Position numbers and translations under genes: made by a program
IMG/VR virus record: IMGVR_UViG_3300027499_000005
Span: 11,643-75,642 of that record
Reading direction: 5' to 3' (one strand)
DNA length: 64,000 bases
From: a virus
The notes under the pieces: generated by a model
Told to the model about the DNA's origin: nothing
Database searches by the model: none
What the model saw: the letters and a program-made list of their open reading frames with translations, nothing else
Shown: in pieces, positions 1 through 64,000 of the stretch
How positions within the stretch are numbered: position 1 is the stretch's first letter
Layout of the letters: the number at the start of each line of letters is the position of its first letter

Positions 1-144
1 GTCGTTGATAACATGGTTTTCGTCCGTTGGTTGGAGCCACCCGTCAGCGTCCAAAAGAACTGGGAAAAGTTCTTCTTTGACGAGGACATGCGTAACGAGC
101 CTATCGGCTATCCTTCTGCTGCGATTGAGATTCGGGCGATTTGA
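1..144 (+). CDS. 3' end of a small hypothetical protein (runs in from window edge)
   Basis: Frame 1 is open from base 1 to TGA at 142-144 (VVDNMVFVRWLEPP...EIRAI). The next ATG is at 147. Confidence 0.5.
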   Translation, partial: VVDNMVFVRWLEPPVSVQKNWEKFFFDEDMRNEPIGYPSAAIEIRAI

Positions 145-146
145 CA

Positions 147-353
147 ATGGTATCAGAAAAAATCGATCCTTTGGGCGAACAACACCGAAAAGTATTTGCT
201 ATTGGTGATTTGGTTTCTCACTTCATTTATAAAGATCAGTTATACATCGTCAAATCCATCGAAGAGAATGGTGATGTTCGTCTTTATTCTGTAAAGCAAA
301 TGACTTCTGATGAATGGGTGACAGACCCAAAAGTCTTAGACTTTGTGGAATAA
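147..353 (+). CDS. small SH3/KOW-like paralog (GDL family)
   Basis: FAIGDLV...LYIVKSIEENGDVRLY motif; ATG 147 directly follows the upstream stop. Confidence 0.7.
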   Translation: MVSEKIDPLGEQHRKVFAIGDLVSHFIYKDQLYIVKSIEENGDVRLYSVKQMTSDEWVTDPKVLDFVE

Positions 354-355
354 AA

Positions 356-601
356 ATGTATGATCCAAAGGAATACTTGAGAAAACTAAAAACTCTCAAA
401 AGAAAGTGGGATCCAACTTTTGTTTTGTCCTTACAACCTATTGTTGTAGGAGACTTGGTTAGAATAAAAGGCACCGATTCTATCTCTATTGTAAAAGACA
501 TAGTACACCCTTCTCATGCAATAATCATGAGTTTGAGCGAGGAACAGAAAACACAAAAAGTCTACCTTGCTGCCTTGGAGTTGTTAGAGGAGCAAGAATG
601 A
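356..601 (+). CDS. small SH3/KOW-like paralog (GDL family)
   Basis: IVVGDLVRIKGTDSISIVKDI, a KOW-like pattern; ATG 356 follows TAA 351-353. Confidence 0.7.
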   Translation: MYDPKEYLRKLKTLKRKWDPTFVLSLQPIVVGDLVRIKGTDSISIVKDIVHPSHAIIMSLSEEQKTQKVYLAALELLEEQE

Positions 602-807
602 AGTTTGAGCGTGGTGATCTTGTTGTCCTAAAAAAAGGTAGTTGGAAGGAAGATTTTGTTGGAAAAGTCGGAATCGTTCTGAATGCTGTTCGGCATGAAC
701 CTAGATTTATTCTTTATGAAGTTAGAGTTTTTGGCAAGAAAGATACTGTAAGAGCAACTGCTAGATTTTTCGAACACATAATAAAAGGAAACGAAAATGC
801 TATCTGA
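598..807 (+). CDS. small SH3/KOW-like paralog (GDL family)
   Basis: MKFERGDLVVLKKG...GKVGIVL; ATGA overlap with the previous gene. Confidence 0.8.
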   Translation: MKFERGDLVVLKKGSWKEDFVGKVGIVLNAVRHEPRFILYEVRVFGKKDTVRATARFFEHIIKGNENAI

Positions 808-1012
808 TTATCTGAACTCAAAGCCGCCGAAATACAAGGTTGGTGATCTTTACTATGGAGAAAAGAAAATGATTGGCGTTGTCAAAAGCGTCGAAACTTT
901 CTCCTATGTTCATCATTACCGAGTAATGGTTGTTTGTAGGGGTGATTCTGATTATCTCCTCGATCAGATTATTCTGACAAGTAGCCCTTCTCATGAAAAT
1001 GTTGGAGAGTAA
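797..1012 (+). CDS. small SH3/KOW-like paralog (GDL family)
   Basis: KYKVGDLY...IGVVKSV. Confidence 0.7.
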   Translation: MLSDYLNSKPPKYKVGDLYYGEKKMIGVVKSVETFSYVHHYRVMVVCRGDSDYLLDQIILTSSPSHENVGE

Positions 1013-1247
1013 ACATAAAGTTGGCGATGTAGTGTACATTCAGAGTGAAAAATCTTACCACATCGTTACTAAAATCATAATAACAAAAGATAAAGTGTTA
1101 GGCATTTATGAAGATGTTCTGATAGGAACAAGAGTTTTGGCTGTCGAGCAGGATGCTGAACCTCGATTGTTCACGTTGCCCGCCGGTTCTCATGATCTTA
1201 TCAATGAAAAGTGGCTTTTAGAAAATGGCTCGATAATCACTGGTTGA
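993..1247 (+). CDS. small SH3/KOW-like paralog (GDL family)
   Basis: KHKVGDVVYI...HIVTKII; exact start uncertain. Confidence 0.7.
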   Translation: MKMLESKHKVGDVVYIQSEKSYHIVTKIIITKDKVLGIYEDVLIGTRVLAVEQDAEPRLFTLPAGSHDLINEKWLLENGSIITG

Positions 1248-1263
1248 GCCTTATTTTTTATCG

Positions 1264-1340
1264 TTGACGATCCCTTGACAACAAAACGCTTGCGGCTGGC
1301 AACCTCCTAGGCTATAATGATTGGGTCAGCGGGCGATGGG
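1264..1340 (+). promoter_or_regulatory. class I composite sigma70 promoter, copy 1
   Basis: TTGACG 1264, TTGACA 1275, TTGCGG 1290, 17-nt spacer, TATAAT 1313. Confidence 0.85.
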
Positions 1341-1362
1341 GCCACGACAGCGGAGGCAACGA

Positions 1363-1791
1363 ATGTCGCAACCTAAAATGGTACTCGGTTCTGACGGAAC
1401 AAAGCGGTGGTATCTAAATGGCAAACTCCATTGTGAGGATGGACCGGCTGTTGAATGGCCTAACGGAGAAAAGCATTGGTATCTCAACGGCAAACTCCAT
1501 CGTGAAGATGGTCCTGCTATTGAATGTGCTAACGGAAGAAAGTGCTGGTATCTCAACGGTAAAAAGCACCGTGAAGATGGACCTGCTGTTGAGTGGCCTG
1601 ACGGCCAAAAGGAATGGTTCCTCAAAGGAAAACTCCATCGTGAAGATGGACCCGCCGTTGAGCGTTCTAACGGATCAAAGTTTTGGTATCTCAACGGCGA
1701 AGAAGTCACTTGGAAAGAAGTCTTTCAACAAGCAAAAGGTGACTTGGAAAAGGAATGTCGGATTCTAACTTACGCCTTGGCAAATGGATAA
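1363..1791 (+). CDS. HREDGPA (MORN-like, 23-aa) repeat protein A
   Basis: Four 69-bp repeats of WYLNGKLHREDGPAVE; GGAGG RBS at 1352-1356 supports ATG 1363. Confidence 0.85.
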   Translation: MSQPKMVLGSDGTKRWYLNGKLHCEDGPAVEWPNGEKHWYLNGKLHREDGPAIECANGRKCWYLNGKKHREDGPAVEWPDGQKEWFLKGKLHREDGPAVERSNGSKFWYLNGEEVTWKEVFQQAKGDLEKECRILTYALANG

Positions 1792-1794
1792 ACA

Positions 1795-2148
1795 ATGTCG
1801 CAACCTGAAATGAAAGTTGATTCTGACGGAACAAAGCAATGGTTCCTCAACGGCGAAAGGCATCGTGAAGATGGACCTGCTATTGAGTATCCTAGCGGAT
1901 CAAAGTGGTGGTATCTCAACGGCAAATACCATCGCGAAGATGGACCCGCTATTGAATATCCTAACGGAGAAAAGCAATGGTATCTCAACGGCAAACTACA
2001 CCGTGAAGATGGACCTGCTGTTGAATATCCTAACGGAACAAAGTATTGGTATCTCAATAACGAAGAAGTCACTTGGAAAGAAGTCTTTCGCAACGCAAAC
2101 GGCGACTTGGAAAAGGAATGTAGGATTCTAACTTATGCCCTAACATAA
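1795..2148 (+). CDS. HREDGPA (MORN-like, 23-aa) repeat protein B
   Basis: Three repeats; N- and C-caps (MSQP..., EEVTWKEVF...GDLEKECRILTYAL) shared with protein A. Confidence 0.85.
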   Translation: MSQPEMKVDSDGTKQWFLNGERHREDGPAIEYPSGSKWWYLNGKYHREDGPAIEYPNGEKQWYLNGKLHREDGPAVEYPNGTKYWYLNNEEVTWKEVFRNANGDLEKECRILTYALT

Positions 2149-2179
2149 TCTATTTACTCAAAACCTATTTGGAGGCAAA

Positions 2180-2338
2180 ATGTCCAAGAAGCAGAAACAA
2201 CCAAAAGAACGCTCGCTTATTGCGCTTGGAATGATCCTCCGAACGGGAAACCACGCGGGCAAACATCATAACCGCGATTGGGATGTTGAGAAAGGCAAGT
2301 CCCGAAAGCAAAAGCATAGGAAAAACTATGACGGTTGA
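2180..2338 (+). CDS. 52-aa basic peptide with an ArfA-like C-terminal motif (speculative)
   Basis: Read manually, not in the ORF track: MSKKQKQPKERSLIALGMILRTGNHAGKHHNRDWDVEKGKSRKQKHRKNYDG; GGAGG RBS at 2171. Confidence 0.65.
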   Translation: MSKKQKQPKERSLIALGMILRTGNHAGKHHNRDWDVEKGKSRKQKHRKNYDG

Positions 2339-2531
2339 GAAGGGCGATCTGTTTAGGTTCAAAAGCGAAGTTTATCACAACGACTTGTTTATCATTCTTG
2401 GTAAAAAGGAAGATTTACCTTATGTTGACGGAAAGTATGGCGAACCGTTTAGATACCTTGTGTTAGAAACAAGCGAAGAAGGTTGGGATTATTCTAGTTT
2501 TATCTTCGAACAAGCAGAAAAGATAGGATAA
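2328..2531 (+). CDS. small SH3/KOW-like paralog (GDL family)
   Basis: MTVEKGDLFRF...EKIG*. Confidence 0.75.
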   Translation: MTVEKGDLFRFKSEVYHNDLFIILGKKEDLPYVDGKYGEPFRYLVLETSEEGWDYSSFIFEQAEKIG

Positions 2532-2535
2532 ACTA

Positions 2536-2730
2536 ATGAAACCAGAAAAAGGTGATCTTTATTGCTGGAAGCGTAATGGCGATGTTTTCGTTATTCTCGG
2601 TTTGGAAGAAGATTTTTTTCACGGTAAAGAAAATCCAACAATAAAAGTAAACTATTTTTCTTTGCGTTACAATAAAAGGTTTTGGGATAGAGCGGCTTAC
2701 ATCATAAACAATGCCGATAAGTTAGGATAA
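2536..2730 (+). CDS. small SH3/KOW-like paralog (GDL family)
   Basis: MKPEKGDLY...DKLG*. Confidence 0.75.
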   Translation: MKPEKGDLYCWKRNGDVFVILGLEEDFFHGKENPTIKVNYFSLRYNKRFWDRAAYIINNADKLG

Positions 2731-2734
2731 ACCA

Positions 2735-2908
2735 ATGGAATTCCAAAAAGGCGATTTGGTTGCTATTGATGTTTCCGGTTGGTATCAAACAATCGGGATT
2801 GTTTTGGATGATGATCCTACACCTCGTCCTCACGGATTTACTGCCTTTGATCTTAAGAAACAAACAAAGTTATTTGTTCTTGTAAAAAACGCTAAAAAGA
2901 TCGCATAG
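2735..2908 (+). CDS. small SH3/KOW-like paralog (GDL family), 57 aa
   Basis: Read manually: MEFQKGDLVAIDVSGWYQTIGIVL...KKIA*; AGGA RBS. Confidence 0.75.
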   Translation: MEFQKGDLVAIDVSGWYQTIGIVLDDDPTPRPHGFTAFDLKKQTKLFVLVKNAKKIA

Positions 2909-2917
2909 GAAAACAAA

Positions 2918-3094
2918 ATGGAAATCAAACTTTACACCTTCCAAATGGGCGATTTGGTCCAATGCGGAAGCATCACCGGAATCGTCGTCAGGCATTATTT
3001 CGGTTGTAGTTCGTTAATGCCGATTGACTTTCGAAACATTGCAAATGGTTCGCTTTGCATGAGCCACGCCGAAAATCTCCAAAAACTTGGATGA
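2918..3094 (+). CDS. small SH3/KOW-like paralog (GDL family), 58 aa
   Basis: Read manually: MEIKLYTFQMGDLVQCGSITGIVV...QKLG*. Confidence 0.7.
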   Translation: MEIKLYTFQMGDLVQCGSITGIVVRHYFGCSSLMPIDFRNIANGSLCMSHAENLQKLG

Positions 3095-3098
3095 ATGG

Positions 3099-3302
3099 AT
3101 GAAATACCAAAAAGGTGATTTGATTAGATTCCAGTCGCACTACATGAGTGACGAGGAAAAAGGTCTTTTCTTGGTTATTGACTCCCACAAAACACAGGGA
3201 TACTATTGTTATTGTCTAAAAAGTGGACAACCGACAAAACAGTTAGAAGGAACTAGGGGATACCTTCCTTATTCTGTACCTTACGAAACATTCGAAATCT
3301 AA
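3099..3302 (+). CDS. small SH3/KOW-like paralog (GDL family)
   Basis: MKYQKGDLIRF... Confidence 0.8.
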   Translation: MKYQKGDLIRFQSHYMSDEEKGLFLVIDSHKTQGYYCYCLKSGQPTKQLEGTRGYLPYSVPYETFEI

Positions 3303-3318
3303 TAAAAGTAGGTGACTC

Positions 3319-3519
3319 ATGGCAATCTGTTATAAGTGTGGTGATGATTTCTCCGAAAAGAGGCTTTCCCTAGGTTACCGAACTTGCTTGGTTTGTGGCG
3401 ATAAGGAAGCAAATACCGAGGCAAATCGGCGGCGCAAGTGTGTCGCACCAGCCTACAATAAAGGTGCTTACATGTATGTTTCGAATGTATCTGATGCCAT
3501 GTTCGCTGGCAAAAAGTAA
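3319..3519 (+). CDS. C4 zinc-finger protein (DksA/TraR-type finger, no coiled coil)
   Basis: CYKCGDDFSEKRLSLGYRTCLVC matches the CxxC-x-RL-x-CxxC finger. Confidence 0.65.
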   Translation: MAICYKCGDDFSEKRLSLGYRTCLVCGDKEANTEANRRRKCVAPAYNKGAYMYVSNVSDAMFAGKK

Positions 3520-3524
3520 GTAAA

Positions 3525-3722
3525 ATGTTGGAACCTGTTTTCTACGAAATCTACAAAAAAGGAGATTTGGTCGAGATTTCTGCGATTTCTCCAAAAAGCA
3601 CCAAAATGTACGGAATCGTAAAATGCCTCAGTAGACACCACAAAAACTATTATCGAGTGAAAGTATTCGGCATTCATCGTGATGTTTTTGCTGGTGCCGA
3701 CCAAATGAGACGTATAACCTAG
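3525..3722 (+). CDS. small SH3/KOW-like paralog (GDL family)
   Basis: YKKGDLVEI...YGIVKCL. Confidence 0.7.
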   Translation: MLEPVFYEIYKKGDLVEISAISPKSTKMYGIVKCLSRHHKNYYRVKVFGIHRDVFAGADQMRRIT

Positions 3723-3756
3723 TTTTTTCTTTGCTGTCAAAAAAAGGTCAAGGCGT

Positions 3757-3785
3757 TTGACGGTGGCCGCTTGATCGGATAAGAT
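3757..3785 (+). promoter_or_regulatory. sigma70-type promoter
   Basis: TTGACG 3757, 17-nt spacer, TAAGAT 3780; in an intergenic gap upstream of ATG 3812. Confidence 0.7.
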
Positions 3786-3811
3786 GTGTAGGAAAGGGAG
3801 CGAGGACCAAA

Positions 3812-4039
3812 ATGGAAATCGGAACGCTTTGTCGGCTTTCTAACTGCAACATTTACGTTGCGACAGAATATCGAGGTTTGACCTTGGTTGTTCTAGAACA
3901 TCAAAAGTTCCAACCTCTCAAAATCCCCGGTTGTCAGGAAATCCCAAGTAGAACCATGCTTACTTGCTTTGTGGTCGAAAAGAACGAAAAAACCATGTTC
4001 TTTGACTATCAACTGAGCGATGCCGAGGTTCTAGGATGA
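3812..4039 (+). CDS. small hypothetical (GTL variant of SH3-like family), copy 1
   Basis: MEIGTLCRLS...CFVVEKNEKTMFFDYQLSDAEVL. Confidence 0.75.
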   Translation: MEIGTLCRLSNCNIYVATEYRGLTLVVLEHQKFQPLKIPGCQEIPSRTMLTCFVVEKNEKTMFFDYQLSDAEVLG

Positions 4040-4227
4040 AGTTTGGAACGCTTTGTCGGCTTTCTAGCGATAGTATTTACCTTAGTAGGGATCATCATGG
4101 TTTGACGGTCATTGTCATGGAAGAAGGAAATCCTGCTAGCGGATTTTACTGCTTTGTCGTAGAAAAGTCCGAGAAACTTTGGTTTTTCGACTATCAACTC
4201 AAAGATGCCGAGGTTCTAAGCCAATGA
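4036..4227 (+). CDS. small hypothetical (GTL variant), copy 2
   Basis: MKFGTLCRLS...CFVVEKSEKLWFFDYQLKDAEVL; clear tandem paralog. Confidence 0.75.
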   Translation: MKFGTLCRLSSDSIYLSRDHHGLTVIVMEEGNPASGFYCFVVEKSEKLWFFDYQLKDAEVLSQ

Positions 4228-4499
4228 ACGACAAGTTTTGGGAAGAAGGCAAACTTTTCTCCTTTGAGGATACTGGCTCAAAGTTTTGGGCGATTATCAA
4301 GGGTTTTGTTCATTCCGACTATGGTAATAAGGTTCTGTTTACCATTTTCGCCCGAGAAGAATGGCGGCCAGCCGGTGATTTTAACTCGTTCTTTAATAAC
4401 GGATCCGATTACAAAGTCGGGCAAACCTACTCTTCTTCCAAACTCTGGCTTGTAAGCCGAATGTTGGACGGCTCGCCCGACTACGAGGAACAAACTTGA
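4224..4499 (+). CDS. hypothetical protein
   Basis: ATGA overlap start at 4224 (MNDKFWEEGK...). Confidence 0.6.
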   Translation: MNDKFWEEGKLFSFEDTGSKFWAIIKGFVHSDYGNKVLFTIFAREEWRPAGDFNSFFNNGSDYKVGQTYSSSKLWLVSRMLDGSPDYEEQT

Positions 4500-4555
4500 T
4501 TTTTCCTCCTCGTCAGCCAAAGTTTTGCAACTAATCTAAAACAAAGGAATAACCA

Positions 4556-4795
4556 ATGACTTTCGAAGAGTTCATCGATTTCTACGATAAAGAGGCTACG
4601 AACCCCGAGAACTACAATCTTCGGCGTGGCCAGTTGCTTTTCACGATCCTTCGCGAAGTGCGCCCCGATCTTTCCGAAAAGATCCGTTCTACCTCGCTAG
4701 ACCCTTTCTACCTTGATTCTTCGCTTCCGGTCTGCTGGCTCTACCTAAAGAACAACTGGCAAAATCAAGGTTCGCAGTCCCTTTGTTGGCCTTGA
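4556..4795 (+). CDS. hypothetical phage protein
   Basis: AAGGA RBS; RRGQLLFTILREVRPDL...DPFY pattern. Confidence 0.7.
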   Translation: MTFEEFIDFYDKEATNPENYNLRRGQLLFTILREVRPDLSEKIRSTSLDPFYLDSSLPVCWLYLKNNWQNQGSQSLCWP

Positions 4796-4880
4796 CGATC
4801 CCTTGACAAGAAAACGCTTGCGGCTGGCGACGGCCTAGGCTATAATGAATGGGTCAGCGGGTGATGGGCACCCGTCAAAC
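4792..4880 (+). promoter_or_regulatory. class I composite sigma70 promoter, copy 2
   Basis: TTGACG 4792, TTGACA 4803, TTGCGG 4818, 17-nt spacer, TATAAT 4841. Confidence 0.85.
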
Positions 4881-4904
4881 CAACAGCGAAAAAACGAGGA
4901 ATAA

Positions 4905-5705
4905 ATGGCTTACAAGCGTACTATCTACTGTCGGGCTTGCGGTTCTGCCGGTCATAACCGCTCTTCCTGCCCCCGCGAAAAGGCGCGCATCGAAGAACTG
5001 CGGGCAAACCACGGTTCCGACCATTGGCAAGTTTCGTCCTATGATCGTAAGCGTATGCGCTCTAAGGAACGGGCTTGCTCGTACTGTCAGGAACAGGACC
5101 ATAATCGTGTTTCTTGCCCGACTATGAAGGCCGACATGGATAAGATTCGTCCGCACATTTCGGCGTACCGTAGGGCTTTCATCGATGCACTTTGCAAGAT
5201 TGGTATGGTTCCGGGTACCATTGCCGTGCATAATCACGGCCAAGGTATCCGTAACATGTACCTTGTTGAGCGTATCAACTTCGAAGAGATCGACCTGTTT
5301 CTTCCGAGCCGGAATCCCTGCGTTGTTCGCGGCCTTTCGGTGACGGGCTTTGACGATAGCGAAGATTATCGTCGTCGCTGGTACATCAACGATACTGGCC
5401 TTCTCGGCTTTGCCCTTGATTCTACGTCGGCAATCGGCTATGATAACACTCCGCGTTATGATGACGTTGTTGCGGCTGGTTGCGCTGATTCTTTCCGCGC
5501 CTCTGTTCCAAAGGATTGGTTGGAGGCTAAGAATCTTTGTAAGACTCATTTCTCTAACACTCGTCAGTCTCGCGGTCGCAACGCTAAGAACGGACAATGG
5601 CTGATTAACGAGGTGGAAAGTGGAGAGTTTAGCCGAAAGGCCGAAAACCTGCCTTCCAACGTCGATAGGTTCTTGGACTTTAGCGGGCAGAATCCCTATG
5701 CGTGA
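4905..5705 (+). CDS. double CCHC zinc-knuckle protein
   Basis: CRACGSAGHNRSSC and CSYCQEQDHNRVSC (Cx2Cx4Hx4C); GAGGA RBS. Confidence 0.75.
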   Translation: MAYKRTIYCRACGSAGHNRSSCPREKARIEELRANHGSDHWQVSSYDRKRMRSKERACSYCQEQDHNRVSCPTMKADMDKIRPHISAYRRAFIDALCKIGMVPGTIAVHNHGQGIRNMYLVERINFEEIDLFLPSRNPCVVRGLSVTGFDDSEDYRRRWYINDTGLLGFALDSTSAIGYDNTPRYDDVVAAGCADSFRASVPKDWLEAKNLCKTHFSNTRQSRGRNAKNGQWLINEVESGEFSRKAENLPSNVDRFLDFSGQNPYA

Positions 5706-5735
5706 GAAGCCTAGGGTTTTCCTCCCTTCTCGCTC

Positions 5736-5823
5736 TTGACAATCGCTTGACAAGAAAACGCTTGCGGCTGGCGACCGCCTAGGCTATAATGATGGGGTCA
5801 GCGGGCGATAGTGCCCGCTGGCC
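5736..5823 (+). promoter_or_regulatory. class I composite sigma70 promoter, copy 3
   Basis: TTGACA 5736, TTGACA 5747, TTGCGG 5762, 17-nt spacer, TATAAT 5785. Confidence 0.85.
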
Positions 5824-5851
5824 AAAAAAACCAAAAGATAGGAAGAACCTA

Positions 5852-6163
5852 ATGAACACGAATGACTGGCAGATTATCAAGGATGATGCGCGCTTTCTCG
5901 TCGTTGGCGGGCACGATGTTGACTTCGAACTTGATTCCTACGAGGAAGCGGCTTCCTTCCTTGACTTCATGAACGAGGACGAGACTCGTAAGGAAGATCC
6001 TGACTTTTTCTTCGATGAGTGGTGCTACCTGCACTTCGAACTCCGCGCGCCGTCTTTCGATGAAAACGAAACGAACGACGAGCAAAACGAAGGTTCCTCC
6101 GAAATCGATTTCGAAGCGGAACTTGGCGAGGTTCTTTCGTACCTCGGCGTTAGCACGGTCTGA
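5852..6163 (+). CDS. highly acidic small protein
   Basis: D/E-rich (MNTNDWQII...DENETNDEQNEGSSEIDFE); AGGAAG RBS. Confidence 0.7.
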   Translation: MNTNDWQIIKDDARFLVVGGHDVDFELDSYEEAASFLDFMNEDETRKEDPDFFFDEWCYLHFELRAPSFDENETNDEQNEGSSEIDFEAELGEVLSYLGVSTV

Positions 6164-6177
6164 AAAAGGTAGGAACA

Positions 6178-6255
6178 ATGCTCACAATCGCTAAGATTTT
6201 CTTTGCCCTTTGCATTTTCGACGTTGCCTTTAGACTCTGGAGAATGCCAGAATGA
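6178..6255 (+). CDS. 25-aa hydrophobic micropeptide
   Basis: MLTIAKIFFALCIFDVAFRLWRMPE; upstream AAGGTAGGAACA; stop overlaps the next ATG. Confidence 0.55.
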   Translation: MLTIAKIFFALCIFDVAFRLWRMPE

Positions 6256-6590
6256 ACCTAGACAATCCGAATCAAGAAACTCGCTTGGTTGTTTCTTGCC
6301 CTCCGGTTATGCTCGCTCCAAGGGACGGTTTCCGTTTGGCGGGTTGCTACGGTACTTGGATTAGTGTCCCGGCCCACACGAAAATCGAGGATCTTTCTCG
6401 TTACTTCATCGTTCGCCCCTATGGCGCACCCCCGCCGGAAAGCAGGGTAGAACCTAAGACTTTGACCGTCGCTGGTTCTCGCGGAGGAACCTACACCGTT
6501 CGACTGCGTGAAAACGGGCAAACAACCTGCACTTGTCCCGGCTTTGGTTACCGTCGCACTTGCAAGCATCTAACTCTTCTTTCGGCATAA
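6252..6590 (+). CDS. SWIM zinc-finger protein
   Basis: CTCPGFGYRRTCKH (CxC-x-CxH) at the C-terminus. Confidence 0.75.
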   Translation: MNLDNPNQETRLVVSCPPVMLAPRDGFRLAGCYGTWISVPAHTKIEDLSRYFIVRPYGAPPPESRVEPKTLTVAGSRGGTYTVRLRENGQTTCTCPGFGYRRTCKHLTLLSA

Positions 6591-6600
6591 GGTAGGAACA

Positions 6601-6672
6601 ATGGACACTTTCATCCTGTTCGTAGTTTTCGGCTTTTTCTCGTTGATGGCTTTCCTTAGCGTTCCCGAGTAA
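6601..6672 (+). CDS. 23-aa hydrophobic micropeptide
   Basis: MDTFILFVVFGFFSLMAFLSVPE; same upstream AAGGTAGGAACA as at 6178. Confidence 0.55.
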   Translation: MDTFILFVVFGFFSLMAFLSVPE

Positions 6673-6694
6673 GGTACAACCTAATCTTTCAGCC

Positions 6695-6775
6695 TTGACG
6701 AACGCTTGACAAATCGTGACTTGCGGACGCTCGCCGCCTAGGCTATAATGTACGGGTCGCTGGATGAACCAGCAC
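6695..6775 (+). promoter_or_regulatory. class I composite sigma70 promoter, copy 4
   Basis: TTGACG 6695, TTGACA 6706, TTGCGG 6721, 17-nt spacer, TATAAT 6744. Confidence 0.85.
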
Positions 6776-6793
6776 CACTAACGGAGTCAACGA

Positions 6794-7663
6794 ATGAACG
6801 CCAAGAATCGCAAGAACACCGAGAATACCCCGACGACCCGCCGCTTTCAGGCACTCTTCGATAGCGGGCTTTTGACCGACCGTGACCGCTCGTTCCTTGA
6901 TAGTCTGCTTTCTTCCTACAAGCGTTCGGGTTCGCTCACCGCTGGTCGCCGTCAAGCCTTGGAAAAGGTTGAGGCTCGCATCCAAGAAACGAGGAACAAC
7001 CCCGTTTCTGTCGATACCGCTACGGAAACGCGGCTCAATGGCCTTCTTTCGTCGGGTGCGTTGGATTCTTGGGCTACTACCTTTGTTTCCTCGCTCCTGT
7101 CGCAAGTGAAGGTTGGACGTACTCTTTCGGCTGCTCAAACTGCACACCTCGTCAAAATCGAAGGAAAGATCAAGGCTAACGCCGACTTTGCTTCGACCTA
7201 CGACGATGCCGCTCGTACCTTGTTTTCCAAGGCTGTCAACTACTACCGTTCTACCTCGTACTTCAGCGATGTTGTCGCTAAGCACGATTCGGACTCCTCT
7301 TTCGTCCCTCCTGCGATTGTTTTCGAGAAGATGACGAACAACCCCTACTTTCGGAAGGTTCTTGCTGCTATGGAAGAACCGGCAAAGTTCTCCGATGGGG
7401 ACATTGTGCGCCTTGGAACTTTGAGCGGGGAAAACGGGCGTTCGACTTGGGTCAGGATTAGGGAGGCTCGACGCGGCGATCTCGGCCAGTCGATGCACAC
7501 CTACGATAAGGCTGGTGCTACCGTCATTCGTGGCATGGTGCTGAAAAGCGAGGGAAATCCTGTCGTCTCGGCTGTCAAGGGCGGGAAGCAGTATTCGGTT
7601 CTCTTCTTTGGGGCTTCTACGCCGGTTTTGGTTGAGGAGCGTTGGCTTCGGCGTTCTAAGTGA
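6794..7663 (+). CDS. hypothetical protein (289 aa) with an internal repeat and a possible C-terminal SH3-like domain
   Basis: GGAG RBS; the segment FLDSLLSSYKRSGSLTAGRRQAL recurs as FVSSLLSQVKVGRTLSAAQTAHL; C-terminal FSDGDIVRL. Confidence 0.8.
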   Translation: MNAKNRKNTENTPTTRRFQALFDSGLLTDRDRSFLDSLLSSYKRSGSLTAGRRQALEKVEARIQETRNNPVSVDTATETRLNGLLSSGALDSWATTFVSSLLSQVKVGRTLSAAQTAHLVKIEGKIKANADFASTYDDAARTLFSKAVNYYRSTSYFSDVVAKHDSDSSFVPPAIVFEKMTNNPYFRKVLAAMEEPAKFSDGDIVRLGTLSGENGRSTWVRIREARRGDLGQSMHTYDKAGATVIRGMVLKSEGNPVVSAVKGGKQYSVLFFGASTPVLVEERWLRRSK

Positions 7664-7736
7664 ACAATCGCCAAATCGAACATTTTCGAACAAATGCGTT
7701 CGACGGCTTGACCGTCCGGCCCGGATGCGATAAGAT
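7662..7736 (+). promoter_or_regulatory. class II sigma70 promoter with TCGAACA upstream repeats
   Basis: TCGAACA at 7676 and 7686; TTGACC 7708, 17-nt spacer, TAAGAT 7731. Confidence 0.7.
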
Positions 7737-7775
7737 GTAGGGGTCGCTGATGATAGCGGCTAACGCGGGGTTCGC

Positions 7776-7853
7776 ATGGACAAGGCTCTTATGGTAGGTT
7801 CTCTCTCTCTTTCTCTTGTCTCTGGCTTCCTTTGCCTCTTTTGGGGCCTCTGA
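7776..7853 (+). CDS. 25-aa hydrophobic micropeptide
   Basis: MDKALMVGSLSLSLVSGFLCLFWGL; weak GGGG RBS. Confidence 0.45.
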   Translation: MDKALMVGSLSLSLVSGFLCLFWGL

Positions 7854-7887
7854 TTCACAAACCGACTAACTGATGAGGTATAACGTC

Positions 7888-8004
7888 ATGAACTTCACGA
7901 TCATCGCCATTTCCGGCTTTGTTTCTGCTCTTTCGGCTTTGGTGCTTGGCTCCATCGCTTTCGCAACCGTCGCCGAAATCGGCATTGTCCTTACCACCAT
8001 CTGA
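7888..8004 (+). CDS. 38-aa hydrophobic micropeptide
   Basis: MNFTIIAISGFVSALSALVLGSIAFATVAEIGIVLTTI; GAGG RBS. Confidence 0.55.
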   Translation: MNFTIIAISGFVSALSALVLGSIAFATVAEIGIVLTTI

Positions 8005-8017
8005 TAAGAGGGCTACA

Positions 8018-8104
8018 ATGGACCTTTTCGACCGTCTTTTCTTCACCGCTCTCGGCATGGCCGAGGTTGCTACTTTCGTCCTTGGCTTTGGAAGCATCTG
8101 CTGA
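8018..8104 (+). CDS. 28-aa hydrophobic micropeptide
   Basis: MDLFDRLFFTALGMAEVATFVLGFGSIC; GAGGG RBS. Confidence 0.55.
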   Translation: MDLFDRLFFTALGMAEVATFVLGFGSIC

Positions 8105-8134
8105 TAACCAAGGTCTAACCAACGTCAACGCGCC

Positions 8135-8230
8135 TTGACAATCGCTTGACAACTAAACGCTTGCGGACGACAACCGCCTAGGCTATAATGAATGGGTCAG
8201 CGGGTGATGGACACCCTACGGTCTGACTCA
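8135..8230 (+). promoter_or_regulatory. class I composite sigma70 promoter, copy 5
   Basis: TTGACA 8135, TTGACA 8146, TTGCGG 8161, 17-nt spacer, TATAAT 8184. Confidence 0.85.
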
Positions 8231-8290
8231 CGGGACAAACGGCAATGTCGCCGTCCCCATCCAAAACAACGTAGTTTCCGAGGTTCTAAC

Positions 8291-9448
8291 ATGGCTATCG
8301 ACTTCTCCACCGCTTCCAAGGCTCTTCCCTACGTCGCAGCGGCGCGTCATCCTATCCTTTGGCGCGGTCGTCACGGTATCGGCAAGTCTGAGGCTATCAA
8401 GGCTTTTGCCGCTTCTATCGGGCTTCCCATCGTTGAGCGTCGCGCCGCACAGTTGCAGGAAGGCGACCTTTTGGGGCTTCCTTCGCCCACTATGGTTGAG
8501 GTCAACGGCGTTGAGGCTGCACAGTTGCGCCCCTTCGCGTGGCTTATCAAGGCTTGCACCGAGCCTGTCGTTCTCTTTCTTGACGAGGTTGATCGCGGCA
8601 CTTCCGAGGTTCGTCAAGGTATCTTCCAACTTTGCGATTCTCGCACGGTTGGCGATTGGCGGCTTCACCCCGACACTATCATCGTTGCAGCCGTGAACGG
8701 CGGCGAGAATGCCTCCGAGTACCAAGTTGGCGAGATGGATCCTGCGGAGTTGGACCGCTACACGACTTTTGACGTTGCTCCGTCCGTTGACGATTGGCTT
8801 TCGTGGGCCGGTGGCGAGAACGATGCTTCGTCCGTTGCTTCTGCCTTCGCAGCCATTCGCTCGTCGGTTGACAGCCGCGATAAGTCCGGTTCGCCCATCG
8901 ATTCGCTGATTGTGGACTTCATTCGTCAGAATCCGTCGCACTTGGAACACCGCGATACCTTCGAGCCTAACAAGGTTTACCCGTCGCGCCGTTCTTGGAA
9001 GCGTCTGAGCGATACGCTGGTTGCAGGCCGTCTTTTGGACGATGCCAAGGCTAACCGTGGTCTTATCGCTTGCCTTACCACCGCATACGTCGGGTTGGAG
9101 GCTTCTGTCGCATTCTCCGACTTCGCGGCCAACTATGAGCGTCAGGTGACTGCCGAGGAGATTATCAATGCCGGAAAGTTGGCTCGCGTGGCCGACTTTG
9201 GCGTGGTCGAGCATACCGCGCTTGTCGGTAAGATGAAGGATTCGGGTATCTTCAAGAGCGTGCTTTCCCCTGCACAGTTGAAGAACTTGGCGAACTACAT
9301 CACTCTTCTTCCTTCCGAGGTTGCAATGGTGCTTTTCGCTCACATCCCTGTCGCTGGCGATACCGGTCCTGCGAACATCGGCGCACTCTACAAGACTAAG
9401 GCCGACAATGGCAAGACCGTGCGTGAGTTCATCGTGAGCCTCATGTGA
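8291..9448 (+). CDS. MoxR-type AAA+ ATPase
   Basis: Walker A GRHGIGKS, Walker B LFLDEVDR, MDPAELDRY and PSRRSW motifs; GAGG RBS. Confidence 0.9.
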   Translation: MAIDFSTASKALPYVAAARHPILWRGRHGIGKSEAIKAFAASIGLPIVERRAAQLQEGDLLGLPSPTMVEVNGVEAAQLRPFAWLIKACTEPVVLFLDEVDRGTSEVRQGIFQLCDSRTVGDWRLHPDTIIVAAVNGGENASEYQVGEMDPAELDRYTTFDVAPSVDDWLSWAGGENDASSVASAFAAIRSSVDSRDKSGSPIDSLIVDFIRQNPSHLEHRDTFEPNKVYPSRRSWKRLSDTLVAGRLLDDAKANRGLIACLTTAYVGLEASVAFSDFAANYERQVTAEEIINAGKLARVADFGVVEHTALVGKMKDSGIFKSVLSPAQLKNLANYITLLPSEVAMVLFAHIPVAGDTGPANIGALYKTKADNGKTVREFIVSLM

Positions 9449-9470
9449 TAAGCGGCGACCAACGCCCACT

Positions 9471-9501
9471 AAGCCCAGCCTAACCCGCTGGGCTTTCTTT
9501 T
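9471..9501 (+). terminator. intrinsic terminator
   Basis: AAGCCCAGC-N7-GCTGGGCTT followed by TCTTTT. Confidence 0.85.
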
Positions 9502-9550
9502 ATCCACGTTCTTCCTCGATAGTACTACGCTTGTCAGAACCCGAGTTTAG

Positions 9551-9990
9551 CAAGGAGATAGCTGGTCTTTCGGGTACCAACGGAGAGGCATCTAGCAGCC
9601 GTTCTGAGCGAGCCTAGACGCTAGGGCTACCGTGAGCCACCTAGGCCACCCTAACGCGCTCCTAGAGCCGTTCTAGCCCGTCCTGCGGCGGTTCCCGCCC
9701 TAGCCTTGACGCTCGCCGTTCTAGCCGCTGGACGTTGACGCCGCCACCGACGACTGATAACTATTCAGGATCTACCTTGCATAGAACCAAGCCCTCTAGG
9801 ACTGCAAACTGCAAAGGATAAAGCCTGACTTTGGAGTACCAACGGAGAGGCGTCTGACAGACGTTTGGAGCGATCCTCGACGCTAGGGCTATCATGAGTC
9901 ACCCGAGCGTCTAGGGCGTCTGCTAGGGCCGTCTGAGAGCGTTTTATAACGTGTCCTGCGGTTGTTCGGGCTAGCCGTCAACCTCGCCAC
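9551..9990. repeat. imperfect direct repeat (period 262 bp) in a CTAG-rich non-coding spacer
   Basis: 68-nt cores at 9574 and 9836 match at 57/68 positions; 13 CTAG sites in 9592-9974. Confidence 0.85.
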
Positions 9991-10090
9991 CGAGCCAGCA
10001 GCACCAATGGAGCAACGCCGATTTTCAGGGTTCACAAACGCTTGACAACCCCTTTGCTCGTCCACCTAAACCAAAGACAAGGAAGGAAGG

Positions 10091-10166
10091 GAACAATAAC
10101 CAAATCGAACAACTTCGAACAATCGCTCCCGGCTTCCTTGACGCTGCGAGCGTAGCCGGTTACATT
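10091..10166 (+). promoter_or_regulatory. class II sigma70 promoter with TCGAACA upstream repeats
   Basis: TCGAACA at 10105 and 10115; TTGACG 10138, 17-nt spacer, TACATT 10161. Confidence 0.7.
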
Positions 10167-10226
10167 ATGGGGGACGGTAATCCTTCCGTTATTCGCGGCT
10201 CAACCAAACAACCAAGGTACAAACTG

Positions 10227-11528
10227 ATGACCGCAACTTCTCCTGCTCCTATGCCGACTTTCGACATGAACCTGCACATTCACAAACTCATGCTGAAAGA
10301 GCCGTTTTTCGCCGCTATTTCGCGACGCATGAACAAGGTCGCTACTACCTCCATTCCTACCGCTGGCGTCCGTGTCAACCCCGATTCGCTCGCGTTGGAA
10401 ATGGCTTACAACCCTGCTTTCTTCAACCGGCTTGTGGCGGAACACGCTGATTTTGTCGGTTCTATGAAGGTTAAGGAACGCAAGGCTTACGCTTCTGCTC
10501 ACCCCGGCGATAATGGCGAGGTTGATCCTTACGTTTGGGTGCGTGGCGTCCTGTTGCATGAGTTGTATCACATTGTCTTTGGTCACATTACCGAGCGTTT
10601 GCCCGATGGTACCATGACTAAGAAGTGGAACCATGCGACGGACCTTGCTATCAATAGCAACCTTCAAGGTCAACTTCCGTCGTACTGCCTCATGCCCGGT
10701 GTTGGCGAATACGCTGATTTGCCCCTTGGCAAGTCGGCTGAGTTCTATTTCCGTTCCATCGTGGACCCCGAGGAGAAAAGCAAGGATCAAAGCCAACAAG
10801 GTCAAGGTCAGCAGGGTCAAGGTGATGGTCAAAATGAAGGTCAAATCGATGACCATTCCGGTTGGGGCGACCTTCCCGACGACGTAAAGGACGCTGCAAA
10901 GGAAGCAATGCGTCAGATTACGGAGCAAGCGGTCAATGAGGCAAACGGCAACTCGCAAGGTTGGGGGTCGGTTTCTGCTTCTATGCGTGAAAAGATCCTT
11001 GATTCTATCCGTGTCAAGGTTAACTGGCGCGCACACTTGCGTTATTTCGTAAAGACCTCGATGAAGGCCGATAAGCGCACTTCTATCTTCCGTATCAATA
11101 AGCGGTTTCAGTACGTTCATCCGGGAAAGAAGGCTAGCCGTACTGCTAAGATTGCAATCTCTATCGACCAGTCGGGTTCGGTGGATGATGGGCTTCTTAC
11201 TGCCTTTTTCTCGCAACTGGATTCCCTCGCTCAGATTGCGGAGTTCACGGTTGTTCCCTTTGATACTCACGTTGACGATTCCAAGGTTTACGTTTGGAAG
11301 AAGGGCCAACATCGCAAGGTTGAACGTGTGCTTTGCGGTGGCACCGACTTCAATGCGCCCACCAAGTGGGTCAATGAACGCAACTTTGATGGTCACATCA
11401 TTTTGACCGATTTGGAGGCCCCTATTCCGGTGTCCAGTAAGTGTCAGCGTATGTGGATGACGGATAAGTCCTGCTACAACCGTCGTTCCTTCAACATCAA
11501 TGAGCGAATCATCGTTATCGAAGGATAA
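10227..11528 (+). CDS. metallopeptidase-like + vWA domain protein (DUF2201-type MoxR partner)
   Basis: LLHELYH (HExxH), WNHATDLAINS, Q/G-rich linker, MIDAS IDQSGSV, GGTDF, ILTDL. Confidence 0.88.
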   Translation: MTATSPAPMPTFDMNLHIHKLMLKEPFFAAISRRMNKVATTSIPTAGVRVNPDSLALEMAYNPAFFNRLVAEHADFVGSMKVKERKAYASAHPGDNGEVDPYVWVRGVLLHELYHIVFGHITERLPDGTMTKKWNHATDLAINSNLQGQLPSYCLMPGVGEYADLPLGKSAEFYFRSIVDPEEKSKDQSQQGQGQQGQGDGQNEGQIDDHSGWGDLPDDVKDAAKEAMRQITEQAVNEANGNSQGWGSVSASMREKILDSIRVKVNWRAHLRYFVKTSMKADKRTSIFRINKRFQYVHPGKKASRTAKIAISIDQSGSVDDGLLTAFFSQLDSLAQIAEFTVVPFDTHVDDSKVYVWKKGQHRKVERVLCGGTDFNAPTKWVNERNFDGHIILTDLEAPIPVSSKCQRMWMTDKSCYNRRSFNINERIIVIEG

Positions 11529-11582
11529 CGGTGGTTCCCTCGTTTTCGAAGAGGCAACATTGCGACAATCAAGGGCAAAACT

Positions 11583-11798
11583 ATGAGGTATAAGAAAGGC
11601 ACCTTGCTCCGTGGTATCTCAAACGAGTATACTGAAAACTTCGTTTTGATCGAGAGTTACGGAATGCATAAGTCAGACGTTTCCGGTAATGAAGCACCAA
11701 TCTATCATTTTTTTATCTTGGATGAAAACATGAAACGAGATTGGCACTACGCTACCTACGTTGAGTCAGATAACGTCTTTGTTCAGGTTGTACCATGA
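11583..11798 (+). CDS. SH3/KOW-like array gene 1
   Basis: MRYKKGTLL... Confidence 0.75.
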   Translation: MRYKKGTLLRGISNEYTENFVLIESYGMHKSDVSGNEAPIYHFFILDENMKRDWHYATYVESDNVFVQVVP

Positions 11799-12010
11799 CT
11801 TCTCCTAGGTTTGAGCCAAATGATTTGGTAAAACTCCAAGAATGTGTTGCAGATAAGAGATCCGTCGAGAGACTAGGAACAAAGGTGTTTATGGTCATTC
11901 AGCATGGAACGGAACAAAACGAGAATCTATGCCTGCTTCGAACAATCGGAGGACCGTATGATGGAAAGACCAAGATGATTCACTATTCTTTACTAACCCA
12001 CATCGAATAA
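11795..12010 (+). CDS. SH3/KOW-like array gene 2
   Basis: PRFEPNDLVKL; ATGA overlap. Confidence 0.75.
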   Translation: MTSPRFEPNDLVKLQECVADKRSVERLGTKVFMVIQHGTEQNENLCLLRTIGGPYDGKTKMIHYSLLTHIE

Positions 12011-12031
12011 ACGAAAGCCAAGGTTGAAAGC

Positions 12032-12214
12032 ATGAAATACGAAGTTGGCGATTTGGTTGCATGGAACTACAAAGAAGGCAAAGATGATTACTTCATCATT
12101 ACAGGCATTAGCACGGATGAAATGACGTACTGGCTCAGATACATTGATAGTGGAAAGGAAACATTCGAACCAACCTCAACTTTTTTCGAAGAAGCCACAA
12201 GCAAGATAGGATAA
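12032..12214 (+). CDS. SH3/KOW-like array gene 3
   Basis: MKYEVGDLV...YIDSGK...SKIG*. Confidence 0.8.
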   Translation: MKYEVGDLVAWNYKEGKDDYFIITGISTDEMTYWLRYIDSGKETFEPTSTFFEEATSKIG

Positions 12215-12217
12215 GCA

Positions 12218-12430
12218 ATGCGAAGGCAGAACAGCCGAAAGCCCAGGTTCAAGGTCGGTGATTTGCTCTACGGGGAGCCGCACCATGCGCCTGAGGGACG
12301 CTACATCATCATTACCAAGGTTGAATCTAGGTCTACCAACAGCCTTTATCATTTTCGCGAAATAGCCAATAATAAGAGTGTTTATTGGCTTTGTTCGGAC
12401 ATTGAGCGAACCTACGAAATGATAGGATGA
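12218..12430 (+). CDS. SH3/KOW-like array gene 4
   Basis: PRFKVGDLL...EMIG*. Confidence 0.8.
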   Translation: MRRQNSRKPRFKVGDLLYGEPHHAPEGRYIIITKVESRSTNSLYHFREIANNKSVYWLCSDIERTYEMIG

Positions 12431-12434
12431 ACGG

Positions 12435-12647
12435 ATGAAATACCAAAAAGGCGACATTGTAAAGTGGAGCGATTATGCCTTCGATCCCAAAGAAAACATC
12501 ATGATCGTTAACGAGGTTGTACCCATTGATTCTATCAGCCGATCCGGCACGGAACAATACTATTACAGATACACATACCTTGAAACAGGAAGGCAAGATT
12601 CGTACATGGGTACCCTCTACGAAAGCGACACCTTTCTAATGGCATAA
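12435..12647 (+). CDS. SH3/KOW-like array gene 5
   Basis: MKYQKGDIV...YLETGR. Confidence 0.8.
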   Translation: MKYQKGDIVKWSDYAFDPKENIMIVNEVVPIDSISRSGTEQYYYRYTYLETGRQDSYMGTLYESDTFLMA

Positions 12648-12662
12648 ACCAAGGAACAAAGC

Positions 12663-12866
12663 ATGAAATACCAAGTCGGTGATTTGCTTTTTGTAGAAGC
12701 AGGAAGTTGGCTTCCCAAAACTCCCGAAGAATTTTACATTGTCAAGTGCATTGATCACAGCGACGACGAAGAAGAATACTCTTACATTCTTCACAGCATA
12801 ACACACAGCGAAACAGAATACATAAACAAGCATTGGGTTGAGCGTTGGTGTAATAAGGTAGGTTGA
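12663..12866 (+). CDS. SH3/KOW-like array gene 6
   Basis: MKYQVGDLL...NKVG*. Confidence 0.8.
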   Translation: MKYQVGDLLFVEAGSWLPKTPEEFYIVKCIDHSDDEEEYSYILHSITHSETEYINKHWVERWCNKVG

Positions 12867-12869
12867 ACC

Positions 12870-13064
12870 ATGAGTTTTCAGAAGGGCGATCTTCTTTACA
12901 TTCCAGAATTGAGGAAATACCCAGCAGAATACGTTTTGATTATTGAGGCAAATATGCTGGAAGGCACTTTTGCCGGTTCATATTCCGTTTTCAGCCTAAC
13001 AGAAAACAGGAAAGATTATTATAACGCCGAATGGCTGGACAACAAAGCAAAGAAGATAGGATGA
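12870..13064 (+). CDS. SH3/KOW-like array gene 7
   Basis: MSFQKGDLL...KKIG*. Confidence 0.8.
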   Translation: MSFQKGDLLYIPELRKYPAEYVLIIEANMLEGTFAGSYSVFSLTENRKDYYNAEWLDNKAKKIG

Positions 13065-13068
13065 AAGC

Positions 13069-13266
13069 ATGAAATATCAAATTGGCGATTTGGTGAAATA
13101 CAGAGACGACATTCTAATCATAACGGGAGTTGTTTCTTACAAAGGCGACCCTACCTATGCTGAGTTTTATTACACCTACACAAACATTACCACAACCATA
13201 CATCATCTAAAACGAGGCAAGTATACAGAAAATTTCTTGGATCTTATGAGTGAAAAGATAGGATGA
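13069..13266 (+). CDS. SH3/KOW-like array gene 8
   Basis: MKYQIGDLV...EKIG*. Confidence 0.8.
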   Translation: MKYQIGDLVKYRDDILIITGVVSYKGDPTYAEFYYTYTNITTTIHHLKRGKYTENFLDLMSEKIG

Positions 13267-13270
13267 AAGT

Positions 13271-13477
13271 ATGAAATATCAAAAAGGCGATTTGCTAATG
13301 TGGATCGATGATAACGTCATTATCAGAGACAACTACAAAGAAAGATACATGATAATAATCCAGCATGATATAATCAAAAGCGGCGGAGGTTATTATACCT
13401 ATCGCTACATTGATACAGGAAGGAAAGATGGATACATCGATCAACTCTTGGAACAAGCAACGCAAAAGGTAGGATGA
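13271..13477 (+). CDS. SH3/KOW-like array gene 9
   Basis: MKYQKGDLL...YIDTGR...QKVG*. Confidence 0.8.
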   Translation: MKYQKGDLLMWIDDNVIIRDNYKERYMIIIQHDIIKSGGGYYTYRYIDTGRKDGYIDQLLEQATQKVG

Positions 13478-13481
13478 ACGG

Positions 13482-13703
13482 ATGAAATACCAAAAGGGGG
13501 ATTTGATCGAGATTATCGAAAACATTCCCGGATTGTTCCCTTACAAGGGTCTTGCCCTTATTGTGCGAGCAGTAAAGGTTGATACTATGGGCGGAATTTA
13601 CTATTTCCGTCGTTTGAGTAAGATCGCCCAGGATGATTTTGTGGAAGGTAGTTATTGGGGCCAGTTCATCGATGATCCCGAATATGTGAGGATGATCCAA
13701 TGA
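13482..13703 (+). CDS. SH3/KOW-like array gene 10
   Basis: MKYQKGDLIEI...GLALIVRAV. Confidence 0.8.
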   Translation: MKYQKGDLIEIIENIPGLFPYKGLALIVRAVKVDTMGGIYYFRRLSKIAQDDFVEGSYWGQFIDDPEYVRMIQ

Positions 13704-13915
13704 GATACCAAAAGGGCGACTTGGTTATTTGGAAGCATGAAGTTCTCAAACCCGCCAAAGGCAACGAAAGAATCATGATCGTCACAAATGCAAAAAGCAG
13801 CACAACCAAATACGGCTTTGGCATTTATGAATACATGTATTTGGAAACAGGAAGAACAGATCATTATGTTGATCACTCTTACGAATCCGACACAAAACTT
13901 TTGGAAGAACAATGA
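13700..13915 (+). CDS. SH3/KOW-like array gene 11
   Basis: MRYQKGDLV...YLETGR; ATGA overlap. Confidence 0.8.
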   Translation: MRYQKGDLVIWKHEVLKPAKGNERIMIVTNAKSSTTKYGFGIYEYMYLETGRTDHYVDHSYESDTKLLEEQ

Positions 13916-14118
13916 AATACCAAAAGGGCGATCTTGTAAGGTTCAAAGAACCCAGCCGATCTAACTTACCAGAACGCATTATGCTTATTACAAGCATCAT
14001 TGATGAAGTATATACGATTCCCTACGGCGAAGGCTACAAATACAGGTTTCTCGATTCAGGTAGAGAAGAAATGTGTACCAAAGCCACTTTTGAGAAGATA
14101 ACCGAAATGATAGGTTGA
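13912..14118 (+). CDS. SH3/KOW-like array gene 12
   Basis: MKYQKGDLV...FLDSGR...EMIG*. Confidence 0.8.
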   Translation: MKYQKGDLVRFKEPSRSNLPERIMLITSIIDEVYTIPYGEGYKYRFLDSGREEMCTKATFEKITEMIG

Positions 14119-14214
14119 ACGACAAACATTCCCCCATAAAAACCCACATTCCCCCACAATCCCCCATAATGCCCATCCAAACATAACAAGACAAGATACA
14201 GACAAAGAACCCCG

Positions 14215-14257
14215 AATCCTGCCCCGAACGATCCATCCGTTCGCGGCGGGATTTTTT
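14215..14257 (+). terminator. intrinsic terminator closing the early array
   Basis: AATCCTGCC/GGCGGGATT outer stem plus CGAACG/CGTTCG inner stem, then a T-run. Confidence 0.8.
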
Positions 14258-14699
14258 CATTTCACCGACAGCAATAACCAATAATGACCATTCATCCAAA
14301 CCTTTTCGGCATTACAAAATAGAATAATAAACATTGGATAAGCCAGTAAATACCAATGTTCTCTTCTTATACTTCTAATACAACAATAACGACCGCAAAT
14401 AAATAACCATTACACCTACCCTTCGCTTGGCTATTCTAATAACTGTTGTATAACGTCAGCAATAATCCATTATTCTCTGTGAGGGTGGGCCAACCTACTG
14501 TATTGGTGTCTGCTCTTAGTACCACCACAAAGCCCAAATAACAAGCATTTAAAGCCACTCACAGCAAAGCCTGCTAGTTACAGGCTTCTCTGCTATTCGC
14601 TACCACTTCATTGTGAGGTTCTTTGATCCTATGTTATCTACTATCCAGCTCTTGGATGGCTCCTATCGGCTTGTGAGAAAGCTTCTAAGCACTCTTTCA

Positions 14700-15015
14700 G
14701 GTACCGTTTTATCTACCACCTAGAGAAAGTGTAATCAAATGATACTGGTGCTTTATCCTCGCTGTCAACGGAAGAACAGAGAATGCAGTAGCTATCAGCA
14801 TTCTCTGGCTAATGGGCATTGTAAGTCCCTCACAACGGTATGCTTTAGGATACCTGAAAGGAGTGTTTCGACTTGTACTATTCTATCTTCACCTAGAGCA
14901 AAGTGAATAAAACAATAATAGTGCTTGTAAGCCCCTCACAGCGAATACGGCGATAACATAGGCGCTATCAATGTTCTCTCGATAATGGGCTTCTAAAGCG
15001 CCTCACAACGGCCAT
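14700..15015. repeat. imperfect tandem duplication (period about 173 bp) in the non-coding boundary
   Basis: 48-nt copies at 14791-14838 and 14964-15011 (37/48 identical); CACCTAGAG(C)AAAGTG near 14717 and 14890. Confidence 0.8.
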
Positions 15016-15386
15016 CCCCAAATGCCCCCAAAGGTATTCAGTTTTCTCTAGGTGCTAACAGAACTATCACCAATACCTAAATAACAAAGGTCAAAGGATT
15101 CCTTTCAGAAGCCTCCGAAAATGACTGTCTTTTAAAAGTCGATGTTCTTCGAAACTACCTTATCAGGGTACCCCCTCCCCCTCCCCTCCTCTGTGAGCCA
15201 GGTTGTAAGTACCATAGGGGGAAACCGGTTTTTTGCGGGCCTAATACACTCGCACAACCCCAAGAAAAAATGAGAGATTTAAGAAGAGGCTCCAAGCATG
15301 GCTCCCTGTTATTCCCGAAAAAACAAATGACCTTTCAAAAGGCAGGTTGGCAAAAAAATCCCAAGGGAAAAATGTGAGATTTTTTG

Positions 15387-15396
15387 ACTATTTATT
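15387..15396 (+). promoter_or_regulatory. putative phage late promoter motif ACTATTTATT
   Basis: Intergenic, 22 nt upstream of ATG 15419; the motif recurs before many late genes. Confidence 0.7.
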
Positions 15397-15418
15397 GGTG
15401 AACCATAAGGGAAAAAAT

Positions 15419-16930
15419 ATGAGATTTTCAGTAAGCGAATTTCGGGATATCATCAAGGAGGAAATCACAAGGGTATTGGATGAAGCAACAGCCGATCCTT
15501 CAGGACAAGATGAGCAAGGCTCTTTCAGACTTCCACCAATCAAGATTGCAGAAACTTGGGGTCGTCTGGAGAATGGTGACCGCGAGCGTTTATGGCGTTT
15601 TGCCAAGAATCTGCAAGGTGAAACTCTAGAAGCCAAAATTACACAAATTAACAAGTATCTCACAGCCCCGGCCAAAGGTGCAGATGTAAACGAGATTTTG
15701 TCTGTAATGATGATTACAGAAATTCTATCTAACATCCTTACAGACTTTACCGAGTCTGCCGCTGGCTTCATTTTTGAAGCTTTCTTAGCTGGTTTGTTCG
15801 GCAAAGATTCAGTCCAAATCGTAGACGTTGAAGGCGTCGAAGACGAGGACGATTCACAAGGCGAAGGTCAAAAAGGCAAGCCAATTACCGACGTTGTTTT
15901 AGGCGGAAAGCATTACTCCCTAAAGCTACTCAAAGCCAAAGGAATGTTGGATCCAAATACAGGTAAAAGGTCAGCAGGAACTCAAGTTAAAGGTTCTTGG
16001 AGAAACATGTTAAGCCACCTTTTGAGCCAACCAGAGGTAACTTATCTTGATGTTAGAAAAGAGGCTACTGGTCAGCAACTTTCGTTTGGCGAAGTCACTG
16101 TCAAACTAGAAAACTTGTATAAAATCTTTATTGATCCATTCTTGCAACCAGTTGCTAAAGGCAAAGCAGTAACTATTAAAGACGTAGATCAGTTTATCGA
16201 TCTTGTTATCAATCAGGCCAAAAATGATCTATTTATTGGAAGATCTGTGGTTGAATTGAAACCAAACCTTCCAGATGAAACTGAAGAATTCGTGAGACAA
16301 TACGCAAAGAGACGCCCCGGACCATTACAAGAAGATTTGAGTCCAAATGAGAGACAGTTTACATTTGATGATTTTGCAGACATGGCCAATAGCGACCCAG
16401 AGGTTCTAAGAGATAAATTTGAAGATGTAAAATTCCCAACCGATATGAAGTATCGCCCACTAAGTCAAGCTCCAATTCTATTCAGAATGTTTGGAGGTCC
16501 AGATAACATGCGTAAATTCTATGACCTATCCAAGCAATACGAAGAAAATCCAAGTCAGGAAACAAGAGCAGCGTTATTCGACATGATTAAAAAGCTGCCA
16601 GATGTTGTTGGCAAAGTTCAATTCGCATTCAGCCAAAAACAATTTGAAAGCATTTCTGAATTTAGACACATTGGCTCTTTGAACCTCGAAGAAGGCAGTC
16701 TAAAACAACTATGGCTACAGAACGCTCAATTACTAGAACAAACAATCGCACCTGTTTACCGTGCATTTGACGATTTCAGCAATAGCATAGAAAACTACTT
16801 TACATCAGGCCAAGGGGATTTCGGACGCAAAGCATACGGTGACAAAGCCATTACATCCTCCGCAGACTTAAACAAAACCACGACAGCAGCCGTTACAAAG
16901 ATGGAAGCTGCCCGCGACCAAAACAAGTAA
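15419..16930 (+). CDS. putative head-internal protein with PD-(D/E)xK-like nuclease motifs
   Basis: N-terminal EFRDIIKEE motif; GFIFEAFLAGL...KPITDVVLGGKHYSLKLL (E...D...SxK); AAGGG RBS supports ATG 15419. Confidence 0.5.
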   Translation: MRFSVSEFRDIIKEEITRVLDEATADPSGQDEQGSFRLPPIKIAETWGRLENGDRERLWRFAKNLQGETLEAKITQINKYLTAPAKGADVNEILSVMMITEILSNILTDFTESAAGFIFEAFLAGLFGKDSVQIVDVEGVEDEDDSQGEGQKGKPITDVVLGGKHYSLKLLKAKGMLDPNTGKRSAGTQVKGSWRNMLSHLLSQPEVTYLDVRKEATGQQLSFGEVTVKLENLYKIFIDPFLQPVAKGKAVTIKDVDQFIDLVINQAKNDLFIGRSVVELKPNLPDETEEFVRQYAKRRPGPLQEDLSPNERQFTFDDFADMANSDPEVLRDKFEDVKFPTDMKYRPLSQAPILFRMFGGPDNMRKFYDLSKQYEENPSQETRAALFDMIKKLPDVVGKVQFAFSQKQFESISEFRHIGSLNLEEGSLKQLWLQNAQLLEQTIAPVYRAFDDFSNSIENYFTSGQGDFGRKAYGDKAITSSADLNKTTTAAVTKMEAARDQNK

Positions 16931-16939
16931 TCGCCTCTT

Positions 16940-16975
16940 GACGCCCTGTTCTTTTGAGCAGGGCGTCTTTGTTTT
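16940..16975 (+). terminator. intrinsic terminator
   Basis: GACGCCCTGTTC-TTTT-GAGCAGGGCGTC then TTTGTTTT. Confidence 0.85.
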
Positions 16976-16982
16976 CAAAATG

Positions 16983-16992
16983 ACTATTTATT
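16983..16992 (+). promoter_or_regulatory. putative late promoter ACTATTTATT
   Basis: Directly after the terminator, 15 nt before ATG 17008. Confidence 0.75.
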
Positions 16993-17007
16993 GGGCGAGG
17001 TTCAATA

Positions 17008-17994
17008 ATGTATTCGTCGTTTAAGAAGCACCAACTCATAACCGAATCGTGGAGAAGGTTTCTTCTTGAAGCATCCGAAGAAGAGAAGAAGCATTTTGGT
17101 GATTGGATTGATGAAGAATTTCTTGATCAATTTCAAAAATATATATACGAAAAATCCCAAGATTATTACCTCGAAGAAGTTCCAACAGATAAGCTTAAGT
17201 TTATTGGGCAAGGTTCTTTCCGAGGAGTCTATCGTCCAAAGGGCGATAAGGATTATGTTGTTAAGTTTGCTCTTGGTGACGACGGCAGAGAAATGAATAA
17301 AACGGAATTTGAATTCCAAACCAAAAACGATTTATTTGCAAAAGTGTTTAAACATTCAGATGATTTTTCTTGGATTGTTATGGAATCTTTGAGAACAATT
17401 AAAAAGAATTCAGTTTTTAACGACTTCTTTCCGGAAATTGCAAGCATGTTTAACCAACTTGGAATGGAATGGCAGACCCACAGGTTTATAACAGAAACAG
17501 TTTTTGGTCCCTTGAAGGTTAATAATCAAAGCGGTGCTTTGTCCCAAAGCTCCCCAAGCGCATCCGGTTGGGATATTGCTTATAAGGATGTTATTATCGC
17601 TGCGTTCCATAGATCAGCATATCTTGACTCTCCTGAATTTCAGGATAAGATTCTTGTTCCTGGGTTGGAGGAATTGAGGAAAAAAATCGAATCAGAAGGC
17701 GATCCAGAAAAGCTGAATGAGTTTATGGAAATGCAAAAAAGTTTGTTTGATAAAAAACAATCCATTTCAATCAGAAAAGAACAAAGATTTAAATTATTAT
17801 TTTCAACCCTTGAAAAAATCCTTGAACAAAGACTTATTCAGTTTTGCATCAGCTTTCCTCTTGTTCAAAGAATAAGAAGGGTCATCAAAGACTTTGGACT
17901 TCTTCATTCAGAGATAAGAGTGCTTAATACCGGTGTTAACTCAAAAGGAGAATTCAAAATCTTGGATGCTTCGGTTGAAGAACAAATAGGATAA
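17008..17994 (+). CDS. atypical protein-kinase-like protein
   Basis: G-loop GQGSFRGVY, VVKFA lysine, helix-C Glu, hinge IVMESL, catalytic-loop HSEIRVLN, KILDAS. Confidence 0.65.
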   Translation: MYSSFKKHQLITESWRRFLLEASEEEKKHFGDWIDEEFLDQFQKYIYEKSQDYYLEEVPTDKLKFIGQGSFRGVYRPKGDKDYVVKFALGDDGREMNKTEFEFQTKNDLFAKVFKHSDDFSWIVMESLRTIKKNSVFNDFFPEIASMFNQLGMEWQTHRFITETVFGPLKVNNQSGALSQSSPSASGWDIAYKDVIIAAFHRSAYLDSPEFQDKILVPGLEELRKKIESEGDPEKLNEFMEMQKSLFDKKQSISIRKEQRFKLLFSTLEKILEQRLIQFCISFPLVQRIRRVIKDFGLLHSEIRVLNTGVNSKGEFKILDASVEEQIG

Positions 17995-18004
17995 ACTATT
18001 TATT
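17995..18004 (+). promoter_or_regulatory. putative late promoter ACTATTTATT
   Basis: Immediately after the stop, upstream of ATG 18055. Confidence 0.65.
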
Positions 18005-18054
18005 GTTAAAAAGTGTGTCGCGACATTTTATGTTAAAATCAAAAGGAGAATGAG

Positions 18055-18333
18055 ATGAAACTTACAGTGAATCAACTTCGTCGCATTATTAAGGAAGAAG
18101 TTGCAAGAACCCTTGGTGAAGCTCGCGGAGCAATCAACGAAATGACATTACCAGAAATGTATGAGCAATTTATCAGCGCGCTGGAGGCCGAGCTATCGGA
18201 TCCAGATACACAAGAAACCGCATTGGCCGGTCTTCGCAGATTGCTGGGAGTTAAGGTTAGTGATGAACTACTTGCCCGTGAAAAAGCAGCTCGCGAAGAG
18301 AAGAAAGCCAAAGGCGAGAAATTTAATATTTGA
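18055..18333 (+). CDS. small protein with QLRRIIKEE N-terminal motif
   Basis: MKLTVNQLRRIIKEEV; AGGAG RBS. Confidence 0.8.
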   Translation: MKLTVNQLRRIIKEEVARTLGEARGAINEMTLPEMYEQFISALEAELSDPDTQETALAGLRRLLGVKVSDELLAREKAAREEKKAKGEKFNI

Positions 18334-18354
18334 TTCTTAACCTTGTCCAACCCG

Positions 18355-18385
18355 AATGCCCTGTCTTTATGGCAGGGCGTTTTTG
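18355..18385 (+). terminator. intrinsic terminator
   Basis: GCCCTGTC-TTTAT-GGCAGGGC then GTTTTT; resembles the 16940 terminator. Confidence 0.8.
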
Positions 18386-18397
18386 TTTGTTGCTCTC

Positions 18398-18405
18398 CTA
18401 TTTAT
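18398..18405 (+). promoter_or_regulatory. putative late promoter CTATTTAT
   Basis: After the terminator, 17 nt before ATG 18423. Confidence 0.7.
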
Positions 18406-18422
18406 CCTACTAGGGGAACATA

Positions 18423-18773
18423 ATGAAAATCACAATAAACCAACTTCGTCAGATTATCAAGGAAGAAATCTCAAAATCTGCTTTGATGAAAGAAATGAAC
18501 GACTTTGCAGAAGAAGATGCTGCTTGGAAAGCTTTCACAACAGCGGTGAAAAATGCCAAACCTCACGACAATCTATTGAGTGATATTCTGCATGGTAGTC
18601 TTGAAAAGCTTGTTTATGTTATGCCGTATAACCCACAACTGAAGTCTATCCAATCAGACTTGTTGGATCAAATCAAACAGGATCTGTCTGCCGAAGAACA
18701 AATGGAAATAATCGATGGTCTGGAGGATAGAGTAAGGGAAGCTCTTGGATTTGAAGGTGAAGGATACTACTGA
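18423..18773 (+). CDS. small protein with QLRQIIKEE N-terminal motif
   Basis: MKITINQLRQIIKEEI. Confidence 0.8.
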   Translation: MKITINQLRQIIKEEISKSALMKEMNDFAEEDAAWKAFTTAVKNAKPHDNLLSDILHGSLEKLVYVMPYNPQLKSIQSDLLDQIKQDLSAEEQMEIIDGLEDRVREALGFEGEGYY

Positions 18774-18799
18774 TCTGAGCGGGTGCTATTTACCTTATA

Positions 18800-19234
18800 A
18801 TGCTCAAGAAACTTATCTTCGGTTTTGCTATCGCAATCATTCTTCTTGCTTGCGTTGTTGTTGAGACAGCGGAAAAAAGTATTATCGAGGTTGTCCAGTA
18901 TGAATGGTGGAGTCTAAAGCAAGCAAACCTCTTTATCTCGGAGGATGCTTGCTTTTATATTGATCCAAATAACTTGCTGCTTTATATTCATTATGTTGAT
19001 TCAGGAGATTACTGGACTTATAACCTTGAATATGATGTGAATAAAAATGTCTTTTCTGTTGCAGATACTTCATTCTCTTTTTGGTTTCTTGGAGAAGAAG
19101 AAGCCCCAGAGGTTATTGTGAAGATGGGCGGATTGCAAAAGAAAAGCGAAATGGCCTTGTGCTATCCGCCAGATACGGTCGCGACCAGACTTGTCGAAAA
19201 CGTCTCCAAAATGGTAAGGTTTGTTATAAACTAA
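18800..19234 (+). CDS. putative lipoprotein / exported protein
   Basis: MLKKLIFGFAIAIILLAC signal with a lipobox-like LLAC. Confidence 0.6.
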   Translation: MLKKLIFGFAIAIILLACVVVETAEKSIIEVVQYEWWSLKQANLFISEDACFYIDPNNLLLYIHYVDSGDYWTYNLEYDVNKNVFSVADTSFSFWFLGEEEAPEVIVKMGGLQKKSEMALCYPPDTVATRLVENVSKMVRFVIN

Positions 19235-19244
19235 ACTATTTATT
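19235..19244 (+). promoter_or_regulatory. putative late promoter ACTATTTATT
   Basis: 17 nt before ATG 19262. Confidence 0.7.
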
Positions 19245-19261
19245 GACGGAGTGCCCAAAAA

Positions 19262-19567
19262 ATGAAAATGCGTTTGCTTATGGAAAACTGGTCTAACTAT
19301 GTTGCTGAGAATGAGGAGAAGACTCTCGATGAGGGTCTTGCGAACAAAGCGGCTGCTATTCCAGTTTTAGTTGCTGCCTTGTGGGGCGCAGATGCCACGA
19401 AACATGGTGATGTGACAACCCCTGTCAAACATGTACTCGATGTAATGCAGGTCGTTGCTAACGAGATCCCTGAAGGAGAGGAAATCAACGCTGCTAGCTT
19501 TATGGAGGCTCTTGCTACTAAGCTGGCGAATAAAGCAAGCGAAGTTGTATCTGGTGAGGAAGACTGA
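19262..19567 (+). CDS. small hypothetical with MKxLMENW N-terminal motif
   Basis: MKMRLLMENWSNYVAENEEKTLDEG. Confidence 0.75.
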   Translation: MKMRLLMENWSNYVAENEEKTLDEGLANKAAAIPVLVAALWGADATKHGDVTTPVKHVLDVMQVVANEIPEGEEINAASFMEALATKLANKASEVVSGEED

Positions 19568-19896
19568 TGAAAGTATCTCAGGATCGACTTCGCCAAATCA
19601 TCAAGGAAGAAGTCACAAAACAAATCAGCGAAATCGTTGGTGACTTGACTATTCCTTATGATGATGAGACTTTGACAAAGGCCGGTATTCTTGGACCCCA
19701 CGGCAAGCCAAGACCAAGGAAGCCAATCTCTCCTTTCATTCCTTGGGAAGAAGTTAGCGATGAAGCTAAACAAATCGCTAGTGAACTTGAGAATGCCGAA
19801 GACTTCCGTGTTCTTGTTGGCCACAGTGAAACAACTTCTCTTGTACAGAAAGTGCTTGATTTATTGCGCCGCAAAGGTGTAGGATTCGGTGAATGA
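19567..19896 (+). CDS. small protein with RLRQIIKEE N-terminal motif
   Basis: MKVSQDRLRQIIKEEV; TGATG overlap. Confidence 0.8.
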   Translation: MKVSQDRLRQIIKEEVTKQISEIVGDLTIPYDDETLTKAGILGPHGKPRPRKPISPFIPWEEVSDEAKQIASELENAEDFRVLVGHSETTSLVQKVLDLLRRKGVGFGE

Positions 19897-20690
19897 TGAA
19901 ACTATTCGAAGCTAAGTGGAGACAGTTTATCAACGAAGAAGTTTCTCCTTCAAAGACTGCTTACTTTTTTGATTTTGATGAAACCTTGGCATTTGATAAG
20001 AATCCAACATATCTTTATTTTTTCGATAATGAACAAACTGCTGATGATCCAATCGCCAAGCAACTTCAAAGTAAAGAAGAACCAAGTCCTGTTTTTGACG
20101 CCGAAGGCGGCGAGATTATCGATCCATCAACTGGCGAACAAGCTGCTGGTTGGGTATATCAGGTAATCGAAGACCAACATACTCTTGACAAAATGACAAA
20201 GCAGTTTGATAATGATCAAAATCGTCATCGTTTTTTCTTTGATTATTCTCGCTCTAGAATCGTTAACGAACCAACAATCAATGTTCGTGTTATGAATATC
20301 TTCCTTAACAAGCTGCAAGATTCTCAAAATAATACTGTTTGCATCTTGACCGCTCGCGGTTCTGATGTTCAAGACGATTTGATGAATCTTTTCGATGATC
20401 TTCTCCGTCAAAAGAAAAGACAAACCTCTGTTCTCTCTGACCTTCACATTTTTACACTCGGATCAGGAGAATATGGCACAAGATCAAAAGGCGAGTTCAT
20501 GGCTCAGTATTACCGCGAGAATCCTGAAGTTCAGAACGTTGCATTCTATGAGGATTCTGAAACAAACTTGGCCGGTGCAAAGGCAGCATTTGAGAATCCA
20601 GAGTTCAGAATGATGCTTGAAGAGCGCGGCGGAAATGCTGTTATTTACAAGGTTGTCCACGGCGATCCACAAGTTTATTTGACCGTTTGA
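19893..20690 (+). CDS. HAD-superfamily phosphatase
   Basis: Motif I FDFDETL, motif II ILTARG, motif IV FYEDSETNL. Confidence 0.8.
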   Translation: MMKLFEAKWRQFINEEVSPSKTAYFFDFDETLAFDKNPTYLYFFDNEQTADDPIAKQLQSKEEPSPVFDAEGGEIIDPSTGEQAAGWVYQVIEDQHTLDKMTKQFDNDQNRHRFFFDYSRSRIVNEPTINVRVMNIFLNKLQDSQNNTVCILTARGSDVQDDLMNLFDDLLRQKKRQTSVLSDLHIFTLGSGEYGTRSKGEFMAQYYRENPEVQNVAFYEDSETNLAGAKAAFENPEFRMMLEERGGNAVIYKVVHGDPQVYLTV

Positions 20691-20693
20691 TCA

Positions 20694-20735
20694 GATATAA
20701 CACCTCAGAACTATTTATTGTCTGAGGTGTATATC
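20694..20735 (+). promoter_or_regulatory. late promoter motif in the loop of an RBS-occluding hairpin
   Basis: ACACCTCAGA / TCTGAGGTGT 10-bp stem with loop ACTATTTATTG; the right arm contains SD GAGGTG of ATG 20738. Confidence 0.75.
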
Positions 20736-20737
20736 AA

Positions 20738-22237
20738 ATGTCAGGATTCGCCCACAAAACTTACGGTACTGTCCAAATCGGCGGTCCTAATACTTCCTTT
20801 GATGAAATAAGAGTTGCAGAGCTTACACCTGTTGCTCAATGTGATTACGCATACGGCATAAATACCGATGTTGTAAATACAATCACATTTGCTGGCGGGA
20901 CCGTAACGCACGAAAACGGTATGGCTTCTGTCAATACTGGTACAGGTTCAACTGGTATCGCTGATGTTTCTTTGCGCCGTATCTTAAAGTATCGTGCTGG
21001 CGTTGGATCTTTGTCCAGAGCTACTGCTATGTTTGACACGCCTATCGCAAACACGACACAACTTGTTGGTCCCTCTAATGCGGAGTGTGGTTATTTCTTT
21101 GGATACACGGGAACAAACTTTGGCATTTTTCACTTTGAAAGAGGACAGAGAGAGATAAGAAAACTAACAGTCTCTACTGGTGCTGGAACAGGGTTGGTTA
21201 CTGTAACTTTGGATGGTGTATCGGTACAAGTTCCTGTCACTGGTGGTAGCAACGTCAATCGCACTTCCTACGAGTTGGCACGATACGATTATTCAAATGT
21301 TGGCGATGGTTGGTTGGCAGACGCTATTGATGGTACTGTGTTCTTTTTGTCTTCCCGGCCAAGTTCTCACACCGGTTCTTACTCGGTAAGCGATAACTCT
21401 ATTACTGGATCGTTTAGTTCCATTACTGCTGGTAGCGGTAGTTCTGTTGCATTTATTCCGCAAAGCACTTGGAACATAGACAAAATGGATGGTACCGGAC
21501 AAAGCAGAATGGTATTGAATCCCCAGAAAGGCAACGTCTACCAAATAGGGTTTCAATACCTTGGATTCGGAAATGCGTTCTTCTCTATTGAAGATAGCAA
21601 AACAGGTAGACCTGCACCAGTTCATATGATTGAGAACACAAACAACCGTACAACGCCTGTATTGAAGAACCCGCAAGTAACTTCCAGAGTCGTTGCTATT
21701 AACAATGGCAATACTTCAAACTTGTCAATCAAAACTGTTAGTATGGCGAACTTTACAGAAGGTAAAGCAGTAAAACTTGATCCAAGATACTCACATTCTT
21801 TCAACTATTCCGCCGTTAATACTGCTGGTGCTTTTCAGCCAATCGGTGCGTTAAAAGTCAATAGAGTATTCAACAGCCTAACCTGTTTTGGTGAAATGGA
21901 TTTGTTGAGAGTTGGCGCTTCAAATGAAAGTACTTCCAAGAATCTAACCATCGCCTTGTACAAAGGTGTCAGAATAAATGGAAACGTAAACTTTCAATAT
22001 GTAAGTCAAAACAACAGTATTGTATCGTATGCTATCCTTACACCGGGAACAGATACCATCACTACAAACGGGGCTGTTCCATTTTTGATTTTCCAAGTAG
22101 GCTCAAATAACGCTACTTCAATAGACATAATACCGGATGATTTTATTATCGCAGCAGGAGAAGTAGTTGTTGTAGCCGTATCTACTACTGGTCCAGTAAG
22201 CGGTGACTTTACAGTAAACTGGTATGAGCAACAATAA
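20738..22237 (+). CDS. beta-rich putative virion structural protein
   Basis: 499 aa, G/T/S/N-rich, late motif upstream; no catalytic motifs seen. Confidence 0.6.
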   Translation: MSGFAHKTYGTVQIGGPNTSFDEIRVAELTPVAQCDYAYGINTDVVNTITFAGGTVTHENGMASVNTGTGSTGIADVSLRRILKYRAGVGSLSRATAMFDTPIANTTQLVGPSNAECGYFFGYTGTNFGIFHFERGQREIRKLTVSTGAGTGLVTVTLDGVSVQVPVTGGSNVNRTSYELARYDYSNVGDGWLADAIDGTVFFLSSRPSSHTGSYSVSDNSITGSFSSITAGSGSSVAFIPQSTWNIDKMDGTGQSRMVLNPQKGNVYQIGFQYLGFGNAFFSIEDSKTGRPAPVHMIENTNNRTTPVLKNPQVTSRVVAINNGNTSNLSIKTVSMANFTEGKAVKLDPRYSHSFNYSAVNTAGAFQPIGALKVNRVFNSLTCFGEMDLLRVGASNESTSKNLTIALYKGVRINGNVNFQYVSQNNSIVSYAILTPGTDTITTNGAVPFLIFQVGSNNATSIDIIPDDFIIAAGEVVVVAVSTTGPVSGDFTVNWYEQQ

Positions 22238-22248
22238 AGAGGTAACAA

Positions 22249-22647
22249 ATGTCAGCAAACTTCCATTACAACTCTGGCGTCTACGCAGTCGGTCAATACC
22301 AAATGAGCGCAAAGCCTTATGCGACAGGTTCGCTCGCTGTTACTTCTGGAACTCCGTTAGAGGTTAGTTTCCCATTTGTCACAAAGTTTGTCACAATCAA
22401 GAACTCCACAACAGGATCTAACTCTACTATGCGCGTTGGATTTTCGGCAAATGGCGTAAACGGAACAAACTATTACACTTTGGAAAACGGCGAAAGTTAC
22501 ACAGCAGACCTTCGCGTTGTCTCTGTATTCTTACGCGGTGATGTTGCGCCTTGTACTGCGACAGTTATTGCGGGACTCACTGGTATTCAGTCTGAACTTC
22601 GTGATACATCTGGGCCTAACTATTCTGGTTCAGTAGGCGTCGGCTGA
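22249..22647 (+). CDS. small putative virion structural protein
   Basis: 132 aa, T/S/G/V-rich; GAGG RBS. Confidence 0.6.
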   Translation: MSANFHYNSGVYAVGQYQMSAKPYATGSLAVTSGTPLEVSFPFVTKFVTIKNSTTGSNSTMRVGFSANGVNGTNYYTLENGESYTADLRVVSVFLRGDVAPCTATVIAGLTGIQSELRDTSGPNYSGSVGVG

Positions 22648-22699
22648 TTATTGATTATCTGTCTTTCAGAACTACTTATAGTGTTATAAAGGGCAGACA

Positions 22700-24172
22700 A
22701 TGAGAATAATCATCGGAGAAAGATGGACTGGAAAATACAAAAAGTCCATTGACTGCAACAATCCAAAAGGCTTTTCGCAAAAGGCTCATTGTGCCGGTCG
22801 CAAGGCTCGTCAGGCTGGTCGTGACACGAAATCCGAACCGGTTGATGAAGAAATAATGCCTGTTAGTTTCGATGATGATCAATACTACTTTCCCGAAGAG
22901 ATAGAAGATGCTCCTCCGGTTCAAGTCTACGATGAAGAACTTGACCGGTGCGCTCGTATTGCAAAAAGAAAATACAAAGTTTGGCCTTCCGCCTATGCTT
23001 CTGGTGCAGCCGTCAAATGTCGTCAAGGCAAGATTTGGAAGGATGTCAAAGAAGAGATCGAAGAAGAGAAGGAATACAAGCCAAGATTTGATCGCGAGGA
23101 GAAGGAAGGTCTTCACGGTTGGTTCGCTCGCAACCGTGGCAAAGGATGGGTCAACTGCCGCACAGGAGGCCCCTGTGGACGCGAGAGCGCCGATGAGGGG
23201 GGCAAGTACCCTGCCTGTCGTCCGACGCTCGCACAATGCAAATCAGCGGGTCGTGGACCTCTTCGCAAAAAGAAAAGCTCCAAGCCTATTTCTTGGACGC
23301 CAAAAAAGGAATCAGTCGAAATGGACATTCATAACTTGATCTTGGAAGAGTTCCGAAATGTAAAGTTGGAGCTTATGTCGGAAGGAACCAGATACCATGT
23401 CGAAACCAAGACATCACTTTACAACCCAATCTATCGTCCCGGTTCTAAGTGCTTTACACGCCTTATGTCAGAAGCTCGTCAACTAAAGAAGCTCGGACAT
23501 TCATTTACAGCCGAGGAAGAAGAACTATTAGAAACTGATTGTGGAAAATATGGAATGTATGAAGGCGAAAGAGTTCCTTTGGATGTTCCAATGATCGAAG
23601 AAGATCAAATCCCTCCAGAGCTTGCCGATCTTGCTAAGAAAGAAAGCGGTATTGCTGCTAGCCAAATCGAAAAAGCAGCTTCTGCATTAGACGCTTTGAT
23701 TGGTGGGGCAAAAACTCAACAACTTCAGCAGTTAGCAACCGCTATCAAGCAACCCACTAGTTCGGACGCCCAACAGCTTAAGATGGGCGGCGATTTCTCT
23801 CAGGTTGATCCAAAACAGTTTTTGAGTTATTACCTAACATCTAGAAAGATAAAGCCAGAAACTTTAGGTCTAAAACCAGAACAACTTACAGAAGCGGAAT
23901 ACAAAGGCAAACAAGTGCCACTTGGCAAACCACAACGCGGTGGATCCAAGAAGTTTTATGTTTATGTAAAAGACGGCGACAGAGTAAAGAAGATTTCCTT
24001 TGGAGATCCAAACCTTTCGGTCAAAGTTGGTGATCCAAAGCGTCGTGCTTCTTTCGTTGCTCGCCATAACTGCAAGGAGAAAAATGATCGTCTTACTGCT
24101 GGTTATTGGGCTTGTCGTATTGGCAGATACCCTCATCTAACAGGTGCAAAGCAAAGGTATACTTGGTGGTAA
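22700..24172 (+). CDS. modular protein with several basic Cys-containing domains and acidic linkers
   Basis: Modules IDCNNPKGFSQKAHC, KVWPSAYASGAAVKC, LHGWF...GWVNC, RRASFVARHNC...AGYWAC. Confidence 0.7.
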   Translation: MRIIIGERWTGKYKKSIDCNNPKGFSQKAHCAGRKARQAGRDTKSEPVDEEIMPVSFDDDQYYFPEEIEDAPPVQVYDEELDRCARIAKRKYKVWPSAYASGAAVKCRQGKIWKDVKEEIEEEKEYKPRFDREEKEGLHGWFARNRGKGWVNCRTGGPCGRESADEGGKYPACRPTLAQCKSAGRGPLRKKKSSKPISWTPKKESVEMDIHNLILEEFRNVKLELMSEGTRYHVETKTSLYNPIYRPGSKCFTRLMSEARQLKKLGHSFTAEEEELLETDCGKYGMYEGERVPLDVPMIEEDQIPPELADLAKKESGIAASQIEKAASALDALIGGAKTQQLQQLATAIKQPTSSDAQQLKMGGDFSQVDPKQFLSYYLTSRKIKPETLGLKPEQLTEAEYKGKQVPLGKPQRGGSKKFYVYVKDGDRVKKISFGDPNLSVKVGDPKRRASFVARHNCKEKNDRLTAGYWACRIGRYPHLTGAKQRYTWW

Positions 24173-24173
24173 G

Positions 24174-24446
24174 ATGAGATTTCCTTTCTCTGAAAAACAA
24201 CTATCCGAGAATAGATACCGTCGCGTCTTTGATGAAGCTATAGATTCTAATGAACTTATCTGGCATCGTGACAGAGAAGACAGGATCGTAAAGATTATCG
24301 AAGGAAAAGGATGGGGCTTGCAACTAGATAATCAAATGCCATTTATGTTGCAAGAAGGAAAAAACTATGTTATTCCAAAAGAACAATGGCATCGCGTCAT
24401 AAAAGGTGACGGAAAACTTATTATAGAAATACAAAAAGTTTTATAA
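24174..24446 (+). CDS. small cupin-like protein
   Basis: WHRDREDRIVKIIEG...YVIPKEQWHRVIKG cupin-like His motifs. Confidence 0.6.
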   Translation: MRFPFSEKQLSENRYRRVFDEAIDSNELIWHRDREDRIVKIIEGKGWGLQLDNQMPFMLQEGKNYVIPKEQWHRVIKGDGKLIIEIQKVL

Positions 24447-24459
24447 AGGATCATTAGTA

Positions 24460-27216
24460 ATGTCTCTTCGTATCAATATTGGCCGACAAAATCTGAAAGA
24501 AGCTAAACAGCTTATTCTTGAGTTCTCTGAAGCTCAGAAAAAAGAGCTTATGGCTATCGAAAATCAGTTTACAGTTTCATATGAAATCGAACTAGAAAGT
24601 CGTGGTAGCATGTTTTCTGGTGACGGTGGAGGTGGAAACGCCGAAGAGGAATACGAGAGGGCCAAAGAATCTGCCCAAGAACAATACAGAGAAGCAAAAG
24701 AAACAGAAAGACTAGAAGATGCATGGTGGCAATACGATGATGCTGTAAATCGTGGATCACATAGCGGCCCTCACGACGCAGCCAAAAACGTTCTTGAGTA
24801 TCTTTGTAATGAAGGAGATCTCGACGGTGTAAGTGCATCTGTTGATTTATCATCAGATACATTTTTGGCAGAAGTATGTATCTTTCTTATTGGGTGTGAA
24901 GTACAATCTGACGTTGCACAAGCGTTTCATAAAGATCTAATAAAACAACTGGACATTCATGGAACTAACTTGCTTTTGCAACTTGCAAGAAAATACGAAG
25001 ATCTCGGTGAGAAACTTCGTGGTCCTGTAAACCTTGCTGCTGGTATAGCTTTGTCTACAGGCAAAATAAAATCACAAATCACCGATCCTCTTGGAATCGA
25101 GACTTACCAGATTGCTGATTATCTTGTTGCTGGCAAGATTCCATCTGACTTGCTAGATCCCGGTACCCAAGCGAACATAATGGCAGAAGGTATGAAAGAG
25201 TTCATCTCCCGTTATTATTTTGATCTTGGAGGATCCTTCGAAATAAACCTAGGTTATGAGGCCGAAGAAGTAAACTTCGCTGAGCCTACCTTCAGGGAAC
25301 TTTGTTCTGCTCTCAATCTTTCGAATAGCTACGAAGCTTTGTTCGAAAGAGGTGCTAGGTATCTGAACAACACTCTAGCTGATGGAAGCGAAACATTATT
25401 GGAAGTTTGTGAAATACTAGGTAGAAATGCTAGGTTTGCAAAGAATAGTCCTACAAAAGTAAATCTTGTGCGATCAATCAACCAGAATGTAGGACTCCCG
25501 CTTTATAGCTCTATTGATGATTTTGTTGATGAAATGATGAACATGTGGGAAAGAGAGAATAGCCTAGAAGATTTTTATGATCGCTACGGGTACCCTGTTG
25601 ATGACTCGGATGAGCAGTATCTCGCAGAGACATACTCTGATACAGTTAGTCGATACCTACCAAGATTTTACAAGAGATTTGGTAAAGAACTGAAGTTCGA
25701 ATCTGATGGTTCTCTTGACACCCAGCGAGGTTTGGAGTTCTCTTGTGAGACTTACCTAGACGGACTTCAGGAAGCAATGGACTTCTTGGATCTTTTCTTC
25801 ACTGACTACGATGATCAAGATTTCTTGTATCTTTCCGAAAAGACAGGTATGCACATCAACATTGGTCATAAGTCTGTTGGTAACGGCGAAGAGGCAGATT
25901 TTAATCTAATCAAAGGATTCTTGTATCTAAGCGAAGATGTTGATGATGCTTCTAAACGCTTGGGTGCAGGGAAAGTTGCAAGAGCTAGAAAGGGACTTCC
26001 AACTTCTAGAATAAACTCTAGATGGGCAGGTGCGATAGCACCAACAACAAAGCTTGGTGAGGTTGCTCAGGAAGCAAAGGCTAGAGTACTTGCAGACTAC
26101 ATTGCAGATGCCAGCCACTTGTCGGGCAAGATGAGTCCGTTCTACAAAAAAGGAAAAGGATTCGATGTTGCCGAGATTGGTAATGACTTCCTTGATTCTC
26201 TAAAGACCGGCGAAATGTCAATGATCGAAAAGCTATTCAGTGATTCTCTTTATGGTAAAGCTGCTGATCTTGGTTCGAAGAGTGTCGGCTTTAACATCAA
26301 CTATTCACGCGGAAAGTTTGGAGATGACGACATCAAATACGTCGAGTTCAGATTCCCCGGTCACCAGATTGATGTAGAAGCAGCCAAAGATTTGACTTTG
26401 TACTATGCTTTCTTGGTTCGACACATGGTTGACAAATCCTACATGAGAGAAGATTACACCAAGAAGTTGGTTGCTCTTCTCAGTAGATCAGCAGAAGCAA
26501 TGTTACCAACAGGCGACCAGCTAAACATGGTTCTCAAGCCTGGAAATCTAATCTTCGTTGACACACGCCGCCCAGCAGAGGGAATAGACGATTTGGTTGA
26601 GATGGTGGATAACATGACAGCATTAAAAGACTACTTGTTGTTCGCAAATGAACCAGATCCAAACATCAAAAATACGAATGTGTTTCAGATTCCTTTAAAA
26701 AAGCTTCGTCTTTCTGCTAGAATAGATCGTACAACAGTCGGACCATTTATTATGGCTTACTGTAAGCTAAAAGGAGAACCTATTTTTGAGTGGAAAGACT
26801 ACGGACTCAGAATGCCTAGTGTATTTAGTCGTGGTGGTTGGAGTTCGACACCAGCTATAATAACTGAAGTTTCTGGCGAAGGAGCTACTGCCAAAGTAAA
26901 GATTGAGTTGTATACGTTATCAACTGACAGCGGAGAAATACCACCAGAATACACAGGTAATGACTATCTCTTATCAACTCCAGACTATTCTCCCGTCAAA
27001 GTTATTCGCTTGACCGGCACCCTGACTGGTGCTGACATTATAAGCTTACTAACTTCGAAGTCTGGGCTGATGTCGAGCATGTATCCAACTAGAAAAGGTA
27101 ATGTGTCTGCTGACCATTTCACGAAAGTTTCTAAGATCGCTAAAGAACTCAAGCAGTTCTTCGATCAAAACAATGGTGAAGTACCATTGACTCCTAATGC
27201 TGGGGATTTACGATGA
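24460..27216 (+). CDS. putative amidoligase (COOH-NH2 ligase type 2) with a large insertion
   Basis: SYEIELE, ESDGSL, GLEF, TGMHINIG and YVEFRFPG motifs in canonical order. Confidence 0.75.
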   Translation: MSLRINIGRQNLKEAKQLILEFSEAQKKELMAIENQFTVSYEIELESRGSMFSGDGGGGNAEEEYERAKESAQEQYREAKETERLEDAWWQYDDAVNRGSHSGPHDAAKNVLEYLCNEGDLDGVSASVDLSSDTFLAEVCIFLIGCEVQSDVAQAFHKDLIKQLDIHGTNLLLQLARKYEDLGEKLRGPVNLAAGIALSTGKIKSQITDPLGIETYQIADYLVAGKIPSDLLDPGTQANIMAEGMKEFISRYYFDLGGSFEINLGYEAEEVNFAEPTFRELCSALNLSNSYEALFERGARYLNNTLADGSETLLEVCEILGRNARFAKNSPTKVNLVRSINQNVGLPLYSSIDDFVDEMMNMWERENSLEDFYDRYGYPVDDSDEQYLAETYSDTVSRYLPRFYKRFGKELKFESDGSLDTQRGLEFSCETYLDGLQEAMDFLDLFFTDYDDQDFLYLSEKTGMHINIGHKSVGNGEEADFNLIKGFLYLSEDVDDASKRLGAGKVARARKGLPTSRINSRWAGAIAPTTKLGEVAQEAKARVLADYIADASHLSGKMSPFYKKGKGFDVAEIGNDFLDSLKTGEMSMIEKLFSDSLYGKAADLGSKSVGFNINYSRGKFGDDDIKYVEFRFPGHQIDVEAAKDLTLYYAFLVRHMVDKSYMREDYTKKLVALLSRSAEAMLPTGDQLNMVLKPGNLIFVDTRRPAEGIDDLVEMVDNMTALKDYLLFANEPDPNIKNTNVFQIPLKKLRLSARIDRTTVGPFIMAYCKLKGEPIFEWKDYGLRMPSVFSRGGWSSTPAIITEVSGEGATAKVKIELYTLSTDSGEIPPEYTGNDYLLSTPDYSPVKVIRLTGTLTGADIISLLTSKSGLMSSMYPTRKGNVSADHFTKVSKIAKELKQFFDQNNGEVPLTPNAGDLR

Positions 27217-27575
27217 TAAACGCTAAGAACTATAAAGAAATCTTGTTATCTTTCCCCGGTGAAGGACAACAGAGAATCGCAGAGAGTACCGAAAAGCTAA
27301 AAGAAGAGATTTATAAGTCTGGCGAAGTTCCAGCAGCCTACTCATCTACTTCTTATAAACACCAGCCCTATGAAGCTCTAGTCACAGCTATGCACGATAT
27401 GGTGGATAACTTTCTAAAACGTGTCAGAGCCGACATGGATAGCAATAATCTAGCTCCAGAAGATGTTGACTTTCTACTTACTGATGTAATAGAAAGGATG
27501 CAGAGCCAAGTAGATTATGCTAGATCTACCATTTCGGCCATATATGCTAAGAAAACCGATGAAGGCACTCCATAA
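27213..27575 (+). CDS. hypothetical protein
   Basis: 120-aa ORF, ATGA overlap. Confidence 0.7.
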   Translation: MINAKNYKEILLSFPGEGQQRIAESTEKLKEEIYKSGEVPAAYSSTSYKHQPYEALVTAMHDMVDNFLKRVRADMDSNNLAPEDVDFLLTDVIERMQSQVDYARSTISAIYAKKTDEGTP

Positions 27576-27588
27576 AACATTCGGAAAA

Positions 27589-27792
27589 ATGAAGGATTTC
27601 CAGATCGGAGATCTAGTGTGGTGGACTGACCTCAAGAAAATAAAGAAAAGAACGGTTGGAATCATCCACGAAATCAAAAAAGAGCTAAAAGGCGGTCGAG
27701 AAGTCTTGATCGCTAAGGTCTATTGCGTCGAAACTCAAGAATACAAGCAGATTCTTCTCGCAATACTACATAAAGTAGAAGACGAAAACTAG
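27589..27792 (+). CDS. orphan SH3/KOW-like GDL-family protein
   Basis: MKDFQIGDLVWW...VGIIHEI. Confidence 0.7.
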   Translation: MKDFQIGDLVWWTDLKKIKKRTVGIIHEIKKELKGGREVLIAKVYCVETQEYKQILLAILHKVEDEN

Positions 27793-27820
27793 TTATACAG
27801 GTATTTTGGAGATTTTTCGA

Positions 27821-28519
27821 ATGGGTTTTAAGATTTACAACTATTCTCCGAACAAGTTCAGAGGCATGATCAAGCTTTTGAGAATGTTTTTGCCTTTTGC
27901 AAAGGAAGAACTTGGATTCGATAAGGATCCTGTCATAAAACTGCTTGATCGCGAGCTAGATAAGGCAGAAATCCTCGGAAAAACAGCTTTTTACGACCCA
28001 GAAAAGATGATTATTTCGGTTTATACGCACGGAAGGCACCCAAAAGACATTATGAGATCGATTGCACATGAACTAGTGCATCATTTGCAAGCTTGTCGTG
28101 GTGATTTAGGGAATGGTGAAGAAACCGATCCCGGTTATGCACTCAAAAATGATCATTTAGCCGAAATGGAACGTGAAGCATATGAACAAGGCAATATGTG
28201 TTTCAGGAAATGGGAGGATTTGTACAAACAAGATCCAGAATCCATGAAGTCTTACTTAACAAAAGTAGATTTCGAACAACAAGAACTACAGGAGAAGCCT
28301 ATGAAACCATTAAATGAATGGAAAAACGAAGAAATCTTCGGAATGCTTATGGAACGCTTTGTTCCAGAAGGTAAAAAGTACTCTTCTAAGGAAGAACTTG
28401 CTTCTATGATGCCACCAAAAGATAAAGTCACCCAAGCTGACGTATTAAAGGCCCGTGGAGCTATCGAAGAAGAGCAAGAAGATGAAGAACTTCTTGAGAT
28501 TGTAGACGAAGAAGAGTGA
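27821..28519 (+). CDS. HExxH zincin-like metallopeptidase with an acidic C-terminal module
   Basis: RSIAHELVHHLQ...EREAYE; GGAG RBS for ATG 27821. Confidence 0.75.
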   Translation: MGFKIYNYSPNKFRGMIKLLRMFLPFAKEELGFDKDPVIKLLDRELDKAEILGKTAFYDPEKMIISVYTHGRHPKDIMRSIAHELVHHLQACRGDLGNGEETDPGYALKNDHLAEMEREAYEQGNMCFRKWEDLYKQDPESMKSYLTKVDFEQQELQEKPMKPLNEWKNEEIFGMLMERFVPEGKKYSSKEELASMMPPKDKVTQADVLKARGAIEEEQEDEELLEIVDEEE

Positions 28520-28528
28520 TAATCTAAT

Positions 28529-30127
28529 ATGGCTATTTCAGTACCTCCGTTTTACAGACTAACGATATTAAGTTCATCTGATAACTTTTCGAATACAAAT
28601 ACTAGTATTTTTGCTTCGGGTTCATATGCTACTAATGGATTCGGTACTGATGCTTTGTCATCATCTTTCACTTTTAATGCTAGCCAAGGTGCTTTTACGG
28701 CATCACAAGGTGGCTACTACCACGTTATCCTCAACACGATTATGGGACCGGGTGGAGGCGTTTCGGATTCTGACAGAACTATAAGATTCTATAAGAATGA
28801 ATCTACGCAAGTGTATGGAGCAACCATAGCATATGACTATGGTGATTATCCCACCGGTATTGAGAGAACATTTAATGCCGTTGTCAGTATGTCTGCTGGT
28901 GATGGGCTAAAGTTTAGTTCACAAGCCGGTACTACTGCTGCTAACAACTACCTGTCCGGTACGACTGTTATAATCAAGAAGATTGAATCTGATTTTGCTT
29001 GGGCCTCTCGATTAACAAACTCTACCGCAATCACTGGAGATGAAACAGGCTATCTTGTAGGAACTGTCGGAACGTCATTCGAAACGGCTTCTAGTGGCGT
29101 ATCTATCACAACTGGTAGTAATGGATTTTTTACAGTTAGTAGCACGGGCAGCTACTACATGTTCTATACAAATACTATTGATGATGCTACAACCGGCGCT
29201 CAATGGATGACAGAATCAGTGAATGTGGATTTCGGTGGCGGATTCATGACAGTAGCTCAGAGAATCCTCTCTTTGCCTGCTGCTACTTCTGTTGACGAGA
29301 GAACGTTCACGTTTTTTGCCAATCTTGATGGTAATGATGTTCCAGTTCCAGCAAAGATTCAAATCAAAACTGATACGAACGGTGCTTCTGGTTATACTTC
29401 TCGTGTCGGTAACAGTTTTGCAGTTATTAAAACGCCACAGCAAGCTCAGTTTCAGTTAGTTTGTAACGATGTTAGTTCAAGTCTAATATCAACTTCTTCT
29501 ACTCCAACTAACATATTGTCGTCGAACTTTATGTCGGGTTCCGTTGATAACGCTACACCGGGATCTTCTTCAATACCTCTCGGTATGACCTTTTCCACTT
29601 CAAGCGGCATCATTACGGTTGCTAGTGGCGGTTTTTATCACTTAACTTATGTACCAAAGTTTAGTAACAATGGCACAACGGACGCAACTGTCCTGTTTAC
29701 TATTCGCAAAAACAGTACAAACTGTACTGATGGTACTTTGCTACATTCTGTCACTACGACTGTTGGTAACTCCACAGATCCAATCGATTATGTACTCACG
29801 ACTATCGTAAGTGCTTCTGCAAACGATACGCTCTCTATCTGTGCGCGGGATACTTCTGGAACTGCCAAGGTTTTTGCAGAGACACCTAGCTACTTTAATA
29901 TCTATAGGATTGATTCCTATGTTCCAGACCCTATTCCAACGGGCGCTTATATCTATACACAAAGTTTAGGTAGCACACCCTACGGTGCTAACTACAATAT
30001 TAATACATACTCAAAGTCTAACCAATACGATAGAAACGCCGAGCAGGTACCTTTCTTTTTGGGAACTCCCGGTGTTCTAAGTTTGAGAGGAAGGTCAACA
30101 ACCGGTTCGGTAACCTCGACCGGCTGA
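28529..30127 (+). CDS. virion fibre/appendage protein with three C1q/TNF-like jelly-roll repeats
   Basis: FTASQGGYYHVIL, FTVSSTGSYYMFY and ITVASGGFYHLTY repeats; S/T/G-rich. Confidence 0.6.
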   Translation: MAISVPPFYRLTILSSSDNFSNTNTSIFASGSYATNGFGTDALSSSFTFNASQGAFTASQGGYYHVILNTIMGPGGGVSDSDRTIRFYKNESTQVYGATIAYDYGDYPTGIERTFNAVVSMSAGDGLKFSSQAGTTAANNYLSGTTVIIKKIESDFAWASRLTNSTAITGDETGYLVGTVGTSFETASSGVSITTGSNGFFTVSSTGSYYMFYTNTIDDATTGAQWMTESVNVDFGGGFMTVAQRILSLPAATSVDERTFTFFANLDGNDVPVPAKIQIKTDTNGASGYTSRVGNSFAVIKTPQQAQFQLVCNDVSSSLISTSSTPTNILSSNFMSGSVDNATPGSSSIPLGMTFSTSSGIITVASGGFYHLTYVPKFSNNGTTDATVLFTIRKNSTNCTDGTLLHSVTTTVGNSTDPIDYVLTTIVSASANDTLSICARDTSGTAKVFAETPSYFNIYRIDSYVPDPIPTGAYIYTQSLGSTPYGANYNINTYSKSNQYDRNAEQVPFFLGTPGVLSLRGRSTTGSVTSTG

Positions 30128-30129
30128 CC

Positions 30130-30138
30130 ACTATTTAT
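30130..30138 (+). promoter_or_regulatory. putative late promoter ACTATTTAT
   Basis: 15 nt before ATG 30154. Confidence 0.7.
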
Positions 30139-30153
30139 CTAAAGGAGTTTATT

Positions 30154-30357
30154 ATGGGACGAAAGAAGAGAAGGATGTTTTTGGCTGGACTAGCTGCCAG
30201 AAGCGAAGAAGTGGTAGCACCAGTTGCTGCTCCTACTCCAGAGGTTGTTGTAGAACAACCAGTTGTAGCAGCAGAACCAGTTCCTGTTGTCGAAGTAGAA
30301 GAACCAGTTGCTGCTAAACCAGTAGCTAAAGTAACCAAAGCTGTCAAAGCTAAGTGA
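30154..30357 (+). CDS. small low-complexity (E/V/A/P) protein with a basic N-terminus
   Basis: MGRKKRRMF...VVAPVAAPTPEVVVEQPVV; AAGGAG RBS. Confidence 0.7.
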   Translation: MGRKKRRMFLAGLAARSEEVVAPVAAPTPEVVVEQPVVAAEPVPVVEVEEPVAAKPVAKVTKAVKAK

Positions 30358-30365
30358 GGATTCAC

Positions 30366-32420
30366 ATGACTTCTGAGCTTTTATTAGAAGGCGGTGTCGC
30401 TGGACACATGAGCCACCTTTATGATAACTATGGCTTATCATTTTCTCAAATCAAAGATGTCTTTACCAAGGCCGCAAATGGCGAGTTGGAAGGGACCGAG
30501 AAAACTGATGGTCAAAACTTGTTTATTTCTTATGACGTAAAAACCGGCAAAGCCAAAGGTGCGCGTAACAAAGGAAATGTCAAAGATGGTGGTCTTGATG
30601 CCTCTCAACTAGCTCAGAAGTTTGGTGGTCGTGGAGCTTTGGAGTTTACATTCTCTGAGGCTCTATCTGCTTTCGAAGAAGCAGTTAGTATGTTTTCAGA
30701 AGAAGAACAAATAGAGATCTTTGGTCCAGATACCAACATCTATTACAACTGTGAGATTCAGGATCCTCGTACTGCAAATGTTATCAACTATGATATCAAA
30801 ACTTTGTCAATCCACCGCCTTGGCGGTGCAGAGTTCGACCGAGAAACCGGAAACAAAACAGATCGTGATGTTACCGAGAATGCTGTCAAACTAGAGAAAG
30901 CTTTGGAACGTGTGCAAGACGAAAAGAAATCAGAGTACGGAGTCGCATTTGATGCTATAAGGCGTCTAAAGGCTTTGGATGATAAGACTGTTCTCCAATC
31001 AGCTATCGACCGCCTAGAGGCTGTTATGAACGAATACGGCGTTTCTGACAACGAGACTATAGGTGATTATATCGTGGTTCGTCTTGGTCTGACAATCGAT
31101 AAGAGATTGCCAGCTTTGCCGGAAGATAAAAAAGCTGCTTTGATCAAGCGTATCCTAAATGTCAAGGGTGTGTCAATCAAACAAGTGACTGATGGGCTTA
31201 GTAAAGAAGAAGCGCAAACGGTCAAGGAGTTTATTGGGAAAGCACCAGCTATCATGACAGCCTTGATTAGACCAATCGAAGAAGTTGTTCACGACTTCTC
31301 GGTTGAAATGCTAAAAACACTAGAATCAGCATTCGTTCTTGATAACAAGAAGGAAGTTGAGAGACTTCGTGGTGAAGTATCAAAAGCCGTAGATGCTATC
31401 GAGTCATCAGACAACGAAGAAGCAATGGAAATCCTTAAGAAGCAAATGGAGAAACTGAAGTCTGTCGAGAATATCAGTACTGCTGCCGAAGGATTTGTGT
31501 TTGCTTACGATGGACACAGCTACAAGTTCACTGGCAACTTTGCCCCGATGAATCAGCTACTTGGTCTATTCAAGTATGGCCGCGGCAATGTACCACCACT
31601 ACAAAAACTAGATGAGAACGAATCAATCGAAATAATACCAGAGGCCGATGGTTCAACTCAAACTGTTGGTGTATTCGCTGGATCTTTTAAGCCGCCACAT
31701 AAAGGTCACATGGCAGTTGTAGAATATCTAGCAAAGAAGTTTGATAAAGTACTTGTATTTGTTTCGGATCCGAAGAGCGCAGCTTCTGTCAGAATGAACC
31801 TGAATGCTTCAAAAGCTGCTGAGATATTTAATATTTACATTGCTGCTGCTGGTCTAGCTGATAGAGCAATGGCGATTGGATCTGAGCTTCCGAGTCCTTT
31901 AACAGCGGCGTTTACTTACGCTGAAAAGGAACAGTTTAGTCCAAGAGCAAAACTGTATTTTGCAGTATCTTCGAAGGATGCTGATAGATTTGCTAAGTTG
32001 AATGCTGCTCCTTTTTTGGAGAAGAACCCGACTTTAGATTCACTAGAGGCTGTCGTTATTCCTGCTATTACTGGTCCACAAGGCGAGATCTCGGCTAAAC
32101 AACTGAGAGCTATAATAGCAGATACAAATCTGAGTAGAGAAGATAAGGAAGAACAACTAGTAGCTTACTTACCTGACTTCTTAGAAGAAGATGATAGAAG
32201 GATGGTTTATAACATAATGATGCCAAGTGAAATAGTTGAAGTTATGAACCAAATGTTTGAGGATATATTAGCTGAGATATCTAAAGAGTCTAAAGAGGTC
32301 GAAGATATAGAAATATTAGATGAAATGTCAGCTATGGGTCTTGGATCAGTTGGTGGTTTTTCAAGACCATTAATCACTACTAAATCAAAACCTAAAAAAT
32401 CACTACCAAAAAAGAAATAA
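30366..32420 (+). CDS. fusion of a KxDG ligase/nucleotidyltransferase-like domain and an HxGH (cytidylyltransferase-like) domain
   Basis: GHMSHLYD...TEKTDGQN, AEGFVF; C-terminal FAGSFKPPHKGH and ISAKQLR; alternative GTG start at 30354. Confidence 0.65.
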   Translation: MTSELLLEGGVAGHMSHLYDNYGLSFSQIKDVFTKAANGELEGTEKTDGQNLFISYDVKTGKAKGARNKGNVKDGGLDASQLAQKFGGRGALEFTFSEALSAFEEAVSMFSEEEQIEIFGPDTNIYYNCEIQDPRTANVINYDIKTLSIHRLGGAEFDRETGNKTDRDVTENAVKLEKALERVQDEKKSEYGVAFDAIRRLKALDDKTVLQSAIDRLEAVMNEYGVSDNETIGDYIVVRLGLTIDKRLPALPEDKKAALIKRILNVKGVSIKQVTDGLSKEEAQTVKEFIGKAPAIMTALIRPIEEVVHDFSVEMLKTLESAFVLDNKKEVERLRGEVSKAVDAIESSDNEEAMEILKKQMEKLKSVENISTAAEGFVFAYDGHSYKFTGNFAPMNQLLGLFKYGRGNVPPLQKLDENESIEIIPEADGSTQTVGVFAGSFKPPHKGHMAVVEYLAKKFDKVLVFVSDPKSAASVRMNLNASKAAEIFNIYIAAAGLADRAMAIGSELPSPLTAAFTYAEKEQFSPRAKLYFAVSSKDADRFAKLNAAPFLEKNPTLDSLEAVVIPAITGPQGEISAKQLRAIIADTNLSREDKEEQLVAYLPDFLEEDDRRMVYNIMMPSEIVEVMNQMFEDILAEISKESKEVEDIEILDEMSAMGLGSVGGFSRPLITTKSKPKKSLPKKK

Positions 32421-32426
32421 TATAAA

Positions 32427-32435
32427 ACTATTTAT
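32427..32435 (+). promoter_or_regulatory. putative late promoter ACTATTTAT
   Basis: 25 nt before ATG 32461. Confidence 0.7.
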
Positions 32436-32460
32436 ATAGTCAATAATAAGGAATCACTAC

Positions 32461-33276
32461 ATGATCAGCAGACAAGAAATACTAGAAGAACAAATGCTTA
32501 GAAAAGCTATCAGAGGATTTCTAAAGAAGAAGATCACTGAAGGATTACAATCTAATAATAAGGAGATTCATATCCTTGGTCAAGTGATCAAGACAAAATC
32601 TTTACAACTTGAAGCCAAGACAGGCTCGGCTTCACCCGATGCTCCGCTTGATATTACAGCTATGAACTTTCTTCGTGACTTGCTTCGTAATATTGTACCA
32701 GTTGTTCAGTCAGCTTACAAGTCTTTAACGACAGATGTTAAACAAAGAGATTCTTACAAAGCTCACGTTCTTGCTTCCGTGGAAGATATCATGGATACCG
32801 AGTCAGCTAGCCCCGGTGAGCAAAGTGATGGGGCAAGCTCAGAGAGTGAACTAGAGGAAGAGATCAATATCGATCTTGGTGATGACGATCCTACACCTGA
32901 AGGTTTTATTGAAATCGAACCAGAAGAGGAACCCGAAGAGGTAGAACCTGAGCTATCACCAGAAGAAGAGTTTTCACAAAACTTAGGTTTGAATGACAAG
33001 GGATTAGACACCACAGGCCGTCAGCAAGCAATGGAAACAATGAACTCCGTATCGAAGCAGATTGCTGATATGTTCAGAAAGATCGATCCAGACAGTCGTG
33101 TTTCCACTGACAAAGTACCTGAGCTATCACAAGCATATCCAGAACTTGTCAAAGATGGAGGTGTCTCAGAACGCTCTGTGTTCAAAACTTATCTGCTTAA
33201 GAACTTGATGCTCTACTTTGACCGCTTCGAATCAGAACTAAACGCTAACCCACAAGCACCTCAAGTGAAAATCTGA
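32461..33276 (+). CDS. acidic hypothetical (possible head scaffold/core-like protein)
   Basis: ILEEQMLRKAIR N-terminus, long E/D/P-rich tract. Confidence 0.6.
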   Translation: MISRQEILEEQMLRKAIRGFLKKKITEGLQSNNKEIHILGQVIKTKSLQLEAKTGSASPDAPLDITAMNFLRDLLRNIVPVVQSAYKSLTTDVKQRDSYKAHVLASVEDIMDTESASPGEQSDGASSESELEEEINIDLGDDDPTPEGFIEIEPEEEPEEVEPELSPEEEFSQNLGLNDKGLDTTGRQQAMETMNSVSKQIADMFRKIDPDSRVSTDKVPELSQAYPELVKDGGVSERSVFKTYLLKNLMLYFDRFESELNANPQAPQVKI

Positions 33277-33629
33277 TGCATTGGAAGAGAGAGCGAGTTT
33301 ATAAGGGAAAATACAAAAACTATTCTATCTCTTCTAAGCTTCGCAAAGAAGGTAAATCAAACGATGAGTTTGAAGCCATGCTTTCTAATCTGCCTTTAGA
33401 AGACTTGGTAGCTCTAAAGTTAGAGATATCTTCCCGTCCAATAAACAACAGACTCTACGGAGTCCCTATTTGGAATACCATTACCGATATAGTCAGAGAA
33501 GCAGTATTCAAGTTTGCATATTCAGCTTCTAGAACTCAGGGCGAGGCAATGAACTTTTTGGGACTTCCAGAAATAAAGTTTTACGAACTCAAGAATCGAT
33601 TTGGAATAGAAAGATTTTTTGAGAAATAA
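33276..33629 (+). CDS. protein with a Fis-like C-terminal HTH
   Basis: YSASRTQGEAMNFLGLPEIKFYELKNRF resembles the Fis HTH_8 pattern. Confidence 0.45.
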   Translation: MHWKRERVYKGKYKNYSISSKLRKEGKSNDEFEAMLSNLPLEDLVALKLEISSRPINNRLYGVPIWNTITDIVREAVFKFAYSASRTQGEAMNFLGLPEIKFYELKNRFGIERFFEK

Positions 33630-33631
33630 TC

Positions 33632-33689
33632 AAACCTCCTGTTGACGCTACAGTAGCCGTGTCTAAGCTGTAGATAACAGGAGGTTTTT
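33632..33689 (+). promoter_or_regulatory. hsp20 control element: RBS-sequestering hairpin containing a sigma70-like promoter
   Basis: AAACCTCCTGTT (33632) / AACAGGAGGTTT (33676) perfect 12-bp stem; inner CTACAG/CTGTAG; TTGACG 33642, 16-nt spacer, TAAGCT 33664. Confidence 0.75.
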
Positions 33690-34106
33690 ATGTATACAGC
33701 AATCGCAACCCCAACTAGAGTGGGGAACTTTTTTGACTCTGCACCGCTCGATAGGTTGCTTGACAACCTATTTACAGGCGATAGTTTTGGTTTGAGGGAT
33801 AATATGGATAGGATTTATTCTACTGAGCGCAAGAACGAGGATGGGTCGGTTACTCTTACCCTAAGCACTCCCGGCGCTGAAAGGAGTGATATTGACGTTT
33901 CCTACGAGAAGGGGATCCTTGCTATTTCTTATAATAAACCAGAAGGTTCCAATGCGTTTGTGAACTCGTTCACTCGTCGTTGGAGAATCCCATCACATCT
34001 AGACGCGAATAGTATTGCAGCTAGCTATTCAAACGGGATTCTAACAATCGTAGCGCGCCCGCTACAACCAACAGAATCTAGATCACGAAAGATAACCGTG
34101 AACTGA
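33690..34106 (+). CDS. hsp20: small heat-shock protein (alpha-crystallin domain)
   Basis: PGAERSDIDVSYEKGILAI...FTRRWRIP...ASYSNGILTI. Confidence 0.92.
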   Translation: MYTAIATPTRVGNFFDSAPLDRLLDNLFTGDSFGLRDNMDRIYSTERKNEDGSVTLTLSTPGAERSDIDVSYEKGILAISYNKPEGSNAFVNSFTRRWRIPSHLDANSIAASYSNGILTIVARPLQPTESRSRKITVN

Positions 34107-34112
34107 TTTTTT

Positions 34113-34137
34113 GAGGAGGCTTCGGCCTCCTCTTTTT
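34113..34137 (+). terminator. intrinsic terminator with a C(UUCG)G tetraloop
   Basis: GAGGAGGC-TTCG-GCCTCCTC-TTTTT. Confidence 0.92.
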
Positions 34138-34162
34138 ATTTTGGTGGCTAGTTATTACTGAT

Positions 34163-34354
34163 ATGAACAACATAGTCTCAAATATTAGATTCATGGTAAA
34201 ACAATATTTCTCATTTGTTTTGGGAACTATTTTTGGTTCGACTATTGCAACCGTCGTGACATATGTTATACTGTCATTAGGCATAGTTGAGAAGTTGGTT
34301 GTCGAAGAACCGGCTGAACTTGCTATCTGCCTAATGGAAAATATAAATGAGTGA
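34163..34354 (+). CDS. small membrane protein
   Basis: Hydrophobic stretch FSFVLGTIFGSTIATVVTYVILSLGIV. Confidence 0.6.
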   Translation: MNNIVSNIRFMVKQYFSFVLGTIFGSTIATVVTYVILSLGIVEKLVVEEPAELAICLMENINE

Positions 34355-34769
34355 AAAAACAATAATGGTTTCTGGTGGATTCGATCCACTTCACATTGGT
34401 CATCTTCGCATGATCAAAGAAGCTGCCAAATATGGTAAGGTTATTGTTGTAGCAAACTCTGATGCTTGGTTGCTTCGCAAGAAAGGTTATATCTTTATGC
34501 CTTGGACAGAGCGTAAGGAAATAATCGAAGGATACGCAGAAGTCGATAGGGTCGAAGCTGTCGATGATTCTGACGGATCCGTTTGCGAAGCAATCCGGCG
34601 ATTGAGGCCAACATACTTTGCTAACGGTGGCGATAGGACTAATAAGAACACGCCAGAAATGGCGGTTTGTGATGAACTAGGTATTACGATGCTTTGGGAA
34701 GTTGGCGGCGGAAAGATCCAAAGCAGTTCAGAAATGGTCGCCAACGCAAATACCGCTAAAGGAAAGTAA
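34347..34769 (+). CDS. cytidylyltransferase-family protein (TagD/RfaE-like)
   Basis: SGGFDPLHIGH (HxGH), VVANSD, FANGGDR, KIQSSS. Confidence 0.9.
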   Translation: MSEKTIMVSGGFDPLHIGHLRMIKEAAKYGKVIVVANSDAWLLRKKGYIFMPWTERKEIIEGYAEVDRVEAVDDSDGSVCEAIRRLRPTYFANGGDRTNKNTPEMAVCDELGITMLWEVGGGKIQSSSEMVANANTAKGK

Positions 34770-35054
34770 ATGAGTTCAGGATTTCCTACTAGAACTAGCA
34801 TGGTCCGAGGTGGTATTCCCTGCCACCTTTCGGAAATAGGACAGTATAACTATTGGTATCCGGTTAGAAACCGTACCTGTGTTATCACAAAGGATGCTAT
34901 AGTAGATACCTTACCTTGGTTTGATCCTTCGAATAGAAGTTTAACAGCGATTAAGGTTAAAACTACTTATATTGATGGTTGCAGCGATCTTATAAATCGT
35001 AATAAAGAAACAACCGTTGTTTGGGTTGACACAGCCCAAATCCTAAAGTGGTAA
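34770..35054 (+). CDS. hypothetical protein
   Basis: 94-aa ORF starting directly after the previous stop. Confidence 0.6.
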   Translation: MSSGFPTRTSMVRGGIPCHLSEIGQYNYWYPVRNRTCVITKDAIVDTLPWFDPSNRSLTAIKVKTTYIDGCSDLINRNKETTVVWVDTAQILKW

Positions 35055-35066
35055 AGGTGCAAAATA

Positions 35067-36449
35067 ATGGCTAAGAAAACATACGTTCTCGATACAAGTG
35101 CTTGTTTAACAGACTCCGAGAGCATTCAAAAATACGGTAATAACGACATCGTTTTGCCTATCAAAGTTTTGGAAGAGATCGACAAGCATAAGAAGAGACA
35201 GGATAGCGTCGGCATCAATGCTAGATCTATCATTCGCGCCCTCGATGGAATGCGTGAACGAGGAGACTTAGATAAAGGTGTTCGTTTGGGTAAGGGCAAG
35301 GGTATCCTCCAAGTCATTAGCTTAGGTAAGGATGATGCTTTCTGGGATGAAAGCTTCCCAATGGAACTCGATAGAGAAGTTCCTGATCATTTGATCATCG
35401 CTACAGCGGTTCAAATCGCTCGCGAAGATCCAAAGAAGAAAGTTATTCTTGTCTCTAACGATATCAATATGCGAGTTATTGGTAACTCTGTTGGTTTAAC
35501 CACAGAGGATTATACCAATGATAAGATTATCGAGAATCAAAGCGATTTGTATTCTGGCTTAGCAGACGTTCTCGTAGACGATCAGTTCATTGATCAGTTC
35601 TACTCTGGAGAGAAGATGTATTTGGAAGATGAACAACAAGACTTACTTCATCCAAACCAATACTTAATGCTTATCTCATCAGCAAACGACAAGAAGACAG
35701 CAATCGCACGTTTTCGTGGCCGTGATTATCCACTGAAGAGAGTCAACGAACCTAAGAATCCAATCTCTGGTATTAAGGCAAAAAACAAAGAACAGCTATT
35801 TGCTTTGGACCTCCTGATGGATCCTGAAATCAAGGTTGTCTCACTTGTGGGTAAAGCAGGCTCAGGTAAGACCCTGATAGCCATTGCAGCGGGACTTCAA
35901 CAGGTAATCACATCAATGTCCGTCACAGAACTCGCTTCCTCTAGGAAGCCAGTAACGCTAAATAACGGCATTTACAAAAAGCTTGTAGTTTCGCGTCCTG
36001 TTATGCCAATGGGTAAAGATATTGGATTCCTTCCGGGTACAATGCAAGAGAAGATGGCTCCTTGGTTAGCACCTGTCCAAGACAACCTAAAGTTTTTGAC
36101 CGGTGATGACCAAACGACACTTGACCAATATATTGCAAATGGACTTATTGAGATGGAAGCTCTGACTTACATCCGTGGTCGCTCAATCTCCAATGCTTTT
36201 ATCATTATTGATGAAGCCCAGAACTTGACAAGCCATGAGATTAAGACTATATTGACTAGAGTAGGTGAGAACACCAAGATTGTTCTAACTGGTGACGTTG
36301 AACAGATCGATAACATTTACATAAATGAAACATCATCTGGTCTAACCCACGCAGTAGAAAAGCTAAAAGAGTTCTCAATCGCTGGACACGTTACACTTCG
36401 CAAGGGCGAGCGTTCCGATGTTGCAACGATAGCTGCTAAAGTACTATAA
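35067..36449 (+). CDS. phoH: PIN-domain + PhoH ATPase
   Basis: YVLDTS (PIN), GKAGSGKT, LVVSRPV, GFLPG, YIRGRS, IIDEAQNLT, GDVEQID. Confidence 0.93.
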   Translation: MAKKTYVLDTSACLTDSESIQKYGNNDIVLPIKVLEEIDKHKKRQDSVGINARSIIRALDGMRERGDLDKGVRLGKGKGILQVISLGKDDAFWDESFPMELDREVPDHLIIATAVQIAREDPKKKVILVSNDINMRVIGNSVGLTTEDYTNDKIIENQSDLYSGLADVLVDDQFIDQFYSGEKMYLEDEQQDLLHPNQYLMLISSANDKKTAIARFRGRDYPLKRVNEPKNPISGIKAKNKEQLFALDLLMDPEIKVVSLVGKAGSGKTLIAIAAGLQQVITSMSVTELASSRKPVTLNNGIYKKLVVSRPVMPMGKDIGFLPGTMQEKMAPWLAPVQDNLKFLTGDDQTTLDQYIANGLIEMEALTYIRGRSISNAFIIIDEAQNLTSHEIKTILTRVGENTKIVLTGDVEQIDNIYINETSSGLTHAVEKLKEFSIAGHVTLRKGERSDVATIAAKVL

Positions 36450-36458
36450 GGAAGTAAA

Positions 36459-36752
36459 ATGTCAGAAGAGTCCGAAAACCCAGTTCTCAGAACACCTGTA
36501 GCTCCAGAGACACCGCTACAGAAGATGATTGTAGAGTATGTAGGCAATAAGCTAAATCCAGAGAATCGACAAGTAACAGTAGAAATGATTGTGGAAGTTA
36601 TGGCTGAAGAGTTCCCACATTTTGTTTTGGCACTTGCCGAGGAAAACTGGATTCGTGGCTACCGTCAAGCACTAGACGACGTTGAGCGTGAAGTGCAATC
36701 GGCAGAACAAGATTCCGAAGGAACTGCACAAGAACCTTCGGAGGAAACGTGA
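36459..36752 (+). CDS. hypothetical phage protein
   Basis: AAGGA RBS; AEEFPHFVLALAEENWIRGYRQALDD. Confidence 0.75.
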   Translation: MSEESENPVLRTPVAPETPLQKMIVEYVGNKLNPENRQVTVEMIVEVMAEEFPHFVLALAEENWIRGYRQALDDVEREVQSAEQDSEGTAQEPSEET

Positions 36753-37519
36753 AGGGACATATCTCTTTCTCAGAGTTTAAGCTTTGGTCAGAATGTGCCT
36801 TTCATCACAAACTAAAATACATCGATAACTTAGAGGGATTCACTGGATCCCTCTATACTATTTTTGGGACTGCTATTCATAGTGTTTGTGAGAATAGTGT
36901 AGGTCAACCCGAAGGCTTCGATCCTGAGAAGCATTTTCTAGAGATCTTCGAAGACGGAAAGAATAAGCTCCTGTCAGAAGGTATCTCTGTAAACCAGCAA
37001 GAATATGATGCTATGATTCCTCAAGCAAAAGGAATCATTTCGTCTTATCTGCCTGCATTACAGAAGAAGTTTCCCGGATTCGAAGTCGTCGTGACAGAAG
37101 AAGACTTGATGGAGGAGATCGAAGGTTCCGAGATAAAGTTCAAAGGCTTCATCGATTTTATTATCAAGACCCCAGACGGCAAATATCATATTATCGATTG
37201 GAAGACCTGTTCTTGGGGTTGGGATGCTCAAAAGAAGTCAGATAAGATTGTCTCCTATCAGTTGACATTCTATAAACATTTCTGGGCTAAGAAACATAAT
37301 ATCGATCCAAAGAATATTGAGACTTACTTCGGGTTGCTGAAGAGAACAGCTAAGAAGGATAATGTTGAGATTTTCCGAGTTACAAGCGGAGAAAAAAAGA
37401 TCAATAATGCCTTGACAGCATTACGAAATGCGATTATAAACATAGAAAGACAAAAGTTTTATAAGAATAGAACTTCATGTAAGTTCTGTCCATTCTATAA
37501 GACCGAACATTGTAAGTGA
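36749..37519 (+). CDS. PD-(D/E)xK exonuclease, Cas4/AddB-like with an Fe-S Cys pattern
   Basis: HISFSE, EEDL, GFIDFII, IIDWKT; N-terminal Cys plus C-terminal CKFCPF...C; GTG start. Confidence 0.85.
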   Translation: MKGHISFSEFKLWSECAFHHKLKYIDNLEGFTGSLYTIFGTAIHSVCENSVGQPEGFDPEKHFLEIFEDGKNKLLSEGISVNQQEYDAMIPQAKGIISSYLPALQKKFPGFEVVVTEEDLMEEIEGSEIKFKGFIDFIIKTPDGKYHIIDWKTCSWGWDAQKKSDKIVSYQLTFYKHFWAKKHNIDPKNIETYFGLLKRTAKKDNVEIFRVTSGEKKINNALTALRNAIINIERQKFYKNRTSCKFCPFYKTEHCK

Positions 37520-37526
37520 GGAATAA

Positions 37527-38798
37527 ATGACAGAAAGAAAGAAGAAGATCTTTGTGATTGCGGATCATCCTTATGCTCCGTCTGGTGTCGGAACTCAAAC
37601 AAAGTATATTATTGAGACACTTCTAAAAACTGGTAAATACCAGATTGTATGCTTTGGAGGTGCTGTAAAGCATCAAGATTACAAACCACAGAAGACAGAA
37701 CAATGGGGCGATGATCTGATTATCTTCCCTGTCGATGGTTATGGCACACAAGAAATGGTACGTTCTTTACTCTGGACCCATAAGCCGGATATGCTCTGGT
37801 TTATGACAGATCCACGATTTTATGTATGGCTTTGGGACATGGAGAACGAGATTCGCTCACTAGTTCCTATGGTTTATTACCATGTTTGGGATAACTTCCC
37901 ACTCCCGAAGTTCAATCGGAACTTCTATCTTTCTAACGATTACATCGCTACAATCTCAAAAGTTACAGACGAGATCGTTCGTAATGTTGCACCCGAGATT
38001 GAAACTAAGTATGTTCCTCACGCTGTTGACACTGAAATCTTTAAACCGCTTGAAGAGGAAGAAATAAACGCCATTCGTGAACAGCATTTTGGTAAAGACC
38101 ATAAGAAAAAGACAATCTTCTTCTGGAATAATAGAAACGCTCGTCGTAAGATGTCTGGATCTCTACTGTGGTGGTTTAAGACTTTTGCCGATAAAGTCGG
38201 TAGAGAAAATACAAAACTCATTTTACATACCGACAGTAAAGATCCAAATGGACAAGATCTAGATGCAATCATTCAAGAGCTTGGTCTAACAGATGGAACC
38301 GTTCTTCTATCGCGGGAGAAGATAACACCACAAGATCTTTCTAGAATGTACAATATTGTAGATTTCACAATCAACATTTCGGATGCTGAAGGATTTGGTC
38401 TAGCAACTCTAGAATCTCTTTCCTGCGGTACACCGATCATTGTAAATATGACAGGTGGTCTACAGGAACAAGTAAAGGATGAAGATGGGAACTACTTTGG
38501 ATACCCAATAGAACCAGCTTCAAGGGCTGTTATCGGATCACAAGAAGTGCCATACATTTACGAGGATAGAATCTCTGAAGAAGATTTTGTTCATGCTCTT
38601 GTAATGTCCCACACGATGACAAGAGAAGGACGTAAGCAACTAGGGCTTGAGGGGCGTAATCACGTTCTAAAGAACTATAGTTTCGAAAACTTCCAAAAAC
38701 AGTGGCTTGAAATATTTGAACATGTTATAGACAAGCATGGTTCTTGGGATACAAGACAAAACTATCAAGCTTGGGAAATGAGAGAGGTAACACCATGA
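37527..38798 (+). CDS. GT-B (GT4-like) glycosyltransferase
   Basis: SDAEGFGLATLESLSCGTPII. Confidence 0.88.
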   Translation: MTERKKKIFVIADHPYAPSGVGTQTKYIIETLLKTGKYQIVCFGGAVKHQDYKPQKTEQWGDDLIIFPVDGYGTQEMVRSLLWTHKPDMLWFMTDPRFYVWLWDMENEIRSLVPMVYYHVWDNFPLPKFNRNFYLSNDYIATISKVTDEIVRNVAPEIETKYVPHAVDTEIFKPLEEEEINAIREQHFGKDHKKKTIFFWNNRNARRKMSGSLLWWFKTFADKVGRENTKLILHTDSKDPNGQDLDAIIQELGLTDGTVLLSREKITPQDLSRMYNIVDFTINISDAEGFGLATLESLSCGTPIIVNMTGGLQEQVKDEDGNYFGYPIEPASRAVIGSQEVPYIYEDRISEEDFVHALVMSHTMTREGRKQLGLEGRNHVLKNYSFENFQKQWLEIFEHVIDKHGSWDTRQNYQAWEMREVTP

Positions 38799-40807
38799 AG
38801 AAAAGAGTAATAGTTCGCGGACCAGCCTTGTCACAAAGTGGATATGGCGAACATGCGCGTATGATATTGCGTGGTCTAAAAGAACGGCAAGATCTGTTTG
38901 AAACATTTATCATTCCTACTGGATGGGGTCATACTGGATGGATCTCTGACAATAGTGAACTACGAACTTGGATAGATTCGCGAGTTCAAGTAACACAGCC
39001 ATTGCTACAACAAAATCCTTCCTTTGATATCTCGATTCAGGTCTCTATTCCTAACGAGTTTGAGAGACTAGCTCCAATCAATATCGGTGTTACTGCGGGT
39101 GTTGAAACCACCAAGGTATCTCCACAATGGATACAGAAGTGCAATGAAATGACTAAAATCATTGTACCTTCTAACTTTGCTAAGTGGGGATTTGAAACCA
39201 CAACATATCAAGGGCAAGACAAGCTTGGAAATCCAGCTACATTAGAGGTACAGGTTCCAATCGAAGTCATCTCATATCCGGTTCGTGATGATGTGGAAGA
39301 AGCCACAGATTTCGTAGATAAACTTGGTCTTTGGGAAGACGACTTCGCTTACCTCATGGTCGGCCAGTGGGGTCCAAGAAAGAATATGGACAATGCGATT
39401 CGCTGGTGGCTAGAGGAAAACTGGGAGGAAGATGTTGTACTAGTTGTAAAGACTAGCCATCGCCGCAATAATGTTATGGACAGGGAGTTCACACAGAATC
39501 GTCTAACCGCTCTACTACGCTCAATCGGAGCAGATCCTACTAAACGTAAATGCTCTCTAAAGCTTCTACACGGCGATATGAGCGAGGCAGAAATGAAGAG
39601 TCTCTACGCCCATCCTGCTATCAAATGTATGGTTACAGCCACCCACGGCGAGGGATTTGGACTACCTTTATTTGAGTTCGCACAAACAGGTAAGCCAATC
39701 GTGGCACCCGGCTGGTCAGGAGAACTAGACTTTCTAACTTACCAAAATGAAAAGGGAGAATCAATCAAAGGTTTTCTAACAGTTGATTATACGATTGGTC
39801 CAGTCCAACAAGAAGCAGTTTGGGACGGAGTAGTGCAGGCTGATTCATCTTGGTGTTTTCCTGTTGAAGCCTCTTATAAACAGAGGGTCAGACAAGTCAG
39901 AACTAAGTGGCGCAAATGGAAGCCAAGAGCAGAAGAGCTAGCAGCTAATATCAAGGAAAGATTCTCTATGAGTCGGATCAACCATTTAGTTGCCGAGAGT
40001 GTACTTGGTTCTCCAATCAAGCCTCCCGTAGTCGTTTCTAGAGAGCAGATTCCTAAGATTTCGTTGATTACATCTGTGTTTAAGGCAAAACAGTTTATCG
40101 ATCAACTTATGGAAGATGTGACAAGACAAACTATTTTTGAAGATAAGTGTGAATGGGTTATCTTGAATGCCAATAAAGCAGGAGATGATTACGAAGAGCG
40201 AGTCATACAAAAGTATGTACAAAAGTATCCAAATAATATTATCTATAAGCGTCTTAAGGAAGATGCTGGTATTTATGACACTTGGAACAAAGCTATTGAA
40301 ATGTCAACTGGCGACTTTATCACGAATATAAACTGCGACGACCGGCGCGCCCCTTGGGCACTCGAAAGACAAGCTTCTATACTAGTCTCGGACGCAGAGG
40401 TGGATTTGGCTTATAATGATTCTTATGCCGTTCAAGTACCAAATCTATCTTGGGAAGATATAAGTCCTGAAATGCAACGATATAACTTCGAACCGTTTTC
40501 TAAAGAAGCATTACTGAGATGTAATCTACCACACAACAATCCAATGTGGCGACGAACTTTACACGATACTAATGGGTATTTTGAAACCAAATACCGTTCT
40601 GCCGCTGATTGGGATTTCTGGTTAAGGTGTGCATTCTCTGGTTCTAAGTTTGCAAAAGCTGATGAAGTCCTTGGAATATATTATGTAAATCCTCTCGGAA
40701 TGTCAACCAATCCTGAAAACGATTCTTGGAAGAAGCAGGAAGAGAAAGAGATCTTTAAGAAATACTTCATGAAACTTAAAGAACAACAGCAGGTAGGATC
40801 AGCTTGA
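38795..40807 (+). CDS. fused GT4-like + GT2-like glycosyltransferase
   Basis: HGEGFGLPLFE...GKPIV; C-terminal ISLITSVF...GIYDTWNKAI...NINCDD. Confidence 0.85.
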   Translation: MKKRVIVRGPALSQSGYGEHARMILRGLKERQDLFETFIIPTGWGHTGWISDNSELRTWIDSRVQVTQPLLQQNPSFDISIQVSIPNEFERLAPINIGVTAGVETTKVSPQWIQKCNEMTKIIVPSNFAKWGFETTTYQGQDKLGNPATLEVQVPIEVISYPVRDDVEEATDFVDKLGLWEDDFAYLMVGQWGPRKNMDNAIRWWLEENWEEDVVLVVKTSHRRNNVMDREFTQNRLTALLRSIGADPTKRKCSLKLLHGDMSEAEMKSLYAHPAIKCMVTATHGEGFGLPLFEFAQTGKPIVAPGWSGELDFLTYQNEKGESIKGFLTVDYTIGPVQQEAVWDGVVQADSSWCFPVEASYKQRVRQVRTKWRKWKPRAEELAANIKERFSMSRINHLVAESVLGSPIKPPVVVSREQIPKISLITSVFKAKQFIDQLMEDVTRQTIFEDKCEWVILNANKAGDDYEERVIQKYVQKYPNNIIYKRLKEDAGIYDTWNKAIEMSTGDFITNINCDDRRAPWALERQASILVSDAEVDLAYNDSYAVQVPNLSWEDISPEMQRYNFEPFSKEALLRCNLPHNNPMWRRTLHDTNGYFETKYRSAADWDFWLRCAFSGSKFAKADEVLGIYYVNPLGMSTNPENDSWKKQEEKEIFKKYFMKLKEQQQVGSA

Positions 40808-41469
40808 AAAAAGTGATCTCCTTTTCATTATGGGGGGACAATCCCAAGTATACCGTAGGTGCATTGAGAAACATCGATTTGCTTCCTATGGTATACCCAG
40901 ATTGGGATGCGTACTTCTATGTTGGAAAAACAGTCCCGGATAAGATACTTTATCATATGGAAATATATGATAATGTTAAGATTATCCATAAAGAAGAGAA
41001 TAACGATTGGACTTCAATGTTTTGGAGATTTGAAGCGGTAAGTGAGAAAGATTCATATATTATATTTCGGGACACAGATTCAAGGCTTAATATTAGAGAG
41101 AAGTTGGCCGTAGATCAGTGGATAGAAAGCGGCAAAACATTTCACATTATGAGAGATCATCCTTTCCATCGTGTACCTATTCTGGGAGGGATGTGGGGAT
41201 ATCATAACAACGGCAAGTACGCAGTAGAACAGATGCTTAATAAGTTTAAGACCTCCGAAGCCACTAATGAATATGGTACAGATTACGCATTCCTTCAGAA
41301 GTATATCTACCCTCTAACATTACAGGACTCGGTTGTACATGACGAGTTCTTCGATCAAAAGCCATTCCCTAGTAGCAGAGAAGGATTGCAGTTTGTTGGA
41401 CAAGTTTTCGATGAAAACGAGAATACCGTCGAAGAGCATTTGAAAGCACTCGCGGAACATATAAGATGA
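40804..41469 (+). CDS. putative glycosyltransferase (ISFSLWG family)
   Basis: VISFSLWGDNPKY, MFWRF, FRDTDSR, IMRDHP; TTG start. Confidence 0.6.
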   Translation: MKKVISFSLWGDNPKYTVGALRNIDLLPMVYPDWDAYFYVGKTVPDKILYHMEIYDNVKIIHKEENNDWTSMFWRFEAVSEKDSYIIFRDTDSRLNIREKLAVDQWIESGKTFHIMRDHPFHRVPILGGMWGYHNNGKYAVEQMLNKFKTSEATNEYGTDYAFLQKYIYPLTLQDSVVHDEFFDQKPFPSSREGLQFVGQVFDENENTVEEHLKALAEHIR

Positions 41470-42494
41470 GATTCTTCAACATAGATGTTCATGTATCGGT
41501 CATAAAAGATATAGAAACTATTTTTAGATCATTTGGTCATAAAATAGATAGTTTATCTCTATCATCGCATAGCTGGGTTTTTGGCGAAGAAGCAAAAAGA
41601 CCAGAAATAATAACTTCTGATAACTGGAAGATGATCGATGATGACATGGTAGACAGGTTTTATGATTTCTATAAAGGAAAGTTGGACGACTATGATGGTT
41701 TTGTCGTAACGTATCCACCTGTTTTTTCGAAACTATACGAAAGGTTTAATAAACCAATAATAGTTGTGTGTGCTACGAGGTACGAGTTTCCATACACAAA
41801 CGATGTAGATAAATGGAAAGACTTTAATGCATATTTAGAGAACAACAAAAACATCATCCTTGTTTCCAATAACTTATTCGATAAGAAATACACTGAGTTA
41901 TTTGTGAATCGAGAAGTTAAGCTGATAGAGAGCTTATGTTCTTATACAAACTTCAACTACGCTCCGACTAAGAAAGAATCTGTTCTATATTCTAAAGTCC
42001 ATACTCCACCGGTCGAGGGACTAGTCAACAAAAGCATGTTAGGCAGAGTTTCGTGGCAAGAGTTGTTCTCTTATAAATCTATAGTTCACATACCCTATAA
42101 TGCTTCCACTATGTCTATATTCGAACAATATTATGCTAATGTACCAATCATATTCCCATCAATAGATCTAGCGTCTAAACTATTGAGACAAAACGTACCA
42201 ATATTTTCTGAAATATCATTTAGACAGATACTTTCGTTAAGACCCGATAGTTTATTTAACAACGAAAAAGATATTAATGATTACAAGAATATGGATAATG
42301 TGATAGAATGGATAAAACTATCAGATTTTTATAGATTTCCTCACATCACTTATTTCGATTCTTTCGAAGAACTAAAATATAGAATAAATGAAGATTACTC
42401 ATTTTTGTCTTTAGAGATGAAAGATTACAACCTCTCTAGGCAAAGCCAAATATATCAAGATTGGCGAGAGATATTAGATGGACTAAAATCATAG
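41466..42494 (+). CDS. putative GT-B-like glycosyltransferase
   Basis: IVHIPYNASTMSIFEQYYANVPIIFP; lies within the glycan cluster. Confidence 0.5.
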   Translation: MRFFNIDVHVSVIKDIETIFRSFGHKIDSLSLSSHSWVFGEEAKRPEIITSDNWKMIDDDMVDRFYDFYKGKLDDYDGFVVTYPPVFSKLYERFNKPIIVVCATRYEFPYTNDVDKWKDFNAYLENNKNIILVSNNLFDKKYTELFVNREVKLIESLCSYTNFNYAPTKKESVLYSKVHTPPVEGLVNKSMLGRVSWQELFSYKSIVHIPYNASTMSIFEQYYANVPIIFPSIDLASKLLRQNVPIFSEISFRQILSLRPDSLFNNEKDINDYKNMDNVIEWIKLSDFYRFPHITYFDSFEELKYRINEDYSFLSLEMKDYNLSRQSQIYQDWREILDGLKS

Positions 42495-42502
42495 GGTTTT
42501 AA

Positions 42503-43504
42503 ATGAGCGATAAAAGAGCATTCATAACGGGGATAAACGGACAAGATGGGTCTTATCTGGCTGAGTTGCTGCTAGAGAAGGGGTATACTGTTATTGGATT
42601 AGAAAGAAGGACAGCCCTGAACAGTTCTGAAAAGAACAAAAACTTATTGAAGATTCTTGATCATAATAAGTTTATCGTCGAACAGGGCGACGTTTCTGAT
42701 TTTGCTTCGATATACTCTCTAATAAGCAAATATAGACCAAATGAAGTTTACAATCTATCAGCGCAGTCGCATGTAGGTACTTCATACAAATCACCAGTTT
42801 CTACAATAGAAATAAACTTTACAGGATGCCTAAACCTTTTGGAGTCCATCAGAATGATCGATTCCAACATAAAGTTTTATCAAGCCTCAACTTCTGAAAT
42901 GTTCGGAGATAGTACCAAATCACCACAAAACGAAAATAGTAGTTTTTCACCTGTATCACCATATGCCTGCTCAAAGGTAGCAGCACATCATTTAGTTTCT
43001 ACATATAGAAAGTCTTATAATCTTTTTGCGTGTTGTGGCATTTTGTTTAATCATGAATCTCCAAGAAGAGGAGAAGACTTTGTAACGAGGAAAATAACCA
43101 AAGCAGCAGCCAGAATCAAACTTGGGAAACAATCCGAGCTAAGACTTGGTAACTTGGACGCTTATAGAGATTGGGGATTTGCAGGAGATTATGTTAAGGC
43201 AATGTGGATGATGCTACAACACCCCACTCCAGATGACTATGTTATCGCAACTGGCGAAAGCAATACAGTCCGTGAGTTCTTACAACATGTTTTTGATCGG
43301 GCCGGATTAAAAGTCGAAGATCATTTAAAGATCGATCCTAACTTATCCAGACCCTATGAAGTGTCTAAGATGTGGGGAGATTTCTCTAAAGCAAAAACGA
43401 TTCTTGGGTGGCAACCTGATATTGGATTTCGTGAACTGGCAAATCTGATGTTTGATGAGGATTACGCCGAAGAGAAAAGAAATATATTTCTTGATTTACA
43501 ATAA
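42503..43504 (+). CDS. gmd: GDP-mannose 4,6-dehydratase, copy 1
   Basis: [47 protein letters not shown]. Confidence 0.93.
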   Translation: MSDKRAFITGINGQDGSYLAELLLEKGYTVIGLERRTALNSSEKNKNLLKILDHNKFIVEQGDVSDFASIYSLISKYRPNEVYNLSAQSHVGTSYKSPVSTIEINFTGCLNLLESIRMIDSNIKFYQASTSEMFGDSTKSPQNENSSFSPVSPYACSKVAAHHLVSTYRKSYNLFACCGILFNHESPRRGEDFVTRKITKAAARIKLGKQSELRLGNLDAYRDWGFAGDYVKAMWMMLQHPTPDDYVIATGESNTVREFLQHVFDRAGLKVEDHLKIDPNLSRPYEVSKMWGDFSKAKTILGWQPDIGFRELANLMFDEDYAEEKRNIFLDLQ

Positions 43505-43518
43505 GCACATGAGGGAAA

Positions 43519-44301
43519 ATGAGAAACGTCTTACAACTGAACAAGTTCGCTTTCTTGCACGACGGTCAAACAATCTTTTTTTGTAAAACGGATTATTTAG
43601 GCAGTTTATTTGAAAGTCTAAAATCTAGAACCGAAGAATGTACTATCATCACCGGAAATAGTGATTATGAGATAACAGACGAGATAGTTGGTCATGTTCC
43701 TCGGTGTGTAACCAAATGGTATGCACAAAACGCTAGCGCAACTTCCGAAATCATACAAGGTATTCCGATAGGTTTAGAGAATACTGCAAACTGCATTATA
43801 CAAGGACACGGTATAGGTTGGGAACACGCCAAAAAGAAAGTAGAAATACTTAGTAAGCCACCGATAAACATCAAACCTACAAGAAAAATGTATGCTAACT
43901 TTAGTTTAGATACGCATTCAAGTAGAGTAGAAGTAGCAAGGATATGTTCGAATGTCCATGATGTAACCTTGGAACTATCTGATAATCACTCGCAGATAAA
44001 TAACAAATCCTATTCCGATTATACTAGTAACATACTCGACCATCAAATGATCGTATGTCCTAGAGGTAACGGTATAGACTGTCATAGAATATGGGAAGTT
44101 CTTTATTTGAATAGAGTACCAATCGTAAAGAAAGAAAAAGCTCTGAGATTCTTTGAAGAGCTACCGATATTATTCTTGGATAGCTGGGATCAACTACAAG
44201 ACAGGGATTACATCGAAACACAATATAACTTAGTTAAAAACAATGCTTCTGATATGTTGGATATGGGATACTGGAATGAAAAGGTAGTTTTCGGTGAGTG
44301 A
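43519..44301 (+). CDS. exostosin/GT47-like glycosyltransferase
   Basis: VCPRGNGIDCHRIWEVLYLNRVPIV. Confidence 0.65.
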   Translation: MRNVLQLNKFAFLHDGQTIFFCKTDYLGSLFESLKSRTEECTIITGNSDYEITDEIVGHVPRCVTKWYAQNASATSEIIQGIPIGLENTANCIIQGHGIGWEHAKKKVEILSKPPINIKPTRKMYANFSLDTHSSRVEVARICSNVHDVTLELSDNHSQINNKSYSDYTSNILDHQMIVCPRGNGIDCHRIWEVLYLNRVPIVKKEKALRFFEELPILFLDSWDQLQDRDYIETQYNLVKNNASDMLDMGYWNEKVVFGE

Positions 44302-45124
44302 AAGAGAACACAATATACTCGTAATAGGTAATGGTTTTGTAGGAACTAATCTGTTCAACTACTACAATCGTATTACGAACGTCTGCATGACCGACAGGAA
44401 TATACTAGACCTGTCAGACAAGTCCAGTATTGAGCAGTATTTCCTCATAAACAATGACTTTACCCATGTTATATATGCAGCAGGATGTAAAGATGTTAGA
44501 TATTGTGAAAATAATGAGAATGAAGCATTCTACATAAATGCCGAAGTCGTTAACTTGCTAATATCATGCCTGAAAGGAGAAAAGTTTATATATATCTCAA
44601 CTGATTATGTTTTTGATGGTATGGAAGGTAACTATTCTGAGAATCATCCTCCAAATCCAAAAACAGTTTATGGACTTTCAAAACTACAGGGCGAAGAAAA
44701 TACATTAAAATACAAGAATGGTATTGTAGTGAGGACTTCTGGAGTTTATGGCTTAGGAAGTGGTTGGATGGAATGGATCACCGAACAAAGCAAGCATAAT
44801 AAAGAGACTGTCTGTTATACTGATGTTCGAAATAGTCCGACTTACGCTGAAAACTTGGCCGAAATGATTCTAGATGTGATCAATGAAGATTTTAGTGGTG
44901 TAATAAATCTGAGCGGTCCTGACAGAATAAACAGATTTGAACTTTACAAATATGTTTTATCGTGTTACAATATGAACGATAATATTCTAACACAAGGTAC
45001 TTGTAACGGTACTTTGCCGTATGATATTTCGCTGGATACAAGCAAGTATACTTCCTTGACCGGGAAAAGACCAGACTCATTGGAGTTTGGGTTAGATAGA
45101 CTTATGACTGAGAGCAAAAGATGA
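44294..45124 (+). CDS. RmlD-like NDP-4-keto-6-deoxysugar reductase
   Basis: GNGFVG, YISTDYVFDG, YGLSKLQGE, RTSGVYG, SPTYA; GTG start. Confidence 0.85.
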   Translation: MSEREHNILVIGNGFVGTNLFNYYNRITNVCMTDRNILDLSDKSSIEQYFLINNDFTHVIYAAGCKDVRYCENNENEAFYINAEVVNLLISCLKGEKFIYISTDYVFDGMEGNYSENHPPNPKTVYGLSKLQGEENTLKYKNGIVVRTSGVYGLGSGWMEWITEQSKHNKETVCYTDVRNSPTYAENLAEMILDVINEDFSGVINLSGPDRINRFELYKYVLSCYNMNDNILTQGTCNGTLPYDISLDTSKYTSLTGKRPDSLEFGLDRLMTESKR

Positions 45125-46017
45125 AAATAAATATTCTAGTTCCATCTGTAAACTCGCTGAATACCAATAATGACGGTAATAATGTGCAGGGTGATGAACT
45201 CGTTGCAAGATTATGGGCAAAAAACTTATTGGATGATGATAGAGTTGGAATAGTAGACTTAAACGGAAGACGTAGAGACTATGATGTCTCTATATCTTTT
45301 ACACCACTTTTGGAAAGTACCGGAGGGTTTAAGGCTCTTTATATGCAGAACTGCTTCCCAAAACCAGCGTGGCCCGGCACCATCGAAATGTTTCAACAAG
45401 TAAAAAACAGATATGATGGGTTTATTTTTCCATCGGAAGGACTTAAAAATGCTTGCGGGGAGGACGGGCTAGTGTGCCAGTTCGCAACAGATTTAGATTT
45501 ATTTAATAAGAAGACATACTCAGAAGCCTTCGATCATAATCTATGTTTTGTTGGGAACAAAATCAGAAACGAAGGTACAAACCAAAGATATCTTTTCGCA
45601 GCCAAAAACAAGGGCCTAGCAATATATGGAAATCCACTCGCTTGGAACTCGGAATACTGTAAGGGGAAAATATCCATTCCAGATGAGGCAGTATTGTATT
45701 CTTCTTCAAAGATATGTCTTAATGCACATCTTGAAGAGCATCTACGATATGGATCGTACAACTTCAGGATTTTTAATATACTTGCATGTAGCGGGTTTGT
45801 GATTTCTGATTGGTCTCCGCAACTTGAAAAGGAGTTCGGAGAAAGTATTATTTTCACTGATGGATTTGATGATCTTAACAAAAAGATTGATTTTTATCTT
45901 GCAAATCCAACAGAAACGGTTAAGTTTAGAGAAGCAGGTTTTGAGCTTATTAAAAATAAACATACATTCAAGCATCGTATGAACGACTTGCTTGATTGGT
46001 TAGGGAGAAAACTATGA
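45121..46017 (+). CDS. CgeB-like (Glyco_trans_1_2) glycosyltransferase
   Basis: YSSSKICLNAH...NFRIFNILACSGFVISD. Confidence 0.75.
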   Translation: MKINILVPSVNSLNTNNDGNNVQGDELVARLWAKNLLDDDRVGIVDLNGRRRDYDVSISFTPLLESTGGFKALYMQNCFPKPAWPGTIEMFQQVKNRYDGFIFPSEGLKNACGEDGLVCQFATDLDLFNKKTYSEAFDHNLCFVGNKIRNEGTNQRYLFAAKNKGLAIYGNPLAWNSEYCKGKISIPDEAVLYSSSKICLNAHLEEHLRYGSYNFRIFNILACSGFVISDWSPQLEKEFGESIIFTDGFDDLNKKIDFYLANPTETVKFREAGFELIKNKHTFKHRMNDLLDWLGRKL

Positions 46018-47405
46018 AGATTTTATTTGCTAATATTCCAAATATTAAGATCGTTGATGGGGAAATACACACTGGTCCAAATGCTGGTTCTCGTTGGCCT
46101 TGGACGATCAAAGGAAATCACTTTCACGGATATGCACCATTTCCTTTTTGGTTAGGTTGGGCTGCTAAGTATGTTCAATCGCATGGTTTCGAAGTCGAAC
46201 TGTATGATGGTGTAGCTTTGAGACACAGTAGCTTGAACGAAGTGAAACAGAGAATATTTGATTTTAAACCAGACATCATTTTCTATGATGTTTCGACTCC
46301 TACATATAATATTAATAATAGTATAGCTTTATGGGCTAAGAGGACAATAGATTGCAGAAATGTTTTCTGCGGTCCACACATGAAGGTTTATGCCGAGACA
46401 TGTATACAAGAAGAACACATTGATAACTGTGTTATAGGCGAATATGACATTCCGGCATTAGACATCTGCCAGAAACTAGAAAACTCAAAGGAAATATACA
46501 GATTCGAACATCTTACTAATATAGATACTCTTCCGAACGGCGAAAACTTTGTTCCGTTAAGACCACTAGAGTATATTGGCAACTACTACGAACCAACTAT
46601 GATAACTCCCAGAGTACAGCTAACAGTTCAGACTTCTAGAGGATGTCCGTTTAAGTGTACTTATTGTCAATGGCCGAAAGTAATCAATAATGGACAATAT
46701 AGGGCTAGAAAACCGGAGTTCATTTTGGACGAAATAAGACAAGTTAAAAGACAGTTAAATGGAAATCTTGGTAGTATTTTGTTTGATGACGACACTTGGA
46801 ATCTAGGAAAATCTAGAATCGAAAGCCTTTGTGATGGTCTGAAAGACATCGGGGTTCCTTGGACAATGATGGGTAGGATTGATACAAGCACACCAGATAT
46901 CTATAAAAAAATGGTTGATAGTGGATGTGTCGGAATGCGATTCGGTATAGAATCATTTAACCAAGAACTCTCCAATAACGTTAAAAAGAAACTCGATACA
47001 ACAAAGGCATATAATAATCTTAAATACATTGTGACTAACTTCTCTAATATGGAGTTTCATTTTACAACAATGAAGAACCTTCCCGGTGAAAAGGCGGGAA
47101 GTTGGGAAAGAGATCAGGAGATCTTAAAAGAACTAGAAGCTTTGGGCAGGAAGAACAATAATAGAGTTCATTGGCAAATAAGTGATTGCGTTCCCTTTCC
47201 CGGTACTGAGTTATGGGAAGAGTTGGTTGAACTCGGTCATGGCGATAAGCTAAAAGACTTCTCACTCTATGACGGGTCGCCAAGTAACAGTAGAACCTTG
47301 GCAGAAACTGTTGGCTGGCTTGGAGAAGACTATAGGCCAAAATATTCTGAATATTCTGGTATAGATGGGAAGTTATCAAACTACAATAAAGAAGAGGATA
47401 GATGA
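46014..47405 (+). CDS. B12-binding radical SAM enzyme
   Basis: N-terminal cobalamin-binding-like domain; TSRGCPFKCTYC (CxxxCxxC), FDDDT, FGIES. Confidence 0.88.
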   Translation: MKILFANIPNIKIVDGEIHTGPNAGSRWPWTIKGNHFHGYAPFPFWLGWAAKYVQSHGFEVELYDGVALRHSSLNEVKQRIFDFKPDIIFYDVSTPTYNINNSIALWAKRTIDCRNVFCGPHMKVYAETCIQEEHIDNCVIGEYDIPALDICQKLENSKEIYRFEHLTNIDTLPNGENFVPLRPLEYIGNYYEPTMITPRVQLTVQTSRGCPFKCTYCQWPKVINNGQYRARKPEFILDEIRQVKRQLNGNLGSILFDDDTWNLGKSRIESLCDGLKDIGVPWTMMGRIDTSTPDIYKKMVDSGCVGMRFGIESFNQELSNNVKKKLDTTKAYNNLKYIVTNFSNMEFHFTTMKNLPGEKAGSWERDQEILKELEALGRKNNNRVHWQISDCVPFPGTELWEELVELGHGDKLKDFSLYDGSPSNSRTLAETVGWLGEDYRPKYSEYSGIDGKLSNYNKEEDR

Positions 47406-47984
47406 ATGATAACAAGCTATGAAGATATACACGGATGGTTTGATTATAAAGATCTATATTCTGAGTTTTCTAGCTTATTAACCGATAGCAAAACTTTTGT
47501 TGAAGTTGGTGTATGGAAAGGTAAATCAATATCCTTTTTAGCAACCGACTTAAAACAAAGCAATAAAAAACCAACTTTATTTGCAATCGATACCTTTAAG
47601 GGTACCGCTGGCGACCCAGGGCATAGAGGTATGATAGACTCCCTTCAGGTCAGCTTGCTGGACCATTTCAAAGAAAATTTGAAACATCTTGAGATTGATG
47701 ATTATGTAAATATAATAAAGAAAGATTCGGTTGAAGCGTCGGAAATGTTTCAAAACGAAACAATCGATATAATCTTTATAGATGCTGATCATTCATACGA
47801 AGCTGTAAAGAAAGATTTAGAGGCTTGGTATCCAAAAGTAAAGAGAAATGGAATAATAGCTGGTCATGATTACCTTGGTGATGACTGGCCGGGGGTTAAG
47901 AAGGCAGTAGATGAGTTTTTCGTTGATAAAAACACAACTGTTACAGAATGCCCACCTTCTTCGTGGAAAGCGATAAAGAAATGA
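47406..47984 (+). CDS. class I SAM-dependent methyltransferase (Methyltransf_24-like)
   Basis: VEVGVWKGKS, IDTF, FIDADHSYEAV, GHDY. Confidence 0.88.
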   Translation: MITSYEDIHGWFDYKDLYSEFSSLLTDSKTFVEVGVWKGKSISFLATDLKQSNKKPTLFAIDTFKGTAGDPGHRGMIDSLQVSLLDHFKENLKHLEIDDYVNIIKKDSVEASEMFQNETIDIIFIDADHSYEAVKKDLEAWYPKVKRNGIIAGHDYLGDDWPGVKKAVDEFFVDKNTTVTECPPSSWKAIKK

Positions 47985-48904
47985 AAAAAGTTCTTCTGAC
48001 AGGTGCCACAGGATTTGTTGGCAAAAATATAGTTGAAAGATTATCGGACAAGTATGAAGTAACATCTATTGGTTCGAAACAACACAACCTTATACAACAA
48101 CATGAATGCGAAGATATGTTGAGGCATATAAGACCGGATTTGGTTATTCATGCCGCAGGAGCAGTCGGCGGTATAGGTGCCAATAAGCTGAATCCCGGTA
48201 AGTTTATGTACGAGAACTTAGCTATGGGTATCAACATGATACACAGTTCTATGATACATAACGTTGAAAAGTTTGTGCTTCTTGGTACTGTATGTTCGTA
48301 TCCTAAGCACACACAGGTGCCGTTTAGAGAAGAGGATTTGTGGCTCGGCTACCCAGAAGAAACCAATGCTCCATATGGAATAGCTAAAAAGACTCTTATG
48401 AGTTTGCTAGAAAACTACCATTATCAATACGGATTCAACGGAGTAAACCTAATACCTGTTAATATGTATGGGCCATATGATCATTTTAATCTCACAACAA
48501 GCCATGTGATACCAGCACTTATATTAAAAATACAAAAAGCTCTTGAATCTAAACAAAAAGAGGTTATATTATGGGGAACAGGAAAAGCTTCTCGCGAGTT
48601 CCTGTATGCACCAGATTGTGCCGAAGCTGTAGAACTAGCTTTGGAAAAGCAGATCCCTCCAGATCCTATAAATATTGGAACTGGTAAAGAAATAACCATC
48701 TCTGAGCTTATGTCTTGCATTTGCGATATAATGAAATATTCTGGAGAGATTGTCTATGACACTACGAAACCAGATGGGCAGCCAAGAAGAAGTCTAGATC
48801 TTACAAAATCTCGCGAACTTCTCGGATTTGAAGCAAAAACGGATTTGAGAGCTGGATTGGAACAAACTATAAAATGGTTTTTGAATAATAGGAATATCGA
48901 ATAA
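47981..48904 (+). CDS. fcl: GDP-L-fucose synthase
   Basis: [58 protein letters not shown]. Confidence 0.93.
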
Positions 48905-48905
48905 T

Positions 48906-49877
48906 ATGAAAACAGCATTTATAACCGGTGTAACTGGACAAGACGGCTCTTATTTAACAGAGTTGCTATTATCTAAGGGTTATCGAGTCGTTGGCCTAAA
49001 GAGAAGGACTTCTTTGATAGCAACTGAGAGAATCGATTCTGTGTTTGAAAATAGAAACTTCAAGCTAGAATACTTTGAGTTGGATGATCCCATGTCATTC
49101 TACAGGCTGCTTCAAAAGTACAAACCAGATGAAGTGTACAATCTAGCTGCTCAATCGCACGTTAGAGTTTCTTTCGATGTCCCAGCCTCTACAATCAACA
49201 CTATAGTAAACGGCACTTTAGGGATTGTTGAAGCTATAAGAAACTTTAGGGATGTAAAAGAAGTAAAGCTTTATCAAGCATCATCCTCAGAAATGTACGG
49301 TGATAACCCAAACTATCCATTCAACGAAGATAGCGTCTTAATGCCTGCCTCACCTTATGCTAACGCAAAAGTATTTGCCCATAGTCTTATGAGGAACTAT
49401 CGCAAGTCCTACGGTATGTTTTGTACATCTGGGATTCTTTTTAATCACGAATCTCCTAGACGCGGCGAAACTTTTGTAACCAGAAAGATCACGCTAGCAG
49501 CAGCGAGAATCAAAGCTGGATTACAAGATAAACTTTTCCTAGGAAACTTAGACGCCAAACGTGATTGGGGATTTGCTGGTGATTATGTCGAAGCAATGTG
49601 GCTAATGCTACAACAAGACAAGCCGGATGATTATGTCATAGCTACTGGTGAGACTCATACAGTTCGCGAGTTTTTGCATGAAGTATTTGAACATGCTGAA
49701 CTGGATGTCGATAAATATGTCGAAGTAGATGCCAGATTATATCGTCCGCACGAAGTGCCATATTTGCTCGGGGATTATTCAAAAGCTAGAAAAGAACTTG
49801 GATGGGAACCTAAAGTAAAGTTTAAAGAACTCGCTAGAATGATGTATGATGAGGATCTTAGAGGACTAAAGCAATGA
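48906..49877 (+). CDS. gmd: GDP-mannose 4,6-dehydratase, copy 2
   Basis: [58 protein letters not shown]. Confidence 0.95.
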
Positions 49878-50779
49878 GTAGAGTATTGGTAACAGGCGCG
49901 GCAGGATTTATTGGTTCAAACTTAGTAGATAGACTAATAAAAGACGGGCATAGCGTAGTAGCTGTGGATAACGAGTCATCTGAGGCTCATGAAACGTTTT
50001 ACTGGAACGAGCTAGCAGAGAATCATAAACTGGATATTTGTGATTATGACAATATTCTACCATTATTTGAAGGTGTAAATGTTGTTTTCCATTTAGCTGC
50101 GGAATCGAGGATACAGCCAGCAATAAATAATCCGCTATTCGCCGTAAGGGTGAATACTCTTGGAACTTGTAACGTCTTACAAGCCGCCCGAGAGCAGAGG
50201 GTAAAGAGAGTTGTCTATTCTTCCACATCTGCTGCTTACGGGCTTAGTAACAATATTCCTTATCGTGAAGATATGCCAAAAGATTGTTTGAATCCTTATT
50301 CCGTATCTAAAACAGCGGGCGAAGAGTTGTGTAAAATGTATTATACGCTATTCGGACTAGAGACTGTATCCTTCAGATACTTCAACGTTTATGGGAATAG
50401 GCAACCGACGAAAGGACAATACGCTCCAGTAATCGGATTATTCTTGAAACAAGTTGCAGAAGGAAAGAGCATGACAATAGTTGGAGATGGACTTCAAAGA
50501 AGAGATTTTACACATGTAGACGATGTAGTAGAAGCTAATATTAAGGCAGCGTTCTTACAGAATAAGGCAATACTAGGCAACCTGTTTAATATCGGTACTG
50601 GTAAGAACTATTCAATCGTTGAAATAGCTAAAATGATTGGTGGCGAAGTTGAATATATCCCTCCTAGACTCGGGGAGGCTAGAAATAGTCTATGCGACAA
50701 TACAAAAGCAAAAGATTTACTTGGATGGAATCCAACAGTGACTCTAGATACATGGATCGAGGCAAACAAGAATGCATAG
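49874..50779 (+). CDS. NAD-dependent nucleotide-sugar epimerase/dehydratase (extended SDR)
   Basis: [41 protein letters not shown]. Confidence 0.9.
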
Positions 50780-51629
50780 AGTAGGAATAGTCGGTAACGG
50801 GTTTGTGGGAAATGCGGTGTATCAGAACTTCAAAGATTCTTTCGAAACAAGTGTCTACGATGCATCGCCCGCAAGAACATACAACTCTCTTGGACAAGTA
50901 TTACAAAGCGATTTCGTTTTTGTTTGCTTGCCAACTCCAATGGTAAGTCCACAAGGTGGTGGCTGTGATCTAACAATACTAATGGATTTCTTTAATAATC
51001 TTCCAAATAATCTAAAGTGCTTATTTATTATAAAGTCTACTGTTCCAATCGGAACAACGAAATCGATATCCGCCAACAGGCCAGATCTGAAGATCGTCCA
51101 CAGTCCAGAGTTTTTAACTGCAAAAAATGCTGTTAATGATTTTGCAAATCCTAGCAGGAATGTAGTGGGTGGTCCCATCGAGCTTGCCACGACGGTGAAA
51201 GAGCTATACCAGCAAAAGTACGGGGTCCAGATCCCTATCTTGTTGACTTCTTCTGACGAATCTGAAGCGATAAAGTATTTCTCAAATAGCTTTTTAGCTC
51301 TCAAAGTCAGTTACTTCAACGTTTTATTCCAGCTAGCTGATAAGATGGGATTTGATTATCGTACTGTAGTCTCTGGGATAATCTCCGATCCAAGGATCGG
51401 TTCATCCCATACAAGTGTCCCCGGTCCAGATGGTTTTCTGGGCTATGGAGGAACTTGCTTCCCTAAAGATATCAACTCTTTGATATCTACTTTAAACAGT
51501 CACAATGTTAACTGTTCTATTTTAGAACAATCGTGGGAATACAATAAAGAAATAAGAGAAATGTGGGATTGGGCTTCCAATCCTTCGGCTGTGTCACAAA
51601 CACTTAGTGTTCAAAATACAAAGGAGTAA
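50772..51629 (+). CDS. UDP-glucose/GDP-mannose dehydrogenase-like, lacking the C-terminal domain
   Basis: GNGFVG, CLPTP, IKSTVP, SPEFL, KYFSNSFLALK, GYGGTCFPKD; only 285 aa. Confidence 0.85.
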   Translation: MHRVGIVGNGFVGNAVYQNFKDSFETSVYDASPARTYNSLGQVLQSDFVFVCLPTPMVSPQGGGCDLTILMDFFNNLPNNLKCLFIIKSTVPIGTTKSISANRPDLKIVHSPEFLTAKNAVNDFANPSRNVVGGPIELATTVKELYQQKYGVQIPILLTSSDESEAIKYFSNSFLALKVSYFNVLFQLADKMGFDYRTVVSGIISDPRIGSSHTSVPGPDGFLGYGGTCFPKDINSLISTLNSHNVNCSILEQSWEYNKEIREMWDWASNPSAVSQTLSVQNTKE

Positions 51630-51633
51630 TAAA

Positions 51634-51831
51634 ATGAGTGAGATGAGTCTAACCGATCAAGCAATCGGTGCATTAATGATGGCATTGCAAAAATCATTAC
51701 TTGAACAAAGCGACATCGTTCCAGTTCTTAAAGGGTTTCGATTCAAGATGTCCGAAGACGGATTGATAGTTATGAATCCGCCAATCGTAAAGTTTGATGA
51801 AGACTCTTTTGGCGAAGAACTAGAAGACTGA
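51634..51831 (+). CDS. small hypothetical protein
   Basis: AAGGAG RBS; MSEMSLTDQAIGALMMALQK. Confidence 0.75.
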   Translation: MSEMSLTDQAIGALMMALQKSLLEQSDIVPVLKGFRFKMSEDGLIVMNPPIVKFDEDSFGEELED

Positions 51832-51833
51832 TC

Positions 51834-52097
51834 ATGCCGAGGTATGATTATCTCTGCCAAAAATGCGATAAGTCGCTGACTCTGGTACATGGTATATCAG
51901 AGTCAGTTGACTGTTGCGATTGTGGCCAGAACGGTAAGCTAGAAAGGCAACTATCAGATTTATTTTGCAAAAGTTCTAAATCTTCCTTGTCAAAACCAGG
52001 CCAGCTTGTTATAGAGTATATAGAACAAACCAAGAGAGACCTCATAGAAGAAAAGAGGTCTTTGGCCAAGGAGTACAAAGATGATAGTCGAGATTAA
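51834..52097 (+). CDS. FmdB-like zinc-ribbon protein
   Basis: MPRYDYLCQKC...CDCG. Confidence 0.75.
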   Translation: MPRYDYLCQKCDKSLTLVHGISESVDCCDCGQNGKLERQLSDLFCKSSKSSLSKPGQLVIEYIEQTKRDLIEEKRSLAKEYKDDSRD

Positions 52098-52482
52098 TGG
52101 TTGGACAATAGCTTTTCTGCTATCACTAGCCATTATGGTTGGGCTTGTCGCTTACATCCGTTTCTTACTAAAGAACATCAACTTTGTATCAAAAAACATT
52201 ACTGAACTAAACAATGAAGCAGTAAGTTTCACTTCGCACTTAAAGAGTCTTTATGAACTAGAGAGTTTTTATGGCGACGAAACACTTGGTGGTTTGTTAG
52301 AGCATGGTATGTATTTTACATCGAAGATCGAGCAGTTCTCAGAAATCATGGATTTGACAAACGAGCCGTTGCAAGATCTTCCCGACGAACAAGAGGAAGA
52401 CGATGAAGAAACAGAGAATGAGCCGCAGTTCAAAGCCAACCAAGAAGTATTTTACGCAGGATCACGAAGACGCGATTCTTAA
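52081..52482 (+). CDS. membrane-anchored hypothetical protein
   Basis: N-terminal TM helix followed by a coiled/acidic region. Confidence 0.65.
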   Translation: MIVEINGWTIAFLLSLAIMVGLVAYIRFLLKNINFVSKNITELNNEAVSFTSHLKSLYELESFYGDETLGGLLEHGMYFTSKIEQFSEIMDLTNEPLQDLPDEQEEDDEETENEPQFKANQEVFYAGSRRRDS

Positions 52483-53101
52483 GTATGTCGCGACAAACGA
52501 CAAAAGAATAAGAACGGAACTATACAGTAAGTTGATCGGCCCCGCGTTCGATGAAATGGTCGATAAGATTGTTTTCACTTACAAGTTCACTACACTTCCA
52601 AATATTGATTATTTGCGTGATGAATGCAAGATCTGGCTCATTACCATCCTTGATAAATATGATGTAAGCCAAGGTTCAAAAGCCTTCTCGTATTTTTCAG
52701 TCATCACTAAGAACTGGTTTATCCACAAGGTCAAGAGAAAGTCTAAGAAGAATCAGACTGAACTTGACATTCAAGAAATGCCAAAAGATTTAGAGCTTCG
52801 GTATCTATCAGAGGATAACCCATACGAAAATATTAGAGAGCATAACGAGCTTATTGATAATCTTCGTGCCAACATGATTGATTGGATGGAAGAGTCTGAT
52901 AAGCCGAACGATGAAAAGGTAATAAAGGCTATTCAAGTACTTTTCGAATCAGCCCATGAAATCGAGATTTTTAATAAGAAAGCTATTTACTTATATCTAA
53001 GAGAGATTACCGGTCTTAATACAAAACAGATCGTATCTTGTCTTAAGAGATTGAAAGTAAACTATCAAGAGTTTCGAAAGGATTGGGACCAAGAACTATG
53101 A
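52403..53101 (+). CDS. phage sigma factor (gp55-like late sigma)
   Basis: LDKYDVSQGSKAFSYFSVITKNWF resembles sigma region 2.3-2.4; C-terminal AIYLYLREITGL; start could be 52418. Confidence 0.65.
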   Translation: MKKQRMSRSSKPTKKYFTQDHEDAILKYVATNDKRIRTELYSKLIGPAFDEMVDKIVFTYKFTTLPNIDYLRDECKIWLITILDKYDVSQGSKAFSYFSVITKNWFIHKVKRKSKKNQTELDIQEMPKDLELRYLSEDNPYENIREHNELIDNLRANMIDWMEESDKPNDEKVIKAIQVLFESAHEIEIFNKKAIYLYLREITGLNTKQIVSCLKRLKVNYQEFRKDWDQEL

Positions 53102-53391
53102 GTAATGAAGTAGACAAACACATAGCTAGTGCCATTAAGAACATCGAAGATGATAGAGAAGTTACGAGAGAGCTTCTAGACGATGTAATGCGTCTTTTGG
53201 CGAAAGATGAAGAGAACCACAAGTTTGCCGGTTCCGTTGCAGCAAAGTATGTTGAAACACTACAACGTTCGAACGAGCAGCTTGTGAAGATCGCTATGAT
53301 ACTCCAGAAACGCGAAACAGCCGCTGCTGATATTACTGAGTTAGACAAGGACAAGATTTTCGACCTCTTGCAGAATGACGGAGGAAACTGA
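53098..53391 (+). CDS. hypothetical coiled-coil protein
   Basis: Coupled to the sigma gene by an ATGA-type overlap. Confidence 0.7.
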   Translation: MSNEVDKHIASAIKNIEDDREVTRELLDDVMRLLAKDEENHKFAGSVAAKYVETLQRSNEQLVKIAMILQKRETAAADITELDKDKIFDLLQNDGGN

Positions 53392-53393
53392 TA

Positions 53394-54731
53394 TTGGCCC
53401 AACCAGTACAACCGTCTGGATCTGCTAAGCTCCCAAACGATGTATTCGTAGTCGCTAATCAGAAAGAAAATAACGTTATTCACGATTATGCTGCTCAATC
53501 GATCAATCCAATGTCATCGATTAAGCAAGCATATCGTGATTCTTTATTTTCAAGCACAAAAACAGAAGTAAACGAGAGATTGGCAGAAGTAATGGCCGTA
53601 GATATGACAGTGAAGGTGCCGAGTGATTTGAACTATTTCGGCAACTCCTCTATCGCAACTGAATACGGTAACAGAGATTGGATTTCTGTTGTTTGTAGAG
53701 TAATGGATCTTCATAGTGGCATACCAGATCCAGAACAAATAGTAATCGATGGAACAACTACTCAAACTTTTGGTGATATCACAAAGCTGAGATCTAGCAT
53801 AGGCAAGTTCTACGCCCCAGCAGATGATATCCGAGCAAAGGGAGCTACTAATATTGAAGTTGGAGATTGGCTTATAGTTGAGTTTCAAGATAAAACAACA
53901 ATGTCAAATGGCATTATAAAAGACGTTTATTTCAAGAAAGATAAGTCAACTTGGGGTTCATCTGGCGGAGGTTTTTCTGCTGGTAGCTCATTTGACGGTG
54001 CTTATCCTAATCTTCCGGCGGAATCAGCAAATCTTGATAATCCTCCATTAAATCAAGAGTTTTGGACTCTATTAACCATTTGTTTTGCTGAAGGTGGCGC
54101 TAGCGACCAAGGAATGGCAGATGTAGCACAATCAATATACAATCGATATTATATAGCAAATACCTATAATGGTTATTATTCTAAGAGTATTACTAAGAAT
54201 GTCGCAGGCGGCAAAAACTACGAGCCAACTTATAAAAACCAAGCTGATTGGCAAAGAATAACAGATGAAGCTTCCGCTATAAGAGCATTCAGAGGATATA
54301 AACCGTCTTATTCGCAACAGCAGATACAGAATGGACTAAAACGAGCTTTAGCTGCTATTAGGGATCCTGTTTTACAAGAAAACGCGGCTCTGCATGTTCA
54401 GATTAGACCAGACTTTTTGGCTGGCAAACCCGATCAGGATGTTGGTGGTGTATATCAAGTGGAGAGGGCATCACCATTATATAAGGATCATAATAACTTC
54501 CATATTCGAAAAGACAACCAAGCTATGGGAAAACTTCTTCTGAATGGTTCGCTACGGCCAGCAGCGTCGATTCCAGAACATATACGTCCTTTTATCGAAG
54601 GGAACGAACTACCTACGAGCCAGCCGCTGGAAACGGCACCCACAGAACTTCCAACCTCACCAGTATCTCCTCTGCAAAGTCCGGTAGCAACTTCAGAAGC
54701 ACCAACAGATTTTGGTACATCGGAGATTTAA
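53394..54731 (+). CDS. baseplate protein: gp5-OB-like N-domain + SleB-like cell wall hydrolase
   Basis: IEVGDWLIVEFQD; TICFAEGG...GMADVAQSIYNR (Hydrolase_2 pattern with the catalytic Glu); TTG start, GGAGG RBS. Confidence 0.7.
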   Translation: MAQPVQPSGSAKLPNDVFVVANQKENNVIHDYAAQSINPMSSIKQAYRDSLFSSTKTEVNERLAEVMAVDMTVKVPSDLNYFGNSSIATEYGNRDWISVVCRVMDLHSGIPDPEQIVIDGTTTQTFGDITKLRSSIGKFYAPADDIRAKGATNIEVGDWLIVEFQDKTTMSNGIIKDVYFKKDKSTWGSSGGGFSAGSSFDGAYPNLPAESANLDNPPLNQEFWTLLTICFAEGGASDQGMADVAQSIYNRYYIANTYNGYYSKSITKNVAGGKNYEPTYKNQADWQRITDEASAIRAFRGYKPSYSQQQIQNGLKRALAAIRDPVLQENAALHVQIRPDFLAGKPDQDVGGVYQVERASPLYKDHNNFHIRKDNQAMGKLLLNGSLRPAASIPEHIRPFIEGNELPTSQPLETAPTELPTSPVSPLQSPVATSEAPTDFGTSEI

Positions 54732-54732
54732 A

Positions 54733-55914
54733 GTGGCATCTCCGAATAATAAGTTACCAAATGATACGTTTGTTCCGGTAAGTCAGAAAGAGAATATATC
54801 GTTACCGAACTATGAAGCCCAAGTTATCGACCCGTTCAGTACTATGAACGAAGCGGTAAGACATAGATTATTTGGTTCGAAGGGTACGGAAATAAAAGAA
54901 AGATTCGTGGAAGTCTTATCGGTGGATAATGACGTAAAGCTTCCCGCGCAGTTAAGCTATTTCTCAAGCGCAAATATCTTAACAGAATATGGAAATAGAA
55001 CTTTTGTTTGTGTTATAGCTAGAATCAACGACGCCGATGCCGGTGTCCCAGATCCAGAACTTCTGATAGACGATACAAGCGGTGCTACTTCTTTAGGCTT
55101 TAGAGATATCACTAGACTTAGAGGACATATTGGTAAGTTTTATGCTCCAAAGGAAGACTTAGACGGTAAATCAGTTGGGAATATAGAAGTTGGAGACTGG
55201 CTTGTAGTAGAGTTTCAAGACAAAACCAACTTTCAAAGTGGAATAATAAAAGAAGTATATATCAAGAAAGATGTAAGCACTTATGTTAGAAGAAGTTACG
55301 GAGGAAATAGAGCTACTGGGACTTTCGCAAATGGAGGGGTAGTTCCTACCGGTCCATTAAATACGACAGGTGATATTATCTTTGTTGGTGGTTCTATGAG
55401 TCCTTTGGTAGCTTCTAAGATTGGCGCGCCGACAACAGCGTATAGACATCAGTTGTATAAGGATGGCAGCGGATTAGCAAGATTAAACGAAGTACTTCCT
55501 CGGGCTACACCATCTGAAACGATTAGCAAGGTCATAATAAACGTCGGTGGTAACGATGGATTTGCAGTTAACCACGATGGAATAAAACTACTACATGAGA
55601 ACCTTAGAAGAGCATTCCCAGCGGCCCCACAGTTTTATGTTATGAGATCTCCTTTACACTTGGGAAACCTAAAGTATAGAACAAATCAAGAGGTACCGAA
55701 CGGATATTACACCAATAGTGGACAGTTTTCTGGATTTAGCCCGCCTTTTTATATTCTCTCGCCGGTCATAATACCACCAGAAGGCACCGGTCCTAATGCA
55801 CACGCTGGTCACGCTAACACATGGTCTTGGCCGGGATCTGATCAGCTTTTGGCTGTGTGTAAAAAGATACTGGATGGAACGACACTAGCCCCAGAAGACT
55901 ACTCAATACCATAA
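54733..55914 (+). CDS. baseplate protein: paralogous N-domain + SGNH-like hydrolase
   Basis: The N-terminal ~180 aa align with the previous gene; IIFVGGSM, VIINVGGNDG, distal His; GTG start. Confidence 0.65.
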   Translation: MASPNNKLPNDTFVPVSQKENISLPNYEAQVIDPFSTMNEAVRHRLFGSKGTEIKERFVEVLSVDNDVKLPAQLSYFSSANILTEYGNRTFVCVIARINDADAGVPDPELLIDDTSGATSLGFRDITRLRGHIGKFYAPKEDLDGKSVGNIEVGDWLVVEFQDKTNFQSGIIKEVYIKKDVSTYVRRSYGGNRATGTFANGGVVPTGPLNTTGDIIFVGGSMSPLVASKIGAPTTAYRHQLYKDGSGLARLNEVLPRATPSETISKVIINVGGNDGFAVNHDGIKLLHENLRRAFPAAPQFYVMRSPLHLGNLKYRTNQEVPNGYYTNSGQFSGFSPPFYILSPVIIPPEGTGPNAHAGHANTWSWPGSDQLLAVCKKILDGTTLAPEDYSIP

Positions 55915-55930
55915 CAAACTTTTGTTATTT

Positions 55931-55938
55931 CTATTTAT
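55931..55938 (+). promoter_or_regulatory. putative late promoter CTATTTAT
   Basis: 17 nt before ATG 55956. Confidence 0.65.
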
Positions 55939-55955
55939 AATGAGAAGGAACATAC

Positions 55956-56981
55956 ATGTTCGAAAATGATTCATTTAAGTCTGCCCGCGCCGACGACAAT
56001 CCTTTAGATTACATACCAAAATCTAAAGGCGGTATTCGATTACTCGACGCATCCAGAAAACTGTCAGATCCCAACTATAGACCAGAACAGAGTCAGTTGT
56101 TCATTGGCAATCAGTTGCAATCTGATAGAATATTTAAAGGTGGTCTTAATGGTGACTCACTTCCAGAGAATGTGCCAGAACATAATGCTGCTGATTACGA
56201 GAAAGTATTAGCTAGTAAGAACAACTCTGCTATCATTATTGGTCGTGATAGACCTAGCAGCAAATCAAGCGGATATGGTAATATTGGCGCAACCGGAGCC
56301 GGTTCGATTTACCTCAAGGCCGGTATGGCATTCCCTCCAAAGAGTCGCGGTAAAGAGCAGATATATGCTGATAACAACCTTAAGACAGATGCAGCAGGTA
56401 TCTATATCTCTCAACTAACAGATATCGATAATAACTATGAACTAGCCAGAGGTTCAATGAGTCTCCGTGCTAGATCTGGTATTGGTCTGAAAGCTGACGG
56501 AATCAGAATCATTGGTCGTGAAAACATAAAGCTTGTAACTGGCCCATTTGTTAAAGAACAAAACACTTTGGGAGGTAAGAATATCTCTTATTACGGTATT
56601 GATATTATTGCGGGTAATGATGATTCAGAACTGCAACCTATGGCATTGGGGGATAATGTCGCAGATTGTATTGGAGAGTTGGTTACGATTATAACAAATC
56701 TATCTGCCATGATTGATCAGATGATAATCGCTCAAGATGCATTTGAAAAGTCTCTATCTAGTCACGAACATCCACTATCAGTCACCGCCGATGGAGTACC
56801 ATTAAAGATACAACAAGATCCAGTCGTAAAAACAGCAAAAGCCACAAAAGCTGCTAGAATGACAGAAAAAGTCAATACGAAACTCTTAGAATGGAGATCT
56901 GATATCGCTGATTTTAGAAGTAGATATCTATTTGATAAGGGCGAAAAATCCATAAGAAGTCGCCACAACAGGGTAAACTAA
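55956..56981 (+). CDS. gp5/VgrG-like baseplate spike (beta-helix) protein
   Basis: Short beta-strand repeats (AIIIGRD, SIYLKAG, GIYISQ, GIGLKADGIRIIGRENIKL) and a distal SHEHP (HxH). Confidence 0.6.
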   Translation: MFENDSFKSARADDNPLDYIPKSKGGIRLLDASRKLSDPNYRPEQSQLFIGNQLQSDRIFKGGLNGDSLPENVPEHNAADYEKVLASKNNSAIIIGRDRPSSKSSGYGNIGATGAGSIYLKAGMAFPPKSRGKEQIYADNNLKTDAAGIYISQLTDIDNNYELARGSMSLRARSGIGLKADGIRIIGRENIKLVTGPFVKEQNTLGGKNISYYGIDIIAGNDDSELQPMALGDNVADCIGELVTIITNLSAMIDQMIIAQDAFEKSLSSHEHPLSVTADGVPLKIQQDPVVKTAKATKAARMTEKVNTKLLEWRSDIADFRSRYLFDKGEKSIRSRHNRVN

Positions 56982-59407
56982 TGGCATACATACCTCCAGA
57001 CATTTCGCTAATCCAACGTAACACTCCCGAATCTGTTACTTATGTCCCTAATGACGGAACTTACAATGACAACTACGATCCCAAAGTGGCACAGCAAGGC
57101 GAAAGCCCATTTGGCGTTGAGCTAGTCGTTGGTACTCCAAATAGTAACTGTTATGGACTTTATGCCGAACCATTTAACGAATGTGCAAACTTTTTATCGA
57201 TTCTCCAAAAGGATGAAAGAATCGTTGCTTACTATAATCTTATTGTTGGAAATCTAACTGGTCAAAACATTTCGTTGCCGTTTGTAGAAGGTGTTAATCG
57301 CTCAATATTCAATGAAGCAGCTAGTCTGAAACCGGTTGGAAATAAGTTTATAGACTCGATCATGGGGCATGTTTCGCCTAATCCATATTGGATTGATTTA
57401 GAAGGTAACACGATAGGTCCGACTGAAGATGCATTTTTTGACCCATCAGTCGATAGGACCGGATGGACTTATTCTGGTGATGCTCCTAGTTCTATTGATT
57501 CTTTGATTCAAAATACTTACAAAGAAACTTTAGATATCATTGCACAAGCGATAAATCCATATAGAATCTTTGATATAACAGGCCAGATATATGAAGGTGG
57601 ATGTCGCGAAATCAACGGTCTTCCTTTTACACTACAGCTAAGCAATGGATTCGCTTCTAGTATTGGATGGGTACTTGCTGTTGCTGAATACGGACCAGAT
57701 GCTATTCGAAGAAACGAATATCGTGGCGATTACGTCAGATATCAGGGGCAAGATGTACCAACTAGCTTGATAGAAGAAGCTACCTTTTACAATATGTGCT
57801 TACAAGCAAAAGAGTGTATTAAAGAATATCGTCAAAGCTACCCAGATTCCTACGAAGCCGATGTGGCTGCTTTAACAGACGATCAACTAGCTAGCTTGCA
57901 GGGAGTTCAGGAGTTCGATGCAGTAACTACAAAAGCAACTCTGAATCAAGCACTAGAGAGAATAAATCTTTGTTATTCATATGTGACTGATCGTAACTAC
58001 TATAATCAGCCAGTAGTTGGAGACAACGGGAAGTTAAATCAAGAAGTGCTATATAGAACTGCTATCTCCGTAGCGGCAATAAGAAATATTATTGTTGTAT
58101 TACTTGAATCTATAACTGGTGTTTCAACAGCCACAACTGTTGCAGAATACAATGATTATGTAAATCAGATACAACAAGATCTACAAGAAGAGTATGAAAG
58201 AAACTTAGCTGAAGCAGAAGCTAAAAGGCTAGCAAAAGCCGAAGCTATGGCGGAAAGATTGCTTGTTTGTAGAGAAGCAGACGCTGCTGTTGGAGACAAG
58301 TGCCGTGATGTACCTAATCCAACAAAAACATTCTTACAAGATTGGACGGTCAGAGACAGAACAAGTCCTTACTATGCACCTGAACTAAAGAAATATTTTA
58401 TTGTTTATGATGTGGTAACAAATAACTTTACTGATTTCCAAAAAAAGATAGATACCTATAAGTTACAAGCTTTTAATATACTGGATTCAACTTTTAAGTT
58501 CAATATTTTTAACTCTAATACTACTCAACAAGCAAAAGAAGAGAAAGCTATGCAAATCGTAAGGTTAGAGGAGAATGGACTCTATTTTGAGCCAAGATCA
58601 TTCAAACCTTCGAAGATACTTTTCAGCGTCAGCGAAAATGATTTAAGTTTAGAGCCTAAGAGCATTGAAGTTATACCACGTTTTACTGAGCAACCACCAA
58701 GTTCAGAGTATATTCGCTCTTATAGCATGACAATCAGAGACTTTTTCAGTTCTCTAGAAGCGTTCGAAAACATATTAAAGAAATATGTGTTTGACCATGC
58801 ACTTTGGAAAGTCACTTTTGGCAATGAAAATCCTTCAGTAACAAATCTGGCAATATCATCAAGTAAGATCTTCAATAAACTCAAGTTTGATATTCTGAAG
58901 CAAGACTCTAGAAACTTCCAGAAGTTTAGGCCCATATTCACAAAGCTACTTTCCAAGAATGGAATCTCGTTAGCAGATGATATTAGACTTAGCAAAAGCG
59001 GACAATATATGCTGGATGATAGGATAATGCTTGTATTTGCATTTGAGAATCCATCAGATGTTCAGGCTCCTACGACAGTAGAGGGGACTTCCGTTGTCGC
59101 ACCACAAGGCAGCAAACAAGTCGATCCAAAACAAATCAATACACAGACCAAACCGCCCACAAATAACTCTGGATCAGGTTTGGCAGATGGGTTGACAGCC
59201 GGTACAAAGATTAAAATGTACAGAGTCCAAGTAATGAACGGCTCTAGACCTCCATTAGATTTAATCTGGAAAAATCTAGATGGTTCTGGCTCAAATCTAG
59301 AAGGTTTAAACTCCCAAGATGTATTTATGCAAGAAGTGGTCATGAACTACTTGATGAACTTGGATGTTCTACTAGCACTTCTAAGACCAAACAAAAATGA
59401 TAGGTAA
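56981..59407 (+). CDS. large hypothetical (putative structural) protein, 808 aa
   Basis: Long ORF coupled to the spike-like gene; no recognised motif. Confidence 0.75.
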   Translation: MAYIPPDISLIQRNTPESVTYVPNDGTYNDNYDPKVAQQGESPFGVELVVGTPNSNCYGLYAEPFNECANFLSILQKDERIVAYYNLIVGNLTGQNISLPFVEGVNRSIFNEAASLKPVGNKFIDSIMGHVSPNPYWIDLEGNTIGPTEDAFFDPSVDRTGWTYSGDAPSSIDSLIQNTYKETLDIIAQAINPYRIFDITGQIYEGGCREINGLPFTLQLSNGFASSIGWVLAVAEYGPDAIRRNEYRGDYVRYQGQDVPTSLIEEATFYNMCLQAKECIKEYRQSYPDSYEADVAALTDDQLASLQGVQEFDAVTTKATLNQALERINLCYSYVTDRNYYNQPVVGDNGKLNQEVLYRTAISVAAIRNIIVVLLESITGVSTATTVAEYNDYVNQIQQDLQEEYERNLAEAEAKRLAKAEAMAERLLVCREADAAVGDKCRDVPNPTKTFLQDWTVRDRTSPYYAPELKKYFIVYDVVTNNFTDFQKKIDTYKLQAFNILDSTFKFNIFNSNTTQQAKEEKAMQIVRLEENGLYFEPRSFKPSKILFSVSENDLSLEPKSIEVIPRFTEQPPSSEYIRSYSMTIRDFFSSLEAFENILKKYVFDHALWKVTFGNENPSVTNLAISSSKIFNKLKFDILKQDSRNFQKFRPIFTKLLSKNGISLADDIRLSKSGQYMLDDRIMLVFAFENPSDVQAPTTVEGTSVVAPQGSKQVDPKQINTQTKPPTNNSGSGLADGLTAGTKIKMYRVQVMNGSRPPLDLIWKNLDGSGSNLEGLNSQDVFMQEVVMNYLMNLDVLLALLRPNKNDR

Positions 59408-59434
59408 CAGCTATCTATAGTATAAGGAAATAAA

Positions 59435-62400
59435 ATGGCTACTTCTAGAAAAGGTACAAACTTCAAAGAGTTTGCAGCTACTCTGCGTTATCCCCCATTA
59501 AGGTTTGAAGACGGAACCACTACAGATCCGCTACAAACTCCAAGAGCGCAGTTTCTAAAAGATTTTGCAACCAATGTCCTGAATGATATACTCCGTGATA
59601 TCAAGGAAGACGGGCTTGAATATTATGCAAATCAATACAACGAACAGCCATTTAAGAACTATGCTCAAAAGGTAAAAGAAGACGAGTTATTAAAAAACCC
59701 CATTAATAAGGCTGCTAAAGCGGCTTTGGTAGATCAGCAACAACTACATGCTGGTGATCCATACGCATTAGTACTAAATGATGTAATCGATAGTTTCACA
59801 GATAACGTCACATTCGATACAAGTGGAGTTTTTGCCAAGGGCGATACTGGCGCACTAGCTAGAAAACAACTTTTAGATGCTATGGGCGTGAACTCCCTTA
59901 AGTTATTAGGGTTTATATCACTCACTTCGTTAGCTAGATCTATACCAATCGAAACCATAACACAGTTTAACGTACAAGAATATTTGAAGTATTTAGATCC
60001 TGTATTCTTGTTAAATAAGCTTATTGCTGGCATAAAAGATAAAAGCATCTCTGAGGCTATAAACGATTTTAAGTTAGTCGGAAGATTCGTTAATGGTGTT
60101 CTAACTTCTAGTCAGTTTGAGCCAAAGCTACAACAAGCTTATCTGGATTATCTCTCGACTAGAGAGGATGTTCCTGCATCCTTGCAAAACATCGCCAAGT
60201 TTGATGAAATAATAGCAATCGTAAATCCAGACAATATCGATGAACAATCTGACGAAGAGGCTTTTAAGGCTGTATCAACTGCCTCTATCGATTTCTTGCA
60301 AAATGGAAAACTCGGTATTGATCTTAAGATTGTATCTAGAGATCTGAACGGGTCAGTATTGGGGGAGATATCACTTAACGATCTCTCGGAAGATATGACC
60401 GGTTTGATTACTGGCGCACAAGACGACCTACAAAAAATCTTCGATGGTCTTGAGAATAGATGCGATCTGCCAGATGCGAATATGTTTAACAAATATCGTA
60501 ATCTAGGTTTGGCAATAAAACAGTTCTTTCAAGGTTTCAAGCCAATCCGTCTTAAGAAGACAAAGCTAGGTAAGATCAAGATAGCTGACAGGCACGAACT
60601 TATTGAATCGGCATTAGCTAGCGTATTGATTTCCAGTTTCTACGTTGCGACTACAACTCTGTTTAAGCTTGTATTGTCATACCTCCAGAAACTTGTACCG
60701 GATCTATCATGTGCCGAAATCGCAGCTATGATTGTCCCCGAAGAAGAACTAGGCCCAGCAACTCAGAATAGAGCAGTAAGCTCCGATGCAATGGCCAGAA
60801 AGATAGCTGCTAGTATAAAAGCTAATAATCCAAATAATACTTCAAACATAAACATAGCCGATATCTCTGCGTTGTTAGCAGAGATAGCCTCTTCTATTGG
60901 TATGTTCAACGGCATGGATATCAACTCATTAAACGAGTTTTTGTCTTTGGCTACAAGTGTATTAACAGAGAGGGAATACTGTGAACTCCTCGGCGGTAAT
61001 CCAACGCAAGATACGATCCTAATAATCCAGAACATAATCGATTTCAGATATCCACAGGCAGGTATCAGCAAAGATCCCCAAGATATAACAGCATTTTTTA
61101 AGTCATTATCAAGTCTGTCTAACGCAGGGTGTGATCAAATAAGTAGAACTGTAGATATGCCGGTAAATACACTACTATGTGCAACACCGGAATACTACAG
61201 GGTCTATAACGATTTGAGAATCGCTTTATTAAAAGAGAAGGGCCTTGCAGATTCGGAAGTAGAGTTACAAATCAATAAGATTTGTGATCTCAACTCTTTA
61301 CAAGCACAACAGTTTTTGGATCTTTTGAATAACGACGATCCACTTGATAGCATGATTCCGTTGATTCAAACTGGTAATCCGAACTGCGGTATTGAATCTT
61401 CGATTGAGCCTATTAACGAACTAGTCAAAACTGAGTTGGTACGTTCGTACACAAACATTTTTGAGCCTTTGAAGGAATCTCTTGATTTATCGATGGTCGG
61501 TGACAGAGGATTCATAACCAAAGTACTTAGTGGCAAAAATGGTCTACCATATCCTCTTTTCTTGCAGATCGCGCAAGGTTTAACAAATGCTCTAACAGCA
61601 GAATCATACGTTGCTAAAGTCACTAATACATTTGATCCCACTAGCGATACCTCAATCGTGCAAAGTCCTACCTTAAACACTTTTGAGCCTTCTCTAGTAG
61701 CTAGCTGGATGAGACTTAACCAAGAAGAGTTCTGTAGCCTTGACAGGGCTAATCGACTAGCTATCACACCCTTCACAACCAACCCCCAGCTATTTGATAA
61801 TCTAGTCGATCCATTCAATGCTCGTATCGGGTTTACTGATGAAGATAAGGAAAGACTAAGATACTTTGCCTCCCTAACTAACGAAGATCTACAGATGCAA
61901 TCGATGACTTTTGAACAACTTCTAACATATGAAGACTTGTTCAAGAGACTTGGAAACATTTTCTTTTCCGTCAGAGGTCTAAGTTTTACTGGTATATATG
62001 ACCTAAGCCAGAGCAGTATTGAAAACCTAAGCGTCGATGGTATAAGACAAGCCAACCTTGAGGCTGGAGCTTTCGTGGAAGTTTTGGTTCCAAACAAGAA
62101 TCTAATAAACACGATATTATTGAGTATGGTACATCCTGTTTATGGACTAAAGAATGCTATTACTGCTATTTTTAATCCAAGAACAATGTATATTCCTGCA
62201 ACTCAAGAGCAACTTTCTAATAAAAATCCTCCTGCTCTTCCCGGTGTGAACAAGAAGATCTCTTCAAAGCAGCCATTGTACAGAGTCAAGAGTTACAACT
62301 TCTTTATCATGCCACTCACACCAGCAGGAGCAGAGGACGGTTTAATAAGGACTAAGATTATTGACTATTATCCTTCTTCAATCCGTGGCTTGGATAATCT

Positions 62401-64000
62401 AGGACCGAACAGTTTTAATGAAAATCCTGTCATCGGATCCTTCCAAACAGTAGAAAACCTACAGATAATCAATAACAATAAGTTTGTATTTGATCAGTTA
62501 AACAAACGGATTGAGCTAAAAGATATCGTTAAGAAATCAAGTGATTACTTTATCAATGTGAAGGATCCAAGTATTGCTAATCCGTCAATAATGGATATTC
62601 TTCCTCCGAATCAGTTAGAAGGTGCTTCCAAACAATCACTGGTATTTGCTGATTTGGTTTTGAAAGCTATACAAGATAACGTTGGTATTAACTTCGAGGA
62701 AATGCCAGACGGTAAGAAGTACGCCGAATATATCCAAAAAGAACTTTACAACTATGTGTACAATAGCTTTATGGATGGTATGAACAAGATTCCAGCCTTG
62801 AACGGAAAAAACCTTAACTTTGGTGTCACGGATCAAAGGATTAATCCACTAAACAGTTTCCACACGAATACTATTACTGGATATCCAGATCCGGTAAATC
62901 CAGAAGATTTCGGTGGTACTGAAACCGATCCTGCTTATTATATCTACAACAAACTTTCGGATGATTGGAAGAATCTTTATAATCTATATGTCCGTGATAG
63001 GAACGAAGAAGCAAGACCAGCTAGAACTCCCATTCCAGATTTTGCTGGGTTTTCAGAGCAAGCGGCAGATCTATATCTTAGGCTCAGTGAAGAAACTAGA
63101 GAAGCCAATGATTATAGCAATCAAGCTCCGTTTGACTTGATTGTTAGTAAAGCCTCCCTTGTAACGATGGACAGTTTAGTCGATATGATGATTAAAGTGT
63201 TTTCATTTGAGCATTATTATAAAGGTTTTGCTTTCCTAAACACAGTCGAAATAACTGATAACGTTTTTGATAATGTATTCTTTACCTTCTTGGCGAATAG
63301 GTTTAAGGACTATGCCGTTCAAGCTGGTCCTACAGTTGGCAGAGACAGAAGAAAAACATCAAAGTTCTACCATATGCTTATGGAGATGTATGTTTCCTTG
63401 ATGTTCAAGAAGAGAGAAGCTAGGATTTTGTCTGTTACCCCAAGAGAAGATGAACTCTTGAGATTGATCGGTAGAAAGACGAATATCTGGCGTTTTGGTA
63501 TACCAAAGACCGGTCTAACAGATAAAGAAAGTCAATATCTAGAGGCTTCCTCTATAATCTCACAGTACGAACAACCCAGTTATCCGCTAGGAACAATCAG
63601 TAATGCTGTGGCATCTTCCCAGAACTCTCTAGGACCAATGAACAAGATCTTTGCTGAAGCCAAGAAGCAAAGACAAGAACAGATTAGGATTCGCAATAAC
63701 TATTGGAATCTGATAATGGAAGATTGCGAGCCACTATTCGAAGAACTTCTTAGTATAAGATTACGTTCTGAGCTAAATACTATTTCGAATCAGCTAGCAA
63801 TCCTAAACCCAGATTTGATCAAAGAAAATAGCATTCTAAATATGCCCATAAACGGCGGCCCTATTGTACAGAATGGCGAGAAGATCCCAGATCCAGACGG
63901 TACAGCTTATATGAGGAATATTTACAGTCATCACCCAGCGATGCTATACTCCGCTGGAAACGTGTTGATTTCTGATTATGCCTATAGAGCGTTCTATGGA
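59435..64000 (+). CDS. very large hypothetical (putative structural) protein, at least 1522 aa, 3'-truncated by the window
   Basis: AAGGA RBS, ATG 59435 (MATSRKGTNF...). The frame was open wherever I spot-checked it, including the last line. It is absent from the ORF track, consistent with having no stop in the window. Confidence 0.85.
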   Translation, partial: MATSRKGTNFKEFAATLRYPPLRFEDGTTTDPLQTPRAQFLKDFATNVLNDILRDIKEDGLEYYANQYNEQPFKNYAQKVKEDELLKNPINKAAKAALVDQQQLHAGDPYALVLNDVIDSFTDNVTFDTSGVFAKGDTGALARKQLLDAMGVNSLKLLGFISLTSLARSIPIETITQFNVQEYLKYLDPVFLLNKLIAGIKDKSISEAINDFKLVGRFVNGVLTSSQFEPKLQQAYLDYLSTREDVPASLQNIAKFDEIIAIVNPDNIDEQSDEEAFKAVSTASIDFLQNGKLGIDLKIVSRDLNGSVLGEISLNDLSEDMTGLITGAQDDLQKIFDGLENRCDLPDANMFNKYRNLGLAIKQFFQGFKPIRLKKTKLGKIKIADRHELIESALASVLISSFYVATTTLFKLVLSYLQKLVPDLSCAEIAAMIVPEEELGPATQNRAVSSDAMARKIAASIKANNPNNTSNINIADISALLAEIASSIGMFNGMDINSLNEFLSLATSVLTEREYCELLGGNPTQDTILIIQNIIDFRYPQAGISKDPQDITAFFKSLSSLSNAGCDQISRTVDMPVNTLLCATPEYYRVYNDLRIALLKEKGLADSEVELQINKICDLNSLQAQQFLDLLNNDDPLDSMIPLIQTGNPNCGIESSIEPINELVKTELVRSYTNIFEPLKESLDLSMVGDRGFITKVLSGKNGLPYPLFLQIAQGLTNALTAESYVAKVTNTFDPTSDTSIVQSPTLNTFEPSLVASWMRLNQEEFCSLDRANRLAITPFTTNPQLFDNLVDPFNARIGFTDEDKERLRYFASLTNEDLQMQSMTFEQLLTYEDLFKRLGNIFFSVRGLSFTGIYDLSQSSIENLSVDGIRQANLEAGAFVEVLVPNKNLINTILLSMVHPVYGLKNAITAIFNPRTMYIPATQEQLSNKNPPALPGVNKKISSKQPLYRVKSYNFFIMPLTPAGAEDGLIRTKIIDYYPSSIRGLDNLGPNSFNENPVIGSFQTVENLQIINNNKFVFDQLNKRIELKDIVKKSSDYFINVKDPSIANPSIMDILPPNQLEGASKQSLVFADLVLKAIQDNVGINFEEMPDGKKYAEYIQKELYNYVYNSFMDGMNKIPALNGKNLNFGVTDQRINPLNSFHTNTITGYPDPVNPEDFGGTETDPAYYIYNKLSDDWKNLYNLYVRDRNEEARPARTPIPDFAGFSEQAADLYLRLSEETREANDYSNQAPFDLIVSKASLVTMDSLVDMMIKVFSFEHYYKGFAFLNTVEITDNVFDNVFFTFLANRFKDYAVQAGPTVGRDRRKTSKFYHMLMEMYVSLMFKKREARILSVTPREDELLRLIGRKTNIWRFGIPKTGLTDKESQYLEASSIISQYEQPSYPLGTISNAVASSQNSLGPMNKIFAEAKKQRQEQIRIRNNYWNLIMEDCEPLFEELLSIRLRSELNTISNQLAILNPDLIKENSILNMPINGGPIVQNGEKIPDPDGTAYMRNIYSHHPAMLYSAGNVLISDYAYRAFYG

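What the first reader, a model, noticed from the sequence alone, without database searches (positions are those of the whole stretch)
15419..33276. Shared N-terminal 'address' motifs on unrelated enzymes: a candidate capsid-loaded effector payload
Seen: MRFSVSEFRDIIKEEI (15419), MKLTVNQLRRIIKEEV (18055), MKITINQLRQIIKEEI (18423) and MKVSQDRLRQIIKEEV (19567). A second type: HQLITESWRRFLLEA (17008), MKMRLLMENWSNYV (19262), MMKLFEAKWRQFINEE (19893) and internal MKPLNEW...LMERF (about 28300). Also QNLKEAKQLILEF (24460) and ILEEQMLRKAIR (32461). The motifs are followed by L/I-x-E sites (VLDEA, AINEM, TLDEG, LLLEG). Downstream domains are unrelated: nuclease-like, kinase-like, HAD, amidoligase, ligase/NTase. 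Knowledge: T4 internal proteins carry an N-terminal capsid-targeting sequence removed by the gp21 protease after (I/L)-x-E. Inference: a modular signal-peptide system that loads many enzymes into the head for delivery with the DNA.
Basis: partly seen in the sequence, partly recalled or inferred. Interest (0 to 1): 0.8.

Follow-up and report, generated by a model that had tools for sequence, protein, structure and literature searches.

The report
Capsid-address leaders on phage enzymes
Seven neighbouring genes of an uncultured T4-type phage, including a kinase-like, a nuclease-like and a phosphatase-like enzyme, begin with one of two short shared peptide tags that most likely load them into the virus head and are then cut off, as phage T4 does with its few internal proteins, but the same tag occurs on thousands of protein families in uncultured phages.

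Summary
The core observation holds. The window belongs to a 147-kb T4-superfamily phage with a gp20 portal, an S77 gp21-type prohead protease and a gp23 capsid protein. Seven genes within 5.3 kb (15419-20690) start with one of two leaders.

- Type 1 (MKxTxxQLRxIIKEE[VI]..L.E) is on four genes.
- Type 2 (..LLxE[SG]WRKF[LIV]xE-A) is on three genes.

The cargoes are unrelated to each other. Conservation is at the peptide level, not the DNA level.

A type-1 profile finds 8255 protein clusters in 1.84 billion representatives. In 142 of the best 150 a copy sits at the N-terminus. Both leaders contain T4-protease-type (L/I)-x-E sites. Prohead-core-like genes next to the protease carry the same leader, and a strand-specific promoter-like motif links the leader genes to the head and tail genes.

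A T4-like capsid-targeting propeptide is the best reading (about 0.6), but all the evidence is circumstantial and there is no virion proteomics. This scan has already noted analogous leaders, with other sequences, in many other T4-like genomes.

Verdict: a new variant of a known kind.

The parts
15419..16930 (+). 503-aa cargo gene with a type-1 leader (residues 1-22, nt 15419-15484, ending V-L-D-E|A). The true start is ATG 15419, not the upstream TTG. The cargo is weakly PD-(D/E)xK nuclease-like.
   Evidence: Profile E 7e-11. ACTATTTAT lies 31 nt upstream of the ATG. The AF2 model has a helix at 5-24, disorder at 25-49 and a fold from about residue 50. Foldseek's top hit is restriction endonuclease 3ndh, prob 0.96, E 0.037. 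In 60 homologues the N-terminal region varies but L20 and E22 are kept.
17008..17994 (+). 328-aa protein-kinase-like cargo with a type-2 leader (residues 1-21, nt 17008-17070, ending F-L-L-E|A).
   Evidence: The same 20-residue leader sits on non-homologous 170-, 319- and 356-aa proteins in L041/L042. Atlas feature score is 0.96 to clusters with Pkinase or Phage_T7_kinase, and structural matches begin at about residue 30.
18055..18333 (+). 92-aa acidic helical protein with a type-1 leader (nt 18055-18120, ending L-G-E|A, with a further I-N-E|M site).
   Evidence: Profile E 2e-15. In 13 orthologues residues 8-16 are invariant and the N-terminal 30 residues are the best conserved part.
18423..18773 (+). 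116-aa acidic protein with a type-1 leader (nt 18423-18464 up to I-K-E14).
   Evidence: Profile E 6e-13.
19262..19567 (+). 101-aa acidic protein with a type-2 leader (nt 19262-19333, with V-A-E16 and L-D-E24|G).
19567..19896 (+). 109-aa protein with a type-1 leader (nt 19567-19632, ending I-S-E22|I).
   Evidence: Profile E 1.5e-10.
19893..20690 (+). 265-aa HAD-like hydrolase with a type-2/hybrid leader (nt 19893-19937, F-I-N-E15). The DxD motif FDFDETL follows within about 12 residues.
   Evidence: Weak Pfam Hydrolase hit over residues 23-232. The L042 orthologue has the same HAD core behind a canonical type-2 leader ending F-V-V-E|A.
15387..15395 (+). ACTATTTAT promoter-like motif. Further copies lie at 16983, 17995, 18398 (a variant), 19235, 20710, 30130 and 32427.
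   Evidence: 15 copies on the + strand against 0.9 expected, and none on the - strand. They lie 18-59 nt upstream of leader genes and of the protease, scaffold-like, sheath and baseplate genes.
20738..22237 (+). 499-aa virion structural protein homologue without a leader. It marks this region as a late, virion-associated block.
   Evidence: phrog_1645, 1.4e-27. tblastn hits to annotated virion structural proteins of cyanomyophages.
24460..27216 (+). 918-aa amidoligase-like protein. Its N-terminus is leader-like in style but matches neither leader profile, so its membership is doubtful.
   Evidence: Homologue N-termini read MKITI..NL.EA..LL.E-F. Atlas score 0.89 to Amidoligase_2 clusters, a lead only. 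No profile hit.

Best explanation
The two leaders are capsid-targeting propeptides of the T4 type. Each is a short amphipathic N-terminal helix with a heptad-like spacing of hydrophobic residues. It docks the nascent protein onto the scaffolding core while the prohead assembles. The gp21-type S77 protease then removes it by cutting after Glu in an (L/I)-x-E site: I12-K13-E14 and/or [LIVM]20-x-E22 in type 1, and F-[LIV]-x-E|A in type 2. The mature cargo stays inside the head and enters the host with the DNA. Cargoes here are a kinase-like protein, a nuclease-like protein, a HAD-type hydrolase and four small acidic proteins. What is shown: the leaders, their portability between unrelated cargoes, the presence of the protease, and the link to the head-gene module. 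What is inferred: docking to the core, cleavage, packaging and injection.
For: (1) The genome encodes a T4 portal, an S77 prohead protease and a gp23 capsid protein. (2) The MCP aligns with T4 gp23 so that T4's cleavage site F-L-T-E|A falls on L-L-K-E|S. The scaffold-like 374-aa and 274-aa head proteins have the highest [LI]xE density in the genome, 4.3-5.1 against 1.24 per 100 aa. This suggests that the protease specificity is retained. (3) In type 1, I12 and E14 are nearly invariant (61/61 and 60/61 in the IMG/VR sample; 274/285 and 283/285 in the 150 best database hits). A second [LIVM]xE peaks at E22. Past that point the sequence becomes D/P/G/A-rich linker. (4) Type 2 ends F-[LIV]-x-E-A, like the T4 IPII/IPIII CTS ...F-I-A-E|A read from the T4 record. 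(5) Head-module genes carry the leader. The gene upstream of the protease here scores E 0.002. Gp67-like 80-100-aa acidic genes next to the protease in four of five related phages score E 3e-6 to 8.5e-5. In L045 a 586-aa protein with a type-2 leader lies directly after an S77 protease. T4 gp22 itself starts MLKEQLIAEA. (6) The leaders are portable: the cargoes are unrelated. In relatives, type 2 precedes complete NUDIX and RNase_T domains. The 15419 family carries various leaders that all end in a conserved L-x-E (E in 56/60) before a disordered linker. (7) All five leader-bearing IMG/VR records with a head region on the contig have an S77 protease, and four of them also show a gp23-type capsid gene (the fifth contig ends just after the protease). 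This includes the only complete genome. The other five records are fragments lacking both. (8) The leader genes share the ACTATTTAT motif with the protease, scaffold, sheath and baseplate genes. (9) Literature: the 10-residue T4 CTS is sufficient for packaging. Targeting maps to its residues 4 and 7 and processing to residues 8 and 10. The CTS has been proposed as an evolutionary device for packaging diverse proteins (PMC9026906, PMC3012670).
Against: There is no virion proteome, and no cultured phage carries the motif, so packaging and cleavage are untested. The mature parts are acidic (pI 4.4-5.5), unlike the basic T4 internal proteins. Type 1 is longer than the T4 CTS and shows no significant sequence similarity to it. 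The residue after E14 is Glu, whereas every T4 site read here (IPII, IPIII, gp23) has Ala at that position. Only 26 of 61 type-1 leaders have [LIVM]xE exactly at positions 20-22. Many database proteins carry internal leader copies, which T4 does not show. [LI]xE sites are frequent in any Glu-rich helix.
Confidence: 0.6

Rival explanations
1. The leader does target proteins to the prohead core. The small acidic leader proteins (18055, 18423, 19262, 19567) would then be accessory scaffold or core components, like T4 gp67 and gp68, that are degraded or expelled at maturation. They would not be effectors delivered to the host.
For: They are small, acidic and helical, like T4 gp67. Gp67-like head-module genes bear the same leader. 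Gene 18055 has one of the highest [LI]xE densities in the genome.
Against: This does not explain leaders on full enzyme domains: kinase-like, HAD, NUDIX and RNase_T. Arrays of up to about 23 different leader genes per contig are many more than a core would need.
Confidence: 0.18
2. The leader is a generic coiled-coil or interaction helix that directs proteins to some other phage or host assembly, such as a replication or takeover complex or a chaperone. It would have no role in the capsid and would not be cleaved.
For: Hydrophobic residues are spaced like a heptad repeat, and the helix is highly charged. Internal copies occur inside longer proteins. The cargoes are acidic rather than basic.
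Against: The best non-cargo matches to the leader are genes flanking the prohead protease. The invariant residues are exactly I-x-E. The 15419 family keeps only L-x-E within an otherwise variable N-terminal region. The promoter-like motif is shared with structural genes.
Confidence: 0.14
3. The genes form one fast-evolving paralogous family. Only its N-terminal segment stays conserved, so the leader is not a portable signal.
For: The genes are clustered and many are orphans: 149 leader proteins gave essentially no Pfam domains.
Against: The cargoes include recognisably different folds and Pfam domains. Orthologues of a single cargo carry different leaders. Identical leaders sit on non-homologous proteins.
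Confidence: 0.04

Closest known systems
Phage T4 capsid targeting sequence (CTS, MKTYQEFIAE) of internal proteins IPI, IPII and IPIII, removed by the gp21 prohead protease (Mullaney & Black 1996, as reviewed in PMC9026906 and PMC3012670)
   Same: A short N-terminal tag shared by otherwise unrelated proteins. It ends in (L/I)-x-E. The genome encodes a gp21-type S77 protease and T4-type head genes. The scaffold or core proteins have a similar N-terminus. Type 2 ends F-[LI]-x-E-A, as the T4 CTS does.
   Different: The leaders are 15-24 residues long instead of 10, and there is no significant sequence similarity to the T4 CTS. Two leader classes coexist in one genome. Cargoes include large enzyme domains and are acidic, whereas the T4 internal proteins are basic. 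The scale is far larger: 7 genes here, up to about 23 per related contig, and 8255 protein clusters in public data. Internal repeats of the leader occur in polyprotein-like ORFs. Function is untested.
T4 Alt (ADP-ribosyltransferase) and the prohead core proteins gp22, gp67 and gp68, all processed by gp21
   Same: Alt is an enzyme packaged in the head and injected. The core proteins sit next to the protease gene and are cleaved at L/I-x-E. Here an acidic gp67-like gene and the gene upstream of the protease carry the leader.
   Different: The Alt N-terminus read from the T4 record (MELITELFDE) does not resemble the IPII/IPIII CTS, whereas here enzymes and core proteins share one leader. No homology to Alt, gp67 or gp68 was detected.
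Propeptides of head and inner-body proteins of giant phages phiKZ, 201phi2-1 and SPN3US, cut after Glu by gp21-related proteases (PMC5694885, PMC7411985)
   Same: Many head-internal and ejection proteins are processed after Glu, with several redundant sites within a propeptide.
   Different: Those propeptides are long and do not share a common leader sequence. Their cleavage motif is read here from memory as S/A/G-x-E; it was not checked in the papers. The phage studied here belongs to the gp23/gp20 T4 lineage.
Other CTS-like leader families noted earlier in this scan (for example MIKLKDLLKE in uncultured marine T4-like phages)
   Same: The same architecture and the same inferred mechanism, in genomes with S77 proteases.
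   Different: The leader sequences differ. The MKITxxQLRRIIKEE and ..ESWRKFLxEA leaders were not found among earlier notes.

Membership tests
T4-type capsid targeting sequence / gp21-processed packaged proteins | The genome encodes a gp21-type (Peptidase_S77) prohead protease with T4-type portal, scaffold and gp23 capsid genes. | tested here: met
   PF03420 107 bits, PF07230 263 bits, PF07068 239 bits. A scaffold-like 374-aa coiled-coil gene lies between the protease and the MCP.
T4-type capsid targeting sequence / gp21-processed packaged proteins | The same short leader sits at the extreme N-terminus of otherwise unrelated proteins. | tested here: met
   Four type-1 and three type-2 genes start at the ATG. 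No cargo similarity remains after trimming. 142 of the 150 best database hits have an N-terminal copy.
T4-type capsid targeting sequence / gp21-processed packaged proteins | The leader ends in the protease site (L/I)-x-E. | tested here: met
   I12-K13-E14 in 60/61 leaders. [LIVM]xE at positions 20-22 in 26/61, and within residues 17-30 in 51/61. Type 2 ends F-[LIV]-x-E-[AE]. The homologous MCP site is L-K-E|S.
T4-type capsid targeting sequence / gp21-processed packaged proteins | Sequence similarity to the T4 CTS MKTYQEFIAE. | tested here: inconclusive
   Only a resemblance: M-K start, hydrophobic-I-x-E, and F-L-x-E-A in type 2 against F-I-A-E-A. The sequences are too short for a statistical test, and a tblastn search with the type-1 consensus leader against cultured phages found no T-even phage.
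T4-type capsid targeting sequence / gp21-processed packaged proteins | The leader alone is sufficient to encapsidate a foreign protein. | not testable with these tools
   Needs fusion experiments in a cultivable host-phage pair.
T4-type capsid targeting sequence / gp21-processed packaged proteins | The proteins are present in mature virions with N-termini that begin after the Glu. | not testable with these tools
   No cultured relative in the phage collection and no proteome available.
T-even internal proteins (IPI/IPII/IPIII class) | Small, basic proteins (as recalled for the T4 IPs; not checked here). | tested here: not met
   The predicted mature parts have pI 4.4-5.5 and net charge -3 to -18. 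Three are enzyme-sized at 250-480 aa. So these are not IP homologues, although they may use the same loading route.
T4-type capsid targeting sequence / gp21-processed packaged proteins | Expressed late, together with the head genes. | tested here: inconclusive
   A shared strand-specific ACTATTTAT motif lies upstream of leader genes and of the protease, scaffold, sheath and baseplate genes. Its role as a late promoter is inferred, not shown.

The most novel reading that the evidence does not exclude
Uncultured T4-superfamily phages use a small set of interchangeable 'capsid address' leaders as a general cargo system. Thousands of protein families would be involved: kinases, nucleases, NUDIX and HAD hydrolases, exonucleases and many orphans. 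Some are strung together as multi-leader polyproteins that the prohead protease would cut into several cargoes. All would be packed into the head and injected as a first-strike arsenal far larger and more diverse than T4's.
Probability: 0.4. Interest if true: 0.8.

Novelty: new variant of a known kind. Interest (0 to 1): 0.62.

Why it matters
If the leaders work as inferred, a gene's first 20 codons are enough to read out which proteins a large group of uncultivated aquatic phages delivers into the cell together with the DNA. That gives a catalogue of thousands of candidate early-acting host-takeover and anti-defence proteins, enzymes included. It shows that T4's three-to-four-protein system is the small end of a widespread modular mechanism. 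It also offers new natural tags for packaging foreign proteins in T4-like capsids. The polyprotein-like multi-leader ORFs would be a new use of the prohead protease.

Tried and rejected
- **DNA repeat or promoter cassette.** Rejected as an explanation for the shared starts: the upstream DNA is unrelated and codons differ synonymously.
- **Known family for the motif.** Pfam and PHROGs gave nothing for the leader. Full-text searches for RIIKEE-type strings found no paper.
- **Cultured relatives.** blastn and tblastn against 50,697 phage records gave no close relative and no cultured phage with the leader. The only hit was one uncultured 484-kb phage at E 0.1.
- **Single-protein scans for orthologues of 19893 and 17008** in IMG/VR found nothing.
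The narrower alignment A7 worked.
- **VIA-align wide search of the 15419 model** was dominated by its C-terminal helical hairpin and told nothing about the core.
- **Gp23 search on five leader-bearing fragments** found no head module, so those records neither support nor contradict co-occurrence with the protease.
- **Type-2 profile on the type-1 loci L006-L034** found nothing. Type 2 is therefore confined to a narrower lineage.
Full report
**What the window is**

The window is bases 11643-75642 of a 147,374-bp IMG/VR virus record with an estimated completeness of 81%. Nearly all genes lie on the + strand. Outside the window the genome encodes:
- a T4-type large terminase;
- a gp20 portal (PF07230, 263 bits);
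- a Peptidase_S77 gp21-type prohead protease (PF03420, 107 bits; genome 115403-116011);
- a gp23 major capsid protein (PF07068, 239 bits).

No cultured phage is close at the DNA level. The region of the finding also holds a homologue of cyanomyophage 'virion structural proteins' at 20738-22237.

**The observation: type-1 leader**

Four genes start exactly at their ATG with M-[KR]-x-[ST]-x-x-x-[LF]-R-x-I-I-K-E-E-[VI]. They are at 15419, 18055, 18423 and 19567.
- A profile built from them, and a later one built from 42 leaders, finds these four at E 1e-10 to 2e-15 among 2340 six-frame ORFs of the genome. The only other significant hit (E 0.002) is the N-terminus of the gene just upstream of the prohead protease.
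- The DNA upstream of the four starts is unrelated and the shared codons differ synonymously. Selection therefore acts on the peptide, not on a DNA repeat.
- For 15419 the longest ORF starts at a TTG 72 nt upstream. A promoter-like ACTATTTAT lies 31 nt before ATG 15419, and an AAGGG lies just before that ATG. This makes the motif N-terminal here too.

**The observation: type-2 leader**

Genes 17008, 19262 and 19893 share ..[LI]-x-E-x-W-[RS]-x-[FY]-[LIV]-x-E within their first 25 residues.
- That word occurs nowhere else in the six frames of the genome. The pattern was derived after the fact, so this count alone is weak.
- Independent support comes from relatives. In two contigs that carry orthologues of 18055 (L041, 82 kb; L042, 22 kb), eight more proteins start with the same leader. 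The consensus is MK..LL.E[SG]WRKF[LIV].E-A. Two non-homologous L042 proteins share the full 20-residue MYSSFKKHQLITESWR.. version of 17008.
- A scan of IMG/VR with a leader-only alignment found three further contigs. In L046, a 188-kb contig, the leader precedes a NUDIX domain that starts at residue 31. A minimal form (MNDIKWQQFLTEA) precedes an RNase_T exonuclease domain that starts at residue 42. Both domains score above Pfam's cut-offs.
- In L045 a 586-aa protein with a type-2 leader lies directly downstream of an S77 protease.

**What did not hold**

- The 'internal' site near 28300 gives no hit to either profile.
- The start of 32461 gives no hit either.
- The LLLEG at 30354 is missing from the L041 orthologue, which starts further in.
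- 24460 has an N-terminus that is conserved among its own homologues and similar in style (MKITI..NL.EA..LL.E-F), but it matches no leader profile. I leave it open.
- The payload supported by evidence is therefore the 5.3-kb cluster 15419-20690, not the 18 kb claimed.

**Portability of the leaders**

- With the first 28 residues removed, no two leader proteins of the window are similar. Only orthologous pairs across genomes match.
- The HAD-like 19893 and its L042 orthologue keep the same core (FDFDETL...) behind different versions of the leader.
- The 15419 family has more than 120 homologues, many from marine samples and on contigs of 160-183 kb. Their N-terminal 20-45 residues vary greatly. 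One feature is kept just before a variable acidic linker and the conserved mature start LP.IKI.E.WG: an L-x-E, with L in 47/60 plus 12 I/M/V, and E in 56/60. The closest homologue, 89% identical, carries a different and longer leader. The window's copy has the compact type-1 version.
- The AlphaFold model (mean pLDDT 83) shows a detached helix at 5-24, disorder at 25-49 and a folded body from about residue 50.

**How widespread it is**

- A leader-only scan of IMG/VR gave 29 loci. In them, 78 profile hits fall almost always on an ATG, on proteins of 35 to 584 residues. One contig (L018) has about 20 consecutive genes that all start MKITKRQLKRIIKEE.
- The 42-sequence profile, searched against 1.84 billion cluster representatives, finds 8255 at E <= 0.001.
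- Of the 150 best, 142 have a copy at residue 1. Of those 150, 127 also have a second or third copy 60-300 residues further on, and two thirds of these internal copies still begin with Met. The list is ranked by summed score, so multi-copy proteins are over-represented.
- Whole-record searches find 12 leaders in a complete 298-kb genome, and 13, 23, 17 and 3 leaders in four fragments.
- 149 such proteins have essentially no Pfam domain.
- No Pfam model, no paper in the library and no cultured phage carries the motif.

**Evidence for the mechanism**

- Residue conservation in type 1. The most invariant leader residues are I12 and E14 (61/61 and 60/61 in the IMG/VR sample; 274/285 and 283/285 in the best database hits). 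A second [LIVM]-x-E peaks at E22. After it the sequence turns into a D/P/G/A-rich linker.
- Comparison with the T4 CTS. In the T4 CTS, targeting maps to residues 4 and 7 and processing to I8 and E10 (PMC9026906). T4 IPII and IPIII read MKTYQEFIAE|A in the T4 record. Type 2 ends F-[LIV]-x-E-A.
- Capsid protein cleavage site. The capsid protein here aligns with T4 gp23 so that T4's cleavage site F-L-T-E|A falls on L-L-K-E|S.
- Site density in head proteins. The two head-module proteins most like scaffold or core have the highest [LI]xE density in the genome (4.3 and 5.1 per 100 aa against 1.24). This is what a retained gp21-like specificity would predict.
- Leaders on head-module genes. Here the gene before the protease carries the leader. 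In four of five related phages a gp67-like acidic gene of 80-100 aa beside the protease carries it (E 3e-6 to 8.5e-5). In L045 the gene after the protease carries a type-2 leader. T4's own scaffold protein gp22 begins MLKEQLIAEA.
- Co-occurrence with T4-type head genes. All five leader-bearing IMG/VR records that include a head region have an S77 protease, and four also show gp23; the fifth contig ends just after the protease. The five without either are fragments of 11-50%.
- Shared promoter-like motif. ACTATTTAT occurs 15 times on the + strand (0.9 expected) and never on the - strand. It lies 18-59 nt upstream of six leader-region genes (five confirmed leader genes plus 32461) and of the protease, scaffold-like, sheath and baseplate genes. 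This suggests co-expression with the structural genes, but its role as a late promoter is inferred.

**The cargo**

| Gene | Reading | Evidence |
|---|---|---|
| 17008 | Protein-kinase-like | Atlas 0.96 to clusters with Pkinase or Phage_T7_kinase; structural matches start near residue 30 |
| 15419 | Conserved D...S-x-K pattern; weakly restriction-endonuclease-like | Foldseek 3ndh prob 0.96, E 0.037; Atlas hint RE_Eco47II |
| 19893 | HAD-like | Weak Pfam hit plus a DxD motif |
| 18055, 18423, 19262, 19567 | Small acidic orphans | |

All predicted mature parts are acidic (pI 4.4-5.5). That differs from the basic T4 internal proteins.

**Verdict**

The best reading (about 0.6) is a T4-type capsid-targeting propeptide system with two leader classes, carried by enzymes and small proteins.
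- The main rival (about 0.18) accepts loading into the prohead but sees the small acidic proteins as accessory core components rather than delivered effectors.
- An interaction helix unrelated to the capsid (about 0.14) and a paralogous family (about 0.04) are less likely.
- Nothing here shows packaging or cleavage directly. The evidence is comparative and positional.
- The principle is known from T4, and the literature already suggests that the CTS lets T4-like phages package diverse proteins.
- What is new is the pair of leader sequences, their attachment to recognisable enzymes, the scale (thousands of protein clusters) and the multi-leader ORFs.
- Earlier notes of this scan report the same kind of leader, with other sequences, in many other T4-like genomes. 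This is therefore one more instance of a pattern the scan keeps finding, not a singular discovery.

Noticed in passing
database proteins P0015, P0016, P0017, P0023, P0056, P0130; also L018:281-1090 and L018:6700-7494: Single ORFs hold two or three full type-1 leaders 60-300 residues apart. Most internal copies still start with Met, so they look like fused cargo genes or polyproteins. If these ORFs are real, the prohead protease could cut them into separate cargoes. Gene-calling or assembly artefacts are not excluded.
   Followed up: partly
window 15387, 16983, 17995, 19235, 20710, 30130, 32427, 55930 and further copies outside the window: ACTATTTAT occurs 15 times on the + strand (0.9 expected) and never on the - strand. 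It lies 18-59 nt upstream of structural genes and leader genes, so it is a candidate late promoter that differs from T4's TATAAATA (only 3 copies).
   Followed up: partly
window 22249-22647, and genome 116466-116885 (outside the window): The 132-aa gene in the leader region looks like a paralogue of the 139-aa gene just downstream of the prohead protease. Both start MS..F.Y..G...VG..Q.S..P. A similar gene is in L042 (10690-11106). Judged by eye only.
   Followed up: no
window 18800-19234: A 144-aa protein with a lipoprotein-like signal (..ILLAC-VVVE) lies between the leader genes. It is conserved in L041 (2278-2709). It carries no leader, so it presumably takes a different route.
   Followed up: no
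window 18055-18333 and orthologues P0003, P0007, P0014: Some orthologues carry a coiled-coil insertion of about 68 residues between the leader's L-G-E-A-R-G and the next A-I-N-E site, that is, between two candidate protease sites.
   Followed up: no
window 27806-28519: The protein has an HExxH metallopeptidase-like motif (HELVHH). By comparison with the L041 orthologue, the real start is probably ATG 27821, not TTG 27806.
   Followed up: no
L045:3388-5740: In an IMG/VR contig a 586-aa Pfam-less protein with a type-2 leader lies directly after the S77 protease gene, in the place where scaffold or core genes are expected.
   Followed up: partly
window 15419-16930 family (alignment A4): A widespread family of about 450-530 aa in marine and freshwater phages. 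It has invariant motifs (..E.AGGF.FE.F.AGLFG.., PITDV, YSLKLL) that suggest a PD-(D/E)xK-type nuclease core, and a propeptide-like N-terminus ending in a conserved L-x-E. It has no Pfam model.
   Followed up: partly
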